From Actinomycetota bacterium (GTDB lineage: Bacteria > Actinomycetota > Thermoleophilia > Gaiellales > Gaiellaceae), in NCBI GenBank assembly GCA_046733295.1, contig JBKPOY010000038.1:4951-68950 (forward strand): a DNA stretch of 64,000 nucleotides, read 5' to 3'. Shown one piece after another: positions 1-64,000 of this stretch (positions are counted from its first letter, which is position 1; every line of letters begins with the position of its first letter). The notes beneath the pieces are model-generated. The model was not told the DNA's origin. It did no database searches and was given only the letters and a program-made list of their open reading frames with translations. The position numbers were made by a program, and so were the translations under genes.

Positions 1-897
1 ACGTCGCCGTACGCGCCGTTCTTCGGCAACGACGAGCTGCGCGTGCTCGAGACGATGGGGGCGATGACGGGGATCGCCCTCGACCGGGTGCGCCTCTTCC
101 AGCAGGAGCACGAGGCGCGAGTCGCCCTCGAACGGGCGGACGAGATCAAGACGAACTTCATCGCGCTCGCCTCCCACGAGCTGCGGACGCCAGTGACCAC
201 GATCCACGGGCTTGCGGCGACGCTCAACAGGGTCGGCGACCAGCTCGGCGACGAGCAGCGGGGCGAGCTACGTGACGCCCTCGAGCGACAGGCGGGCCGG
301 ATGGCGAAGCTGGTCGAGCAGCTCCTCGACCTCTCCCGCCTCGACGCCGAGGCGATCCCCATCAACCCGGAGCGGTTCAACGTCCGCGACCGGCTCGAGG
401 AGATCGTCGCGTCGGCGGCGGCCGAGCGCGCGGACGAGGTGAAGATCGGGGCGCCGGCGGACCTCGAGGCCTCCGTCGACCCGGCCGCGCTCGAAAGGAT
501 CGTTTCCAACCTCGTCACGAACGCACTCCGCTACGGTTCGCCACCGGTGTCGATCGAGGCAAGCCGCACCGACCGCCACCTTCGGATCGCCGTCCGGGAC
601 AGCGGCGAGGGCGTCCCCGAGACGTTCGTGCCCGAACTCTTCGAGCGGTTCACGCGCGCGGCCGGACCCGACCGCGTCAGCGGTACCGGCTTGGGGCTCG
701 CAATCGCCCGCTCGTACGCCCGGGCGCACGACGGCGATCTCGCCTACGAGGAAGCTGATCCCCACGGCGCCTGTTTCAAGCTCGTCCTGCGGACGAAGCC
801 ACTACCCGCGGAGGAACGCGACGAGGCCGACGGCGAGCCCGAGGTGGAGTCGCATCGCTGGCGCCTCCTCGGCGTGGGTCGAAGGAGGAGGGTCTGA
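1..897 (+). CDS. sensor histidine kinase, 5' end cut by window edge (GAF-like tail + HisKA + HATPase_c)
   Basis: Frame open from nt 1. H-box ASHELRTPVTTIHG, N-box LVTNALRYG, G-boxes DSGEGVP and GTGLGLAIA. TGA at 895-897. Confidence 0.85.
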   Translation, partial: TSPYAPFFGNDELRVLETMGAMTGIALDRVRLFQQEHEARVALERADEIKTNFIALASHELRTPVTTIHGLAATLNRVGDQLGDEQRGELRDALERQAGRMAKLVEQLLDLSRLDAEAIPINPERFNVRDRLEEIVASAAAERADEVKIGAPADLEASVDPAALERIVSNLVTNALRYGSPPVSIEASRTDRHLRIAVRDSGEGVPETFVPELFERFTRAAGPDRVSGTGLGLAIARSYARAHDGDLAYEEADPHGACFKLVLRTKPLPAEERDEADGEPEVESHRWRLLGVGRRRRV

Positions 898-947
898 CGA
901 AATGCCAAAACCGGTCTCGCAGAGGGAACGAATAGGCTCTTACCGCG

Positions 948-1229
948 ATGCCGAGATTTCTGGTCGTGAGAAAGTTCGAGGTCGACGAGGAGGAGATGCC
1001 TCAGGTCGGCCGGCGCTCGCGCGAGGCGATCGAGGGAGGCTTCCCCGAGATCACGTGGGAGCACAGTCACGTGGTCGTGGATGACGACGGCCTGGTCAGG
1101 ACGTTCTGCGTCTACGAAGCGCCCGACGAGGAGGCCATCCGCAGGCACGCTTCCGTGCTCGGCAAGCACGAGATCGCCTCGGTACACGAGATCGCGGGAG
1201 ACGTAACCCCCGCCGACTTCCCCGGCTAG
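948..1229 (+). CDS. small cytoplasmic protein, DUF4242-like, function unknown
   Basis: 93-aa ORF with GC-rich third positions. N-terminus MPRFLVVRKF and size recall DUF4242, from memory only. Confidence 0.45.
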   Translation: MPRFLVVRKFEVDEEEMPQVGRRSREAIEGGFPEITWEHSHVVVDDDGLVRTFCVYEAPDEEAIRRHASVLGKHEIASVHEIAGDVTPADFPG

Positions 1230-1236
1230 TCCCCGG

Positions 1237-3309
1237 CTAGTCCCGTTTCCCCAGCAGGCGCGCGTCGAGCACGTGGAACAGCGCCTGGCGCGCGATCGCC
1301 AAGCGACGGCGCAGCTCCCTGCGGCGGCCCACGTCGTCCTCCGGGACGAGCTCGAGCGCTTCGCGGTAGAGCGCCGCGGCATGCTCTTTCGCCCACCCGC
1401 GCTCGGCCTCCTCAGCCGCCGCCATGAAGTACGTCACCGCTCGCTCGGACTCGCCGGCATCGCGCCAGTGGCGCGCGAGCGCCGCGGCCGCCTCGCCGAC
1501 CTCCGACGTCGCCTCCTCCAGATAGCTCGCGACCTGCGCATGGCGGTCCCGACGGCGCGCGCGAGGCAGCAGCTCGTATGCCACGTCGCGGATCAAGACG
1601 TGCTTGAAGCTGAACTGCTGATCGCCCTCGATCACGGAGACTCGGTCGCGCCGGATCAGGTCGCGCGTCTCGAGCGCGGCGAGCAGCTCCGACAGGCCCT
1701 CCGTTTCCTCGACCATGCGTTCGAGCGCACCCCGCCAGAAGGTGCGGCCACCGACAGCGGCGTCCAGCAGCAGCGACCGCTCCGGCCGAGGCAGCGCGTC
1801 GAGCCTGGCGGCCAGCAAGGCGCGGATCGTCGTCGGCAACACCGCACTTCCCTGCTCGGGGCGCTCGGCCACGGTTGCCGCCAGCTGCTCGATGAACAGC
1901 GGGTTGCCCTCGGCGGTGGCGGCGATCGCCTCGGCGCGGTCGCCGTCGCCAGCCAGGAGATGCTCGGCCAGGTCGCGACCTTCGTCCGCGTTGAGGGGCT
2001 CGAGCGGCAGCGCCGTGTAGGCCGGCAGGCCGCCGCCCCAGGTCGGCCTGTCGTCGAGCAGGTCCGGCCGTGCCAGCGTGAGCAGGAGGATCGGCACGTC
2101 ACGAAGGCGTGCGCCGAGGAACTCGATCAGGTCGAGGAGGCTTTCGTCAGCCCAGTGGATGTCCTCGAAGACGAGCATGGTCGGGCGGTCGCGAGCGACC
2201 GCTTCGATGAGGGAGTGGACCGAGGAGAAGAGCGCCTCACGATCCGCGCTCGAGGCTTCAGGATCGAGCCCGAGGAGGATCCCGAGGTGCTGCGCGACGA
2301 TCTCCGCGTCGGGCGGCGCGACGAGCCGGCCGACCGTCTCGCCGAGCTTCCGCTGCGCGACGTCGAGGGGATCGCTCTCGAAGATCCTGCAGAGCTGCTT
2401 CACGTGCAGGGTGAACGCGAAGTAGGCGCTGCTCTCGCGGTACGGCAACGAGCGGCCCTGGAATGTCCGCGCACCGGACTTCCGGACAACCTCAGCGAAC
2501 TCGGTCGCAAGACGCGTCTTGCCGACGCCGGCCGGACCGAGCACCGTCACGAGGTGTGGCCTGCGCTCGGCCGCTGATCGCTCCCACATTCTGCGCAGCA
2601 GCTCGAGCTCGCGCGTGCGCCCGACGAGCGGGGCGGATGAGACTCCGCGGTCGCCGATCGGGGTGCGGGCCTCGAGTGCGACCCACACGTCGAGAGGCAG
2701 GGACTTCCCCCTCGCCACGACCCGCTCGGCTGGTTCGTAGACGATGGCGTCCCGGGTGGCCCGGTAGGTCTCCGCGCCGACGAGGACGCCGTTCGTCGGC
2801 GCGGCCTGCTGGAGACGCGACGCAGTGTTGACGACGTCGCCGGCGACCATCGCCTCGCCGAGGTCGACGCGGGCGCCGAGCGCAACGACGGCCTCGCCGG
2901 TGTTGACCGCAACCCTGATCTGGAGCTCAGGCTCGCTCGCGTTCAACTCGTCCACGCTGTCCCGGACTGCGAGGGCCGCGCGCACGGCACGCTCCGCATC
3001 GTCTCCGTAGGCCGTTGGCGCGCCGAAGATGCCGACCACCGCATCGCCGATGAACTTCTCGACGATCCCGCCGAACGATTCGATCTCCTTTCGCAGGCAC
3101 CGGTGGTACCGGGTCAGGATCGCCTGGACGTCTTCAGGATCGAGGCGCTCGGACCGAGCCGTGAAGCCGACGAGGTCGGCGAAGATGATGGTGACAAAGC
3201 GTCGCTCCTCTCGCGGAGCCCCGACCGCGGCCTCCAGCGGACGGCCGCACGCGAAGCAGAACCTCGCGGCATCCGGGTTCTCCTGTCCGCAGCTCGAGCA
3301 CGTGATCAC
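1237..3309 (-). CDS. zinc-ribbon / class III adenylate-guanylate cyclase / AAA(STAND) ATPase / TPR-like signalling protein
   Basis: N-terminal CSSCGQENPDAARFCFACG. Cyclase motifs FADLVGFT, FIGDAVVGIFGAP, RVAVNTGEAV. Walker A GPAGVGKTRL. Helical C-terminus with no HTH seen. Confidence 0.85.
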   Translation of the reverse strand: MITCSSCGQENPDAARFCFACGRPLEAAVGAPREERRFVTIIFADLVGFTARSERLDPEDVQAILTRYHRCLRKEIESFGGIVEKFIGDAVVGIFGAPTAYGDDAERAVRAALAVRDSVDELNASEPELQIRVAVNTGEAVVALGARVDLGEAMVAGDVVNTASRLQQAAPTNGVLVGAETYRATRDAIVYEPAERVVARGKSLPLDVWVALEARTPIGDRGVSSAPLVGRTRELELLRRMWERSAAERRPHLVTVLGPAGVGKTRLATEFAEVVRKSGARTFQGRSLPYRESSAYFAFTLHVKQLCRIFESDPLDVAQRKLGETVGRLVAPPDAEIVAQHLGILLGLDPEASSADREALFSSVHSLIEAVARDRPTMLVFEDIHWADESLLDLIEFLGARLRDVPILLLTLARPDLLDDRPTWGGGLPAYTALPLEPLNADEGRDLAEHLLAGDGDRAEAIAATAEGNPLFIEQLAATVAERPEQGSAVLPTTIRALLAARLDALPRPERSLLLDAAVGGRTFWRGALERMVEETEGLSELLAALETRDLIRRDRVSVIEGDQQFSFKHVLIRDVAYELLPRARRRDRHAQVASYLEEATSEVGEAAAALARHWRDAGESERAVTYFMAAAEEAERGWAKEHAAALYREALELVPEDDVGRRRELRRRLAIARQALFHVLDARLLGKRD

Positions 3310-3354
3310 CGGCTAAGCGTAGAGCGCGGCTCCGAGCGCAACGAGATGCGAACG

Positions 3355-3388
3355 AGGAAAACGGAGGGGCGCCTGGGGCGCCCCTCCG
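3355..3388 (-). terminator. rho-independent terminator downstream of the BNR gene
   Basis: 12-bp GC stem ACGGAGGGGCGC / GCGCCCCTCCGT with 4-nt loop, followed on the minus strand by TTTCCT. Confidence 0.6.
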
Positions 3389-3408
3389 TCGTTGCTCTCA
3401 GCGGCCGG

Positions 3409-5205
3409 TCACGGAGTCGGATCCGGGTAGGAGCCGCCGAAGATGTCGCTGTTCCCGAATGTCGCCGGGCAATCCTGGGCAGGCGCGGGACGGTTCGGGT
3501 CAGACGTGTCTCCCGCCGCCGTCCCGTCGACGATCGCCTGACGGTAGGCGTCGATCGCGGGGCAGTCGGCCGCGTTGCGGGCGTCGTTCCAGGTGGCGAC
3601 GGCATAGGTGTTCGTCGCGAACACGTAGTTGTAGTCGCCGAGGAACTCGCCCGTGAGAGCGTTGGCGCTCGACCCACGGGCGTCGCCGTTCGGTGCGCGG
3701 TGCAGGTCGCTCCAGGCACCGATCGCACCGCTTGTCGGATCGACGTCGGCATGACGGACGACGCCCTGGAACAACCGCGGCGCTGCCGTCGTCGGCAGCC
3801 ACGGTTGCAGGAAGTTGTCGTACGTCAGGTACGCGTCTCTTCCGTTGGGCGAGATCGCGATGGCCGCGAAGTCCGGGCGATCCGCCGGAGGCGAGGCGAT
3901 CCCGCCGGAGGTCCACGTGCCGCCGTGGTCCCGCGACCAGAGGATTCTGACCTGCTCGTTCGGGCCCGGGTTGGCGAGCGACGGCGTCGGACCGTTGGAC
4001 CATGCGAGCAGAATCTGATCGGTTGCTCCCGCTCCGCTCGGGGCGCCGTTCGCGATGTCGACGGTCGGGAAGGTTCCGTCGCGAGCTCCGGCCACCCCGT
4101 CGAAGGTCAGATCGCCCGACGCGGGGTCGACGAGGCCGGTCTGGTCGATGTGCGTCACGACGGTTGCCGGACGCTGGAAGTGCTTGCCGCCGTCCGTGGA
4201 GACCGCCATGAAGATCGCGAGCGTCCTCGTCCTGGGATCCGTGCCGTCCCAGAAGACATAGACGCGGCCGGTGCTGTCGGTGTTGACGGCGCAGTCCTGA
4301 CGACCGCCGATCTGGCCGTTGTTGACGGACTGTGACAGCTGTGTGTGTCCCCATGTGTCTCCGCCGTCGGAGGAGTAGTTGAGGACGATCGGCTCGGGTG
4401 CCGCGTTGCCGCGACCGATGAATTCAGCCGTGCCGCGGAAGGCAGCGTCGCAGATGTAGACGTTGCCGAACTGCGGGCTCGAAGCCGCGTCGTCGACCGC
4501 GAGCATCTCGTGGTCGGAGAAGAGCGCGGAGTTCTGCTTCGAGACGATCACCGGATCGGCCCAGGCGGTGCTGTCGCCGGCCTGCGCCCGTGCGTAGTTC
4601 GCGCTGTCGAGGCGCGAGACGGCGATACCCTCGAACCCCTTCAAATTGCTGGGGCCGATGCTGTAGGTCAGGTTGGCGTAGTAGAGGCGCCAGCCGTCCC
4701 ACGAGAACGTCCCGTTGGCCCGTCGCGCAGGCCCGAAGGCGAGCGCTGGGTCGCCGTCGGAAACGAGGTTGTTCTCGAAGTACCGCGGCAGGGTGCCGAT
4801 CGGTCCGGGTTGTGGATCGCAGTTGTCGGCAGGGACCGGCTGCAGTCCCACCAGCCCGAGGCAGTTGCGCGCCGACAGTCCGGTGTACGTCGGTTGCGAC
4901 CAGGTGGTCGCGCTGTCGTTCGAGAAGTAGATCCCCGAGACGCCGACTCCGAGCGTGAACGGGCAGGTCACGTCGCTGCGGTTGTTGCACGCTTCCAAGT
5001 CGATCTCGTCATTGGCCCCCGCGGCCACGATCGACGGTACTGCGGGGTTGATCGCCACGGCCGGCTCGTTCTGCTTGTTCTGCGGGAACGGCGTTGCCGG
5101 GCTGCCGATAGTCACGCGGGTGTCCGGATTGAACGCTCCCGCGACTGCGGTCAGCATCAGCGCCGCTACCGCCACGAGCGGTAGTGCACGAAGGACATGC
5201 CGCAT
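3409..5205 (-). CDS. secreted BNR/Asp-box repeat protein (sialidase-like beta-propeller fold)
   Basis: Signal peptide MRHVLRALPLVAVAALMLTAVAGA. Asp-boxes SSDGGDTW, SRDHGGTW, STDGGKHF, SNDSATTW. Confidence 0.7.
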   Translation of the reverse strand: MRHVLRALPLVAVAALMLTAVAGAFNPDTRVTIGSPATPFPQNKQNEPAVAINPAVPSIVAAGANDEIDLEACNNRSDVTCPFTLGVGVSGIYFSNDSATTWSQPTYTGLSARNCLGLVGLQPVPADNCDPQPGPIGTLPRYFENNLVSDGDPALAFGPARRANGTFSWDGWRLYYANLTYSIGPSNLKGFEGIAVSRLDSANYARAQAGDSTAWADPVIVSKQNSALFSDHEMLAVDDAASSPQFGNVYICDAAFRGTAEFIGRGNAAPEPIVLNYSSDGGDTWGHTQLSQSVNNGQIGGRQDCAVNTDSTGRVYVFWDGTDPRTRTLAIFMAVSTDGGKHFQRPATVVTHIDQTGLVDPASGDLTFDGVAGARDGTFPTVDIANGAPSGAGATDQILLAWSNGPTPSLANPGPNEQVRILWSRDHGGTWTSGGIASPPADRPDFAAIAISPNGRDAYLTYDNFLQPWLPTTAAPRLFQGVVRHADVDPTSGAIGAWSDLHRAPNGDARGSSANALTGEFLGDYNYVFATNTYAVATWNDARNAADCPAIDAYRQAIVDGTAAGDTSDPNRPAPAQDCPATFGNSDIFGGSYPDPTP

Positions 5206-5268
5206 CTTTCCCCCCTTCTCCCTTGAGTAGATCGGAGGCAGCCGATCCTATACCTCGGAGAGTTGGAG

Positions 5269-5350
5269 TGGGGGCGGGAGGATTCGAACCTCCGTAGGCT
5301 GAGCCGACGGGTTTACAGCCCGTTCCCTTTGGCCACTCGGGCACACCCCC
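5269..5350 (-). tRNA. tRNA-Tyr (GUA), class II with long variable arm
   Basis: Acceptor GGGGGTG/CGCCCCC, anticodon loop CTGTAAA, T arm GGAGGTTCGAATCCTCC, discriminator A. CCA not encoded. Confidence 0.9.
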
Positions 5351-5397
5351 GGGGTCGGCAATTGTAGCGGCCGCCCCGCGCGGTCTACGATCCTCGG

Positions 5398-6522
5398 GTG
5401 GCCCGTTTCGACGCGATCGTGGTCGGCGCCGGGCCCGCCGGCTCGTCGACCGCCTACCGCCTCGCGCGCGCGGGCGCGCGCGTGTGCATGGTCGACCGGG
5501 CGCCGTTCCCGCGGGACAAGCCCTGCGGCGGCGGACTGACGCTGCGGGCGGTGCGCCAGCTCCCGTTCCCGGTCGACCCGGTCGTCGAAGACCGCGTCAC
5601 CACCCTCGAGCTCGGGTACCGCTACCGCAGGAGCTTTCAGAGGAAAGCAGACGGGCCCTGGGTGGTGATGACGCAGCGGCGCCGGCTCGACGCCTACCTC
5701 GCCGAGCGAGCGGCGGACGCCGGAGCCGAGTTCCGCGACGGCGTCAGGGTGACGGAGGTGCGTCCCGACGGGACGGTCCTCGTGGGAGCCGAGCGCCTCG
5801 AGGCCGACGTCGTCGTCGGGGCCGACGGCGCCAACGGCGTCGCCGGCCGGGCACTCGGGCCACCGGGGCACACGCTTGGCGTCGCGCTAGAGGGCAATGT
5901 CGGGTACGAGCACGTCCCGGCCGAGCGGTTCCGCGGCTGCGCCGTGGTCGAGCTCGGGGTCGTCTCCGGCGGCTACGCGTGGGTCTTTCCGAAGGGCGAC
6001 CACGTGAACGTGGGCGTCGGCGGCTGGGACTCCGAGGGGCCGCGGTTGCGCGAGCGGCTCCGCGAGCTCTGTGCGGCGTATGGGGTGGACCACGCGCACG
6101 TCCGCAAGCTGCGCGGGCATCGGCTGCCGATGCGCGGGGCGACCTGCCCGCCCGTGCGCGATCGTCTGCTCTTGGTCGGCGACGCCGCCGGCCTCGTCGA
6201 TCCGCTGTCGGGTGACGGGATGTACGAGGCCTTCGTCAGCGGCCGCCTCGCCGCCGCCGCGGCGGTCGATTTTCTCCAGGGCCGCACGGCCGATCTGGAC
6301 GGCTACGCGAGCGTCTTCGCGACCACGTTCTCGCCGCTCGAATCGGTCTCGTGGCGGGCGAAGGTTGCGTTCGACCGCTTCCCCCGTATCGCGTACTGGC
6401 TGGCGCGGACGCCCACCTCGTGGCGCCTGTTCGAATCCGTGGTCAGCGGCGAACGGACGGCCTCCGACGCGCGCGGCCTGGGCGCCGCACCCTTGCGAGT
6501 GCTCAAAGCGCTCGGCGCCTAA
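5398..6522 (+). CDS. geranylgeranyl reductase family FAD-dependent oxidoreductase
   Basis: GTG start. Rossmann motif DAIVVGAGPAGSSTAYRLARAG, then DKPCGGGLT typical of this family. Confidence 0.8.
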   Translation: MARFDAIVVGAGPAGSSTAYRLARAGARVCMVDRAPFPRDKPCGGGLTLRAVRQLPFPVDPVVEDRVTTLELGYRYRRSFQRKADGPWVVMTQRRRLDAYLAERAADAGAEFRDGVRVTEVRPDGTVLVGAERLEADVVVGADGANGVAGRALGPPGHTLGVALEGNVGYEHVPAERFRGCAVVELGVVSGGYAWVFPKGDHVNVGVGGWDSEGPRLRERLRELCAAYGVDHAHVRKLRGHRLPMRGATCPPVRDRLLLVGDAAGLVDPLSGDGMYEAFVSGRLAAAAAVDFLQGRTADLDGYASVFATTFSPLESVSWRAKVAFDRFPRIAYWLARTPTSWRLFESVVSGERTASDARGLGAAPLRVLKALGA

Positions 6523-6547
6523 AGGCGCTGCGGCTGCCTGCCGATGA
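6520..6547 (+). promoter_or_regulatory. sigma-28-like promoter box upstream of pilT1
   Basis: TAAA-N16-GCCGATGA. In-frame GTG at 6556 lies 8 nt after the box. The ORF-track ATG 6544 sits inside the box. Confidence 0.5.
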
Positions 6548-7734
6548 GCAGGCTCGTGGAGCTGAATGCGGTCCTTCGGCGTGCCGTGGAGCAGGGCGCG
6601 AGCGACGTCCACCTCAAGGTGGGCCAGATCCCGGTCATGCGCCGGGACGGCGACCTGACCGCGTTCGACGACCATCCGCCGCTGACGGATGCCGATCTCG
6701 AGTCGGTCCTCGCGATCATCTCCGAGCTGACGCCTGCTAAGCGCGAATCCTTCTACGACACGGGCGAGCTCGACATCGCGTATACGAACGGCGACCTGCC
6801 CCGGTTCCGCGTCAACGCGTTCCGCCAGCGGGGGTCGATCTCGTTCGCCTTCCGCGTGATCCCGAAGCGCGTCCCGAGCTTCGAGGACCTGCGCCTCCCC
6901 GAGGGCGTGCGGCAGATGGCGGAGGAGCATCGGGGCCTCGTGCTCGTCACGGGCGCCACCGGCTCGGGGAAGACGACGACGCTCGCCGCGATCATCGACC
7001 ACATCAATAAGTCCCGGCGGCAGCACATCGTCACCGTCGAGGACCCGATCGAGATTCTCCACGACGACCACAACTGCATCGTCAACCAGCGCGAGGTGGG
7101 CATCGACACGCAGGACTTCCTGCAGGCCCTGCGCCGCGCGTTACGGCAGGACCCCGACGTGATCCTGATCGGCGAGCTGCGCGACGCCGAGACCGCCGAG
7201 ACCGCGCTGAAGGCGGCGGAGTCGGGCCACCTCGTCTTCTCGACCATGCACACGATCGACGCGGCCGAGACGCTCGGCCGGATGATCGAGTTCTTCCCGG
7301 GGATCAAGCAGGCGCAGATCCGCTCGATCCTCGCCGGGGTCCTGCGGGGCGTCGTCAGCCAGCGGCTGCTGCCGCGCGTCGACGGGGGCCGGGTGGCGGC
7401 CGTCGAGGTCATGGTCAACAACGCGCGCATCTCCGACCTGATCCGCGAGAACAAGACGGAGGAGATTCCCGACGCAATCGGCGAGGGGTCGTTCTTCAAG
7501 ATGCAGACCTTCGAGCAGGCGCTGATCGCGCTCGTCCTGACCGGCGACATCGACCGCGAGGTCGCCGGCGCCGCCGCGACGAATCAGCATGACTTCATGG
7601 TCGCGCTCGAGCAGGCCCTGAAGCGGCAGGCGGCTGGGATCAGCAAGGAGGACGAGCGCATGAATCCCACGCCCCCGGCCGCCCGGCCGGAGGAAGCGGA
7701 GCCTCTGCCGAACCTCCGCGTCGTCCCGGAGTGA
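6544..7734 (+). CDS. pilT: type IV pilus retraction ATPase PilT paralog 1, with ~50-aa C-terminal tail
   Basis: ASDVHLKVG, Walker A GATGSGKTTT, DPIE, TGHLVFSTMHT. True start possibly GTG 6556. Confidence 0.9.
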   Translation: MSRLVELNAVLRRAVEQGASDVHLKVGQIPVMRRDGDLTAFDDHPPLTDADLESVLAIISELTPAKRESFYDTGELDIAYTNGDLPRFRVNAFRQRGSISFAFRVIPKRVPSFEDLRLPEGVRQMAEEHRGLVLVTGATGSGKTTTLAAIIDHINKSRRQHIVTVEDPIEILHDDHNCIVNQREVGIDTQDFLQALRRALRQDPDVILIGELRDAETAETALKAAESGHLVFSTMHTIDAAETLGRMIEFFPGIKQAQIRSILAGVLRGVVSQRLLPRVDGGRVAAVEVMVNNARISDLIRENKTEEIPDAIGEGSFFKMQTFEQALIALVLTGDIDREVAGAAATNQHDFMVALEQALKRQAAGISKEDERMNPTPPAARPEEAEPLPNLRVVPE

Positions 7735-9161
7735 TGAAGCGCGTACTGCTCGGACTGGCGCTCGCCATCGTCAGCGTCGCCTCGACGGCGAGCGCGGACA
7801 CCTTCCGCATGCTCCCTTCCGCACCGTCGAATCTGCCGAGCTCGACGATCCCCAACCAGCCCGGTCAGATCAGCGTGCCGACGCCGATCTCGCAGGCGCC
7901 GGCGCGACCGCAGTCGCTGACCTTCCTGCAGCTGACCTCGCTCTGGCAGCAGGCGGGGCAGGGCTACGGGATCCCCTGGCAGGTGCTCGCGGCCATCAAC
8001 AAGGTGGAGTCGAACTTCGGCCGCAACATGGGCCCCAGCTCCGCCGGCGCGGTCGGCTGGATGCAGTTCATGCCCTCGACCTGGGACCGCTGGGGGATGG
8101 ACGCCGACGCCGACGGCATCGCCGATCCGTGGAACGCGACCGACGCGATCTACTCCGCGGCGCGCTACCTCGCCGCCGCCGGGGGGCGCGCGGACATCGC
8201 CCGGGCCGTGCTCGCCTACAACCACGCGCAGTGGTACGTCGACGAGGTGCTGCAGCTCTCGAAAACCTTCGGCGACGGCGGTGTCGACACGACCTTCCAG
8301 CTCGACCGGCTCCAGGTCTCACTCGATGGAGCGCGGAAGGAAGTAGCGCGCGCGAACCGGAAGCTCGTCGCGGCGACGAAGACAGAGCGCGGACTTGCTC
8401 GCGCCGAGCGCCGTGCCCTGCGGCGGGTCGGAAGCGTCTCGCTGCTCTCGCGCCAGCTGGAGCTCCAGAAGGCGGCCACGCTCGTCGGCGTCAGGCACCA
8501 CGCTGCCGCACAGCGCGTCGACCAGCTCCGAAAGGAGCTCGCCGACGCCGAGTCGGCGCTGCAGGATGCGGCCACGCAGGTCGCCTCGGCTCCGGCGGCG
8601 TCGAGCGCGGGGGCGATGTTCGACGCGCCGACGGCCCAGTCTGGCTACGTCTTTCCAGTCGGCGGCGGCCCGTCGGTCGTCTCGGTCGCACACACCCATC
8701 ACGACTATCCGGCGGCCGACATCGCCGCACCCGATGGCTCGCCTGTCTACGCGCTGGCCGACGCGGTCGTCCAGCGGGCGTGGAGCCAACCGGACGCGCG
8801 CTGCGGCATCGGCCTGACCGTCGAGACCGCGGACAACGTCTCCTGGACGTACTGCCACCTCTCGTACCTCGAGCCAGCCGTGGAGGCAGGGGCCGTGCTC
8901 TCCGCCGGCGCACCAGTAGGCCTCGTCGGGCACACCGGGCATGCAACCGGTCCGCACCTGCACTTGCAGCTGAGCCCGCCCACGGAGTACCCGCAAAGCC
9001 AGGCGTGGTTCCAGCAGTTCGCCGGTGTCGCCTTCCGCTGGCAGGACGCCGTCACGCCCGAGCCTCAGGCCGCAACCGGTCACGGCACGGTCTTCGCAGA
9101 GGTCCCGAGCGGGTCGCAGCCGGCGTCCGGCTCGGGCGGCGTGATCCGGTTCACCCGTTAG
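7731..9161 (+). CDS. secreted bifunctional murein hydrolase: lytic transglycosylase (SLT-like) + coiled coil + M23 peptidase
   Basis: Signal peptide. AAINKVESNFG...GWMQFMPSTW (SLT-type). C-terminal HTHHDYPAADI...GHTGHATGPHLHLQ (M23). Start overlaps pilT1 stop (GTGATG). Confidence 0.85.
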   Translation: MMKRVLLGLALAIVSVASTASADTFRMLPSAPSNLPSSTIPNQPGQISVPTPISQAPARPQSLTFLQLTSLWQQAGQGYGIPWQVLAAINKVESNFGRNMGPSSAGAVGWMQFMPSTWDRWGMDADADGIADPWNATDAIYSAARYLAAAGGRADIARAVLAYNHAQWYVDEVLQLSKTFGDGGVDTTFQLDRLQVSLDGARKEVARANRKLVAATKTERGLARAERRALRRVGSVSLLSRQLELQKAATLVGVRHHAAAQRVDQLRKELADAESALQDAATQVASAPAASSAGAMFDAPTAQSGYVFPVGGGPSVVSVAHTHHDYPAADIAAPDGSPVYALADAVVQRAWSQPDARCGIGLTVETADNVSWTYCHLSYLEPAVEAGAVLSAGAPVGLVGHTGHATGPHLHLQLSPPTEYPQSQAWFQQFAGVAFRWQDAVTPEPQAATGHGTVFAEVPSGSQPASGSGGVIRFTR

Positions 9162-9200
9162 GGGGAAGGCGCGGGGCCGCACGGTGCCGACTACGCGTGT

Positions 9201-10121
9201 ATGGCGGTCCGTCTTGGCGCGCTCTTGCCACGCGTCCTCGTGGTTTCTGTGGTCTGGATCCTCGCATCCGGAACGCTGACGTTCGCCGCCGAAAGGCAGC
9301 TTTACGCCCATGTCGAGGCGAAGGCGCCGGCGCCCACGGCGAAGCCGACCCTCGTGGTCCCCGACATCAGGTCGCAGGCGTTCGTCTTCGCCAAGGGAAT
9401 CCTCGAAGACGGCGGCTTCGCCTGGCACGTCGTCGGCGGGGTGCACGGCTACGCGACCAACCTCGTGGCTTCGCAGATGCCCGCTGCCGGCACTCGGATC
9501 GAGGACACGGGCGCGCCGACGATCACGCTGCGGCTCTCGCGCGGCCACTACCCCGAGACCGGGACACCGCAGGACACTGCTCCCTACGTCGGAACGGCGA
9601 CGCGGCTCGCAGGTGCGATCAACGCGCCGACGAAGAAGCGCGCCGCGGGCAAGGCCCCGCTGGCGCCGCCGAAGATCGCCTCGGCCAAGAAGGCGGCGCC
9701 TGCCGCGCGGAAGCACCTCGCGCGGGCGGCCGCGAAGCCGGTCAAGCGGGCGAAGCCGCTCCAGCCCGCGAGGCCGGCCAAGCCGGCGAAGCGAGCTGTG
9801 CACAAGACGAGGCCCGCCGCCTTCCACGTTCCCGGGGCGCCGAAGGAGCCGTCGAACGAGATTTCCCTCCCCGCCCGCGCCGAGCGTCTCAGCGCGTGGC
9901 TGACGCCGTCGCGTCCTCCCACCGCCGCGAACCAGCGGCACTGGCTCTACCAGCACGCCTGGATCGTCACCGGCGCCCGGTTCGGCTGGTGGCACGGCGC
10001 CGCTGCCCTCCGCGTCCTCATCCGCGTCGACCACCGCGTCCGGTCCCAGTGGGGGATCGGCTCTCGCAGTGAAAAGGTCGCGCGCCGAGCCCTCGCCGCC
10101 ATCGAGGCGAGGGCCAAGTGA
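9201..10121 (+). CDS. membrane-anchored protein with one PASTA-like domain, Lys/Ala/Pro-rich linker and an unknown C-terminal domain
   Basis: N-terminal TM helix. VVPDIRSQAFVFAKGILEDGGF...VASQMPAAGTRIEDTGAPTITLRLSRG resembles a PASTA fold signature. AKKAAPAARK-type repeats. Confidence 0.5.
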   Translation: MAVRLGALLPRVLVVSVVWILASGTLTFAAERQLYAHVEAKAPAPTAKPTLVVPDIRSQAFVFAKGILEDGGFAWHVVGGVHGYATNLVASQMPAAGTRIEDTGAPTITLRLSRGHYPETGTPQDTAPYVGTATRLAGAINAPTKKRAAGKAPLAPPKIASAKKAAPAARKHLARAAAKPVKRAKPLQPARPAKPAKRAVHKTRPAAFHVPGAPKEPSNEISLPARAERLSAWLTPSRPPTAANQRHWLYQHAWIVTGARFGWWHGAAALRVLIRVDHRVRSQWGIGSRSEKVARRALAAIEARAK

Positions 10122-10720
10122 GGAAGCTGCGAGCGCTTCGAGCGCGGCTCGCACGCGAGGAGCGTGGCTACACCCTCGTCGAGCTGCTGACGGTGATCGT
10201 GATCCTCGGGGTCGTCATGGAAGGTCTCACCACCGTCTTCGTGACCGCCTCGCGCGCCGAGGTCAACATGAACAACCGCTTCCAGGCCCAGCAGACCGCC
10301 CGCGTGGCGCTGGACAAGGTCCGTCGCGAGGTGCATTGCGCCTCGGACGCGGGCTCGACCACGGCGAACACGCAGGTCTCGCTCGTGACGCTGACCCTGC
10401 CGACGTACTGCAAGACGTACTCCGGCAGCTCGGTCGTGACGTGGTGCACGAAGAACCTCTCGACCAACCGCTACGCCCTGTACCGGATCAACGCGAACAG
10501 CGCGACGTGCACGGGCGGCGTCAAGTGGGCGGACTACCTGATCCCCACCTCGACAGCGCCGGTCTGCAGCAGCGCCCTTTGCGCCTTCAGCTACCAGACG
10601 GCCACCGGCAGTCTCGCCCGGCTGCACGTGGACCTCGCGGTCAACGTGCGCCCCGCGAACACGACCGAGACCTACGAGCTGATCGACGACCTCGTGCTGA
10701 GGAATAGCAGCCGGCCATGA
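10118..10720 (+). CDS. minor pilin / pseudopilin (prepilin-type N-terminal methylation domain)
   Basis: EERG|YTLVELLTVIVILGVV class III signal. GTGA overlap with upstream gene. Confidence 0.8.
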   Translation: MRKLRALRARLAREERGYTLVELLTVIVILGVVMEGLTTVFVTASRAEVNMNNRFQAQQTARVALDKVRREVHCASDAGSTTANTQVSLVTLTLPTYCKTYSGSSVVTWCTKNLSTNRYALYRINANSATCTGGVKWADYLIPTSTAPVCSSALCAFSYQTATGSLARLHVDLAVNVRPANTTETYELIDDLVLRNSSRP

Positions 10721-12465
10721 AGGGCATCGTCTCGGCACTTCGGAAGCGCCTGGCCGCCGACGAGCGAGGCTTCGCCCTCGTGCTCGCGCTCGGCGTGCTG
10801 ACGGTGCTCGCCATCATGATCGTGACGATCATCCAGTACACGAGCACGAACCAGCGGACCGCCTATTTCAGCAGGGCGAAGGTGACGGCGTTCGATGCCG
10901 CCGACGCCGGCATGAACAACGCCCTCTCCGTGCTGAACAACCCGACCCAGAATGCGCTCGACCCCGACGTCCTGCCGGCGTGCACCGGTGCGCAGTCGGG
11001 GTGGAAGCACAGCTACTACGACAACGCGACCGCCGACTGGTGCGGCACGCTCGACCGTGCGGCGGCGACCTGGTCGCTGAAAGCGGTTGGCTATCTCAAG
11101 AACCCCACGGGCCCGAACGCCGGCAATGTCAGCAGGACGCTGACGGCGAAGGTCACGGTTCAGCCGACGTTGACCCAGCCGCTGAACAACCCCGTCTGGA
11201 ACTACCTGTACGCCGGCCACACCGGCAGCACCTGCGACCAGACGCTGAACAACAACATCACGGGCGCCTCCCGGATGTACATCGCCGGCAATCTCTGTCT
11301 GAGCCCGAACGTGCAGCTTGCGCAGTCGATGGTGATCGTGGGCGGCAACCTCGACGTCTCGAACAACGCCGCCGTCGGCGCGAGCACGAACATGAGCACG
11401 CGCGTCGAGACGTACGTCGGCAACAACTGCCGCTACGGCAGCAGCAGCCCGCCGTGGGTCACCTGCACGGGGAACCAGGACGCGAACCACATCTACAGCA
11501 AGCTCTCCGACGGAACCACGCTCGCCGTCAGCCACAATCCGCCGGTCGTCCCTCCTCCGACCGCGGACTTCGCAACGTGGTACGAGAACGCCATTCCCGG
11601 GCCCTCCCAGTCGTGCACGACCTCCAGCGGGACCGTTCCGACCTTCGACAACAACTACCCCAGCCGCGACAACAGCGTCGCGTCGGTGTTCGACCTCACC
11701 CCGTCGAGCTCGTACACGTGCCGCGTCGGGCGCGGCGCGGCGACGACCGTCTCGTCGGCGGTCAACGCCTCGCAGACCACGCTCTCCATCGCCTCGGCGA
11801 CCGGCTTCCCGACCACCGGCACCTATCGGATCCGGGTCGACGACGAGCAGATGACGGTGACCGGCGGGCAAGGAACGACGACGTGGACGGTGACGCGCGG
11901 CGTCAACGGCACGACGGCCACCACGCACGCCAGCGGCCAGACGGTCGCGCAGGACGACGCCGGCACGAGCGGCGAGATCTCCTGGAACGCGACGACGAAG
12001 AACCTCACGCTGGTCGGCACGATCTTCATCGACGGCAGCGCCAAGGTCTCGAACGGCGCCCTCAATACGTACAACGGCCAGGCGACCCTGTACCTGTCCG
12101 GCACCTTCTTCGGGAACGGCTCGCTCTGCGGCGCAGTCTCGGGATCGGCGTGCAACTTCGCCGGCTGGAACCCCAACACCGAGATGCTGACGATCGTCGC
12201 CAACGGGAACGGGGGTCAGGTCAACCCCGGCGACAGCATCCAGATCGCGAACAACTTCTCGTACCAGGGCGGCCTGTTCGCGACGAACAACGTCGAGCTC
12301 GGGAACAACGTGAACATCGACGGACCGATCGTCGGCAGCTCGATTGTCCTCAGCAACAACCTGGCGACGAACGCCTTCCCGACCGTGACGACGGTGCCGG
12401 TAGGGATGCCGTCGAACCCGGCCGTCTACGCTCAGCCGAATCCCCCGCAGAGCTTCTCCGGCTGA
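10717..12465 (+). CDS. large PilX-like minor pilin / tip-associated pseudopilin
   Basis: DERG|FALVLALGVLTVLAIMIV (PilX_N-like, no Glu5). 582 aa, Thr/Ser/Asn/Gly-rich beta-type C-terminus. ATGA overlap. Confidence 0.65.
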   Translation: MKGIVSALRKRLAADERGFALVLALGVLTVLAIMIVTIIQYTSTNQRTAYFSRAKVTAFDAADAGMNNALSVLNNPTQNALDPDVLPACTGAQSGWKHSYYDNATADWCGTLDRAAATWSLKAVGYLKNPTGPNAGNVSRTLTAKVTVQPTLTQPLNNPVWNYLYAGHTGSTCDQTLNNNITGASRMYIAGNLCLSPNVQLAQSMVIVGGNLDVSNNAAVGASTNMSTRVETYVGNNCRYGSSSPPWVTCTGNQDANHIYSKLSDGTTLAVSHNPPVVPPPTADFATWYENAIPGPSQSCTTSSGTVPTFDNNYPSRDNSVASVFDLTPSSSYTCRVGRGAATTVSSAVNASQTTLSIASATGFPTTGTYRIRVDDEQMTVTGGQGTTTWTVTRGVNGTTATTHASGQTVAQDDAGTSGEISWNATTKNLTLVGTIFIDGSAKVSNGALNTYNGQATLYLSGTFFGNGSLCGAVSGSACNFAGWNPNTEMLTIVANGNGGQVNPGDSIQIANNFSYQGGLFATNNVELGNNVNIDGPIVGSSIVLSNNLATNAFPTVTTVPVGMPSNPAVYAQPNPPQSFSG

Positions 12466-12466
12466 T

Positions 12467-12494
12467 TCAACTCGGCGCAGCCCGGCGCCGATAG
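12467..12494 (+). promoter_or_regulatory. sigma-28-like promoter box upstream of pilD
   Basis: TCAA-N16-GCCGATAG, with 7 nt to GTG 12502. Confidence 0.45.
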
Positions 12495-12501
12495 GAGGAT
12501 C

Positions 12502-13254
12502 GTGAACGCTGCGCTCGCCGCCTTCGCCTTTGCCCCTGGGCTCGCCGTGGGAAGCTTCCTGAACGTCGTCGCCGCCCGGCTGCCGCTGCGGCAATCCGTC
12601 ATCAGGCCCCGCTCGGCATGCATGCGCTGCGGCAACGAGCTCGCGTGGTTCGACAACGTGCCGCTGGTCTCGTACCTCGCCCTCCGTGGGCGCTGCCGCT
12701 CCTGCGGCGTGCGAATCGGGCTCCTCTACCCGGCCGTGGAGCTGGCCACCGCGGTCCTGGTGGCGGCGTGCGTGTTGAAGTTCGGTCTCACCGCGCAGGC
12801 GCTCGTGGCCGCGTTCTTCTGCGCCGTGCTCGTCGCGGTGACCGCGACCGACATCACGCACCGGATCGTCCCGAACCGGATCGTCGTCCCGGCCGCCGGC
12901 ATCGTGCTCGTCGCCCAGACGGCGATCGAGCCGAGCCCCCAGTGGCTGATCGGCGCGCTCGGGGCCTCGCTCTTCCTCTTCGTCGCGGCGCTGGCGTACC
13001 CGGCCGGCATGGGGATGGGGGACGTGAAGCTCGCCCTGCTGATGGGCGCGGCGCTCGGCAAGACGGTTCCCGTGGCGATGCTGAGCGGGATGATCTTCGC
13101 GCTGCTGCCGAGCCTCCTCCTGCTTGCCCGGCACGGCTCGGCGGCGCGCAAGATGGCGATTCCCTTCGCGCCCTTCCTAGCGCTGGGCAGCGTTCTGGCG
13201 CTGTTCGCCGGCCCGTGGCTGCTGCACGGCTACTGGGCGCTCTTCACGGCCTAG
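12502..13254 (+). CDS. pilD: prepilin peptidase / N-methyltransferase (A24 family)
   Basis: CMRCGNEL...CRSCG zinc motif, multiple TM segments, GMGMGDVKL active-site Asp region. Confidence 0.9.
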   Translation: MNAALAAFAFAPGLAVGSFLNVVAARLPLRQSVIRPRSACMRCGNELAWFDNVPLVSYLALRGRCRSCGVRIGLLYPAVELATAVLVAACVLKFGLTAQALVAAFFCAVLVAVTATDITHRIVPNRIVVPAAGIVLVAQTAIEPSPQWLIGALGASLFLFVAALAYPAGMGMGDVKLALLMGAALGKTVPVAMLSGMIFALLPSLLLLARHGSAARKMAIPFAPFLALGSVLALFAGPWLLHGYWALFTA

Positions 13255-13269
13255 AACCCCCGAAAAACC

Positions 13270-13297
13270 TCAGGTTTCCGGCCGCTGGCGCCGATAC
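13270..13297 (+). promoter_or_regulatory. sigma-28-like promoter box upstream of pilB
   Basis: TCAG-N16-GCCGATAC, with 21 nt to GTG 13319 and GAGGGA SD in between. Confidence 0.4.
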
Positions 13298-13318
13298 CTC
13301 ATTCGAGGGATATGACCC

Positions 13319-15115
13319 GTGAATCCTGAGCGCCCCAACCTGCGGACCGCCGGCAAGGCGGGCTCCAGAGCCGGCGACGACGGCGGCTCGTCGCCGCCTG
13401 CGTTCGGCGGCGGCGTGAACGCGACCGCCGAGCTCGTAGCCGACCTGCTCGCGGCGACCGGGCTGCTCGCGGAGGACAAGCTCAACGTCGTCCGCGGCGC
13501 CGCCGGCCAGGGCTCGATCGCCCAGGCGATCGTGGAGGAGGGCTATGCCGCGAGCGAGGGCGTGGCCCGGATGCTCTCGGCCCGTTACCACCTGCCGCTG
13601 GTCGACCTCGCCTTGAACGGGGTGGCGGAGGAGGCGGCGAAGGCGGTGCCGCTGCACGTGCTCGAGCGTCTGACTGCCATCCCGTACGAGCTCGACGACG
13701 ACACGCTGCGCGTCGCGATCGCAGATCCCGGCAACGTGCACGCCATCGACGAGCTCCGGCTCGCGACGCGGCACCAGGTCGAGCTCGCCGTCGCCTCGCG
13801 CGACGACATCCTCGCCGAGACCCGCCGCCTCTCCCGCGCCTCCGAGGCCTTCGGGGCCCGCGCGGTGCTGGAGGAGGAAGCGGCCGCGATGGAGGAGGAA
13901 GAGGAAGAGGCCGACGATCTCGAGGCGGACGACGGGATCTCGGACGCGCCGCTCGTCCGGCTCGTCAACTCAATCATCTTTCAGGCGGCCGAGGATGGGG
14001 CCTCGGACGTCCACTTCGAGCCGCAGGAGGACGCCCTCGTCGTTCGCCTCCGGATCGACGGCGTCCTCCACGAGGTGCAGCGCATTCCGAAGCGGATGAT
14101 GGCGGGCGTGACCACGCGTCTGAAGGTGCTCGCGAAGCTCGACATCGCCGAGCGGCGTAAGCCGCAGGACGGTCGCATCTCGCTGAACGCGGCCGCGGCC
14201 GGTCGACTGCTCGACATCCGTGTCGCGACGCTGCCCACGGTGGAGGGCGAGTCGCTCGTCATGCGCCTCCTCGACAAGTCGAAGAAGGCTCCGACGCTGG
14301 AGGAGCTCGGCCTGTCGGACGAGATGCGCGAGCGGCTGTCCGAGCTGATCCGGCGGCCGACCGGCGCCCTCCTCGTGACCGGGCCGACGGGTTCCGGTAA
14401 ATCGACGACGCTCTACGCGTCGCTGGCGGAGATCAACCAGCCCTCGATCAACATCATCACGGTCGAGGATCCGGTCGAGTACCGCCTTGCGGGCATCAAC
14501 CAGGTGCAGATCAACCAGCGCGCCGGTCTCACCTTCGCGGCCGCGCTGCGCTCGATCCTCCGGTCCGACCCCGACGTCGTGATGGTGGGTGAGATCCGCG
14601 ACCCCGAGACGGCGAAGATCTCGATCGAGGCGGCCCTGACGGGTCACCTCGTCCTCTCGACGCTGCACACGAACGACGCGCCCGGCGCTCTGACACGGTT
14701 GAACGAGATGGGCGTCGAGCCGTTCCTGACCGGCTCGGCCGTCACGGGCGTGCTGGCGCAGCGGCTCGCGCGGAAGCTCTGCACGCACTGCTGCGAGATG
14801 TACCAGCCGTCCGTGGACGAGCTCCTGAAGGCACGCGTCTCCCCGGACGTGGCCGCCTCGGCCGACGGGATGGTCTTCTACCGCAAGAAGGGCTGTCCCC
14901 GGTGCGGCCAGACAGGTTACAAGGGCCGGATCGGCATCTACCAGCTGTTGACGATGACGGAGCAGATCGAGACGCTCGCGGCCCAGAAGGCGAGCCGCGA
15001 GGACATCGAGCGGGCGGCAATGGACGACGGCATGCGCACCCTGTGGGACGACGGCATCGCCAAGGTCGCCGCCGGCCTCACGTCGGTCGAAGAGCTCGCG
15101 CGGATCACCGTGTAG
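13319..15115 (+). CDS. pilB: type IV pilus assembly ATPase PilB (GspE family)
   Basis: T2SSE_N-like N-domain, Walker A GPTGSGKSTT, TGHLVLSTLHTND, tetracysteine CTHCC...CPRCG. Confidence 0.93.
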   Translation: MNPERPNLRTAGKAGSRAGDDGGSSPPAFGGGVNATAELVADLLAATGLLAEDKLNVVRGAAGQGSIAQAIVEEGYAASEGVARMLSARYHLPLVDLALNGVAEEAAKAVPLHVLERLTAIPYELDDDTLRVAIADPGNVHAIDELRLATRHQVELAVASRDDILAETRRLSRASEAFGARAVLEEEAAAMEEEEEEADDLEADDGISDAPLVRLVNSIIFQAAEDGASDVHFEPQEDALVVRLRIDGVLHEVQRIPKRMMAGVTTRLKVLAKLDIAERRKPQDGRISLNAAAAGRLLDIRVATLPTVEGESLVMRLLDKSKKAPTLEELGLSDEMRERLSELIRRPTGALLVTGPTGSGKSTTLYASLAEINQPSINIITVEDPVEYRLAGINQVQINQRAGLTFAAALRSILRSDPDVVMVGEIRDPETAKISIEAALTGHLVLSTLHTNDAPGALTRLNEMGVEPFLTGSAVTGVLAQRLARKLCTHCCEMYQPSVDELLKARVSPDVAASADGMVFYRKKGCPRCGQTGYKGRIGIYQLLTMTEQIETLAAQKASREDIERAAMDDGMRTLWDDGIAKVAAGLTSVEELARITV

Positions 15116-15160
15116 GCATTCGGTCGGAACGGGCGCGGCGTGACGATCGCGTTCGACCCG

Positions 15161-15192
15161 CGTGACACTCCTGTAATCACGTCGGACACCGC
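15161..15192 (-). repeat. REP family 1 copy, inverted orientation
   Basis: Reverse complement reads GCGGTGTCCGACGTGATTACAGG. Shares GGTGTCCGACGTGA with the copy at 22775. Confidence 0.6.
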
Positions 15193-15258
15193 ACGCGGGC
15201 CGGCAGAACCGCCGTCCGTGCAGCGGTTTCGTCGCAACTGTGGAACGTCCGTGGCAGT

Positions 15259-15280
15259 TCGGTAACGGTGTCCGACACCA
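15259..15280 (+). repeat. REP family 1 copy
   Basis: TCGGTAACGGTGTCCGACACCA. Palindromic core GGTGTC-C-GACACC. Confidence 0.65.
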
Positions 15281-15305
15281 GGACGCGGCCCGGGCGGCCG
15301 CAGCT

Positions 15306-15584
15306 CTACTGGGCCTGTACGTCGCAGCCGAGGTACATCAGCGCCTCGACCGCTTCGGTCACGAAAGCCGTCGCCTGCTTCGCGTCCGCGAAGGTGTACG
15401 GCCCCGGCTCGACGGTGGCCGTGGACGGGGCGCCGACCGGGTAGACCTCCGCTTCGACGACGCAGGAGTCGCCGAAGTCGACCGCCTTCAGCACGGCCAC
15501 CGAGCGGCCGTCCTTGCGTGCGTGCCGGACGAACAGCTCCCGGCCCGCACCGGGGGAGGCGCCGGCGTCCGCGGCCTTGGCCAT
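15306..15584 (-). CDS. hypothetical 92-aa protein
   Basis: GC-rich third positions. Start overlaps the stop of the upstream gene (ATGA). No recognisable motif. Confidence 0.5.
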   Translation of the reverse strand: MAKAADAGASPGAGRELFVRHARKDGRSVAVLKAVDFGDSCVVEAEVYPVGAPSTATVEPGPYTFADAKQATAFVTEAVEALMYLGCDVQAQ

Positions 15585-16192
15585 CAGGCGCTCGGCGCTG
15601 CGTTCGCCGCGGCCTGAGCGACCGTATCTGCGTCGATGTACCCGTTGATCCGCACGTAGAGCTCCTGCGGCCGGCGGAAGACGAGAACGGCGGGGGCGTC
15701 GAGCAGCCGGTTTCCGGCATCGGCGCTCGAGCCGATCAGCGTCGAGAGCGCCAGGACGTCGTCATTGCTGTCCGCGCTGATTCGAACGAACCCGGCTCCG
15801 ACCCGGTTCGCACCCGCCTTCGCCTCCTCGTACGCGAGCTCGTCGACCGAGGCGCCGGGGACGACGAGCGAGACGACCACGACGGAGTTGCGTTGGAGAG
15901 CCGCCGACAGCGTGGCCGGCATGCCGTCCGTCGCCGACTGAGTCTTCGCGACCGCCGGCGGAGCGAGAGGGTGCTTCGCCTTCGCCGTCCGCACCTTCGT
16001 GCGCACCGCCTTGGCCTTCGCCTTCGTGGCGGGCCGCGGCCGCGCGGTCTTCTTGACCGGGTGCAGCGGTTTGATCACCTTCGGAGTCGCGCTCGACGCA
16101 GATTGACCCCGTCCGAGGAAGAGGAAGCCGACGACGAGCAGCAGGGCGCCGCCCAGACCGACGGCAGCGTAAATTCGGTACCGCGGATTCAC
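15584..16192 (-). CDS. hypothetical membrane-anchored protein (TM helix + Lys/Ala/Pro-rich linker + ~110-aa globular domain)
   Basis: GTG start 7 nt after a GCCGATAG box. TM segment IYAAVGLGGALLLVVGFLFL. KAKAKAVRTKVRTAKAK linker. Confidence 0.55.
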   Translation of the reverse strand: MNPRYRIYAAVGLGGALLLVVGFLFLGRGQSASSATPKVIKPLHPVKKTARPRPATKAKAKAVRTKVRTAKAKHPLAPPAVAKTQSATDGMPATLSAALQRNSVVVVSLVVPGASVDELAYEEAKAGANRVGAGFVRISADSNDDVLALSTLIGSSADAGNRLLDAPAVLVFRRPQELYVRINGYIDADTVAQAAANAAPSA

Positions 16193-16199
16193 CTTCCCT

Positions 16200-16227
16200 C
16201 TATCGGCACGGACGCCGGATCCCTTTA
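16200..16227 (-). promoter_or_regulatory. sigma-28-like promoter box upstream of the 15584-16192 gene
   Basis: Minus strand reads TAAA-N16-GCCGATAG, then 7 nt to GTG 16192. Confidence 0.55.
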
Positions 16228-16240
16228 CGCGCGCGTGAAC

Positions 16241-16268
16241 AAAAAAGGGCGCGGTTTCCCGCGCCCTT
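16241..16268 (-). terminator. rho-independent terminator of pilin copy 1
   Basis: Stem AAGGGCGCGG/CCGCGCCCTT with 4-nt loop, then a T6 run on the minus strand. Confidence 0.8.
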
Positions 16269-16289
16269 TCGCAAGGATCGGCTCTCCGC

Positions 16290-16673
16290 TTAGCAGGTGC
16301 CGGACTTGATGTCGCCCGACGGGCCGGTCTTGTGGTACCGGACGTTGGACGGGGGGTTCGTGTTGACGATGCAGTAGCCGCCGGCGGTCGCGACCGAGAT
16401 CTTGATGTTCTTGATCCCGGCGTCGTACGACTGCTGGAGCTTCGTCAGCGTCACGCCGGCGTAGCCCGTGGCGTGGTCGGCGTTGAACGCCTCCATGCCC
16501 GGCACGGCTGCGCGGACGTTCGCCTGCGCGGCCGAGTTCTGCGCGCGGCTGCGGAAGCTGAGGTACGACGGAATCGCAATCGCAAGCAGGATTCCGAGGA
16601 TGATGATGACGACGAGGAGCTCGATCAGGGTGAAGCCCTTCTCGTCGGTGGCAACAGGGTGCCGCAAGCTCAT
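16290..16673 (-). CDS. pilA: major type IV pilin, copy 1
   Basis: MSLRHPVATDEKG|FTLIELLVVIIILGILLAIAIPSY. C-terminal Cys pair (GGYC...SGTC). Confidence 0.9.
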   Translation of the reverse strand: MSLRHPVATDEKGFTLIELLVVIIILGILLAIAIPSYLSFRSRAQNSAAQANVRAAVPGMEAFNADHATGYAGVTLTKLQQSYDAGIKNIKISVATAGGYCIVNTNPPSNVRYHKTGPSGDIKSGTC

Positions 16674-16718
16674 GTAGTGCTCCCTTCGGGGTGTGGTTAC
16701 AGCGGTGGCTACGCCGCT

Positions 16719-16746
16719 GTATCGGCACGCCGTGGGTGACCCACTA
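16719..16746 (-). promoter_or_regulatory. sigma-28-like promoter box upstream of pilin copy 1
   Basis: Minus strand reads TAGT-N16-GCCGATAC. 45-nt spacer to the ATG containing a 5' hairpin (CAGCGG/CCGCTG) and a GGGAG SD. Confidence 0.45.
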
Positions 16747-16775
16747 CCCCAAGATGGGGGAGACGTTGAGGCAAG

Positions 16776-16802
16776 AAAAAGGGCGCGGTCTCCCGCGCCC
16801 TT
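16776..16802 (-). terminator. rho-independent terminator of pilin copy 2
   Basis: Same stem as at 16245 (AAGGGCGCGG/CCGCGCCCTT), then a T5 run on the minus strand. Confidence 0.8.
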
Positions 16803-16826
16803 TCGAGAAGCAAAGCCGTTTCTGCC

Positions 16827-17222
16827 TTAGCAGGTGCCGGCCTTGATGTCGCCCGACGGGCCGGTCTTGTGGTACCGGACGTTGGACGGCGGATTCGTGT
16901 TGACGATGCAGTAACCGCCAACCGTCGCGACCGAGATCTTGATGTTCTTGATCCCGGCGTCGTACGAGGCCTGCAGCTTCGTCAGGGTCACGCCGGCGTA
17001 GCCCGTGGCGTGGTCGGCGTTGAACGCCTCCATGCCCGGCACGGCTGCGCGGACGTTCGCCTGCGCGGCCGAGTTCTGGGCCCGCTTGCGGAAGCTGAGG
17101 TACGAGGGAATCGCAATCGCGAGCAGGATTCCCAGGATGATGATCACGACGAGAAGCTCGATCAGGGTGAAACCTTCATCGCGCTTCGCGATCGCGACCT
17201 TCTTTTGAAGCCTTGCGAGCAT
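16827..17222 (-). CDS. pilA: major type IV pilin, copy 2
   Basis: MLARLQKKVAIAKRDEG|FTLIELLVVIIILGILLAIAIPSY. The mature part differs from copy 1 at 4 residues. Confidence 0.9.
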   Translation of the reverse strand: MLARLQKKVAIAKRDEGFTLIELLVVIIILGILLAIAIPSYLSFRKRAQNSAAQANVRAAVPGMEAFNADHATGYAGVTLTKLQASYDAGIKNIKISVATVGGYCIVNTNPPSNVRYHKTGPSGDIKAGTC

Positions 17223-17265
17223 ACGGTGTCCTCCTTGCAGGATGCGTCGGGGTGGCTCGCAGTGC

Positions 17266-17294
17266 TTATCGGTCGCGACGAGTCCCCCCGGATA
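17266..17294 (-). promoter_or_regulatory. sigma-28-like promoter box upstream of pilin copy 2
   Basis: Minus strand reads TATC-N17-ACCGATAA. 43-nt spacer to the ATG with an AAGGAGG SD. Confidence 0.45.
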
Positions 17295-17345
17295 CCCCCG
17301 GAATGGGGGAGATCGAGCCGACGCGAACGCACTGCTTTCGCGGGG

Positions 17346-17373
17346 TTAAGAAACGCCCGAGCGCTGCCGATAG
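17346..17373 (+). promoter_or_regulatory. sigma-28-like promoter box upstream of pilT2
   Basis: TTAA-N16 (or TAAG-N15)-GCCGATAG, with 9 nt to GTG 17383 and 12 nt to ATG 17386. Confidence 0.55.
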
Positions 17374-17382
17374 CTCGCTCGA

Positions 17383-18543
17383 GTGATGCCGGAGACGCCT
17401 CTCTCAATCGACGCTCTGCTCGAGCGCATGGTCGCGCTTGGCGCGTCCGACCTTCACATCACGGTCGGCTCGCCACCGGTCGCGCGCGTGAACGGAGCGC
17501 TCCAGCCCCTCGAGGGGCTGGAGCCGCTCGCGCCCGATCAGACGCACCAGATCCTCTACCGGATCCTCTCGACCGAGCAGCAGAAGCAGCTGGAGATCAA
17601 GCGTCAAATCGACATGGCGCACTCGATTCCCGGCCTCGCTCGCTTTCGCGTCAACGTCTACTTCCAGCGCGAGACGCTCGGCGCCGCCTTCCGGCTGATC
17701 CCGGCCGAGATCAAGACGCTCGAGGAGCTCGGGATTCCGACGAGCCTGCACGGCCTCACGGAGAGGCCGCGCGGCCTCGTGCTCGTGACCGGCCCGACCG
17801 GCTCGGGCAAGTCGACCACGCTGGCGGCCCTGATCGACGAGATCAACCGCAAGCGCCCCGAGCACATCCTCACGATCGAGGACCCGGTCGAGTTCGTTCA
17901 CCGCCACAAGAAGTGCATCGTCAACCAGCGCGAGATCGGCCCCGACACGCCGACGTTCGCGGAGGGCCTCCGGGCTGCGCTGCGCCAGGACCCCGACGTG
18001 ATCCTCCTCGGCGAGATGCGCGACCTCGAGACGATCGGGACGGCGATCACGGCCGCCGAGACGGGGCACCTCGTCTTCGCAACCCTGCACACGCAGAGCG
18101 CGCCGAGCACCGTCGACCGGATCATCGACGCGTTCCCGGGAGCGCAGCAGGAACAGATCCGCGTGCAGCTCGCTGCGACGCTTGAAGGGATCGTCACCCA
18201 GGCCCTGCTTCGCACGGCCGACGGAACGGGCCGCGTCGCAGCCCTCGAGATCCTTTATCCGGACGACGCCGTCCGGAACCTCATCCGCCAGGGCAAGGTC
18301 GAGCAGATCTACTCGGTCATGCAAACCGGGACCGGCAAGGGCATGCAGACGATGGAGCAGGCGCTTGCAGACCTGACGCTGCGGCGCATCATCACGCTCG
18401 AGACCGCCCTCAGCCGCTCCAGCAAGCCCGAGCAGCTGTTCGGGTTGCTCGAGCGGGCCGGCTTCGATGTCGGCGACGCCGCTGCGGGGCTCACGGTGGA
18501 GCCGCCGCCGCTCGCCGGAGCACTAAGGGTCGCGGGGAGCTAG
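17383..18543 (+). CDS. pilT: type IV pilus retraction ATPase PilT paralog 2
   Basis: GASDLHITVGSPP, Walker A GPTGSGKSTT, EDPVEF, TGHLVFATLHT. Confidence 0.93.
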   Translation: MMPETPLSIDALLERMVALGASDLHITVGSPPVARVNGALQPLEGLEPLAPDQTHQILYRILSTEQQKQLEIKRQIDMAHSIPGLARFRVNVYFQRETLGAAFRLIPAEIKTLEELGIPTSLHGLTERPRGLVLVTGPTGSGKSTTLAALIDEINRKRPEHILTIEDPVEFVHRHKKCIVNQREIGPDTPTFAEGLRAALRQDPDVILLGEMRDLETIGTAITAAETGHLVFATLHTQSAPSTVDRIIDAFPGAQQEQIRVQLAATLEGIVTQALLRTADGTGRVAALEILYPDDAVRNLIRQGKVEQIYSVMQTGTGKGMQTMEQALADLTLRRIITLETALSRSSKPEQLFGLLERAGFDVGDAAAGLTVEPPPLAGALRVAGS

Positions 18544-18545
18544 CG

Positions 18546-19940
18546 GTGGTCGACTGGAACAAGGAAGTCAAGCTCTCGGACGTCTTCGGGCGCAAGGACA
18601 AGTCCGAATCGGCCGGCGAGCAGGCACCCGAAGCGCCCGCCGAACCCGTCGAGACGCCCTCCCCGGCCGAGCCGAAGGCGCCCTTTTGGAAGCGCGAGAT
18701 CTCGCTCGGCGGCGGCAAGCCGAAGGCGGAGCGAAAGGCGAAGGAGCCCAAGCAGAAGCAGCCGAAGGCGGAGGAGAAGAAGAAGAAGGACGGCACGCCG
18801 TTCTACAAGCGTGAGCTCTCCTTCGGGTCGAAGGGCTCCTCGTCGAAGAAGCAGCTCAAGAGCGGCGCGAGCGGCCGGACGAAGAAGCTCGTCGGGCTGA
18901 AGCTCGGCGGCTCGCAGCTCGCGGCCGCGCGCGTCAACAACAACGGCGTGCCGGAGCTCGTGCAGCTCGCGCGGACGGATCTCGAGCCCGGGATCATCGT
19001 CGGCGGCGAGCTCCGCGATCCGGACCTGCTCGCCGAGTCGTTGAAGGAATTCTTCAGGGCGCACAAGCTGCCGCGCCAAGGTGTGCGGCTCGGCATTGCG
19101 AACAACCGGATCGGCGTCCGGATCTTCGACATCGCGGGGATCGAGGACGCCAATCAGCTCGAGAACGCAATCCGATTCCGCGCGCAGGAGGCACTGCCGA
19201 TCCCGATCGAGGAGGCGGTGCTCGACTACCACGTCCTCGACGAGCGGACGGACGAGGAAGGCCAGCCGCTGCGCCGCGTTCTGCTCGTCGTCGCGTACCG
19301 CGACCTCGTCGACCGCTACATCTCGGCCTGCAAGAAGGCCGGCATCAAGCTCGCGGGGATCGATCTCGAGGCCTTCGCGCTGCTGCGCGCGCTTGCGGAG
19401 CCGCCGGAGTTCGACGCGCCGCCCTCGAACGCGGCGCTCGTCGTGGTCTCGATCGGGCACGAGCGTTCGACCTTCGCCGTTTCAGACGGCCGGGTCTGCG
19501 AGTTCACCCGCGTGCTCGACTGGGGCGGCGCGACGCTGAACGTTGCGGTCGCGCGGGCCCTGGAGCTCGCTCCCTCGGAGGCGGAGCCTTTCAAGCGCAT
19601 GCTTTCGCTCTCGCACGACGACACGCCCGAGGGGCTGACGCAGGAACAGGCGGCCGCGGCTCGGGAGGCGCTTCGCAAGCAGCTCCAAGCGTTCGCGCGC
19701 GAGCTCGTCTCCTCGCTTCAGTTCTACCAGAACCAACCGGGGTCTCTCGGCATTGGCGAGATCGTGATCACAGGCGGTACCGCGCACCTGCACGGGCTCG
19801 CCGAGGAGCTCCACAAGCTGATCGGCGTTCGAGTGCGCGTCGGCGACCCGCTGGCCCGCGTCAAGCTCGGCAAGCGTGTCGGCGAGGCCGAGCAGGTCGG
19901 CTCGCTGGCCGTGGCGATCGGCCTGGGGATCGAGGACTAG
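18546..19940 (+). CDS. pilM: PilM (actin-like pilus assembly protein) with ~115-aa Lys-rich N-terminal extension
   Basis: GTG start 3 nt after pilT2. Core [18 protein letters not shown]...ITGGTAHLHGLAEEL. Confidence 0.88.
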   Translation: MVDWNKEVKLSDVFGRKDKSESAGEQAPEAPAEPVETPSPAEPKAPFWKREISLGGGKPKAERKAKEPKQKQPKAEEKKKKDGTPFYKRELSFGSKGSSSKKQLKSGASGRTKKLVGLKLGGSQLAAARVNNNGVPELVQLARTDLEPGIIVGGELRDPDLLAESLKEFFRAHKLPRQGVRLGIANNRIGVRIFDIAGIEDANQLENAIRFRAQEALPIPIEEAVLDYHVLDERTDEEGQPLRRVLLVVAYRDLVDRYISACKKAGIKLAGIDLEAFALLRALAEPPEFDAPPSNAALVVVSIGHERSTFAVSDGRVCEFTRVLDWGGATLNVAVARALELAPSEAEPFKRMLSLSHDDTPEGLTQEQAAAAREALRKQLQAFARELVSSLQFYQNQPGSLGIGEIVITGGTAHLHGLAEELHKLIGVRVRVGDPLARVKLGKRVGEAEQVGSLAVAIGLGIED

Positions 19941-20624
19941 ATGCGTGCGATCAACCTTCTGCCGAGGGACGACAAGCGCCGTTCCGGGGGGCCGAAGCCG
20001 CCGAACGCGGTGATCCTGACCGCCGTCATCGGCACGGTCGTCGTCACGGCCCTTCTGTGCGGCCTCTTCCTGGTGGCGCACGGCAAGGTCACGCACAAAC
20101 AGGCCGAGCTCGAAGGGCTGCAGCACGAGCTGACGGCGATTCCGAAGCCGGCTCAGGACCAGGTCGCCCGCTCCGACGCGCTCGTCGCCGACAAGCAGGG
20201 CCGGATCACGGCTTTGAACGCGGCGCTCGCCCGGCGCGTCGCCTGGGACCGTGTGCTGCGCGAGTTCGCGATGGTTCTTCCCGATGATGTCTGGCTGATC
20301 CGGCTGTCCGGCCAGCCGCCGACGCTGTCGACGTCGCTGACCGGCCCCGCGCCGGCGAGCTCGAGCAGCGCGACCGCGGCAGCCGCGGCGGCAGCGGGAA
20401 CGCAGGCGCCCCCGGGGGCGGCCACGGACACGTCCGTGATGTTCCAGGTCGAGGGCTACACGTACTCACACAGCGGTGTGGCGCGACTGCTCACCCGGAT
20501 GCAGGTGATCCCGGACTTCGAGCACGTGCAGTTGCTGACGAGCGAGGCCGGCGAGCGGGGCGGCCGCAAGGTCGTCCACTTCAAGGTCGGTGCCGACGTG
20601 CGCCAGCCGGGAGGCACGTCGTGA
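19941..20624 (+). CDS. pilN: PilN-like pilus assembly protein
   Basis: N-terminal MRAINLLPRD (INLLP PilM-binding motif), single TM helix, coiled coil. Confidence 0.8.
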   Translation: MRAINLLPRDDKRRSGGPKPPNAVILTAVIGTVVVTALLCGLFLVAHGKVTHKQAELEGLQHELTAIPKPAQDQVARSDALVADKQGRITALNAALARRVAWDRVLREFAMVLPDDVWLIRLSGQPPTLSTSLTGPAPASSSSATAAAAAAAGTQAPPGAATDTSVMFQVEGYTYSHSGVARLLTRMQVIPDFEHVQLLTSEAGERGGRKVVHFKVGADVRQPGGTS

Positions 20625-21319
20625 GGAAGAAGACGCCCCAGTCCGTCTGGATCGCCGCCGTCGTGGGCGGGCTTCTCCTCATGATCGTGCTCGGGTTCTT
20701 CGTGATCGTGTCGCCGCAGCGCGGCAAGGCGTCGGATCTGAAGGATCAGATCGCCGACGTCCAGCAGCAGATCGACGACGCCCATGCGCTCGTGGCAAAA
20801 GCCAAGAACGCGCAGAAGGTCAAGGTCGCGGATCTCTTCAAGCTGACGAAGGCGATGCCGGACAACCCCGACGAGGCCGGCGTCCTGCTCGACATCAACG
20901 ATGTCGCGCGCGTCAGCGGTGTCGAGTTCAACTCGATCAATGTCGACGCGTCCGTGACCCTCTCCACGTATCAGGTGATTCCGCTGCGGCTCGAGTTCGA
21001 CGGGAACTACTACGCGCTCACGGATTTCCTCTTCCGCCTGCGGAACCTCGTGGACGTCCACCGCGGCGCACTCGACGCCAGCGGTCGCCTCTTCGCCGTC
21101 GACAACCTCGCGCTCGACGAGAGCACGCGCCAGTTCCCGCGTATCCGCGCGCAGATCAAGATCGACGCGTTCGTCTACGGAACCGGGACTCCGGCTGACG
21201 TTGCGCCCGCGCAGAGCTCGACCGCGGCCACCGGTTCGGCCACCGCGGCGACACCGCCGCCCGCGGCGGCGCCGCCGGCGCCCAGCACCGGGGCAGCGGC
21301 CGCAGGAGGGACGCCGTAA
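20621..21319 (+). CDS. pilO: PilO-like pilus assembly protein
   Basis: TM helix + coiled coil + ferredoxin-like core (IPLRLEFDGNYYALTDFLFRLRNL). GTGA overlap with pilN. Confidence 0.75.
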   Translation: MRKKTPQSVWIAAVVGGLLLMIVLGFFVIVSPQRGKASDLKDQIADVQQQIDDAHALVAKAKNAQKVKVADLFKLTKAMPDNPDEAGVLLDINDVARVSGVEFNSINVDASVTLSTYQVIPLRLEFDGNYYALTDFLFRLRNLVDVHRGALDASGRLFAVDNLALDESTRQFPRIRAQIKIDAFVYGTGTPADVAPAQSSTAATGSATAATPPPAAAPPAPSTGAAAAGGTP

Positions 21320-22113
21320 TGGCCAAGAAGGTCGACCCGGTCAAGGCGAAGGCGGCGCGACAGAAGAAGATCGCGATCGTCGGCGGCGTGCTGCTGCTCG
21401 GCCTGTTGGCCTTCCAGCTGCCGCGGACGATGAAGCTGCTCAACAACCCCGGCAACGTGACGACGAGCGCCGCCACGACCACGAGCACCACGACGCCGGG
21501 CTCGACTCCGCTCGCGCCGCCGACGCTCGAGGGCGGCTCTGCCGCGACGTCGCCCTCGAGCCCGAGCGGATCCGGCGGCTCGTCCGTCGCGACCTCCGAC
21601 GACGGCGTTCAAGATCCGAGCAATCCGCTTCCGGCGAGCTCGGGCCAGCTGATCTCGTTCAATCGGTTCAAGAGCAAGGACCCGTTCAATCAGCAGATCA
21701 CCGACTGCGGCACGGGCGCGTGCGCCTCGAGCCCCGCCGGTGCGGGTTCGGGCGCGAGCACGGGGTCCGGCGCTGCGACCACTGCTTCCGGCGGCACGGG
21801 CGGCGGCACCGGCACCGCTACCGCCGGCGTGACACCGACGGGTGCGACGGCCGGAGCGGCCGCCAAGGTCACGAGCGCGACCGTCTCCGTGAACGGCAAG
21901 GTCGAGCGGGTGACGGTCGGCAAGAGCTTCCCCGCCGCCGACCCGGTCTTCGTCCTGCTGGCACTGACGGGCAAGCGAGCGATGATCGGCATCGCCGGCG
22001 GCTCGCTCGAGAGCGGCGCCGACGGCGTCGGGCTCGGGCTCGGCAAGACCCTGACGCTTCAGAACACCGCTGACGGCGCGAGCTACGTGCTCAGGCTCGT
22101 CCGTACGGCGTAG
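21319..22113 (+). CDS. bitopic membrane protein, possibly PilP-like
   Basis: TM helix, Ser/Thr/Gly-rich linker, FKSKDPF motif, C-terminal beta domain (VSVNGKVERVTVGKSF...). TAATG junction with pilO. Confidence 0.45.
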   Translation: MAKKVDPVKAKAARQKKIAIVGGVLLLGLLAFQLPRTMKLLNNPGNVTTSAATTTSTTTPGSTPLAPPTLEGGSAATSPSSPSGSGGSSVATSDDGVQDPSNPLPASSGQLISFNRFKSKDPFNQQITDCGTGACASSPAGAGSGASTGSGAATTASGGTGGGTGTATAGVTPTGATAGAAAKVTSATVSVNGKVERVTVGKSFPAADPVFVLLALTGKRAMIGIAGGSLESGADGVGLGLGKTLTLQNTADGASYVLRLVRTA

Positions 22114-22117
22114 TTCG

Positions 22118-22696
22118 TCACGCTTCCGTAACGGTGTCCGACACCGCGGGTGGGGCTGACGCCACGAATTCTTCGTAGCGCGCCCGCGCCTCCTCCGGCG
22201 CCCGGCCGAAGAATCGGAGGAGCTCGTTGACGGCGAGGAACGGCGGCACGAAAGACTTGCCCGTGCTGGCGCGGTAGCTGCTCCAGCGCCAACTCTCCGG
22301 CTTCTCGCAGAGGCCGGCTCGCACCGGGTTGAGGACGACGTAGCGCGACACCTCGAGCAGGTGCGGGTCGCGCTTCAGCCGGGTCGAGAAGAAGTGTTGC
22401 CTGAAGAGGTGGTCGCGCCGCCGGTATCGCTGGTTCGTTGCCCTTGAGTAGCCGCTCAGGAGCTCTTGCATGCCCGGCGAAAGACCGCCGTCTGGAGTGC
22501 GAAGGACGAGGTGGAAATGGTTGGACATGAGGCAGTACGCGAGGCAGAGCCAGTGATGTCGATGGACGACACGATCGAGCCGCCAGCAGAAGTGCCGGCG
22601 ATCCCGATCATCGAAGTAGATGTCCTGCCCGCCGTTGCCCCGAGCGGCCACGTGGTACAGCCCGCCGGGAAAGTCTTCGCGTGGGCGGCGCGCCAT
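22118..22696 (-). CDS. REP-associated tyrosine transposase (RayT; IS200/IS605-like Y1 HUH enzyme)
   Basis: LYHVAARGN, HUH motif SNHFHLVLRT, GYSRATNQRY...LFRQHF, ESWRWSSY tail. REP copies lie on both sides. Confidence 0.85.
   Translation of the reverse strand: MARRPREDFPGGLYHVAARGNGGQDIYFDDRDRRHFCWRLDRVVHRHHWLCLAYCLMSNHFHLVLRTPDGGLSPGMQELLSGYSRATNQRYRRRDHLFRQHFFSTRLKRDPHLLEVSRYVVLNPVRAGLCEKPESWRWSSYRASTGKSFVPPFLAVNELLRFFGRAPEEARARYEEFVASAPPAVSDTVTEA
22126..22147 (+). repeat. REP family 1 copy, inside the last codons of rayT
   Basis: CCGTAACGGTGTCCGACACCGC. Confidence 0.65.
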
Positions 22697-22767
22697 GCCT
22701 CCACGGTAGGCCGCCGCCGCTCCCGAGACGGCCGGCGTGCGTCTTCCGGCACGAAGCTGTCACCGTC

Positions 22768-22788
22768 TCGTAACGGTGTCCGACGTGA
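22768..22788 (+). repeat. REP family 1 copy, upstream of rayT
   Basis: TCGTAACGGTGTCCGACGTGA. Confidence 0.65.
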
Positions 22789-22830
22789 GGCCGGGCCCGG
22801 CACGGCCCCGACCGAAGGAGCGGCGGCCCG

Positions 22831-23382
22831 TTACGTCGTCGGGCAGCCCGGGGCGTAGGGCAGCGCGGTCGAGCAGTCGAACGTGGTCGTCGAGCGCGCC
22901 AGAACCTTGCCCGGGTTCATCCCGTCGCGCACCACCACGGTGATCTTCCGCACGGTGCGGCTCGCGGCGACGGGGTGGTCGCTGAGGATGTAGGTGTCGA
23001 CCCGGTACTTGTGCCGGTCGGGCCCGACCACCGACCGGCTGGGGTTGCACTGCTGCGTGACCGTCGTGCACGTGCCCTGCACGAGCGCCGAGGTCGAGTT
23101 CGGGCACGCCCCGCCCAGGACGGAGTCGCACTTGTAGGTGGTGTCGACCGTCGCCAAGGATCCGCTGTCGAGTGAGAGCTGATCCCACGTCAGCGCTCGG
23201 TACAGCTCGATCTGCTGATCGGCGAGCACCGAGGCCGTGGCGGTCAGGCTCGAGCGCCTCAGGGTGACGACGCCGGAGTTGAACGCCGCCACGATCGCGA
23301 GGATCCCGATGTTCAGGACCACGATCGCGATCAGCAGCTCGATCAGCCCGAAGCCGCCTTCTTGCCGCAAGCGCGCACGCAC
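22831..23382 (-). CDS. PilV-like minor pilin (prepilin-type N-terminal domain)
   Basis: QEGG|FGLIELLIAIVVLNIGILAIVAAF. Cys-rich C-terminal domain. GTG start with no SD. Confidence 0.75.
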   Translation of the reverse strand: MRARLRQEGGFGLIELLIAIVVLNIGILAIVAAFNSGVVTLRRSSLTATASVLADQQIELYRALTWDQLSLDSGSLATVDTTYKCDSVLGGACPNSTSALVQGTCTTVTQQCNPSRSVVGPDRHKYRVDTYILSDHPVAASRTVRKITVVVRDGMNPGKVLARSTTTFDCSTALPYAPGCPTT

Positions 23383-23390
23383 GTGAAGGG

Positions 23391-23418
23391 GTATCGGCAG
23401 GACACGGGCGCCTCAAGA
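23391..23418 (-). promoter_or_regulatory. sigma-28-like promoter box upstream of the pilV-like gene
   Basis: Minus strand reads TCTT-N16-GCCGATAC, with 8 nt to GTG 23382. The -35 tetramer overlaps that of the divergent pilC box. Confidence 0.45.
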
Positions 23419-23440
23419 CCCCCCTTTCGCCTGCCGATAG
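23413..23440 (+). promoter_or_regulatory. sigma-28-like promoter box upstream of pilC
   Basis: TCAA-N16-GCCGATAG, with 9 nt to ATG 23450. TTG 23444 is only 3 nt away. Confidence 0.5.
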
Positions 23441-23443
23441 GCC

Positions 23444-24661
23444 TTGTACATGGCGGCCTTTGCTTACAGCGCCATCAATGCGCAGGGGATGGAGCTCGCC
23501 GGCGAGATCCATGCCCCCGATCCCGAAGCGGCGCGCGAGCAGCTGCGTGTCCGCGGGCTGCTCGCGGAGCGCCTCGACGAGCTGCCCGCGAGCGGCGAGG
23601 AGGGCGTCCGCACCGTCTTCAAGAAGATCAAGCCGAAAACCCTCCAGATCTTCTCCCGCCAGTTCGCGACGATGATCGAGGCGGGATTGAACGTCGTCGG
23701 CTCGCTGGTCATCCTCGAGCAGCAGACCGAGGATCCCTACTTCGCCTCCGTTGTGCGCGAGCTCCGCGCCGACGTCGAGGGCGGCCTCCTCCTCTCGCAG
23801 GCGATGGCGCGTCACCCGAAGATCTTCGACCGCCTCTACGTCTCGATGGTCGAGGCGGGCGAGGCGGCCGGAATCCTGGACGTCGTCCTCGACCGCGTCG
23901 CCTACCAGATCGAGAAGGCGACCCAGCTGAAGCGCCGGGTCAAGGGCGCGATGATGTACCCGACGATGGTCTTGCTCTTCGCGACCCTCGTCCTCATCGG
24001 CCTGCTGATGTTCCTCGTGCCGGTCTTCGTGCGGATCTTCGCGACGCTGAACGGGGAGCTGCCGACGCTGACCCAATACGTCGTCAACGTCTCGAACCTG
24101 CTCCGCAACGACTGGTACATCATCTTCCCGTCCGTGATCGCCCTGTTCTTCGGGATCAGGCGCTTCAAGAAGACGGAGCAGGGCCGGCAGCTGTGGGACC
24201 GGATCAAGCTGAAGATCCCAATGAAGATCGGCGACGTCGTCCTGAAGGTGACGATGGCGCGCTTCTCGCGAACGCTTTCGACCCTCGTCGCCGCTGGCGT
24301 CGACATCATCAAGTCGCTGGAGATCACCGGCCAGACGGCCGGTAACTGGGTGATCGAAAGCGCCCTAGCCGACCTCCGGGCCAAGGTGCACCAGGGCGTC
24401 CCGATCGCGCAGCCCCTGATCGAGAACGACATCTTCCCCCCGATGGTCAGCCAAATGGTCAAGATCGGCGAGGAGACCGGTGAGCTCGAGAAGATGCTCT
24501 CCAAGATCGCGGACTTCTACGAGGACGAGGTCGACGCCGCCATCCAGACGCTCACCTCGATCATCGAGCCGCTGATGATGATCCTGGTCGGAATGATGGT
24601 CGGCGTCATCGTCATCTCGATGTATCTGCCGATGTTCAAGATGCTCAGCCTCGTCAAGTAG
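23444..24661 (+). CDS. pilC: type IV pilus platform protein PilC (GspF family)
   Basis: Two T2SSF repeats and three TM regions. ...FSRQFATMIEAGL... and ...FSRTLSTLVAAGV.... Likely true start ATG 23450 (MAAFAYSAI). Confidence 0.92.
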   Translation: MYMAAFAYSAINAQGMELAGEIHAPDPEAAREQLRVRGLLAERLDELPASGEEGVRTVFKKIKPKTLQIFSRQFATMIEAGLNVVGSLVILEQQTEDPYFASVVRELRADVEGGLLLSQAMARHPKIFDRLYVSMVEAGEAAGILDVVLDRVAYQIEKATQLKRRVKGAMMYPTMVLLFATLVLIGLLMFLVPVFVRIFATLNGELPTLTQYVVNVSNLLRNDWYIIFPSVIALFFGIRRFKKTEQGRQLWDRIKLKIPMKIGDVVLKVTMARFSRTLSTLVAAGVDIIKSLEITGQTAGNWVIESALADLRAKVHQGVPIAQPLIENDIFPPMVSQMVKIGEETGELEKMLSKIADFYEDEVDAAIQTLTSIIEPLMMILVGMMVGVIVISMYLPMFKMLSLVK

Positions 24662-24703
24662 CCGCGGGGGAGACGTTTTGTCCGGCACGAGGCCGGAGAG
24701 CCG

Positions 24704-25243
24704 ATGGGCGTGAATGACGCTCTGCTCGTCATCGACGTCATCCCGAGTCTCGATCACGAGGACGCGGGCGAGCTGCTGGACTCTTTTCGGCAGCGCCTGT
24801 CCGACATGCGCGCGGCGATCGATCGCGCACGCGAGCGTGGGATTCCCGTGATCTACGTGAACGATCACGAGGGACGCTGGGACAGCGATGCTCCGGGACT
24901 GGTTCGGGATGCCCTGGAGAGCCCGGCCGGTGACGTCGTCAGGGAGCTCGGTCCGAAGCAGGGCGATCACTTCGTGCTCAAGCCGCGGTACTCGACCTTC
25001 GACCGCACTCCGTTGCAGCTCCTGTTGAAGGAGCTGGAGGCCGAACGCCTCCTACTCGTGGGGGCGACGACGGAGGGCTGCATCGTCCAGTCGGGGATCG
25101 ATGCCCGCGAGCTGGGCTACAAGGTGACGATCGTCGCGACCGCCTGCGCAACGACCGACGAACACCTCGAGGAGGTGTCGCTGCGCTACGCCGAGCAGGT
25201 CGGCGGCATGCGGATTGCGGAGAGTGTCGAGGAGGCGCTCTAG
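24704..25243 (+). CDS. isochorismatase-family cysteine hydrolase
   Basis: ALLVIDV, KPRYSTF, GATTEGCIVQSG (Asp-Lys-Cys triad context). Confidence 0.85.
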   Translation: MGVNDALLVIDVIPSLDHEDAGELLDSFRQRLSDMRAAIDRARERGIPVIYVNDHEGRWDSDAPGLVRDALESPAGDVVRELGPKQGDHFVLKPRYSTFDRTPLQLLLKELEAERLLLVGATTEGCIVQSGIDARELGYKVTIVATACATTDEHLEEVSLRYAEQVGGMRIAESVEEAL

Positions 25244-25761
25244 GGCGACAAGACCTGAGCAGACCACGCGCCGTCTCGCGCGCGCGTGTAACGGGTCCGT
25301 TCGTGCAGGCGATTGTCACGGTGCTCCCAGAACTCCACGGCGTCGGGCCGCAGCCTGAAGCCGCCCCAGTGCGGCGGCAGCGGCACGTCGCGCCCTTCGT
25401 GCTCGCGCTCCAGTTCGGCGTAGCGCCGCTCGAGCTCCTCACGGCCGGCCAGCGGGCGGCTCTGCTCAGACGCCCACGCCGCGAGCTGGCTGCCGCGCGG
25501 CCGGGATGCAAAGTACGCCGCCGACTCGTCCTGCGAGACCCGCTCGACGACGCCCTCCACGCGCACCTGTCGGCCCTGAGCCTGCCAGTAGAAGACGAGC
25601 GCGGCGCGCGGGTTCTCCGCGAGCTCGCCGCCCTTCCGACTCTCGTAGCCGGTGTAGAAGACGAACCCGTCCCGATCCACGTTTTTCAGCAGCACCATTC
25701 GTGCCGACGGCGCCCCGTCGGCCGCCGCGGTGGCGAGCGTCATCGTCTCGGGCACGTGCAC
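25240..25761 (-). CDS. pdxH: pyridoxamine 5'-phosphate oxidase; ORF-track start GTG 25761 truncates the conserved N-terminus (see finding)
   Basis: TLATAAADGAPSARMVLLK, FVFYTGYESRKG, FWEHRDNRLHERTRY. Upstream in-frame DPLDRFDAWFREA has no ATG/GTG/TTG. Confidence 0.85.
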   Translation of the reverse strand: MHVPETMTLATAAADGAPSARMVLLKNVDRDGFVFYTGYESRKGGELAENPRAALVFYWQAQGRQVRVEGVVERVSQDESAAYFASRPRGSQLAAWASEQSRPLAGREELERRYAELEREHEGRDVPLPPHWGGFRLRPDAVEFWEHRDNRLHERTRYTRARDGAWSAQVLSP

Positions 25762-25817
25762 GCCGGCCTCGCGGGCCTCGCGAAACCAGGCGTCGAACCG
25801 ATCGAGAGGATCGTCGC

Positions 25818-26522
25818 TCAGCGCCGCCAGCCCGACTCGAGCAGCTCCCGAACCTCCTCGACGCCCGCGGCCCAGATGCGCAGCATCTCCTCGTCAGGGC
25901 GTTCGTAGAGGCCGCCGAAGCTGCCGTCGCCGATCACGTCGCGCAGCTGCTCGGGGCCGGCGACGAGATACGCCGCCTCGTCCATCATCGGCTTGCCTTC
26001 CGGCAGCTCCACGCCCTCGAGCCGCGTCCACGGGAAGTTCTCGCCCCAGTTGGCGTGCGAGTACTCGGGATCGATCGCCAGCGCGACCTCCCGCACCTTC
26101 GGCCCGGCCCACCACGAGTGGAAGATCGCCTGCGCGTCGGCCCGGTCGGCAGTCCACTCCCGCGCGATCGGCCCCGCGGGCGTGTTGCCGCCGTGCCCGT
26201 TGACGATCAAGACCCGCCGGAACCCCTGGCCGTAGAGCGAGTCGAGCAGCTCCCGCAACAGCGCCGCGTACGTCTCGACGCGCAACGTCGGGCTCCCCGG
26301 GTACGCCGACGCGAACATGGCCGTCAGCCCGTAGGGCAGCACCGAGAGGACGGGCACGCCGAGCGGCTCCGCCGCCTCCTCCGACACGCGCTGGGCGAGG
26401 ATGTTGTCCGTCTCGAGCGAGAGGTACCCGTGCTGCTCGGTGGAGCCGAGCGGCAGCACAATGCGATCGTCGCCCTCGAGGTACTCCTCGAGCTGCATCC
26501 AGTTGAGATCGCGAATCCTCAC
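25818..26522 (-). CDS. creatininase-family amidohydrolase
   Basis: LPLGSTEQHGYLSLETD, LIVNGHGGN. Confidence 0.85.
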   Translation of the reverse strand: MRIRDLNWMQLEEYLEGDDRIVLPLGSTEQHGYLSLETDNILAQRVSEEAAEPLGVPVLSVLPYGLTAMFASAYPGSPTLRVETYAALLRELLDSLYGQGFRRVLIVNGHGGNTPAGPIAREWTADRADAQAIFHSWWAGPKVREVALAIDPEYSHANWGENFPWTRLEGVELPEGKPMMDEAAYLVAGPEQLRDVIGDGSFGGLYERPDEEMLRIWAAGVEEVRELLESGWRR

Positions 26523-27308
26523 CTAGACCAGCTCCAGCGAGGCGCGCCGGCGCCCCTCGGCCTCGAAGACGCGCAGGGAGACGTACGCGGCGGCGAAGTA
26601 GCAGACGCCGATCAACGCCTCCTTGCCGACGAGCCCGGCGACCGAGTCGAGGGAGGCACCGGCCGCGATCAGGCGGGCGGCGGCGATCCCGTGTGTGAGC
26701 GGCATGCAGCTGCCGACGACCTGCATCCAGTGCGGCAGCGCGACGAGCGGCACGTTCACACCGCAGAAGAGAAGCATGAGGAAGTACGCCGGGTTGGAGA
26801 AGGTGAACACATCGCGCAGTCTGAGCCCGAACGCGCCGACGAGCAGCCCGAAGCCGGTGCAGGAGGCGGTGGAGACGAGCACGACCAGGGCGAGCGCCGG
26901 CAGGCTCGACGGCGCCGGATGGAAATCGAGGAACAGCCGGCCGACGAGGAAGCCGAACGCAGAGACGATGAAGCCGTTGACGATCTGCGGCAGCGCGCGG
27001 CCGAGAAAGAGCGCCATCCTGTTCGCCGGCGTGGCGAGCAGCGGGGCAAGCGTCTGCGACCAGCGCTCGCCGCCGATCGTCATCGCGACCCCGTAGACAC
27101 CTGCCATAGCGGAGACCTGGACGGCGTTGCCGACGACGTAGAACGCATCGTTCCGCACGCCGCTGAAGCGGCCGAGGTAGGCGAAGAAGAGCACCTGGAA
27201 GAGTGGGTGGCCGAGCATCGTCGGGATGTAGAACGCCGGGCTCTGCCAGCTGAAGAGGGCGCGGTAGCTCATGGCGCCGCCGAGGAAGAAGACGCGCAGG
27301 CTGTTCAT
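26523..27308 (-). CDS. ABC-2 type transporter permease
   Basis: Six predicted TM segments. Adjacent to a second permease and a DrrA-like ATPase. Confidence 0.75.
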   Translation of the reverse strand: MNSLRVFFLGGAMSYRALFSWQSPAFYIPTMLGHPLFQVLFFAYLGRFSGVRNDAFYVVGNAVQVSAMAGVYGVAMTIGGERWSQTLAPLLATPANRMALFLGRALPQIVNGFIVSAFGFLVGRLFLDFHPAPSSLPALALVVLVSTASCTGFGLLVGAFGLRLRDVFTFSNPAYFLMLLFCGVNVPLVALPHWMQVVGSCMPLTHGIAAARLIAAGASLDSVAGLVGKEALIGVCYFAAAYVSLRVFEAEGRRRASLELV

Positions 27309-27345
27309 ACCAGGGCTGAGGCGTCGCTTGCGATGCCGTCCAAAA

Positions 27346-27370
27346 GGCGGCCCGATTCATTCGGGCTGCC
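27346..27370 (-). terminator. terminator-like hairpin between the two permease genes
   Basis: Minus strand reads GGCAGCCCGA-ATGAA-TCGGGCCGCC (one mismatch) followed by TTTTGG. Confidence 0.35.
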
Positions 27371-27414
27371 GCTAATCCCCGTCGCGGGCGCCGTGTGGTC
27401 GACGTCGATGCCTT

Positions 27415-28188
27415 TCATACCAATGAGAGAGACGCTTTCTCGCGGGCGCGCCGCTCGAAGATGTGCAGGAAGCCCTGGCCGATCACCAGGTAGAGCGCCC
27501 CGAGCAGCAGCGCGCAGCCGATCCCCGGCCACGGGTTCCCGCCGAACGTGGCGGCCCGGATCGCCCGGTAGCCCCAGGTCGGCGCCAGCCCCCAGGCCAG
27601 GTAATGAACCCAGCCGGGCAGGAGCGAGAGTGGCACGATCGCGCCGGTGACGAGCCAGACCGGAAACTCGAGCATGTTCGAGAGGGCGTTCGCCTCGCGG
27701 TAGAGGATGAAGCTCGAGCCGATCACGAGCCCGAGCACGCCGAGGGCGACGATCGTCACCGCCACGGCGAGCACGAACGCGACCGGATGGGCGAACGAAA
27801 GCGGGATCCCGAACACCAGCCGCCCCCAGAGCAGCGTCGAGCAGAGCGAGTAGACGCCGATCGTCGAGGCCGCGAGCGTCTGCGGGAAGAGCACGAGCAC
27901 GTAGGGCGGCGGTGCGACGATCAAGGGCTCGAGCACGCCCTGCCAGCGCTGGTAGTTGATCGCGCCACCCGCCCCGAACAGCGTCGCCGACCAGATCCCC
28001 ATCAGCCCGGCCGAGAGGGCCGCGTAGAGCAGCGTCCCGGGCTCGCGGCCGGCCTTGAAGAGGTAGTACGCCAGCGTCGCGAAGATGAGCGGCTCGATGA
28101 TCGCCGTGAACACGAAGATGCCCGCCTTCGTCGACGACTTCAGCTGGAACCACCAGGTGATCGCGATCAGCCGCGCGGTGGCCGTCAT
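27415..28188 (-). CDS. ABC-2 type transporter permease
   Basis: Multi-TM protein whose start overlaps the ATPase stop (ATGA-type overlap). Confidence 0.75.
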   Translation of the reverse strand: MTATARLIAITWWFQLKSSTKAGIFVFTAIIEPLIFATLAYYLFKAGREPGTLLYAALSAGLMGIWSATLFGAGGAINYQRWQGVLEPLIVAPPPYVLVLFPQTLAASTIGVYSLCSTLLWGRLVFGIPLSFAHPVAFVLAVAVTIVALGVLGLVIGSSFILYREANALSNMLEFPVWLVTGAIVPLSLLPGWVHYLAWGLAPTWGYRAIRAATFGGNPWPGIGCALLLGALYLVIGQGFLHIFERRAREKASLSLV

Positions 28189-29156
28189 TCGTCCTCCGTG
28201 ACCAGGCTCACGTAGGCGTCCTCGAGCGTCGGCTCGCGGGCGGCGACGCGGCCGACCCGCACGCCGTCGAGGTGCGCGAGCAGCTGCTGCGTGAGCTCGA
28301 GCCCGTGCGGCGACTGGACGACGAGGAGCTGCGCCTGCTCGCGATCCTCGACCGCCACCGAGGTGACTCCGGGGGCCTCGCGCAGCCGCCGGATCGCCGC
28401 CTCGGGCGCGCCGTAGGCCTCGATCTCGACGACCGTGCGATCGGCGACCACGCTCTTCAGGTCGGCCGGCGTCCCGGCGGCGACGATCTCCCCCCGGGAG
28501 ATGACGGCGATCCGGTCGCAGAGCGCGTCGGCTTCGTACATGTAGTGCGTCGTCAGCAGCACCGTCTTGCCCGATTCGGCGAGCTCGCCGATCGTGTGGC
28601 GGAGCTCACGTGCGCCGACCGGGTCGAGCCCGATCGTCGGCTCGTCCAGCACCACGACAGGCGGATCGTGGAGCAGGCCGCGGGCGATGTGCAGGCGCTG
28701 CCTCATGCCGCGGGAGTAGCCCTCGACGCGCTCCTTCTCCCGGCCGCGCAGCCCGACGAGCTCCAGCAGCTCCGGAATCCGGCGCTTCTGCACCTTCGGC
28801 GGCACCCCGTACAGCTCGGAGAAGTAGCGGAGGTTGTCGAGGCCGGTGAGCCGCTCGTACGCACCGCGGTCGCCGCCGAAGACATAGCCGATCCGCCGCC
28901 GCACCGCGCGCGCGTCGCGAACCACGTCGTAGCCGAGCACGCGCGCCGAGCCCGAGGTCGGGATCAGGAGCGTCACGAGCATCTTGATCGTCGTCGTCTT
29001 GCCGGCGCCGTTCGGGCCCAGCAGGCCGAACAGCTCGCCGGCGCTGACCTCGAAGTCGATCCCACGGACGGCCTCGATCGTCTTCGTCCGGCGACGCAGG
29101 AAGCCCGAGGTCTGCTTGTAGGTCCGGCGGAGTCCCTCCGCCTCGATCGCTGCCAC
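28185..29156 (-). CDS. ABC transporter ATP-binding protein (DrrA-like)
   Basis: Walker A GPNGAGKTTT, signature YSRGMRQRL, Walker B VVVLDEPT. Confidence 0.9.
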   Translation of the reverse strand: MAAIEAEGLRRTYKQTSGFLRRRTKTIEAVRGIDFEVSAGELFGLLGPNGAGKTTTIKMLVTLLIPTSGSARVLGYDVVRDARAVRRRIGYVFGGDRGAYERLTGLDNLRYFSELYGVPPKVQKRRIPELLELVGLRGREKERVEGYSRGMRQRLHIARGLLHDPPVVVLDEPTIGLDPVGARELRHTIGELAESGKTVLLTTHYMYEADALCDRIAVISRGEIVAAGTPADLKSVVADRTVVEIEAYGAPEAAIRRLREAPGVTSVAVEDREQAQLLVVQSPHGLELTQQLLAHLDGVRVGRVAAREPTLEDAYVSLVTEDE

Positions 29157-29235
29157 GGCGGCAGCCTAGCCCCCGCCAAGCGACGGACCCGGGCACGAGG
29201 AACGGAAAGATTCTCAGCTACACTCAGCCGCGCGC

Positions 29236-29309
29236 GGCGGCGTAGCTCAGTTGGTTAGAGCAGCGGAATCATAATCCGAAGGTCGAAGGTTCGAGTCCTT
29301 CCGCCGCTA
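29236..29309 (+). tRNA. tRNA-Met (CAU), elongator type (Ile2/lysidine not excluded)
   Basis: Acceptor GGCGGCG/CGCCGCT, D arm TAGCTCAGTTGGTTAGAGC, anticodon loop ATCATAA, T arm GAAGGTTCGAGTCCTTC. Confidence 0.85.
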
Positions 29310-29353
29310 TCTCTCAGCGCAAAGACGGATAATCAAACGAGGAGCTCGTAGGC

Positions 29354-29515
29354 TTGGCAACCGGAGTCAGAGATGCGATCACCCTCGCTTGCACCGACTG
29401 CAAGCGGCGGAACTACCAGACGACGAAGTCGAAGCGGAACACGCCCGACCGCGTCGAGCTGCGCAAGTACTGCCGCTGGTGCGGGAGGCACACCGCTCAC
29501 CGGGAGACGCGCTAG
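29354..29515 (+). CDS. rpmG: 50S ribosomal protein L33 (Cys4 zinc form); below the ORF-track size cutoff
   Basis: TTG start 9 nt after GAGGAG. Hand translation [53 protein letters not shown]. Confidence 0.85.
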
Positions 29516-29517
29516 CC

Positions 29518-29850
29518 GTGGCCAAGCAGACTCGAGCCCAGCGACGCGCCCGCCGCGCGGAGCAGCAGCGCCAGGGCAACGGAGCCGAGTCGGCGCCCGT
29601 GCAGCGGTCCGCGCAGATGCGCCCCGCCGCACCGGCGACGGCCTCCGAGCGACATGTGCCGGGGTCGGGCCTGAGGCGGTTCATCGGCGAGTCGTGGGCC
29701 GAGTTGAAGAAAGTCGAGTGGCCCGGGCAGCCTCAGCTGATCCAGGGCACCACCGTCGTGCTGATCGCCTGCGTGATCGTCGGCGCCTACCTCTGGGTCG
29801 CCGACCTTGCGTTCAAGCGGCTCGTCCAGAACGTCTTCCTTGGGCAGTAG
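29518..29850 (+). CDS. secE: preprotein translocase subunit SecE
   Basis: GTG 2 nt after the rpmG stop. Basic N-terminus, ELKKVEWP motif and a single TM helix. The ORF-track start 29389 would overlap rpmG. Confidence 0.75.
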   Translation: MAKQTRAQRRARRAEQQRQGNGAESAPVQRSAQMRPAAPATASERHVPGSGLRRFIGESWAELKKVEWPGQPQLIQGTTVVLIACVIVGAYLWVADLAFKRLVQNVFLGQ

Positions 29851-29901
29851 CGAACTTGGGAACTCTCGTCCGATGACGATCTGTGGAAGTGAGGACACCT
29901 A

Positions 29902-30432
29902 GTGTTCAGGTGGTACGCGATCAACACGTACTCGGGGCACGAGAACAAGGTCAAGACGAACCTCGAGCACCGCATCGACTCGATGAACCAGCACACGCGC
30001 TTCCGCCGCGTCGTCGTGCCGACCGAACAGGTGATCGAGACGAAGGACGGCCAGAAGGTGCAGACGGAGAAGCGGATCCTGCCCGGCTACGTGCTCGTCA
30101 ACATGGACCTGAACGACGACGCCTGGACGGTCGTGAAGAACACGCCGGGCGTCACGGGCTTCGTCGGAGCCGGCACGAAACCCGTCCCGCTGTCCCAGGG
30201 TGAGGTCGACCGGATTCTCCGCACCGGCGCGACCGCCGGCGAGCGCCCGAGGGCGCAGGTCGAGTTCTCGCTCGGCGAGTCGGTGAAGGTAACGTCGGGC
30301 CCGCTCTCCGACTTCGACGGCGAGATCGTCGACGTCAATCCCGACCAGCAGAAGCTGAAGGTGCTCGTAGACATCTTCGAGCGCCAGGTGCCCGTGGAGC
30401 TGGGCTTCGACCAGGTGAAGAAAATTGACTAG
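29902..30432 (+). CDS. nusG: transcription termination/antitermination factor NusG
   Basis: WYAINTYSGHENKV NGN domain. KOW motif GESVKVTSGPLSDFDGEI. Confidence 0.95.
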   Translation: MFRWYAINTYSGHENKVKTNLEHRIDSMNQHTRFRRVVVPTEQVIETKDGQKVQTEKRILPGYVLVNMDLNDDAWTVVKNTPGVTGFVGAGTKPVPLSQGEVDRILRTGATAGERPRAQVEFSLGESVKVTSGPLSDFDGEIVDVNPDQQKLKVLVDIFERQVPVELGFDQVKKID

Positions 30433-30494
30433 GCACGGCGATACGACGGAACGACCCATGACGGTGCAACAGCGCCGTAACCAGGACGCGTAGC

Positions 30495-30920
30495 GTGGCC
30501 AAGAAGGTTTTGACACTCATCAAGCTGCAGATCCCGGGCGGGCAGGCGAACCCGGCGCCGCCGGTCGGCCCTGCGCTCGGCCAGCACGGCGTCAACATCA
30601 TGGAGTTCTGCAAGGCGTTCAACGCTCAGACGGGCGACCAGAACGGGCGGATCATCCCGGTCGAGATCACGGTTTACGAGGACCGCTCGTTCGACTTCAT
30701 CACGAAGACGCCGCCGGCCGCCGTCCTGATCAAAGAGGCGCTGAGGCTGGAGAAGGGCTCCGGCGAGCCGAACCGGGAGAAGGTGGGCCGCCTCACCCGT
30801 GACCAGGTCCGCTCGATCGCGGAGACGAAGATGCCCGACCTGAACGCCAGAGATGTCGAGGAAGCCATGAAAGTGGTCGCCGGGACAGCGCGAAGCATGG
30901 GCGTGGAGACCGACCTTTGA
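30495..30920 (+). CDS. rplK: 50S ribosomal protein L11
   Basis: [35 protein letters not shown]. Confidence 0.97.
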
Positions 30921-31660
30921 GCCGGCACGGGAAGGACTACCGAGGTGCCCGCGCGGAGATCGACCGCGAGCGGCTCTACTCGCCGGCCGAGGCGATCCGG
31001 ATGCTGAAGGGCTTTCCGGAGAAGAAGTTCGACGAGACGGTCGAGGTGCACTTCAACCTGGGCCTCAACGTCCGCCACGCCGAGCAGCAGCTGCGCGGGA
31101 CGCTGATGCTCCCCCACGGCACCGGCCGCGAGTCCAAGGTTGCGGTCTTCGCCGAGGGGGACAAGGCACGCGAGGCGCAGGAGGCCGGCGCGGACGTCGT
31201 CGGCACGGGCGAGCTCGCGAAGCAGATCGAGGAGGGTTTCGACGACTTCGACGTCGCAATCGCGACGCCCGACCAGATGAGCGTCGTCGGCAAGCTCGGG
31301 CGGATTCTCGGCCCACGGGGGAAGATGCCCAACCCGAAGACCGGCACGGTGACGATGGACGTCGCGAAGGCGGTCCAGGAGGCGAAGGCCGGCAAGCTCG
31401 AGTACCGCACCGACCGCGGTGCGAACGTCCACGTCACGCTCGGCAAGAAGAGCTTCGACGAGAAGCAGCTGGCCGAGAACTACGCCGCGCTGATCGACGA
31501 GATCATGCGCGCCAAGCCTGCGGCCGCCAAGGGCCGCTACATTCACGGCGTTACACTGACCACCACGATGGGCCCCGGGATCCATGTCGACCCGGCGCGG
31601 ACGAGGGGCATCGTCGAGGAGCTCGAGGAGACACCCGCAGAAGAAGCTGTACCCGCGTAA
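30917..31660 (+). CDS. rplA: 50S ribosomal protein L1
   Basis: TTGA overlap with rpl[25 protein letters not shown]. Confidence 0.95.
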
Positions 31661-31791
31661 GAAAGCCCGTCGCCGAAGACCGCTGGCAGCCGCGAGGCGG
31701 AAGTCCAGCCGAGGCGGATCGGAAGCAGCGCATCGACGCTCCTGCCGAGCCCGCCCGAGTGCGGGCTCGATTCGTAAGAGGAGGTGATTCG
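31661..31791 (+). promoter_or_regulatory. possible rplJL autoregulatory leader
   Basis: 131-nt untranslated spacer with an 8-bp hairpin GAGCCCGC/GCGGGCTC (31747-31769) just upstream of a strong AGGAGG SD. Confidence 0.35.
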
Positions 31792-32496
31792 ATGCTGAGA
31801 GGAGACAAGGAACGGATTGTCAGCGAGTTGGCGGAGCGCCTGAAGAGCTCGCAGAACCTGCTGGTCGCCGACTACCGAGGGCTGACCATGCCCGAGATCG
31901 ACGAGCTGCGGACGAAGCTGCTCGAGAGCGGTGCCCGCTTCTCGGTCGTCAAGAACACGCTCACCCGCAGGGCCGCGGAGGAGGCCGGCGTCACGCCGCT
32001 GCTCGACCTGATCGACGGGCCCACGGCGATCGCGTTCATCGACGCCGACGGCGATCCCGCGGCCGCTGCGAAGATCTTGAACGACACCGCGAGGACGAAC
32101 GACGTCCTCGTGATCCGCGGCGGCCTGCTCGAGGGGGACACCGTCTCGGACGCCGAGGTGAAACGACTGGCGTCGCTGCCGCCGACTGACGTGCTCCGCG
32201 CACAGCTCGCCGGCGCCGTCGCCGCTCCCTTGACCACCGTCGTCGGCCTGTTCACCGCGCCGCTCCGCGACCTCGTCAATGTCATCGACGCACGGATCAA
32301 ACAGCTGCAGGACCAGGGCGAGACAGCGCCGGAGCCTGAGGCCGAGGCGGCAGCGGTGGAGCCGGCAGCCGAGGAGGCCGCGGCTGAGCCAGAGCCCACC
32401 GCAAAGGCTGAGCCGGAATCGAAAACAGCGGAATCAACGGAGGAGCCGTCGGCCGAAGCCGATCAGGCTTCGGCCGAATCGAAGGAGGAGCATTAA
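31792..32496 (+). CDS. rplJ: 50S ribosomal protein L10, with ~60-aa acidic C-terminal extension
   Basis: ATG 31792 preceded by AAGAGGAGG. LVADYRGLTMPEIDELR. Confidence 0.93.
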   Translation: MLRGDKERIVSELAERLKSSQNLLVADYRGLTMPEIDELRTKLLESGARFSVVKNTLTRRAAEEAGVTPLLDLIDGPTAIAFIDADGDPAAAAKILNDTARTNDVLVIRGGLLEGDTVSDAEVKRLASLPPTDVLRAQLAGAVAAPLTTVVGLFTAPLRDLVNVIDARIKQLQDQGETAPEPEAEAAAVEPAAEEAAAEPEPTAKAEPESKTAESTEEPSAEADQASAESKEEH

Positions 32497-32886
32497 ATGG
32501 CGAAGACCGACACCGACAAGCTCGTTCAGGACCTCGGGGGCATGACCGTCCTCGACCTGGTCGAGCTGAAGAACAAGCTCGAGGAGGAATGGGGCGTGAC
32601 CGCCGCCGCTCCGGTCGCGGTCGCGGCCGCGGGCGCTCCGGCAGCGGGCGGCGACGGCGCCCCCGCCGAGGAGCAGTCGAGCTTCGACGTCGTCCTCAGC
32701 GAGGCCGGCGGTCAGAAGATCCAGGTGATCAAGGTCGTCCGGGCGGTCACCGGCCTCGGCCTGAAGGAGGCGAAGGATCTCGTCGACGGCGCGCCGAACC
32801 CGGTCAAGGAAGGCGTAGCGAAGGAGGAGGCCGACACCATCAAGGGCCAGCTCGAGGAAGCGGGAGCGACCGTCGAGCTGAAGTAG
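32497..32886 (+). CDS. rplL: 50S ribosomal protein L7/L12
   Basis: [24 protein letters not shown]. Confidence 0.97.
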
Positions 32887-32892
32887 TCGCGC

Positions 32893-32916
32893 GGGGCCGG
32901 CCTCGAGCCGGCTCCC
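32893..32916 (+). terminator. attenuator-like hairpin after rplL
   Basis: GGGGCCGGC-CTCGA-GCCGGCTCC (9 bp including one G-U). Poor T tract. Confidence 0.35.
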
Positions 32917-33248
32917 CTTCTACCCTGTTCCAGTGATTTCGCGGGGCTTGCGCGCAGGAATCCGCCCGCAGCGGCACCTCCACGGGAGGAACCCCTTCAC
33001 CCCAACGAATACGCTCGCAAAGAGCCCGAAGGAAGCGCGCTCGTTCGTCTAGACGAAACGACACCGGAGGCCCCGCGGGGCGCCTTGGGTGCTTTTCGTT
33101 CCCGAGATCGTCTATAGTGGCCCGAACGGCTGCCTCCCGCGGGCTTTGCCTTGCGCAGGAGGACCCTCTTTCGCTATCTTTGTGGGTCGCGCCGTAGTTT
33201 CGCCTGTCCGCATTTCACCATTAGAGCCGTAAAGGGAGGCACCCCCAC

Positions 33249-36866
<3,618 letters not shown>

Positions 36867-36942
36867 AAAGAGACCGCGCGCAGACCATCGGCCTGGCGGC
36901 CGAGGCCTCACACGCTCAGAGCAGAGAGGAAGGAAGAGACGT

Positions 36943-41478
<4,536 letters not shown>

Positions 41479-41481
41479 AAC

Positions 41482-41514
41482 GTGAGGCCCTCTCCGGAGG
41501 GCCTCACTCTTTCC
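41482..41514 (+). terminator. rho-independent terminator after rpoC
   Basis: 11-bp stem GTGAGGCCCTC/GAGGGCCTCAC with 4-nt loop, then TCTTTCC. Confidence 0.7.
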
Positions 41515-41534
41515 TGGTAGAAACTGCCGTTGGA

Positions 41535-43334
41535 GTGAAACGGGTCGCACTCCTTCTGCTCCTCGTCGCGGCGGGGCTGAGCGCGTCGGCGAACACGCCT
41601 GCGCCGTCGACGGCTGCGAAGACCGACACCTGCTCGCTGCCGGCGAAGAAGCCCGTCTGGATCGACTTCGCCGACGGGTCGGTTCCGTACTGGGAGCAGT
41701 TCGCGCAACCGGGCCTCGTCGCCGCAGCCGCGAACTTCATCTTCCCGCCCCAGATCCGGGCGCGCGGTGCGAAGACGGTCTACTTCGACCTCAACTTCAC
41801 GCGGCGGACCGGCACGCCGACCGAACCGGCCGACCCCGCGACCGTCGCCGATCGAGCGAGTCGCTTCTACACCTATGCCTCGAGCTCAATGGGCTGCGCG
41901 AAGCCGCTCATGGCCGAGAACGAGCTCCAGGGCGCGAGCACGCTGACGCCGTGGAGCCCGACGAACGCGCAGTACCGCCAGAACGTCCTCATCTTCCTGC
42001 GCACGCTCGCGGCGCGTGGCGCGCGGCCGGTGCTGCTCGTCTCCAGCACGCCCTACACGGGCGGCGAGGCCGCGGACTGGTGGCGCGAGGTCGCGCAGGT
42101 GGCGCAGATCGTCCGCGAGGTGTACTTCCCCGCGCCGAAGATCTACAAGCTCGGCACGATTCAGGGCAGCCGGACGTTGCGGCAGATGTTCCGCGCCGGG
42201 GCCGAGGACTTCATCTCGATCGGCATCCCGCCATCGAAGCTCGGGATCATGCTCGGCTTTCATACGACGCCGGGCTCGGGAGGGCGTGAGCGGCTCCGGC
42301 CGGCTTCGAAGTGGTTCGAGGTGACGAAGCTGCAGACGCTCGCCGCGAAGGAGGTCGGGCGGGATCTCGGCCTCGCGACGATCTGGTCGTGGGGCTGGGC
42401 CACGTGGACGGCCGCCGAGTCGGACCCGGACAAGCCCGCTAACGCGTGCGTCTACCTCTGGACCCGCGACCCGAAGCTCTGCAACGCACCGGCGAGGGTC
42501 GGGAAGGCGCTCAACCCGGATCGCACCGAGGGGCAGCTGATCTTCCCGCGCGGCGCCCGTTGCACCGTGTACGGCCGCCCCGTGCGCTGGGGCGTGGCGG
42601 CAGCGATCTCCCGCGTGACCCAGGATCCGCAGGCCGCGTTCACCGCCGCCTACTCGCGCGCGGTCGCGAGCTCGTACGCGCACGTGAGCACCAAGGCGGT
42701 CCTCGCGGCGGAGAAGGCGGTGATCAACCTCCACTTCGGCGGCAGCCGCGCCGCCTACGTCGCCGCGCTCGCGCGGACGCGCGCGTACGTCGGCACCGCG
42801 CGCGGGGTGATCGCGGACGAGCTGCGGCGGTCGATCATCCAGAAGCGGATCCGCGTGGCCGCTCCGTCCGGGTCGTCGATCCACTCGTACTACGACACCT
42901 ACGCAGCGGCGCCGGTGCGGCTGGTCGAGGTGAAGCCGGCGGCTCCGTGGCTCGGCAACAGGCGGCGCGGGTTCGCTCTTGGAGCGGTCGCGCCCCCGCG
43001 CGTCTTCACGCTGAAGGCCGGCCAGCAGGCGACCGTGCGCACCATGACCGGCACGTTCAAGATCAAGCCTGTCGGCCCGACCATCGCGCTCGCGGAGCTG
43101 CCTCTCTCGAAGGCGCGCAGGCCGATCGCGACCGCGCTCGTTTCGCTCGCCCGCGACACGGCGTACCAGAACTGGCTCCTCTACCGGCAGAATTCGGCCC
43201 TGAACGCGACGCTCTGCTGGCGTGACCAGCTGCCGGCCGTCGAGGTCGTGCCGCTGACCGACTACCTGCCATACCTGGCCCTCGACTCGGGCGCCGCCTC
43301 GTCGACGACCGGCCTGGGCCGCCGCGGCGGCTAG
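41535..43334 (+). CDS. secreted hypothetical protein (N-terminal TIM-barrel/glycosidase-like half is a guess)
   Basis: GTG start. Signal peptide MKRVALLLLLVAAGLSASA. MAENELQG and WSWGWATW motifs. No confident family. Confidence 0.55.
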   Translation: MKRVALLLLLVAAGLSASANTPAPSTAAKTDTCSLPAKKPVWIDFADGSVPYWEQFAQPGLVAAAANFIFPPQIRARGAKTVYFDLNFTRRTGTPTEPADPATVADRASRFYTYASSSMGCAKPLMAENELQGASTLTPWSPTNAQYRQNVLIFLRTLAARGARPVLLVSSTPYTGGEAADWWREVAQVAQIVREVYFPAPKIYKLGTIQGSRTLRQMFRAGAEDFISIGIPPSKLGIMLGFHTTPGSGGRERLRPASKWFEVTKLQTLAAKEVGRDLGLATIWSWGWATWTAAESDPDKPANACVYLWTRDPKLCNAPARVGKALNPDRTEGQLIFPRGARCTVYGRPVRWGVAAAISRVTQDPQAAFTAAYSRAVASSYAHVSTKAVLAAEKAVINLHFGGSRAAYVAALARTRAYVGTARGVIADELRRSIIQKRIRVAAPSGSSIHSYYDTYAAAPVRLVEVKPAAPWLGNRRRGFALGAVAPPRVFTLKAGQQATVRTMTGTFKIKPVGPTIALAELPLSKARRPIATALVSLARDTAYQNWLLYRQNSALNATLCWRDQLPAVEVVPLTDYLPYLALDSGAASSTTGLGRRGG

Positions 43335-43359
43335 CCCCGTCCCCTTCCAGTCCCGTCCT

Positions 43360-43380
43360 GGGTCTGACCCCCGACATGCC
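43360..43380 (+). repeat. REP-like family 2, copy 1
   Basis: GGGTCTGACCCCCGACATGCC, bracketed by CCTGG/CCAGG and CCCGTCC/GGACGGG arms. Confidence 0.5.
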
Positions 43381-43464
43381 AGGTTCGGACGGGGCGGGCG
43401 GGCCGGCGGCTCACACGAAACGCGCATAACCATGCGGGCTTCGTAACCGTTCCGGCCATGGCCG

Positions 43465-43485
43465 GGGTCTGACCCCAGACATGCC
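43465..43485 (+). repeat. REP-like family 2, copy 2
   Basis: GGGTCTGACCCCAGACATGCC, preceded by the 14-nt palindrome CCGGCCATGGCCGG and by CGTAAC. Confidence 0.5.
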
Positions 43486-43493
43486 CCGCGAGG

Positions 43494-44660
43494 CTAGGCC
43501 GGGGTGGTCGACGCGACTACCTGGGCCTTGCCGCGCTCCTTCGCGCGGTACAGGGCCTCGTCGGCGCGCTCGAAGAACGTCCTCGGGTCGTCGTCGGGCT
43601 TCAGCTCGGCGACGCCGGCCGAGAACGAGAGCCGGCCCGCCTGGCCGACCGGACGCGCGGACAGCGCGGCCTGCAGCCGGCGGTAGAGCTGGTCGGCATC
43701 CGCGAGCGCCGACTCGGGCAGGATCACGGCGAACTCGTCGCCGCCGACGCGGCAGGCGATGTCGGCCGAGCGGACGACGTCCCGCACCCGCTCCGCGGAC
43801 TCGGCGATCACGGCATCGCCGGCGAGGTGGCCGATGCGGTCGTTGATCGCCTTGAAGTCGTCGAGGTCGAAGACGATCAGCGCCAGCCGCCGGCTGTAAC
43901 GATGGGCGCGTGCGACCTCGCGCGCGAGCGTGTCGTGGAAGTAGCGCCGGTTGTGGAGCCCGGTGAGGGCGTCGAGGTCGGCCAGCTGGCGTGCCTCGCG
44001 GAAGCGGGTCGCGTTCTCGATTGCCGGCCCGGCCCGCAGTGCGAGCTGCTCGAGCTCGCGAACCACGTCCTCGCTCCAGGTGTGCGAGCGCGACCGCGAG
44101 AAGACCGCGATGAAGCCAATCGAGCCGGTCTCCGTCTGGACGGGAACCGCGAGGCCGGAGTGGATGAGGTTCGCCGGACCGTCGCCCGCCGTCTCCACGG
44201 GATAGTCGTAGGCGAGTGAGATCGAGCGCGCCTCGGCGTCCCCCGGCGGCCCGGCGATTGACTGCCGCTGCGCCTCTTCGGCCGTGAGTCCGAGCGTCGC
44301 GATGATCGGCGCGTCGCCGCCGTGGTCGAGCCTCGCCAGAACCGCGTCGACACCCGGGATCGCGCCCGCCGCGTCCAGGGTGCGGGTCAGCACCTCGTCG
44401 AGGTCGATCGACCCGGCGAGCTCGCCGAGCATCCGGTTGCGCCGGCCCTCCTCCTGGGCCTGCTCGAGCGCCTGCGAGAGTTCGGCGACCATCGACTCCA
44501 TGCGGGAGTTCATCTCGGTGACGAGCTCGGTGAGGCGCTCGTCCCGGCTGCCTCTGCCCGCGGCGCGAGCGAACAACAGCGCGAGCAGCACGACGACCAG
44601 GGTCGCAATCGCGGCCCCGATCGCGACGACGAGCGTCGTCACTCCGAGCGGCTGCAGCAT
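43494..44660 (-). CDS. membrane-anchored diguanylate cyclase (TM + GAF-like sensor + GGDEF)
   Basis: LTGLHNRRYF, FDLDDFKAINDRIGHLAGD, RVGGDEFAVIL. Confidence 0.85.
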   Translation of the reverse strand: MLQPLGVTTLVVAIGAAIATLVVVLLALLFARAAGRGSRDERLTELVTEMNSRMESMVAELSQALEQAQEEGRRNRMLGELAGSIDLDEVLTRTLDAAGAIPGVDAVLARLDHGGDAPIIATLGLTAEEAQRQSIAGPPGDAEARSISLAYDYPVETAGDGPANLIHSGLAVPVQTETGSIGFIAVFSRSRSHTWSEDVVRELEQLALRAGPAIENATRFREARQLADLDALTGLHNRRYFHDTLAREVARAHRYSRRLALIVFDLDDFKAINDRIGHLAGDAVIAESAERVRDVVRSADIACRVGGDEFAVILPESALADADQLYRRLQAALSARPVGQAGRLSFSAGVAELKPDDDPRTFFERADEALYRAKERGKAQVVASTTPA

Positions 44661-44832
44661 GTTCGCTCCTCCGGCAACTGTCCCGATCCCCCGCTCGATG
44701 CCTCGGAAAGCGGGCCCGGTCTCACTGTAATTCGATTCCCTCGTTCTGACTATAGTTTGAAAGCAATAAAAAGCCCTGCTCGCACGGGTTTCTTTGCCCG
44801 GAAACGCCAGGAGTGAAGCGGCTTTGCGCGGT

Positions 44833-44862
44833 TTGACGGCCGCGCGAGCGTTTCGCTACCAT
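44833..44862 (+). promoter_or_regulatory. candidate housekeeping-type promoter of the str operon
   Basis: TTGACG-N18-TACCAT about 80 nt upstream of the rpsL ATG. AT-rich stretch at 44748-44775 upstream. Confidence 0.35.
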
Positions 44863-44944
44863 GCTCCTCCGGTTGGCAGGGGTGATGCCCCTGGCCAGCC
44901 TTTGTTGTGTCCGAACATCCTCTCCTGGAGTCACGAAAGCCGCA

Positions 44945-45316
44945 ATGCCAACCGTAAACCAGCTTGTGCGCAAGGGTCGCCTCGCACCGAAGGCGAAGAT
45001 GAAGACCCCTGCCCTCCGTGGCGCTCCCCAGAAGCGCGGCGTCTGCACGCGCGTGTACACGACCACGCCGAAGAAGCCGAACTCGGCCCTTCGCAAGGTC
45101 GCGCGCGTCCGGCTGACAAACGGCATGGAAGTCGGCTCGTACATTCCGGGTGAGGGACACAATTTGCAGGAGCACTCGGTCGTCCTCATCCGCGGCGGCC
45201 GCGTCAAGGACCTGCCGGGCTTCCGGTACAAGGTGATCCGGGGCGGCCTCGACGCCGCGGGCGTGGGCGACCGCCGCCAGGCCCGCTCGAAGTACGGCGC
45301 CAAGAAGGGTTCGTAA
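44945..45316 (+). CDS. rpsL: 30S ribosomal protein S12
   Basis: [12 protein letters not shown]...[16 protein letters not shown]. The ORF-track start 44861 is an upstream in-frame artefact. Confidence 0.97.
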
Positions 45317-45786
45317 TGCCCCGCCGTGCCGAAGTCCCGGTCCGCGAGCTCACGCCGGACCCCGTCCACAACTCACGCCTCGTCTCGCAGGTGATCAACC
45401 GCGTGATGACCCGCGGCAAGAAGAGCACCGCCGAGAAGATCGTCTACGACGCGCTCGACCGCGTCGGCGAGCAGACGGGCAAGCCACCCGTGGAGGTCCT
45501 CGAGCAGGCGATCAAGACGATCACACCGGTGCTCGAGGTTCGCTCCCGCCGGGTCGGCGGGGCGAACTACCAGGTGCCAGTGGAGGTGCCGCAGCGCCGC
45601 GCGCGGACACTCGCCGTCCGCTGGCTCGTCACCTTCTCGCGCGACCGGCGCGAGAAGCACATGTCGGAGAAGCTCGCCGGCGAGATCCTGGACGCCCTGA
45701 ACCAGCAGGGGAACGCGTTCAAGCGCAAGGACGACCTCTACCGAATGGCACAGGCCAACAAGGCCTTCGCCCACTACCGCTGGTAA
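45316..45786 (+). CDS. rpsG: 30S ribosomal protein S7
   Basis: TAATG junction. [20 protein letters not shown]. Confidence 0.97.
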
Positions 45787-45791
45787 TTCAC

Positions 45792-47891
<2,100 letters not shown>

Positions 47892-47937
47892 GTACCGCTC
47901 CTAGAGTGCACAACCGTTTTTTCAACCGGAGGTAGGA

Positions 47938-49131
<1,194 letters not shown>

Positions 49132-49174
49132 ACGCTTCGCGTCCTGGGATCCACAAACGTAACTCGATAACTGA

Positions 49175-49480
49175 ATGGCGCAAAAAATCCGCATCCGTCT
49201 GAAGGGGTACGACCACACGCAGCTCGATCGGTCGGCGCAGTCGATCGTCGAGACGGCGCAGCGAACCGGTGCCACCATCACCGGTCCCGTGCCCCTTCCG
49301 ACGGAGAAGAACGTCTACACGGTCATCCGCAGCCCCTTCAAGGACAAGGACTCCCGTGAGCACTTCGAGATCCGGACCCATAAGCGGCTGATCGACATCC
49401 ACTCGCCGACCCCGAAGACGGTCGACTCGCTGATGCGGCTGGATCTTCCCGCCGGCGTCGACATCGAGATCAAGCTGTGA
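49175..49480 (+). CDS. rpsJ: 30S ribosomal protein S10
   Basis: [14 protein letters not shown]...RTHKRLIDI. Confidence 0.97.
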
Positions 49481-49604
49481 TGCAACGACGCCTCACCGCG
49501 CTGAGCTTTGCTGGGGAAGCCTCCCGATCGCTCCGCGTCGGTTTCCCTTCCCCTGGTCCGCTTGCGCGGACCCAACTTCCTGCCCCCGCTAACGGGGTCG
49601 CGGC

Positions 49605-50237
49605 ATGAAGGGAATTGTGGGCAGGAAGTTGGGCATGACCCAGGTCTTCGACGAGGAGACCGGCCGGGTCACGCCGGTGACGGTGATCGAGGCGGGCCCG
49701 TGCCCGGTCGTTTCCGTGAAGACGGCGGACGTCGACGGCTACGACGCGGTTCAGGTCGCCTACGGCGAGGTCGCCGAGGATCGGCTCTCGAAGCCGAAGC
49801 TCGGACATCTCAAGAAGAACGGTGTCGACCCGCACAAGCACCTGCTCGAGTTGCGCGGGCTGACGGGCGCGACCGAGGGCGAGGCCGTGACGGTGGAGAG
49901 CTTCGAGCCGGGTGACAAGATCAAGGTCTCGGGAATCTCGATCGGCAAGGGCTTCGCCGGCACGATCAAGCGGCACAACTTCGGCCGCGGCCCGACGTCC
50001 CACGGCTCGCACAACATCCGCAAGCCGGGTTCGGTCGGCGCGTCCGCCACTCCCTCGCGCGTGTTCAAGGGAATCAAGATGGCCGGCCGGCTCGGCGGCA
50101 AGCGGGTGACGCAGATCGGCCTCACGGTCCACTCGATCGACCCGGAGCAGAACCTCTTGCTCGTGAAGGGCGCCGTCCCGGGACCGAAGAACGGCATCGT
50201 CGAAGTCCGGGAGGAGGTCAAACGTGGCGGCGCCTAA
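49605..50237 (+). CDS. rplC: 50S ribosomal protein L3
   Basis: [15 protein letters not shown]...[13 protein letters not shown]. Confidence 0.97.
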
Positions 50238-50853
50238 GGCCCCCGTCATCGACGGCACCGGCAAGAAGTCGAAGGACCTGACGCTCGACGAGAGCGTCTT
50301 CGGAGCGACGGATGTGAAGCCGCACCTCGTCCACGAGACTGTGCGCGCGGAGATGAACGCCTCCCGCGCGGCCACTCGTGGCGTCAAGAGCCGCGGGCTC
50401 GTCGCCGGCGGCCGCTCGAAGCCGTGGCGCCAGAAGGGCACCGGCCGCGCCCGAGCGGGCTCGACCCGCGCCGTCCAGTGGACGGGCGGTGGCGTCGCCT
50501 TTCAGCCGCGGACGAACTTCACCGTCAAGGTCAATCGCAAGGAGCGGAAAGCGGCATTGCGTGCTGCGCTCTCGGCGCACACGGGCGAGGGGACGTTCGG
50601 CGTCCTCGCTGACGACTCGTTCGACGCACCCTCGACGAAGAGCGCGGCCGCCCTCGTCGAGGCCTGGGGCAAGGACCGGCCGCTCGTGGTGATTGTCCAG
50701 GAGGAGCAGGAGGGGATCGCCAAGTCGTTTCGAAACCTCGACGGCGTTCTCGTTATGACGCCGGCCGAGGTCGAGGTCTCCGCCCTCGTCTGGGCCCGGT
50801 CGCTGCTCGTCAGCCAGGCCGCGCTGGAGACGGTTCAGGGAAAGGCCAGCTGA
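50224..50853 (+). CDS. rplD: 50S ribosomal protein L4
   Basis: GTG start overlapping the rplC end. [20 protein letters not shown]. Confidence 0.95.
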
Positions 50854-51152
50854 TGAGCCTGCATCCCAACGAAGTCCTGCTCGCGCCGGTGGTCTCGGAG
50901 AAGAGCTACGAGCAGATCGAGGCCGGCCGCAAATACTCGTTTCGCGTCCATCCCGACGCGCACAAGACCCAGGTCCGCCAGGCCGTCGAGGAGCTGTTCA
51001 ACGTGCATGTCGAGCGCGTGAACGTGATCCAGGTGCGCTCGAAGCCGAAGCGCCGCGGGATGGTGCGCGGTCGCAAGCCCGGCTGGAAGAAGGCGATCGT
51101 GCAGATCCGCGCCGGCGAGTCGATCGAGATCTTCGAGGGGGCGCAAGCCTGA
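50853..51152 (+). CDS. rplW: 50S ribosomal protein L23
   Basis: TGATG junction. [11 protein letters not shown]...KKAIVQ. Confidence 0.96.
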
Positions 51153-51994
51153 TGGCTATTCGTCGCTACAAGCCCACCTCGCCCGGTCGGCGCTTCATGT
51201 CCGTCCCGGCATTCGACGAGATCACGAAGTCGGAGCCTGAGAAGAGCCTCACGGGCCCGCTCAAGAAGACCGGGGGTCGCAACCGCCAGGGGCGGATCAC
51301 GCGCCGCCACGCCGGGGGTGGCCACAAGCGCCGGTTCCGGACGATCGACTTCAAGCGGACGAAGGATGGTGTCCCCGCCAAGGTGGCGGCGATCGAGTAC
51401 GACCCCAACCGCTCGGCCCGGATCGCGCTGCTGCATTACGCCGACGGCGCGAAGTCGTACATCCTCGCGCCGGCGCGACTACGCGTGGGCGCGATCGTCG
51501 AGTCGGGCCCGAACGCCGACATCAAGCCTGGCAACTCCCTGCCACTGACCAACATCCCGACGGGGACGCTCGTGCACAACGTCGAGCTCAAGCCGGGCCA
51601 GGGCGGCAAGATGGCCCGCTCCGCCGGCTCGGGCGTGCAGCTTGTCGCAAAGGACGAGGGCTACGGCGTCCTGCGCCTTCCCTCCGGCGAGATGCGCCGC
51701 GTGCCCCTCGGGTGCCGCGCCACCATCGGACAAGTCGGTAACGTCGACCACGAGAACGTCACCGACGGCAAGGCCGGCCGGAGCCGCTGGCGCGGGAAGC
51801 GACCGACCGTCCGCGGGTCGGCGATGAACCCCGTCGACCACCCTCACGGCGGCGGCGAGGGCAAGTCGAAGGGCGGGCGCCACCCGGTGACGCCCTGGGG
51901 CGTGCCGACGCTCGGCAAGCGAACCCGCCGGAAGCACAAGGAGTCCGACAAGTTGATCGTTCGCGGCCGCCGCCGCGGAAAGGACAAAAGATGA
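51152..51994 (+). CDS. rplB: 50S ribosomal protein L2
   Basis: [32 protein letters not shown]. Confidence 0.98.
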
Positions 51995-52073
51995 CGAAAA
52001 TGCTGCGCATTTCCGTCATGTGCTGGTTTGGACATCGCTGCGCTCGTAGGCATTCAAGAGAGGCATCCACAAA

Positions 52074-52358
52074 GTGAGTAGATCCAGTAAGAAGGGGCCC
52101 TTCGTCGAGGAGCGGCTGATGAGCCGCATCGCCTCGATGAACGAGTCGGGTAGCAAGCAGATGATCCGCACCTGGTCGCGGACCTCGACGATCTTCCCGG
52201 AGATGGTCGGGCACACGATCGCCGTCCACGACGGCCGTAAGCACGTGCCCGTCTTCGTCACCGAGCAGATGGTCGGCCACAAGCTCGGCGAGTTCGCGCC
52301 GACGCGGATGTTCCGCGGCCACTCGGGGGACCGCAAGACGGAGGTCAAGAGGGCGTAG
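52074..52358 (+). CDS. rpsS: 30S ribosomal protein S19
   Basis: GTG start. [11 protein letters not shown]...[15 protein letters not shown]. Confidence 0.96.
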
Positions 52359-52909
52359 TGGCGACTCCCGCGACCACTCAGGGACAGGAGGTGCGCGCCG
52401 TCGCCAAATGGGTGCGCATGTCGCCGCGGAAGGCGCGGCTCGTCGCGGATCACATCCGTGGGCGCACCGTGCCCGAGGCCCGAACGGTGCTCGCTTTCAC
52501 GCAGCGTGCGGCTGCGCGCGAGATCGAGAAGGTTCTCCACTCCGCGGTCTCGAACGCCGAGGCCAACCACGGCCTCACCGGCGACGAGCTCGTCATCACC
52601 GCCGCCTACGTCGACGAGGGCCCGGTGATGAAGCGGTGGCGCGCACGCGCGCGCGGCCGCGTCGCCCGGATCCGCAAGCCGACCTGCCACATCACCGTCA
52701 AGCTCGCCCCGGGGGCGGCGGCGGTCGCCGCGCCTCGGCCGGCTCCGGCTCCCGAGCCGGCCGCCGAGGAAGAGCAGCCGAGGGCCGAGGAGCCGACGGC
52801 CGAGAAGCCGAAGGCGGCTCCGAGGAAGAAGACGGAGCCGAAGGCCAAGGCCGCGGCGGACAAGCCGAAGCGCGCCCCCCGCAAGCGGAAAGAGGAGACC
52901 GAGAACTAA
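52358..52909 (+). CDS. rplV: 50S ribosomal protein L22, with ~65-aa Pro/Ala/Lys-rich C-terminal extension
   Basis: [16 protein letters not shown]...[11 protein letters not shown]. Confidence 0.95.
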
Positions 52910-54144
52910 TGGGCCAGAAAGTTCACCCCGGCGGGTTGCGCGTCGGCGTCATCCACGACTGGAAGTCGAACTGGTACACGGGCAACAAGGACTTCGCCGA
53001 CTTCCTGGAGGAGGACGTCCGGATCCGCGAACACATCTACAACAAGCTCGCGCACGCGGGCCTGTCCGACATCCTGATCCGCAAGGATGCCCAGCGGATC
53101 ACGATCGACATCTACACCGCCCGCCCCGGCATCGTCATCGGGAAGTCAGGCGTCGAGGTCGACGCGCTGCGCAAGGACGTCCACGGCATGACGAACAAGG
53201 CCGTGCACATCAACATCAACGAGATCAAGCGGCCTGAGCTGGACGCCAAGCTCGTGGCACAGTCGATCGCGGAACAGCTCGAGAACCGCGTCAGCTTCCG
53301 CCGGGCGATGAAGCGCTCGCTCGCCTCGGCGATCCGCTCCGGCGCGCACGGCGTCAAGGTGCAGTGCGGAGGGCGGCTCGGCGGCGGCGAGATGAGCCGG
53401 TCGGAGAGTTACTCGGAGGGCCGCGTACCGCTGCACACGATCCGGGCCGACATCGACTATGGCTTCGCGGAGGCCAAGACGACGACGGGCCGGATCGGCG
53501 TCAAGGTCTGGATCAACAAGGGCGAGATCATGCCCTCCGGCTACGAGAGCGCCGCGCAGCAGAAGGACGCGCGCCTCGGCGACCAGGATCAGGCACGCCG
53601 CAAGGGCGGCCGCACGGAGGGGCTGGGCGCGAGCCGCGAAGGCGGCCGTGGCCGCGGCGCCGACCGCGAGGGGCTCGGGCCTGTCCGCCAGCGCCGACCC
53701 CGTCGCGGTGGCCAGGGCCGGGCGCGCCAGCGGGATGCCGGTGCGGAGCAAGCTGCCGAGACGGTCGAGCAGCCTCGCACCGACGAGCAGGGCGTGTCTG
53801 CGGAGGGCCGCGAGCAGCCGGTGATCGAGCCGCAGGTCGAAGAGACCCCCGCTGCGGTCGCCGACGCCCCCGACACGACCACGCGCAAGCAGATGCACGA
53901 GGACCCGACGAAGCTTGACCAGTCGGGCGACCCGGGCGCCGAGAAGAAGAAGAAGGCGTCCACGAAGGCCTCCGGCGGCAGGCCCTCGGCGAGCCGCGCC
54001 GCGAAGGCCGCTCCGAAGAAGGCGACCTCTGCCACGAAGGCCTCGGCGAGTAAGGGCGCCACCGCAAAGACGGCCGCGGCGAAGAAGCCCGCTGGGAAGA
54101 AGCCGGCCGCCAAGAAGCCTGCGGCGAAGAAGGACGACGAGTAG
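52909..54144 (+). CDS. rpsC: 30S ribosomal protein S3, with ~200-aa C-terminal extension
   Basis: TAATG junction. [13 protein letters not shown]...KH and S3_C blocks. The ORF-track start 52408 is an artefact overlapping rplV. Confidence 0.95.
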
Positions 54145-54570
54145 ATGCTGCTCCCGAAGAAGACGAAGTTCCGCAAGTACCAGCGCGGCCGCCGGGCCGG
54201 GTTCTCCAAGGGCCAGACGAGCGTCCAGGCCGGTGATTTCGGGCTCAAGGCGCTCGAGGCGGGGTGGATCACCAACCGCCAGATCGAGGCTGCCCGAATT
54301 GCGATGACGCGCAAGATCCGCCGTGGCGGCAAGGTCTGGATCAACGTCTTCCCGGACAAGCCGGTGACCCAGAAGCCGGCCGAGACGCGCATGGGCTCCG
54401 GCAAGGGCGCGCCCGAGCACTGGGTCGCCGTGGTCAAGCCGGGCCGTGTGATGTTCGAGCTGGCCGGCGTGCCCGAGCCGCTGGCGAAAGAGGCGCTCCG
54501 GCTCGCCGGCCGAAAGCTGCCGATCAAGACGAGAGTCGTGCGCCGGGAGGCTGATCTCTTTGCGAGCTAG
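54145..54570 (+). CDS. rplP: 50S ribosomal protein L16
   Basis: [16 protein letters not shown]...[19 protein letters not shown]. Confidence 0.97.
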
Positions 54571-54772
54571 GGACCTGCGGGATCTGACCGACGACGAGCT
54601 GGAGTTCCAGCTGGCGGAGCGCCGTCAGGAGCTCTTCAACCTGCGCTTCCAGGGGGCGACGGGCGCGCTGGAGAATACGGCGCGGCTCAAGCTCGCGAAG
54701 CGCGAGATCGCCCGCATCCTCACCGTCCGGACCGAGCGAGAGGCGAACGCGAATCGAGTGACGAATGGCTGA
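54560..54772 (+). CDS. rpmC: 50S ribosomal protein L29
   Basis: TTG start. [26 protein letters not shown]. Confidence 0.93.
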
Positions 54773-55508
54773 CGAGAACCAGAACGAGCGGACAGAGAAC
54801 GAGCAGGTCGAAGAGACCGAACCGACCGAGCAGACGGTCTCCGCCCCGGAGGGGCCGGTAGCGCCTGCGGCCGCGGCCGACGAACCGGCGGCCGACGAGC
54901 CCGCCGCTGACGAGCCTGCGGCCGAGGAGCAGGCGGCCGACGAGCCCGTCGCCGAGGAGGCTCCGGCCGAGGAGTCGCCCGCCGAGGAGGCCCCGGCCGA
55001 GGAACTGCCGGCCGACCACGCGCCCGTCGCCGACGCGGAGCCGGAGCCGGCGCCGGACGTCGAGGCCGAGGCGGCCGCTGCGGAGGCCCCCGAGGCCGAG
55101 GCCGGCGAAGAGGCCGCCGCCGAGGTCGCGCCGCAGCCCGGGCGTAAGAAGAAGCCGAAGCGCCTGCCGCGCTCCCAGCGGCACAAGCACTCCAAGCCGA
55201 AGCGCGAGCGGCCGGCCGAGCGAAGGGCGATCACCCGCCAGCCGAAGCCCGAGCAGGAGCGCGGACGGCGGCAGGAGCGTCGCGGCGTTGTCGTCTCGAA
55301 TGCCGCTGACAAGACGATCGTTGTCAGGGTCGACGCCGTGAAGGCGCACCCGAAGTACAAGAAGGTCGTGCGCCGATCGACGCGGTTCCACGCCCACGAC
55401 GAGCAGAACCAGGCGAACGTCGGCGACGTCGTCCGGATCGTCGAGACCCGGCCGCTGTCTAAGACCAAGAACTGGCGACTGGCCGAGGTCGTCGAGGTGG
55501 CCAAATGA
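54765..55508 (+). CDS. rpsQ: 30S ribosomal protein S17, with ~165-aa N-terminal extension
   Basis: ATG overlaps the rpmC stop (ATGGCTGA). S17 core [19 protein letters not shown]...[11 protein letters not shown]. No other in-frame ATG/GTG/TTG upstream of the core. Confidence 0.9.
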
Positions 55509-55554
55509 CGACCGTCCACCGCCTGTATCGGGCCCGCCGGGCAGGAGGCGCTCA

Positions 55555-55923
55555 GTGATCCAGCAGGAATCCCGCCTGCGGGTCGCCGACAACACCGGAG
55601 CCCGCGAGATCCTCTGCATCCGCGTCAAGGGCGGCTCGAAGCGCCGCTACGCGCGGGTGGGCGACGTGATCACGGCGACCGTGAAGACGGCGACGCCTCA
55701 GGGCGCCATCAAGAAGGGCGAGGTCGTCCAGGCCGTGATCGTGCGGACCCGCAAGCCGTATGGCCGCGACGACGGTACCTCGATCGCCTTCGACGAGAAC
55801 GCGGCCGTGATCATCGACCAGGGGAACAACCCGCGCGGCACCCGGATCTTCGGGCCGGTCGCGCGCGAGCTCCGCGAGAAGAACTTCATGAAGATCGTCT
55901 CACTCGCCCCGGAGGTTTTGTAA
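55555..55923 (+). CDS. rplN: 50S ribosomal protein L14
   Basis: [19 protein letters not shown]. Confidence 0.97.
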
Positions 55924-56295
55924 GTGAGTTCGAGGATGAAGGTCCGCAAGGGCGACACCGTCCACATGATCAAAGGCAAGGACCGCGGCAAGCAAGGCCG
56001 CGTCATCGACGCGCGTCCTCAGGAGCGCCGCGTCATCGTCGAGAACCTCAATCTCGTCAAGCGGCACACGAAGCCAAAGCCGATGCGCGACTCGAGCCGG
56101 ATGGGCGGGACCCAGATGACGCCGGGCGGCGTGATCGAGAAGGCATCGCCGGTGCCGGTCGACAACGTCATGGTCGTCTGCCCGACCTGTAACCGGCCGA
56201 CGCGGATCGGCATGAAGCTCAAGGACGTCAAGGACAAGCACCTGCACGTGCGCGTCTGCAAGCGCGCCGACTGCGGCGAGGAGATCGACAAGTGA
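55924..56295 (+). CDS. rplX: 50S ribosomal protein L24 (C-terminal CxxC...CxxxxC zinc-ribbon-like variant)
   Basis: [23 protein letters not shown] motif. [11 protein letters not shown]...[11 protein letters not shown] 55924 has GGAGG 10 nt upstream; ATG 55936 is an alternative. Confidence 0.93.
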
Positions 56296-56335
56296 GCGGA
56301 TCGTCCTCCTGCCGCCTGCCGAAAGGTGACCGCTG

Positions 56336-56953
56336 ATGGCTCGAGCGCGAAGCCAGAACGGAAACGGCTACACGCCTCGCCTCAAGGAGCGCTACGAGAG
56401 TGAGCTGCGTGTGCGGCTGAAGGACGAGCTCGGCGTCTCGTCCCTGATGGACGTGCCCCGGCTACAGAAGATCACGCTCAACATGGGTATCGGCGACGCC
56501 AAGACGGAGGCCAAGGTGCTCGACAACGCGCTCGAGCAGCTGACGACGATCGCCGGCCAGCGGGCGCAGGTGCGCCGTGCGCGGAAGTCCGTCGCGAGCT
56601 TCAAGCTGCGCGAGGGGATGCCCGTCGGCGTCCGCGTGACGCTGCGCGGCGCGCGAATGTGGGAGTTCCTCGACCGCCTGATCTCGATCGCGCTGCCGCG
56701 GATCCGCGACTTCCGCGGCCTCAGCCCCTCGTCGTTCGACGGGCGCGGCAACTTCTCGCTCGGGATCCGCGAGCAGATCATCTTCCCGGAGATCAACTAC
56801 GACGACGTCGACACGATCCGAGGCCTCGACGTCGCGATCACGACGACCGCGAAGGACAACCGGCAGGCGGAGGCACTTCTCCGCGGTCTCGGGATGCCGT
56901 TCCCAGGCATGGCCGAGGGTGAGCAGAGCTCGGAAGGAGACGAACAAACCTAG
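56336..56953 (+). CDS. rplE: 50S ribosomal protein L5
   Basis: [11 protein letters not shown]...[11 protein letters not shown]...FPEINYD. Confidence 0.96.
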
Positions 56954-57138
56954 TGGCGAAGAAATCGCTGATCGCGAAGGCCGGGCGGCCTTCCAAGTAC
57001 AAGGTGCGCGACTACACTCGCTGCCGGCGCTGCGGACGCCCGCGTGCGGTCTACCGGAAGTTCGGACTGTGCCGGATCTGCCTGCGCGAGCTCGCGCACG
57101 AGGGCTCGATCCCCGGCATGACCAAGAGTTCATGGTAG
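56953..57138 (+). CDS. rpsN: 30S ribosomal protein S14, type Z (zinc form)
   Basis: 61 aa. [20 protein letters not shown]. Confidence 0.95.
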
Positions 57139-57148
57139 GAGGAAGCAC

Positions 57149-57544
57149 GTGCTGACCGACCCGATCGCCGACATGTTGAGCCGCATCCGCAACGCGAACC
57201 GCGCGATGCACGACAGCGTGCAGATGCCCAACTCGCGGATGAAGGAGGAGATCGCCCGTCTCCTCAAGGAGGAGGGCTACATCCGCGACTACCACGTCGA
57301 GAACGGCGGCAGCTACAAGGTGCTCGTCGTCGACCTCAAGTACGGCCGAAACCGTGAGCGCGTGATCACGAACCTCAAGCGCATCTCGAAGCCGGGCCGC
57401 CGGATCTACGCGCGCAAGGATCGCCTGCCGCGCGTGCTCGGCGGTATGGGCGTCGCGATCCTGTCCACGTCCAACGGACTGATGACCGGCCGCACCGCGC
57501 AGGAGCGAGGCGTCGGCGGAGAGGTCGTCTGCTTCATCTGGTGA
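57149..57544 (+). CDS. rpsH: 30S ribosomal protein S8
   Basis: [23 protein letters not shown]. Confidence 0.97.
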
Positions 57545-57551
57545 GCCTGGA

Positions 57552-58085
57552 ATGAGCCGAATCGGAAAACAGCCAATCGAGCTTCCAAGCGGCGTCAACG
57601 TCGCGATCTCCCCGGGCCGCGTCCAGGTGAACGGCCCTCTCGGCGAGCTGTCGCAGACCGTGCCGGCGCGGATGCTGATCGAGCAGGCCGACGGCAACCT
57701 CGTCGTCAAGCGGCCAACGGAGCGCGGCGACGACCGCGCGCTGCACGGCCTCACGCGTTCGCTGCTCTCGAACATGGTCGAAGGCGTCACGAAGGGGTTC
57801 GAGAAGCGCCTCGAGATCCAGGGAGTCGGGTACCGCGCGGCCCTGCGCGGCACCGACCTCGAGCTGAACGTCGGCTATTCGCACCCGGTTGTTGTCAAGC
57901 CCCCGCAGGGGATCACGTTCGACGTCCCCGAAGCGACGCGGGTGATCGTCAAGGGAATCGACAAGCAGCAGGTCGGCGAGATCGCGGCGCAGGTGCGGAA
58001 GGTGCGCCCGCCCGAGCCCTACAAGGGCAAGGGCATCCGCTACGAGGGCGAGTACGTGCGCCGGAAGGTCGGCAAGAGAGCGTAA
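57552..58085 (+). CDS. rplF: 50S ribosomal protein L6
   Basis: [15 protein letters not shown]...[11 protein letters not shown]. Confidence 0.97.
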
Positions 58086-58441
58086 TGGCAGTCCTGACCA
58101 AGCCCCAGGCACGCGCCCGCCGCCATCGCCGCGTTCGCGGCAAGGTCTTCGGCACGGCCGAGCGGCCGCGCCTCGTCGTCTTCCGGTCGAATCACGGGAT
58201 CGAGGCGCAGCTTGTCGACGACGTGGAGGCGAAGACTCTCGCTGCGGCGAGCTGGCTGAATCTGAAGAAGTCGTTCAAGGGCAACAAGACGGCCCAGGCG
58301 GCGGAGGTCGGCAAGCTTCTCGCCGAGAACGCGAAGAAGGCGAACGTCGAGACGGTCGTCTTCGACCGCGGCGGCTATCTCTACCACGGACGCGTCAAAG
58401 CGCTCGCAGATGCAGCGCGCGAAGGAGGCCTCAGCTTTTGA
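58085..58441 (+). CDS. rplR: 50S ribosomal protein L18
   Basis: [24 protein letters not shown]...[17 protein letters not shown]. Confidence 0.96.
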
Positions 58442-59259
58442 GCACCACCCCTGTTGAACGCGAAGTCATCGAGCGCGAGCGAGAGCGCGAGCTCAAGGAG
58501 CGCGTCGTCGAGATCAACCGCGTCGCCAAGGTCGTCAAGGGCGGGCGCAGGTTCTCGTTCACGGCGCTGGTCGTGATCGGCGACGAGGTCGATCGCGTCG
58601 GGGTCGGCTATGGCAAGGCCCGCGAGGTGCCGCTCGCGATCTCGAAGGCGGTCGACGACGCGAAGAAGAACCTGTTCACCGTGCCGAAGAAGGGCACGAC
58701 CATCACGCACGAGATCCTCGGTGAGTTCGGCGCGGCGCGCGTGCTGCTGCGGCCGGCGAGCGAAGGAACCGGCGTCATCGCCGGCGGCGGCGTCCGCGCC
58801 GTGCTCGAGCTGGGCGGCGTGCGCGACATCCTCGCCAAGAGCCTGGGGACGACGAACCCGATCAACATGCTGAAGGCGACCGTGAACGGCCTCCAGCGGC
58901 TGCGGCGCCCGGAGGAGGTCGCGCAGAGCCGCGGCCTGACCGTGAGCCAGGTGCTGCCGATTCCGGCGGCGAAGCCGCCTGTCCGCGATAGCGGACCAGG
59001 GGAGGGGGTCTCGGGGGAACCGGGAGGTTCCCCCGGGGAGGACCGGCCACCTCCGCCTGTCCGCGATAGCGGACAAGGGGAGGGCGAAACCAGCGCGGAG
59101 CGAGTGGGAGGTTCCCCTGGGGAGGATGGGCCACCTGTAGCGGAGCGAGTGGGAGGTTCCCCCGAGGGCGAAGGCCAGCCCCCTGCTGCAGAACCGGCTG
59201 CCGAGACGCAGCCTGAGGAGACCACGGATGGCGAAGCTCCGGATAACGCAGACGCGTAG
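58438..59259 (+). CDS. rpsE: 30S ribosomal protein S5, with ~100-aa repeat-derived C-terminal extension overlapping rpmD
   Basis: TTGA overlap with rpl[31 protein letters not shown]. Core ends near 58955. Confidence 0.9.
58975..59163 (+). repeat. nested direct and hairpin repeats inside the rpsE 3' extension
   Basis: 32-mer CCGCCTGTCCGCGATAGCGGAC(C/A)AGGGGAGGG twice (58975, 59053). 23-mer GCGGAGCGAGTGGGAGGTTCCCC twice (59095, 59140). GGGAGGTTCCCC three times. Hairpins GTCCGC-GATA-GCGGAC and GGGGGAACC-GGGA-GGTTCCCCC. Confidence 0.85.
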
Positions 59260-59410
59260 CGGCATCGGCCAGAGCCAGCGTCACCGCGGCACGTTGCGGG
59301 CGCTCGGGCTCGGCAAGATCGGCCGCTCCGCGGAGCATTCGGAGAGCCCGCAACTCGCCGGTATGCTCAGGAGGGTCCGCCACCTCGTCCGCGTCGAGGA
59401 CGCGAAGTAG
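59228..59410 (+). CDS. rpmD: 50S ribosomal protein L30
   Basis: [36 protein letters not shown] 7 nt upstream. Confidence 0.93.
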
Positions 59411-59412
59411 CG

Positions 59413-60048
59413 ATGCCCGAGAAGCTGAACCTCTCGAACCTGAAGCCTGCGCAGTCGCGCAAGGATCGGAAGCGCGTCGGCCGCGGCATGGGCTCGGGCA
59501 AGGGCCGCTACTCCACGCGAGGGTTGAAGGGCCAGAAGTCGCGCTCGGGCTCGCGCAAGATGCGGGCTGGCTTCGAGGGCGGCCAGATGCCGATCTATAT
59601 GCGCCTCGGCAAGCAGCGAGGCCAGTACTCGAAGGACGCGATGCCGGTCGGCCCCCACCGGACGCATACGGTTGCGGTCAACGTCCGCGATCTCGGCCGC
59701 TTCGACGCCGGCACCGAGGTCACCCCGGAGTCGCTCGTCGAGGCCGGCCTGATCCGCAACACCAAGCACGACCTGAAGATCCTCGGCCACGGCGACCTCT
59801 CGACGAAGCTCTCCGTCAGCGCGCACAACTTCTCCAGGAGCGCGCGCGAGAAGATCGAGAAGGCCGGCGGATCCATCACCTGGCTCCGCGGCGAGCCCGA
59901 ACCGCGCAAGCCCAAGCGGCGGCCGCAGGCTGCCGTGCCGCCACAGGCCGAGCCGGAGCCGCCCGAGACGGAGGAAGAGCAGGTCGAGTCCCCGGCCGAG
60001 AGCGAGCCGGAGCAAGCACCTGTCGAGCCCACGGAGGGCGAGAGCTAG
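59413..60048 (+). CDS. rplO: 50S ribosomal protein L15, with ~50-aa Pro/Glu-rich C-terminal extension
   Basis: RKRVGRGMGSGKGRYSTRGLKGQKSRSG. Confidence 0.95.
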   Translation: MPEKLNLSNLKPAQSRKDRKRVGRGMGSGKGRYSTRGLKGQKSRSGSRKMRAGFEGGQMPIYMRLGKQRGQYSKDAMPVGPHRTHTVAVNVRDLGRFDAGTEVTPESLVEAGLIRNTKHDLKILGHGDLSTKLSVSAHNFSRSAREKIEKAGGSITWLRGEPEPRKPKRRPQAAVPPQAEPEPPETEEEQVESPAESEPEQAPVEPTEGES

Positions 60049-61308
60049 GTGTTCTCGTGGCTCGCCAACGCGTGGCGCGTCCCCGAGCTGCGCCGCCGTG
60101 TCCTCTTCACGGGCATGATCCTGGCCCTCTACCGGCTGGGCTCGTGGATGCCGGCGCCCGGCGTCAACTCACAGGAGATCCAGGACTTCTTCGGCTCCGG
60201 CGGCCGCGGCAGCTCGATCCTCGGGCTCCTGAACCTGTTCTCGGGCTCGGCTCTGTCGCGCTTCTCGATTTTCGCGCTCGGGATCATGCCCTACGTCACC
60301 GCGTCGATCATCCTGCAGCTCCTCACGGTCGTGCTCCCGAAGCTCGAGCAGCTGCAGAAGGAGGGCGAGGCGGGCATGGCCAAGATCAACCAGTACACGC
60401 GCTACCTCACCGTCGCGCTCTCGGCCGCCCAGGCGACCGGCTACGCGTTCCTCTTCAAGCGCGAGGGCGTGCTCGCGGCGAACTCGGGACGCCTCGTGCT
60501 GATCATCGTCACGCTTACCGCCGGCTCGACCGTTCTCATGTGGATGGGCGAGCTGATCACCAAGCGCGGCATCGGCAACGGCATCTCGCTGCTGATCTTC
60601 GCGTCGATCCTGGCGACGGCGCCGGCGGGCGTGGTCGCCTGGTACAACGGCGGCCCGATGGAGAAGCTGTTCTTCCCGCTCGTCGCGGTCGCGATCATCG
60701 TGGCGGTCGTCTTCATCCAGGAAGGTCAGCGCCGGATCCCCATTCAGTACGCCAAGCAAATGGTCGGCAGACGGATGACCTCGGGGGGCCAGACCTACAT
60801 GCCGCTGCGCGTGAACATGGCCGGCGTCATCCCGGTGATCTTCGCCGCGGCGGTGATGGCGTTCCCGCCGACGATCGCCGAGTTCATCCCGTCGACGTCG
60901 ACCTGGATCAACCGGAACTTCCAGCCGTCGAGCTGGGCCTACCTCGGGCTCGAGGCCTTCCTGATCATCATCTTCACGTACTTCTACACGGCGGTGCAGT
61001 TCAACCCGGTCGATCAGGCGGACAACCTGCGCAAGTACGGCGGCTACATTCCGGGCATCCGCCCAGGGCCGCCGACCGCCCAGTACCTCGACCGCGTGCT
61101 GACCCGCCTCACGCTTCCGGGCTCGCTCTACCTCGCGCTCGTCGCGGTGCTGCCGAGTCTCTTCATCCGGTACGGAGGCTTCTCCCAGGCGACGTCGCGC
61201 GCTCTGGGAGGCACCTCGGTTTTGATCGTGGTTGGTGTCGCCCTCGACACCATGCGCCAGATGGAGTCGCAGATGATGATGCGCTCCTACGAAGGCTTCC
61301 TGCGCTGA
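60049..61308 (+). CDS. secY: preprotein translocase subunit SecY
   Basis: 10-TM pattern. LGIMPYVTASIILQLL, GNGISLLIF. Confidence 0.97.
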   Translation: MFSWLANAWRVPELRRRVLFTGMILALYRLGSWMPAPGVNSQEIQDFFGSGGRGSSILGLLNLFSGSALSRFSIFALGIMPYVTASIILQLLTVVLPKLEQLQKEGEAGMAKINQYTRYLTVALSAAQATGYAFLFKREGVLAANSGRLVLIIVTLTAGSTVLMWMGELITKRGIGNGISLLIFASILATAPAGVVAWYNGGPMEKLFFPLVAVAIIVAVVFIQEGQRRIPIQYAKQMVGRRMTSGGQTYMPLRVNMAGVIPVIFAAAVMAFPPTIAEFIPSTSTWINRNFQPSSWAYLGLEAFLIIIFTYFYTAVQFNPVDQADNLRKYGGYIPGIRPGPPTAQYLDRVLTRLTLPGSLYLALVAVLPSLFIRYGGFSQATSRALGGTSVLIVVGVALDTMRQMESQMMMRSYEGFLR

Positions 61309-61310
61309 CG

Positions 61311-61886
61311 GTGAACATTTTGTTGCTCGGTCCCCAGGGGTCCGGGAAGGGAACGCAGGCAAAGCGGATCGCGGCCGAGTACGGGATACCGCACATCGCG
61401 ACCGGAGACATGCTCCGCTCGGCGATCGCGGACGGGACGCCGTTCGGCGAGCGGGTGCGGCCCATCCTCGACAGCGGCGCCCTGGTCCCCGACAAGCTGA
61501 TGATCGACCTCATCCGCGATCGGCTGCAGGCCGACGACACCAGGGACGGCTTCGTGCTGGACGGCTTCCCGCGGACGCTCGTGCAGGCCGAGGCGCTCGA
61601 CACGATGCTCCGCGACGTCGGACGGGAACTGCAGATCGTCTTCGAGCTCCAGATCGCCGACTCGGTCTGCATCGAGCGGTTGCTGAAGCGCGCACACGAC
61701 GAGGGGCGGGCCGACGACACGCCCGAGGCGATCGAGAAGAGGCTCGAGCTCTACCATCAGGAGACCGAGCCGCTCGTCGAGTACTACCGGACGCTTGGCA
61801 TCCTTGTCGGTGTGCACGCCGAGCGCACCCCGAACGAGGTGTTCACCGAGATCCAGCAGGCGCTGGAGCAGGTGGCCGTACGGTGA
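61311..61886 (+). CDS. adk: adenylate kinase (short-LID form, no zinc Cys)
   Basis: GTG 61311. LLLGPQGSGKGTQAKRIA, GFVLDGFPRT. The ORF-track start 60057 is an artefact. Confidence 0.93.
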   Translation: MNILLLGPQGSGKGTQAKRIAAEYGIPHIATGDMLRSAIADGTPFGERVRPILDSGALVPDKLMIDLIRDRLQADDTRDGFVLDGFPRTLVQAEALDTMLRDVGRELQIVFELQIADSVCIERLLKRAHDEGRADDTPEAIEKRLELYHQETEPLVEYYRTLGILVGVHAERTPNEVFTEIQQALEQVAVR

Positions 61887-62659
61887 TCATTCGCAAGTCT
61901 CAGCAGGAGATCGAGGGGATGGCCCGCGCCGGCGAGGTGGTGGCCGACACACTCGCGCTGATCGGGGAGGAGCTTCGGCCGGGGATCTCGATGCTGGAGC
62001 TCGACGGCCTCGCCGAGGACTACATCCGCGAGCGCGGGGGCGTCCCCACCTCCAAGGGCTACCGCGGCTATCCGGCGACGCTCTGCATCTCGCCGAACTC
62101 GATGATCGTGCACGGGATCCCGACCGACTACAGGGCGCAGGAGGGCGACGTCATCTCGGTCGACGTCGGCGTGACCCTCGACGGGCTCGTCGCGGACAGC
62201 GCCTTCACGTTCGGCGTCGGCGAGATCGACGCGGAGGCCCAGAGGCTGCTCGACGTCTGCCAGCAGGCACTGGCGGCGGGGATCGAGCAGGCCCGCGTCG
62301 GGAATTACGTCTCCGACATCGGTCACGCGGTGCAGACCGTCGTCGAGGACGCCGGCTACTCCGTGGTCAGGAGCCTGGTCGGGCACGGCGTTGGGAGGGC
62401 ATACCACGAGGATCCGCAGGTGCCGAACTTCGGCGACCCGGGCCGGGGCCCGGAGCTGCTGCCCGGGATGACGCTCGCGATCGAGCCGATGATCAACGCC
62501 GGGGGCCCGGACGTCGTCATGCACGCCGACGAGTGGTCGATTTCCTCGGCCGACGAATCCCTCTCGGCCCACTTCGAGCACACGGTGGCCGTCACCGAGG
62601 AAGGCCCGCAGGTGCTGACTGCGGCCAAACGGCCGGTCCAGGCGGGTTTGCTACCATAG
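61883..62659 (+). CDS. map: type I methionine aminopeptidase
   Basis: GYRGYPATLCISPN, DVISVDVG, VGHGVGRAYHE, TLAIEPM, EHTVAVT. Confidence 0.96.
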   Translation: MIIRKSQQEIEGMARAGEVVADTLALIGEELRPGISMLELDGLAEDYIRERGGVPTSKGYRGYPATLCISPNSMIVHGIPTDYRAQEGDVISVDVGVTLDGLVADSAFTFGVGEIDAEAQRLLDVCQQALAAGIEQARVGNYVSDIGHAVQTVVEDAGYSVVRSLVGHGVGRAYHEDPQVPNFGDPGRGPELLPGMTLAIEPMINAGGPDVVMHADEWSISSADESLSAHFEHTVAVTEEGPQVLTAAKRPVQAGLLP

Positions 62660-62697
62660 TCAGCCGCGGCGCGAGCCGTGTTTTTCCGTGTTCCGAC

Positions 62698-62725
62698 AAC
62701 CGCGCTGATGAGGCGCGGTTTCTGT
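62698..62725 (+). terminator. possible terminator after map
   Basis: Stem AACCGCGC/GCGCGGTT with 7-nt loop, then TCTGTG (weak T tract). Confidence 0.4.
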
Positions 62726-62740
62726 GAGGTAAATGGCCAG

Positions 62741-62854
62741 ATGAAGGTCCGAGCATCAGTCAAGCCGATGTGCGAGCGGTGCCGCGTGATCAAGCGGCAC
62801 GGCAAGACCATGGTCATCTGCACCAACCCGCGACACAAGCAAAGGCAGGGGTAG
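62741..62854 (+). CDS. rpmJ: 50S ribosomal protein L36 (zinc form); below the ORF-track size cutoff
   Basis: Hand translation [37 protein letters not shown]. Confidence 0.93.
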
Positions 62855-62858
62855 CCGC

Positions 62859-63242
62859 GTGGCACGAATAGCCGGTGTGAACCTCCCGAATCAGAAGCGG
62901 CTCGAGATCGGGCTCACCTACATCTACGGGATCGGCCAGCCGACCGCGCGCAAGGTCTGCGTCGACCTGAGTCTCTCGCCCGACGAGAAGATCAAGGATC
63001 TGACCGACGAGGAGGTCACGAAGCTCCGCGAGTACATCGACTCGAACCTCCAGGTCGAGGGCGACCTCCGCCGCGAACGCACGCAGTCGATCAAGCGGCT
63101 GCAGGAGATCGGCGCCTATCGCGGCCTGCGCCACCGTCGTGGCCTGCCGGCCCACGGCCAGCGCACGAAGACGAACGCGCGCACCCGCAAGGGCCCGAAG
63201 AAGACCGTCGGCCGCGGTAAGAAGGCCGCCACCAAGACCTGA
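62859..63242 (+). CDS. rpsM: 30S ribosomal protein S13
   Basis: [26 protein letters not shown]. Confidence 0.97.
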
Positions 63243-63646
63243 TGGCGCCTCCCCGCAAGCCGGCGACCCGTGGTCGCACGCGCCGCCGCGTCCGCAAGAA
63301 CATTGCGATCGGCCAGGCGCACATCAAGACGTCGTTCAACAATACGATCGTCTCGCTCACGGACGGCGAGGGGAACGTGATCGCCTGGGAGTCGGCGGGC
63401 TCGGCGGGGTTCAAGGGCTCGCGGAAGTCGACGCCGTTCGCCGCCCAGGTGACCGCCGACGCATGTGCCCGCAAGGGCATGGAGCACGGGCTCCAGAAGG
63501 TCGAGGTCTTCGTCAAGGGCCCGGGGTCGGGCCGCGAGACGGCGATCCGATCGCTTCAGGCCGCCGGGCTCGAGATCCTCGGGGTCAAGGACGTGACGCC
63601 GCAGGCCCACAACGGCGTCCGACCGAAAAAGCGGCGGCGCGTGTGA
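63242..63646 (+). CDS. rpsK: 30S ribosomal protein S11
   Basis: [30 protein letters not shown]. Confidence 0.97.
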
Positions 63647-63779
63647 TGGTGGCCCCCTCACGCGTGTCTCGCACCCGCCAGGGCGCTGCAAAGCTCGCTC
63701 TGGCGGCGTGCTCCCTGCGTCCTACCCAGAGCGGCTTTTCGCGGCTGGCGGGCACGAGCCCCACGAGAGGTGGCCACTA

Positions 63780-64000
63780 ATGGCTCGGGACCTCGGACCC
63801 AAGTGCCGCGTCTGCAGGCGCGAAGGCATGAAGCTCTTCCTCAAGGGCGAGCGGTGCCTGACGGAGAAGTGCGCGATCGAGCGGCGCTCCTACCCGCCGG
63901 GCGAGCACGGTCGCGGCCGCATTAAGCAGAGCGAGTACCTCCTGCAGCTGCGGGAGAAGCAGAAGGCGCGCCGGTACTACGGCCTGCTCGAGAAGCAGTT
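63780..64000 (+). CDS. rpsD: 30S ribosomal protein S4, 3' end cut by window (N-terminal Cys4 form)
   Basis: Hand translation [44 protein letters not shown].... Frame open to nt 64000. Confidence 0.93.

Follow-up and report, generated by a model that had tools for sequence, protein, structure and literature searches.

Conserved candidate sigma-28-class promoters in the type IV pilus locus of Gaiellaceae

A type IV pilus locus within 64 kb of DNA (the whole stretch analysed, hereafter the window) from a Gaiellaceae relative (class Thermoleophilia), a soil actinobacterium of an uncultured group, carries nine short boxes upstream of its genes. To judge from their sequence, these are very probably promoters of the sigma-28 (FliA/SigD/WhiG) class, which would put nearly the whole locus under the control of a single alternative sigma factor. 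The analysis establishes that the motif exists, is enriched, recurs at orthologous positions and is constrained in its spacing, and that the locus is divided into separate transcription units. The pattern is real and conserved, but arrangements of this kind have been published before in other actinobacteria.

The pilus locus and its nine boxes

The window has a GC content of 0.67-0.70, the base composition assumed in a preliminary description of this DNA. Pfam assignments (T2SSE, MshEN, T2SSF, Peptidase_A24, PilM_2, PilN, PilO, N_methyl) identify a type IV pilus cluster with two PilT-like ATPases, PilD, PilB, PilC, PilM/N/O, two pilins and minor pilins with an N_methyl motif, arranged as follows.

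6556..12465, plus strand: pilT1 operon (PilT-like ATPase, SLT+M23 peptidoglycan hydrolase, orf9201, N_methyl minor pilin, PilX_N protein)
12502..15115, plus strand: pilD (prepilin peptidase, 12502-13254) and pilB (assembly ATPase, 13319-15115)
15584..17222, minus strand: hyp (15584-16192), pilA1 (16290-16673) and pilA2 (16827-17222)
17383..22113, plus strand: operon of pilT2, pilM, pilN, pilO and orf21319
22831..24661, divergent pair: pilV-like (22831-23382, minus strand) and pilC (23450-24661, plus strand)

The gene denoted hyp is conserved and encodes a membrane-anchored hypothetical protein of 202 aa. Downstream of each pilin gene lies an intrinsic terminator, GGGCGCGG-N4-CCGCGCCC-T5-6, read directly from the sequence at 16266-16241 and 16800-16776, and pilA2, pilA1 and hyp are therefore separate transcription units.

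The preliminary description had placed nine boxes before these genes in coding orientation, and on re-reading, every coordinate, tetramer and spacing was exactly as it had reported. The boxes are listed below with scores in bits from a weight matrix that was trained on related genomes only, with the window excluded, and used at a threshold of 10 bits; gaps run from the octamer to the start codon.

6520..6547, plus strand: pilT1 promoter; -35 TAAAG 6520-6524; -10 GCCGATGA 6540-6547; 23.6 bits; likely start codon GTG 6556, gap 8 nt
12467..12494, plus strand: pilD promoter; -35 TCAAC; -10 GCCGATAG 12487-12494; 17.5 bits; GTG 12502, gap exactly 7 nt
13270..13297, plus strand: pilB promoter; -35 TCAGG; -10 GCCGATAC 13290-13297; 17.9 bits; GTG 13319, gap 21 nt
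16200..16227, minus strand: hyp promoter; -35 TAAAG; -10 GCCGATAG 16207-16200; 24.8 bits; GTG 16192, gap 7 nt
16719..16746, minus strand: pilA1 promoter; TAGTG, no canonical -35; -10 GCCGATAC 16726-16719; 14.6 bits; leader region of 45 nt with a Shine-Dalgarno sequence (SD)
17266..17294, minus strand: pilA2 promoter candidate; no canonical -35, 17-nt spacer; -10 ACCGATAA 17273-17266; below 10 bits; leader region of 43 nt with SD
17346..17373, plus strand: promoter of pilT2-pilM-pilN-pilO-orf21319; -35 TTAAG; -10 GCCGATAG 17366-17373; 26.5 bits; GTG 17383, gap 9 nt
23391..23418, minus strand: promoter of the pilV-like minor pilin gene; -35 TCTTG, degenerate; -10 GCCGATAC 23398-23391; 16.3 bits; GTG 23382, gap about 7-8 nt (counted as 8)
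23413..23440, plus strand: pilC promoter; -35 TCAAG; -10 GCCGATAG 23433-23440; 28.8 bits, the best match in the window; ATG 23450, gap 9 nt

The -10 element is a GCCGATAA-like box with a CGA core, reading GCCGATA at seven sites, GCCGATGA at one and ACCGATAA at one, and its last position is G or C rather than the canonical A. The tetramers 5' of the boxes are, from pilT1 to pilC, TAAA, TCAA, TCAG, TAAA, TAGT, TATC, TTAA, TCTT and TCAA, at a distance of 16 nt (17 for pilA2). A -35 of the T(A/C)AA type is thus found at pilT1, pilD, pilB, hyp, pilT2 and pilC; it is absent at both pilins and degenerate at pilV, because the latter overlaps the pilC -35, its reverse complement. The pilA2 site is the weakest of the nine, and its box departs at a G that is otherwise 98% conserved. 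Within the pilT1 box lies an ATG (6544) that is probably a false start. The longer gaps that had been described, 43-45 nt with an SD at the pilins and 21 nt at pilB, were measured as 45, 43 and 21 nt.

Exact GCCGATA heptamers number 10 in the window, where dinucleotide shuffles give 4.63 +/- 2.1, close to the earlier rough estimate of 5-7 per 64 kb. Seven of them fall within the ~1216 nt of intergenic DNA of the pilus locus and all face the gene that follows (Poisson P ~7e-12 for these seven), and the same intergenic DNA holds two further boxes, one-mismatch variants also in coding orientation, so that the concentration of boxes in intergenic DNA on the proper strand is upheld. The other three copies (5104 plus, 35951 minus, 56488 minus) score under the 10-bit threshold. 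The matrix recovered eight sites with scores of 14.6-28.8 bits (null maximum 17.6 bits in 20 shuffles), missing only pilA2 with its ACCGATAA box and 17-nt spacer, and in a scan of all 64 kb it found nothing above 12 bits beyond the locus at 12.4-23.5 kb and its edge.

Conservation in relatives and placement of start codons

For comparison, 80 related genomes (Gaiellaceae loci) were searched for [GA]CCGAT[AG] within 110 nt upstream of a gene, where the background is 0.048 per 110 nt. The box was present upstream of pilB in 75/76 cases, pilT2 in 46/46, hyp in 28/32, pilV in 31/37, pilC in 28/33 and pilD in 41/66. Before operon-internal genes of these relatives it was found at none of 44 pilN, 56 minor pilin (nmeth10118), 36 orf21319 and 10 pilM genes, and boxes were rare at the other internal genes of the pilT1 operon. 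When 273 unique orthologous sites were aligned on the -10 box, a -35 element that had not been selected for emerged, giving T(C/A)AAG-N15-(T)GCCGATA(G/C): among the positions outside the selection, those at -20 to -16 from the box are T (90%), C/A, A (73%), A (73%) and G (78%), and that at -1 is T (82%), with an information-free spacer between the elements. Weight-matrix matches above 18 bits in the relatives number 298; of these, 286 precede an ORF and 137 sit 7-9 nt before its start codon, compared with 2.2% of random positions.

The sites had also been described as mostly placed for leaderless transcription. In the open complex of the Pseudomonas aeruginosa fliC promoter the octamer occupies -15 to -8, hence 7 nt to +1, and the start codon 7 nt past the octamer seen here equals this octamer-to-+1 distance of a structurally defined sigma-28 promoter, which supports leaderless mRNAs. 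Counted in this way, the predicted +1 falls on the first G of the GTG at pilD and hyp, 1-2 nt upstream of the start codon at pilT1, pilT2 and pilC and 0-1 nt upstream of it at pilV, and at pilB on G 13305, where a GAGGGA SD begins. The 7-nt gap recurs in 24/31 orthologs of pilD, 41/53 of hyp and 25/26 of pilV, where promoter-to-start spacing is evidently under constraint and leaves no space for an SD; at pilD, hyp, pilV and pilT2 the start codon used is the first possible one after the in-frame stop. The leaderless reading thus stands for pilD, hyp and pilV, which have the expected distance, but only in part for pilT1, pilT2 and pilC, which come within 1-2 nt of it and whose spacing varies among relatives, so that a strict leaderless layout is not conserved for those three. 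Both the leaderless starts and the transcription start points are predictions from sequence.

Sigma factor assignment and other readings of the boxes

We suggest that RNA polymerase with a WhiG-like sigma factor would read T(C/A)AAG through region 4 and (T)GCCGATA(G/C), 16 nt away, through regions 2/3, and would begin transcription ~8 nt past the octamer. Transcription would then start on the opening G of the GTG at pilD, hyp and pilV and within 1-2 nt of the start codon at pilT1, pilT2 and pilC, and because of this placement these genes would give leaderless or near-leaderless mRNAs that need no SD. The pilB transcript would have a short leader opening with its SD, and pilA1 and pilA2, which have the common -10 box but no -35, would give leaders of ~35 nt with an SD. 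A sigma factor of this class is suggested by the motif, which in both elements and their spacing is the published WhiG2 consensus, T(A/C)AA-N16-GCCGATAA. The earlier assignment to sigma-28-type promoters therefore holds as regards the bipartite motif, its spacing and its conservation, but not for the -35 at pilA1, pilA2 and pilV, which lack a sigma-28 element.

Sigma dependence and leaderless starts are inferences from sequence. A cognate sigma gene was not found for this lineage: neither the 64-kb window nor 80 related loci (1.26 Mb of DNA flanking the pilus genes) contain a sigma-70-family gene of any kind. Searches for WhiG homologs returned Streptomyces, Rubrobacter-like and Solirubrobacteraceae sequences and nothing assignable to Gaiellaceae, and none of the whiG-bearing contigs examined by tetranucleotide signature was Gaiellaceae; WhiG is widespread in Solirubrobacteraceae, which belong to the same class as Gaiellales. 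The RsiG motif E(X)3S(X)2R(X)3Q(X)3D matched no ORF in a plausible frame in the window and, in six frames, nothing in the related loci (1.26 Mb). The window has a single GGDEF gene (43494-44855, minus strand); it lacks such a box, with a best upstream matrix score of -2.6, which for one gene is a weak test. Any input of c-di-GMP and RsiG is suggested by analogy with Rubrobacter.

That another alternative sigma factor of similar preference, for example a group 3 or ECF factor unrelated to FliA/WhiG, reads these promoters is improbable. It would fit the failure to trace a sigma-28 gene to Gaiellaceae, as well as the G/C rather than AA at the end of the box and the conserved T at -1; against it, agreement with the published WhiG consensus extends to both elements and the 16-nt spacing, and WhiG is encoded in sister lineages of the same class and in Rubrobacteria. 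No other sigma family is known to us to use a GCCGATA -10. Still less probable is that the motif is an operator for a DNA-binding regulator (activator or repressor) of the pilus genes, with transcription beginning elsewhere. Its restriction to one functional locus and the extra operator-like palindromes of the pilin and pilB regions could be so explained, but the motif lacks symmetry, consists of two parts set apart by an information-free spacer of constant length, and always points the same way as the gene. The fixed 7-9 nt to the first possible start codon leaves no space for a downstream promoter; nor was any sigma-70-type promoter predicted in the pilus locus.

Leaderless sigma-A promoters are frequent in Actinobacteria, and the boxes might be housekeeping promoters with a TANNNT-like -10 embedded in GATA(G/C). 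This is slightly less likely again than an operator: counted from the TA of the box, a T at the sixth position occurs in none of the nine sites, the conserved GCCG upstream of the TA is not required by sigma-A, and transcription would begin 2-3 nt into the conserved start codon. An origin by chance, from compositional bias or as copies of a dispersed repeat can be effectively refuted. A GC-rich heptamer may well recur in a GC-rich genome, and 1 of 100 shuffles did reach 10 copies window-wide, but the sites are packed in the correct orientation into 1.2 kb of intergenic DNA (at the P value given above) and their orthologous positions are conserved in 80 genomes; spacers and flanks, moreover, are unrelated between the nine sites, as would not be so for repeat copies. 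Conservation in relatives, the unselected -35 and the intergenic clustering together decide this point.

Relation to known WhiG and FliA regulons

The preliminary description knew of no high-GC monoderm in which a FliA/WhiG-type sigma factor controls type IV pilus genes, a statement contradicted by work on Rubrobacter (2021) and Actinoplanes (2019) and by predictions published in 2026. In Rubrobacter radiotolerans, control of type IV pili by WhiG was demonstrated with mapping of transcription start sites (TSS), the flagellar-clade sigma factor being used for pili through a (RsiG)2-(c-di-GMP)2-WhiG switch (Schumacher et al. 2021, PMC8325347). The present case is alike in being a high-GC deep-branching actinobacterium with TAAA/GCCGATAA-type promoters inside the pilus cluster, identified here from sequence. 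Rubrobacter has three TSS-validated promoters for nine pil genes (two in R. xylanophilus), whereas here there are nine candidates, about one per gene or short operon, with T(C/A)AAG as the -35 and a predicted leaderless placement that PMC8325347 does not discuss. For Rubrobacter, WhiG, RsiG and promoters at DGC/PDE genes have all been documented; here WhiG and RsiG were not found in the window or related loci, nor was such a promoter found at the one GGDEF gene of the window.

Zoospore type IV pili of Actinoplanes missouriensis are under FliA-family sigma factors (Kimura et al. 2019, as cited in PMC8325347 and PMC12871210). As these papers present it, that organism is flagellated and sporangium-forming, with four FliA paralogs and no RsiG, and its WhiG1 consensus, CTCA-N16-17-GCCGAACT, differs from the canonical GCCGATA -10 found here. 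WhiG regulons were predicted bioinformatically across Actinomycetota by Denis et al. 2026 (PMC12871210), using the consensus T(A/C)AA-N16-GCCGATAA and a search logic like ours, and the predicted targets included type IV pilus clusters in Cellulomonadaceae, Cryptosporangiaceae, Sanguibacteraceae, Rubrobacteraceae and Jonesiaceae. The names Gaiellales and Thermoleophilia do not occur in the main text of that paper, and the present case adds these groups, with phylogenetic footprinting over 80 genomes.

Canonical sigma-28 promoters (E. coli TAAAGTTT-N11-GCCGATAA; P. aeruginosa fliC, -36 TCTAAAG -30 and -15 GCCGATAA -8) share both elements with the boxes described here, including the G after TAAA, and the 7-nt distance from octamer to +1, here a prediction. 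The boxes differ from them in a spacer one base longer (N16 rather than N15 from TAAA), in serving pilus rather than flagellar or chemotaxis genes, and in predicted starts that coincide with start codons.

The pilin promoters carry conserved palindromes where the -35 would be, which probably bind an additional regulator; the pilA1 spacer holds a 13-bp palindrome, GTGGGT-C-ACCCAC, and an inverted repeat, CCCCC-N5-GGGGG, lies upstream of the pilA2 box. We regard as doubtful, if possible, a more far-reaching proposal in which the entire type IV pilus machinery of Gaiellaceae, including the prepilin peptidase, both retraction ATPases and the platform protein, would be an obligate sigma-28 regulon of many single-gene leaderless units, with a second regulator acting through conserved CCYC-N4-GRGG and GTGGGT-ACCCAC palindromes at the pilB and pilin promoters, and with the pilV and pilC promoters competing for one shared -35. 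If the lineage also lacked flagella and RsiG, sigma-28 would be fully re-dedicated to pili, under a control logic unlike the c-di-GMP switch of Rubrobacter.

On a Rubrobacter-like contig, whiG adjoins pilD-pilT.

Putative promoter boxes and transcription units of the pilus locus

The observation of nine -10 octamers of the GCCGATA(G/C) type in front of pilus genes is confirmed and strengthened. Direct reading of the window found all nine boxes where the preliminary description had placed them and with the sequences it gave, and Pfam upheld its gene names:

6556-7734, plus strand: PilT-like ATPase (pilT1), in a first operon that also encodes an SLT+M23 hydrolase, a minor pilin and a PilX_N protein
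12502-13254, plus strand: PilD
13319-15115, plus strand: PilB
17383-18543, plus strand: PilT-like ATPase (pilT2)
minus strand: two pilins (pilA1, pilA2)
elsewhere in the pilus locus: PilM/N/O, the PilV-like minor pilin (pilV) and PilC

The product of the conserved hypothetical gene hyp (15584-16192, minus strand) had no Pfam match; it is a protein of 202 aa in which a transmembrane helix at the N terminus and a linker rich in Lys, Ala and Pro precede a conserved C-terminal domain. Its promoter is among the strongest and most conserved of the locus, and it is a putative pilus-associated component. An IS200-like Y1 transposase ORF (RAYT-like; 22118-22696, minus strand) lies within the locus, between orf21319, the last gene of the pilT2-pilM-pilN-pilO operon, and the pilV-like gene. 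A search of the locus with Rfam returned no riboswitch.

The 64-kb window contains 10 copies of the exact heptamer GCCGATA, where dinucleotide-preserving shuffles give 4.63 +/- 2.1; the expectation of 5-7 copies offered earlier is near this value, as the composition guessed for it (35% each of G and C, 15% each of A and T) is near the measured one. What stands out is less this modest window-wide excess than the placement: seven of the ten exact copies, together with the variants GCCGATGA and ACCGATAA, fall inside about 1216 nt of intergenic sequence in the stretch from 6.5 to 23.5 kb, and every intergenic box of the pilus locus is oriented toward its adjacent gene.

Two near-identical intrinsic terminators, GGGCGCGG-N4-CCGCGCCC followed by a T-run, were missed by a consensus terminator scan and found by reading the sequence directly:

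16266-16241, minus strand: terminator after pilA1, GGGCGCGG-GAAA-CCGCGCCC-TTTTTT
16800-16776, minus strand: terminator after pilA2, GGGCGCGG-GAGA-CCGCGCCC-TTTTT

As each is followed at once by the next promoter, and as a consensus scan of 6-25.5 kb predicted no promoter of the sigma-70 type, the nine transcription units originally proposed are a reasonable count.

Conservation across relatives and the reading of the boxes

PilB shares no more than 84% identity with proteins from 80 genomes, which almost without exception are labelled Gaiellaceae (class Thermoleophilia, phylum Actinomycetota), Gaiellales or unclassified Actinomycetota MAGs, and the tetranucleotide profile of the window correlates with that of these relatives at 0.994. 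Orthologs of 17 locus genes were located by tblastn in the pilus-flanking DNA of the 80 genomes, and the 110 nt upstream of each were inspected for [GA]CCGAT[AG]. The motif precedes the genes that carry a box in the window at the frequencies listed below; by background alone 0.048 occurrences per 110 nt are expected, and it was found in none of the same intervals before the operon-internal genes pilN (0/44), the minor pilin gene 10118 (0/56), orf21319 (0/36) and pilM (0/10).

Promoter boxes of the pilus locus: gene; relatives with [GA]CCGAT[AG] in the 110 nt upstream; octamer-to-start gap in the window (nt); score of the window site with the relatives-trained weight matrix (bits)
pilT1; 11/40; 8; 23.6
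pilD; 41/66; 7; 17.5
pilB; 75/76; 21; 17.9
hyp; 28/32; 7; 24.8
pilA1; 20/37; 45; 14.6
pilA2; 11/29; 43; not recovered
pilT2; 46/46; 9; 26.5
pilV; 31/37; 8; 16.3
pilC; 28/33; 9; 28.8

When 273 unique sites were aligned on the box and only positions unused in site selection were assessed, positions -20 to -16 from the box read T (90%), C/A, A (73%), A (73%) and G (78%), position -1 was T (82%), and the spacer between the -35 element and the box was essentially information-free. These positions yield a Gaiellaceae consensus of T(C/A)AAG-N15-(T)GCCGATA(G/C). The bipartite sigma-28-type consensus proposed from the window is thus borne out: the lineage motif is the WhiG2 consensus T(A/C)AA-N16-GCCGATAA quoted in Denis et al. 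2026 (PMC12871210), and it shares with the E. coli consensus TAAAGTTT-N11-GCCGATAA the G directly after TAAA. The resulting promoter model, T(C/A)AAG-N15-TGCCGATA(G/C), can serve regulon prediction in MAGs.

The weight matrix was trained on the relatives alone and then applied to the window. Twenty Markov shuffles peaked at 17.6 bits, and nowhere in the 40 kb outside the locus did a score exceed 12 bits. An ORF, nearly always an ortholog of the same locus genes, follows 286 of the 298 matches above 18 bits in the relatives. The same promoter type also stands 7 nt before the start codon of a gene of about 670 aa (loci L006, L025 and L054) and of a 381-aa gene (L069); the longer product is a large polytopic membrane protein, and both, by eye, resemble glycosyltransferases. 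Pilin glycosylation genes may be part of the regulon in some relatives.

Chance occurrence or repeats are excluded as a source of the boxes by the intergenic clustering (Poisson P ~7e-12 for at least seven heptamers in the ~1216 nt) and by the retention of the sites at orthologous positions across the 80 loci. It is improbable that a different sigma factor of convergent specificity reads them. Still less probable is a transcription-factor operator, as the motif is asymmetric and strictly oriented, its spacer is fixed and information-free, and boxes lie only 7-9 nt from the first start codon. Ordinary sigma-A promoters would be the least expected of these, since the final T of TANNNT is present at none of the sites and the conserved bases are GCCG. 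We consider the sigma-28 interpretation right in kind, with the sigma factor and the start sites inferred.

Start codons and deviating promoters

The gap between octamer and start codon is exactly 7 nt in most relatives for pilD (24/31), hyp (41/53) and pilV (25/26), and it varies from 5 to 16 nt for pilT1, pilT2 and pilC; the leaderless arrangement suggested earlier is therefore backed by conserved spacing in the first three genes but not in the other three. Overall, 137 of the 298 strong sites in the relatives lie 7-9 nt before a start codon, as against 2.2% of random positions. In the open-complex structure of P. aeruginosa fliC the octamer occupies -15 to -8, which leaves 7 nt to +1, and at E. 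coli aer the start lies 6 bp downstream of the octamer. With these spacings, transcription of pilD and hyp is predicted to begin at the first base of their GTG, and that of pilT1, pilV, pilT2 and pilC 1-2 nt before the start codon. The start codon used by pilD, hyp, pilV and pilT2 is the first possible one after an in-frame stop, so a longer ORF with a leader cannot be drawn. At pilT1, the ORF-finder start, ATG 6544, lies inside the -10 octamer GCCGATGA (window 6540-6556) and is probably wrong; the in-frame GTG 6556 is the likely true start. The promoter-per-gene layout with its fixed 7-nt spacing would offer a natural example of alternative-sigma promoters coupled to leaderless translation.

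For pilB, the predicted +1 would be G 13305, the first base of GAGGGA, so that a 14-nt leader would open with a free SD. The element CCTC-ATTC-GAGGGA (13297-13311), directly after the pilB -10 box, is kept in 51 of 76 relatives; speculatively, read-through from pilD could mask the pilB SD in a CCUC/GAGG hairpin.

The sigma-28 form had been claimed for all nine promoters. This stands for the -10 box, pilins included, but pilA1 and pilA2 lack T(C/A)AAG and the pilV -35, TCTTG, is off-consensus. In the pilin promoters and their orthologs, a GCCGAT(A/G) box is retained 43-60 nt ahead of the ATG, and conserved GGGT/ACCC inverted repeats take the place of T(C/A)AAG:

within 16719-16770, minus strand: GTGGGT-C-ACCCAC, in the pilA1 spacer
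16719-16770 and 17266-17320, minus strand: CCCC(C)-N5-GGGG(G), immediately upstream in both pilin promoters

Pilin orthologs in relatives have TCACCC-gTTCGa-GGGT and TtACCCAC-G-GTGGGTGA, and GCCAC(C) is conserved near the predicted transcript start, which would lie about 9-10 nt beyond the octamer. An additional regulator likely acts at the pilin promoters through the inverted repeats. The pilA2 site (ACCGATAA, 17-nt spacer) is the weakest of the nine.

The -35 pentamers of the divergent pilV and pilC genes lie on the same base pairs (pilC, TCAAG, 23413-23417; pilV, TCTTG, 23418-23414), and this overlap explains the odd pilV element (TTGAG in relatives): on the pilV strand, the perfect CTCAAG of pilC appears as its reverse complement. 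The -10 boxes stand 35 bp apart in the window (23391-23440), against 37 bp in 18 relatives. The common -35 probably excludes simultaneous binding of two holoenzymes.

The proposed sigma factor and published pilus control

Searched by tblastn with FliA of E. coli and WhiG of S. venezuelae, the window and the 1.26 Mb of related loci yielded no sigma-70-family gene; they also contained no RsiG motif by regular expression, and none of comM, dprA, whiG, rpsB or tsf by a synteny check. A homolog search with S. venezuelae WhiG had only Streptomyces among the matches listed, and another had Rubrobacter-like, Conexibacteraceae and flagellar proteins among those listed; the matches listed for a profile of Thermoleophilia-like proteins were taken up by Solirubrobacteraceae proteins that NCBI names WhiG. 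An exhaustive representative search (150 proteins) gave none close to Rubrobacter WhiG, and the Gaiella genome papers mention neither sigma factors nor pili. Seven contigs with a flagellar-cluster FliA or a Rubrobacter-like whiG were rejected as Gaiellaceae because of their GC content and their tetranucleotide correlation, which did not exceed 0.91 where true relatives reach at least 0.974. On four Rubrobacter-like contigs (L098-L101) whiG lies immediately upstream of rpsB-tsf-pyrH-frr. On L102 (7955-15506), a Rubrobacter-like metagenomic contig of 63% GC that is not Gaiellaceae, the order is comM-dprA-whiG-pilD-pilT-rpsB-tsf-pyrH, so that the sigma-28 gene directly adjoins, and is physically linked to, pilus genes. 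A whiG position between dprA and rpsB is common to L098-L102 and Streptomyces. As WhiG is clearly common in the class containing Gaiellales, it is likely encoded in the Gaiellaceae lineage as well.

The preliminary description erred in supposing that no such pilus wiring was known in a high-GC monoderm, as it is published for Rubrobacter and Actinoplanes. Schumacher et al. 2021 (PMC8325347) scanned R. radiotolerans for TAAA/GCCGATAA; Cappable-seq bore out 12 of the 20 matches, and the paper reports three promoters in the pil cluster serving nine genes, and two in R. xylanophilus serving 13. According to work cited there, sigmas of the FliA family transcribe the type IV pilus genes of zoospores in Actinoplanes missouriensis. 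The same paper reports WhiG and single-motif RsiG, its anti-sigma factor, in three Thermoleophilia (Thermoleophilum, Patulibacter and Conexibacter), and Denis et al. 2026 predict that type IV pilus genes are targets in another five families. The main text of neither paper mentions Gaiellales.

The Gaiellales case is a probable added case of WhiG/sigma-28-controlled actinobacterial type IV pili, not new in kind, and current understanding is not overturned. New are the lineage, the phylogenetic footprint, the promoter density, the fixed leaderless spacing, the -35 common to pilV and pilC, and the unusual promoters of the pilins. Such control would thereby extend to Gaiellales, which are among the most abundant soil actinobacterial lineages and almost uncultured, on evidence of conservation across 80 genomes rather than a motif match in one. 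This supports pilus control as an ancient role of WhiG/sigma-28 in deep-branching Actinomycetota.

The window also encodes a GAF-GGDEF diguanylate cyclase (43494-44855, minus strand), between the rpoBC region and fusA, and an adenylate/guanylate cyclase-AAA_16 protein (1237-3312, minus strand) near its start; neither had a site reaching 10 bits in the window-wide matrix scan, and a closer inspection upstream of the GGDEF gene gave a best matrix score of -2.6. A plus-strand ORF is preceded, at 59015-59170, by two copies of a GC-rich element of about 35 nt, GTGGGAGGTTCCCC(C/T)GGGGAGGA..GGCCACCT, and by the beginning of a third copy, with distances of about 85 and 45 nt between them; the element has no Rfam match.
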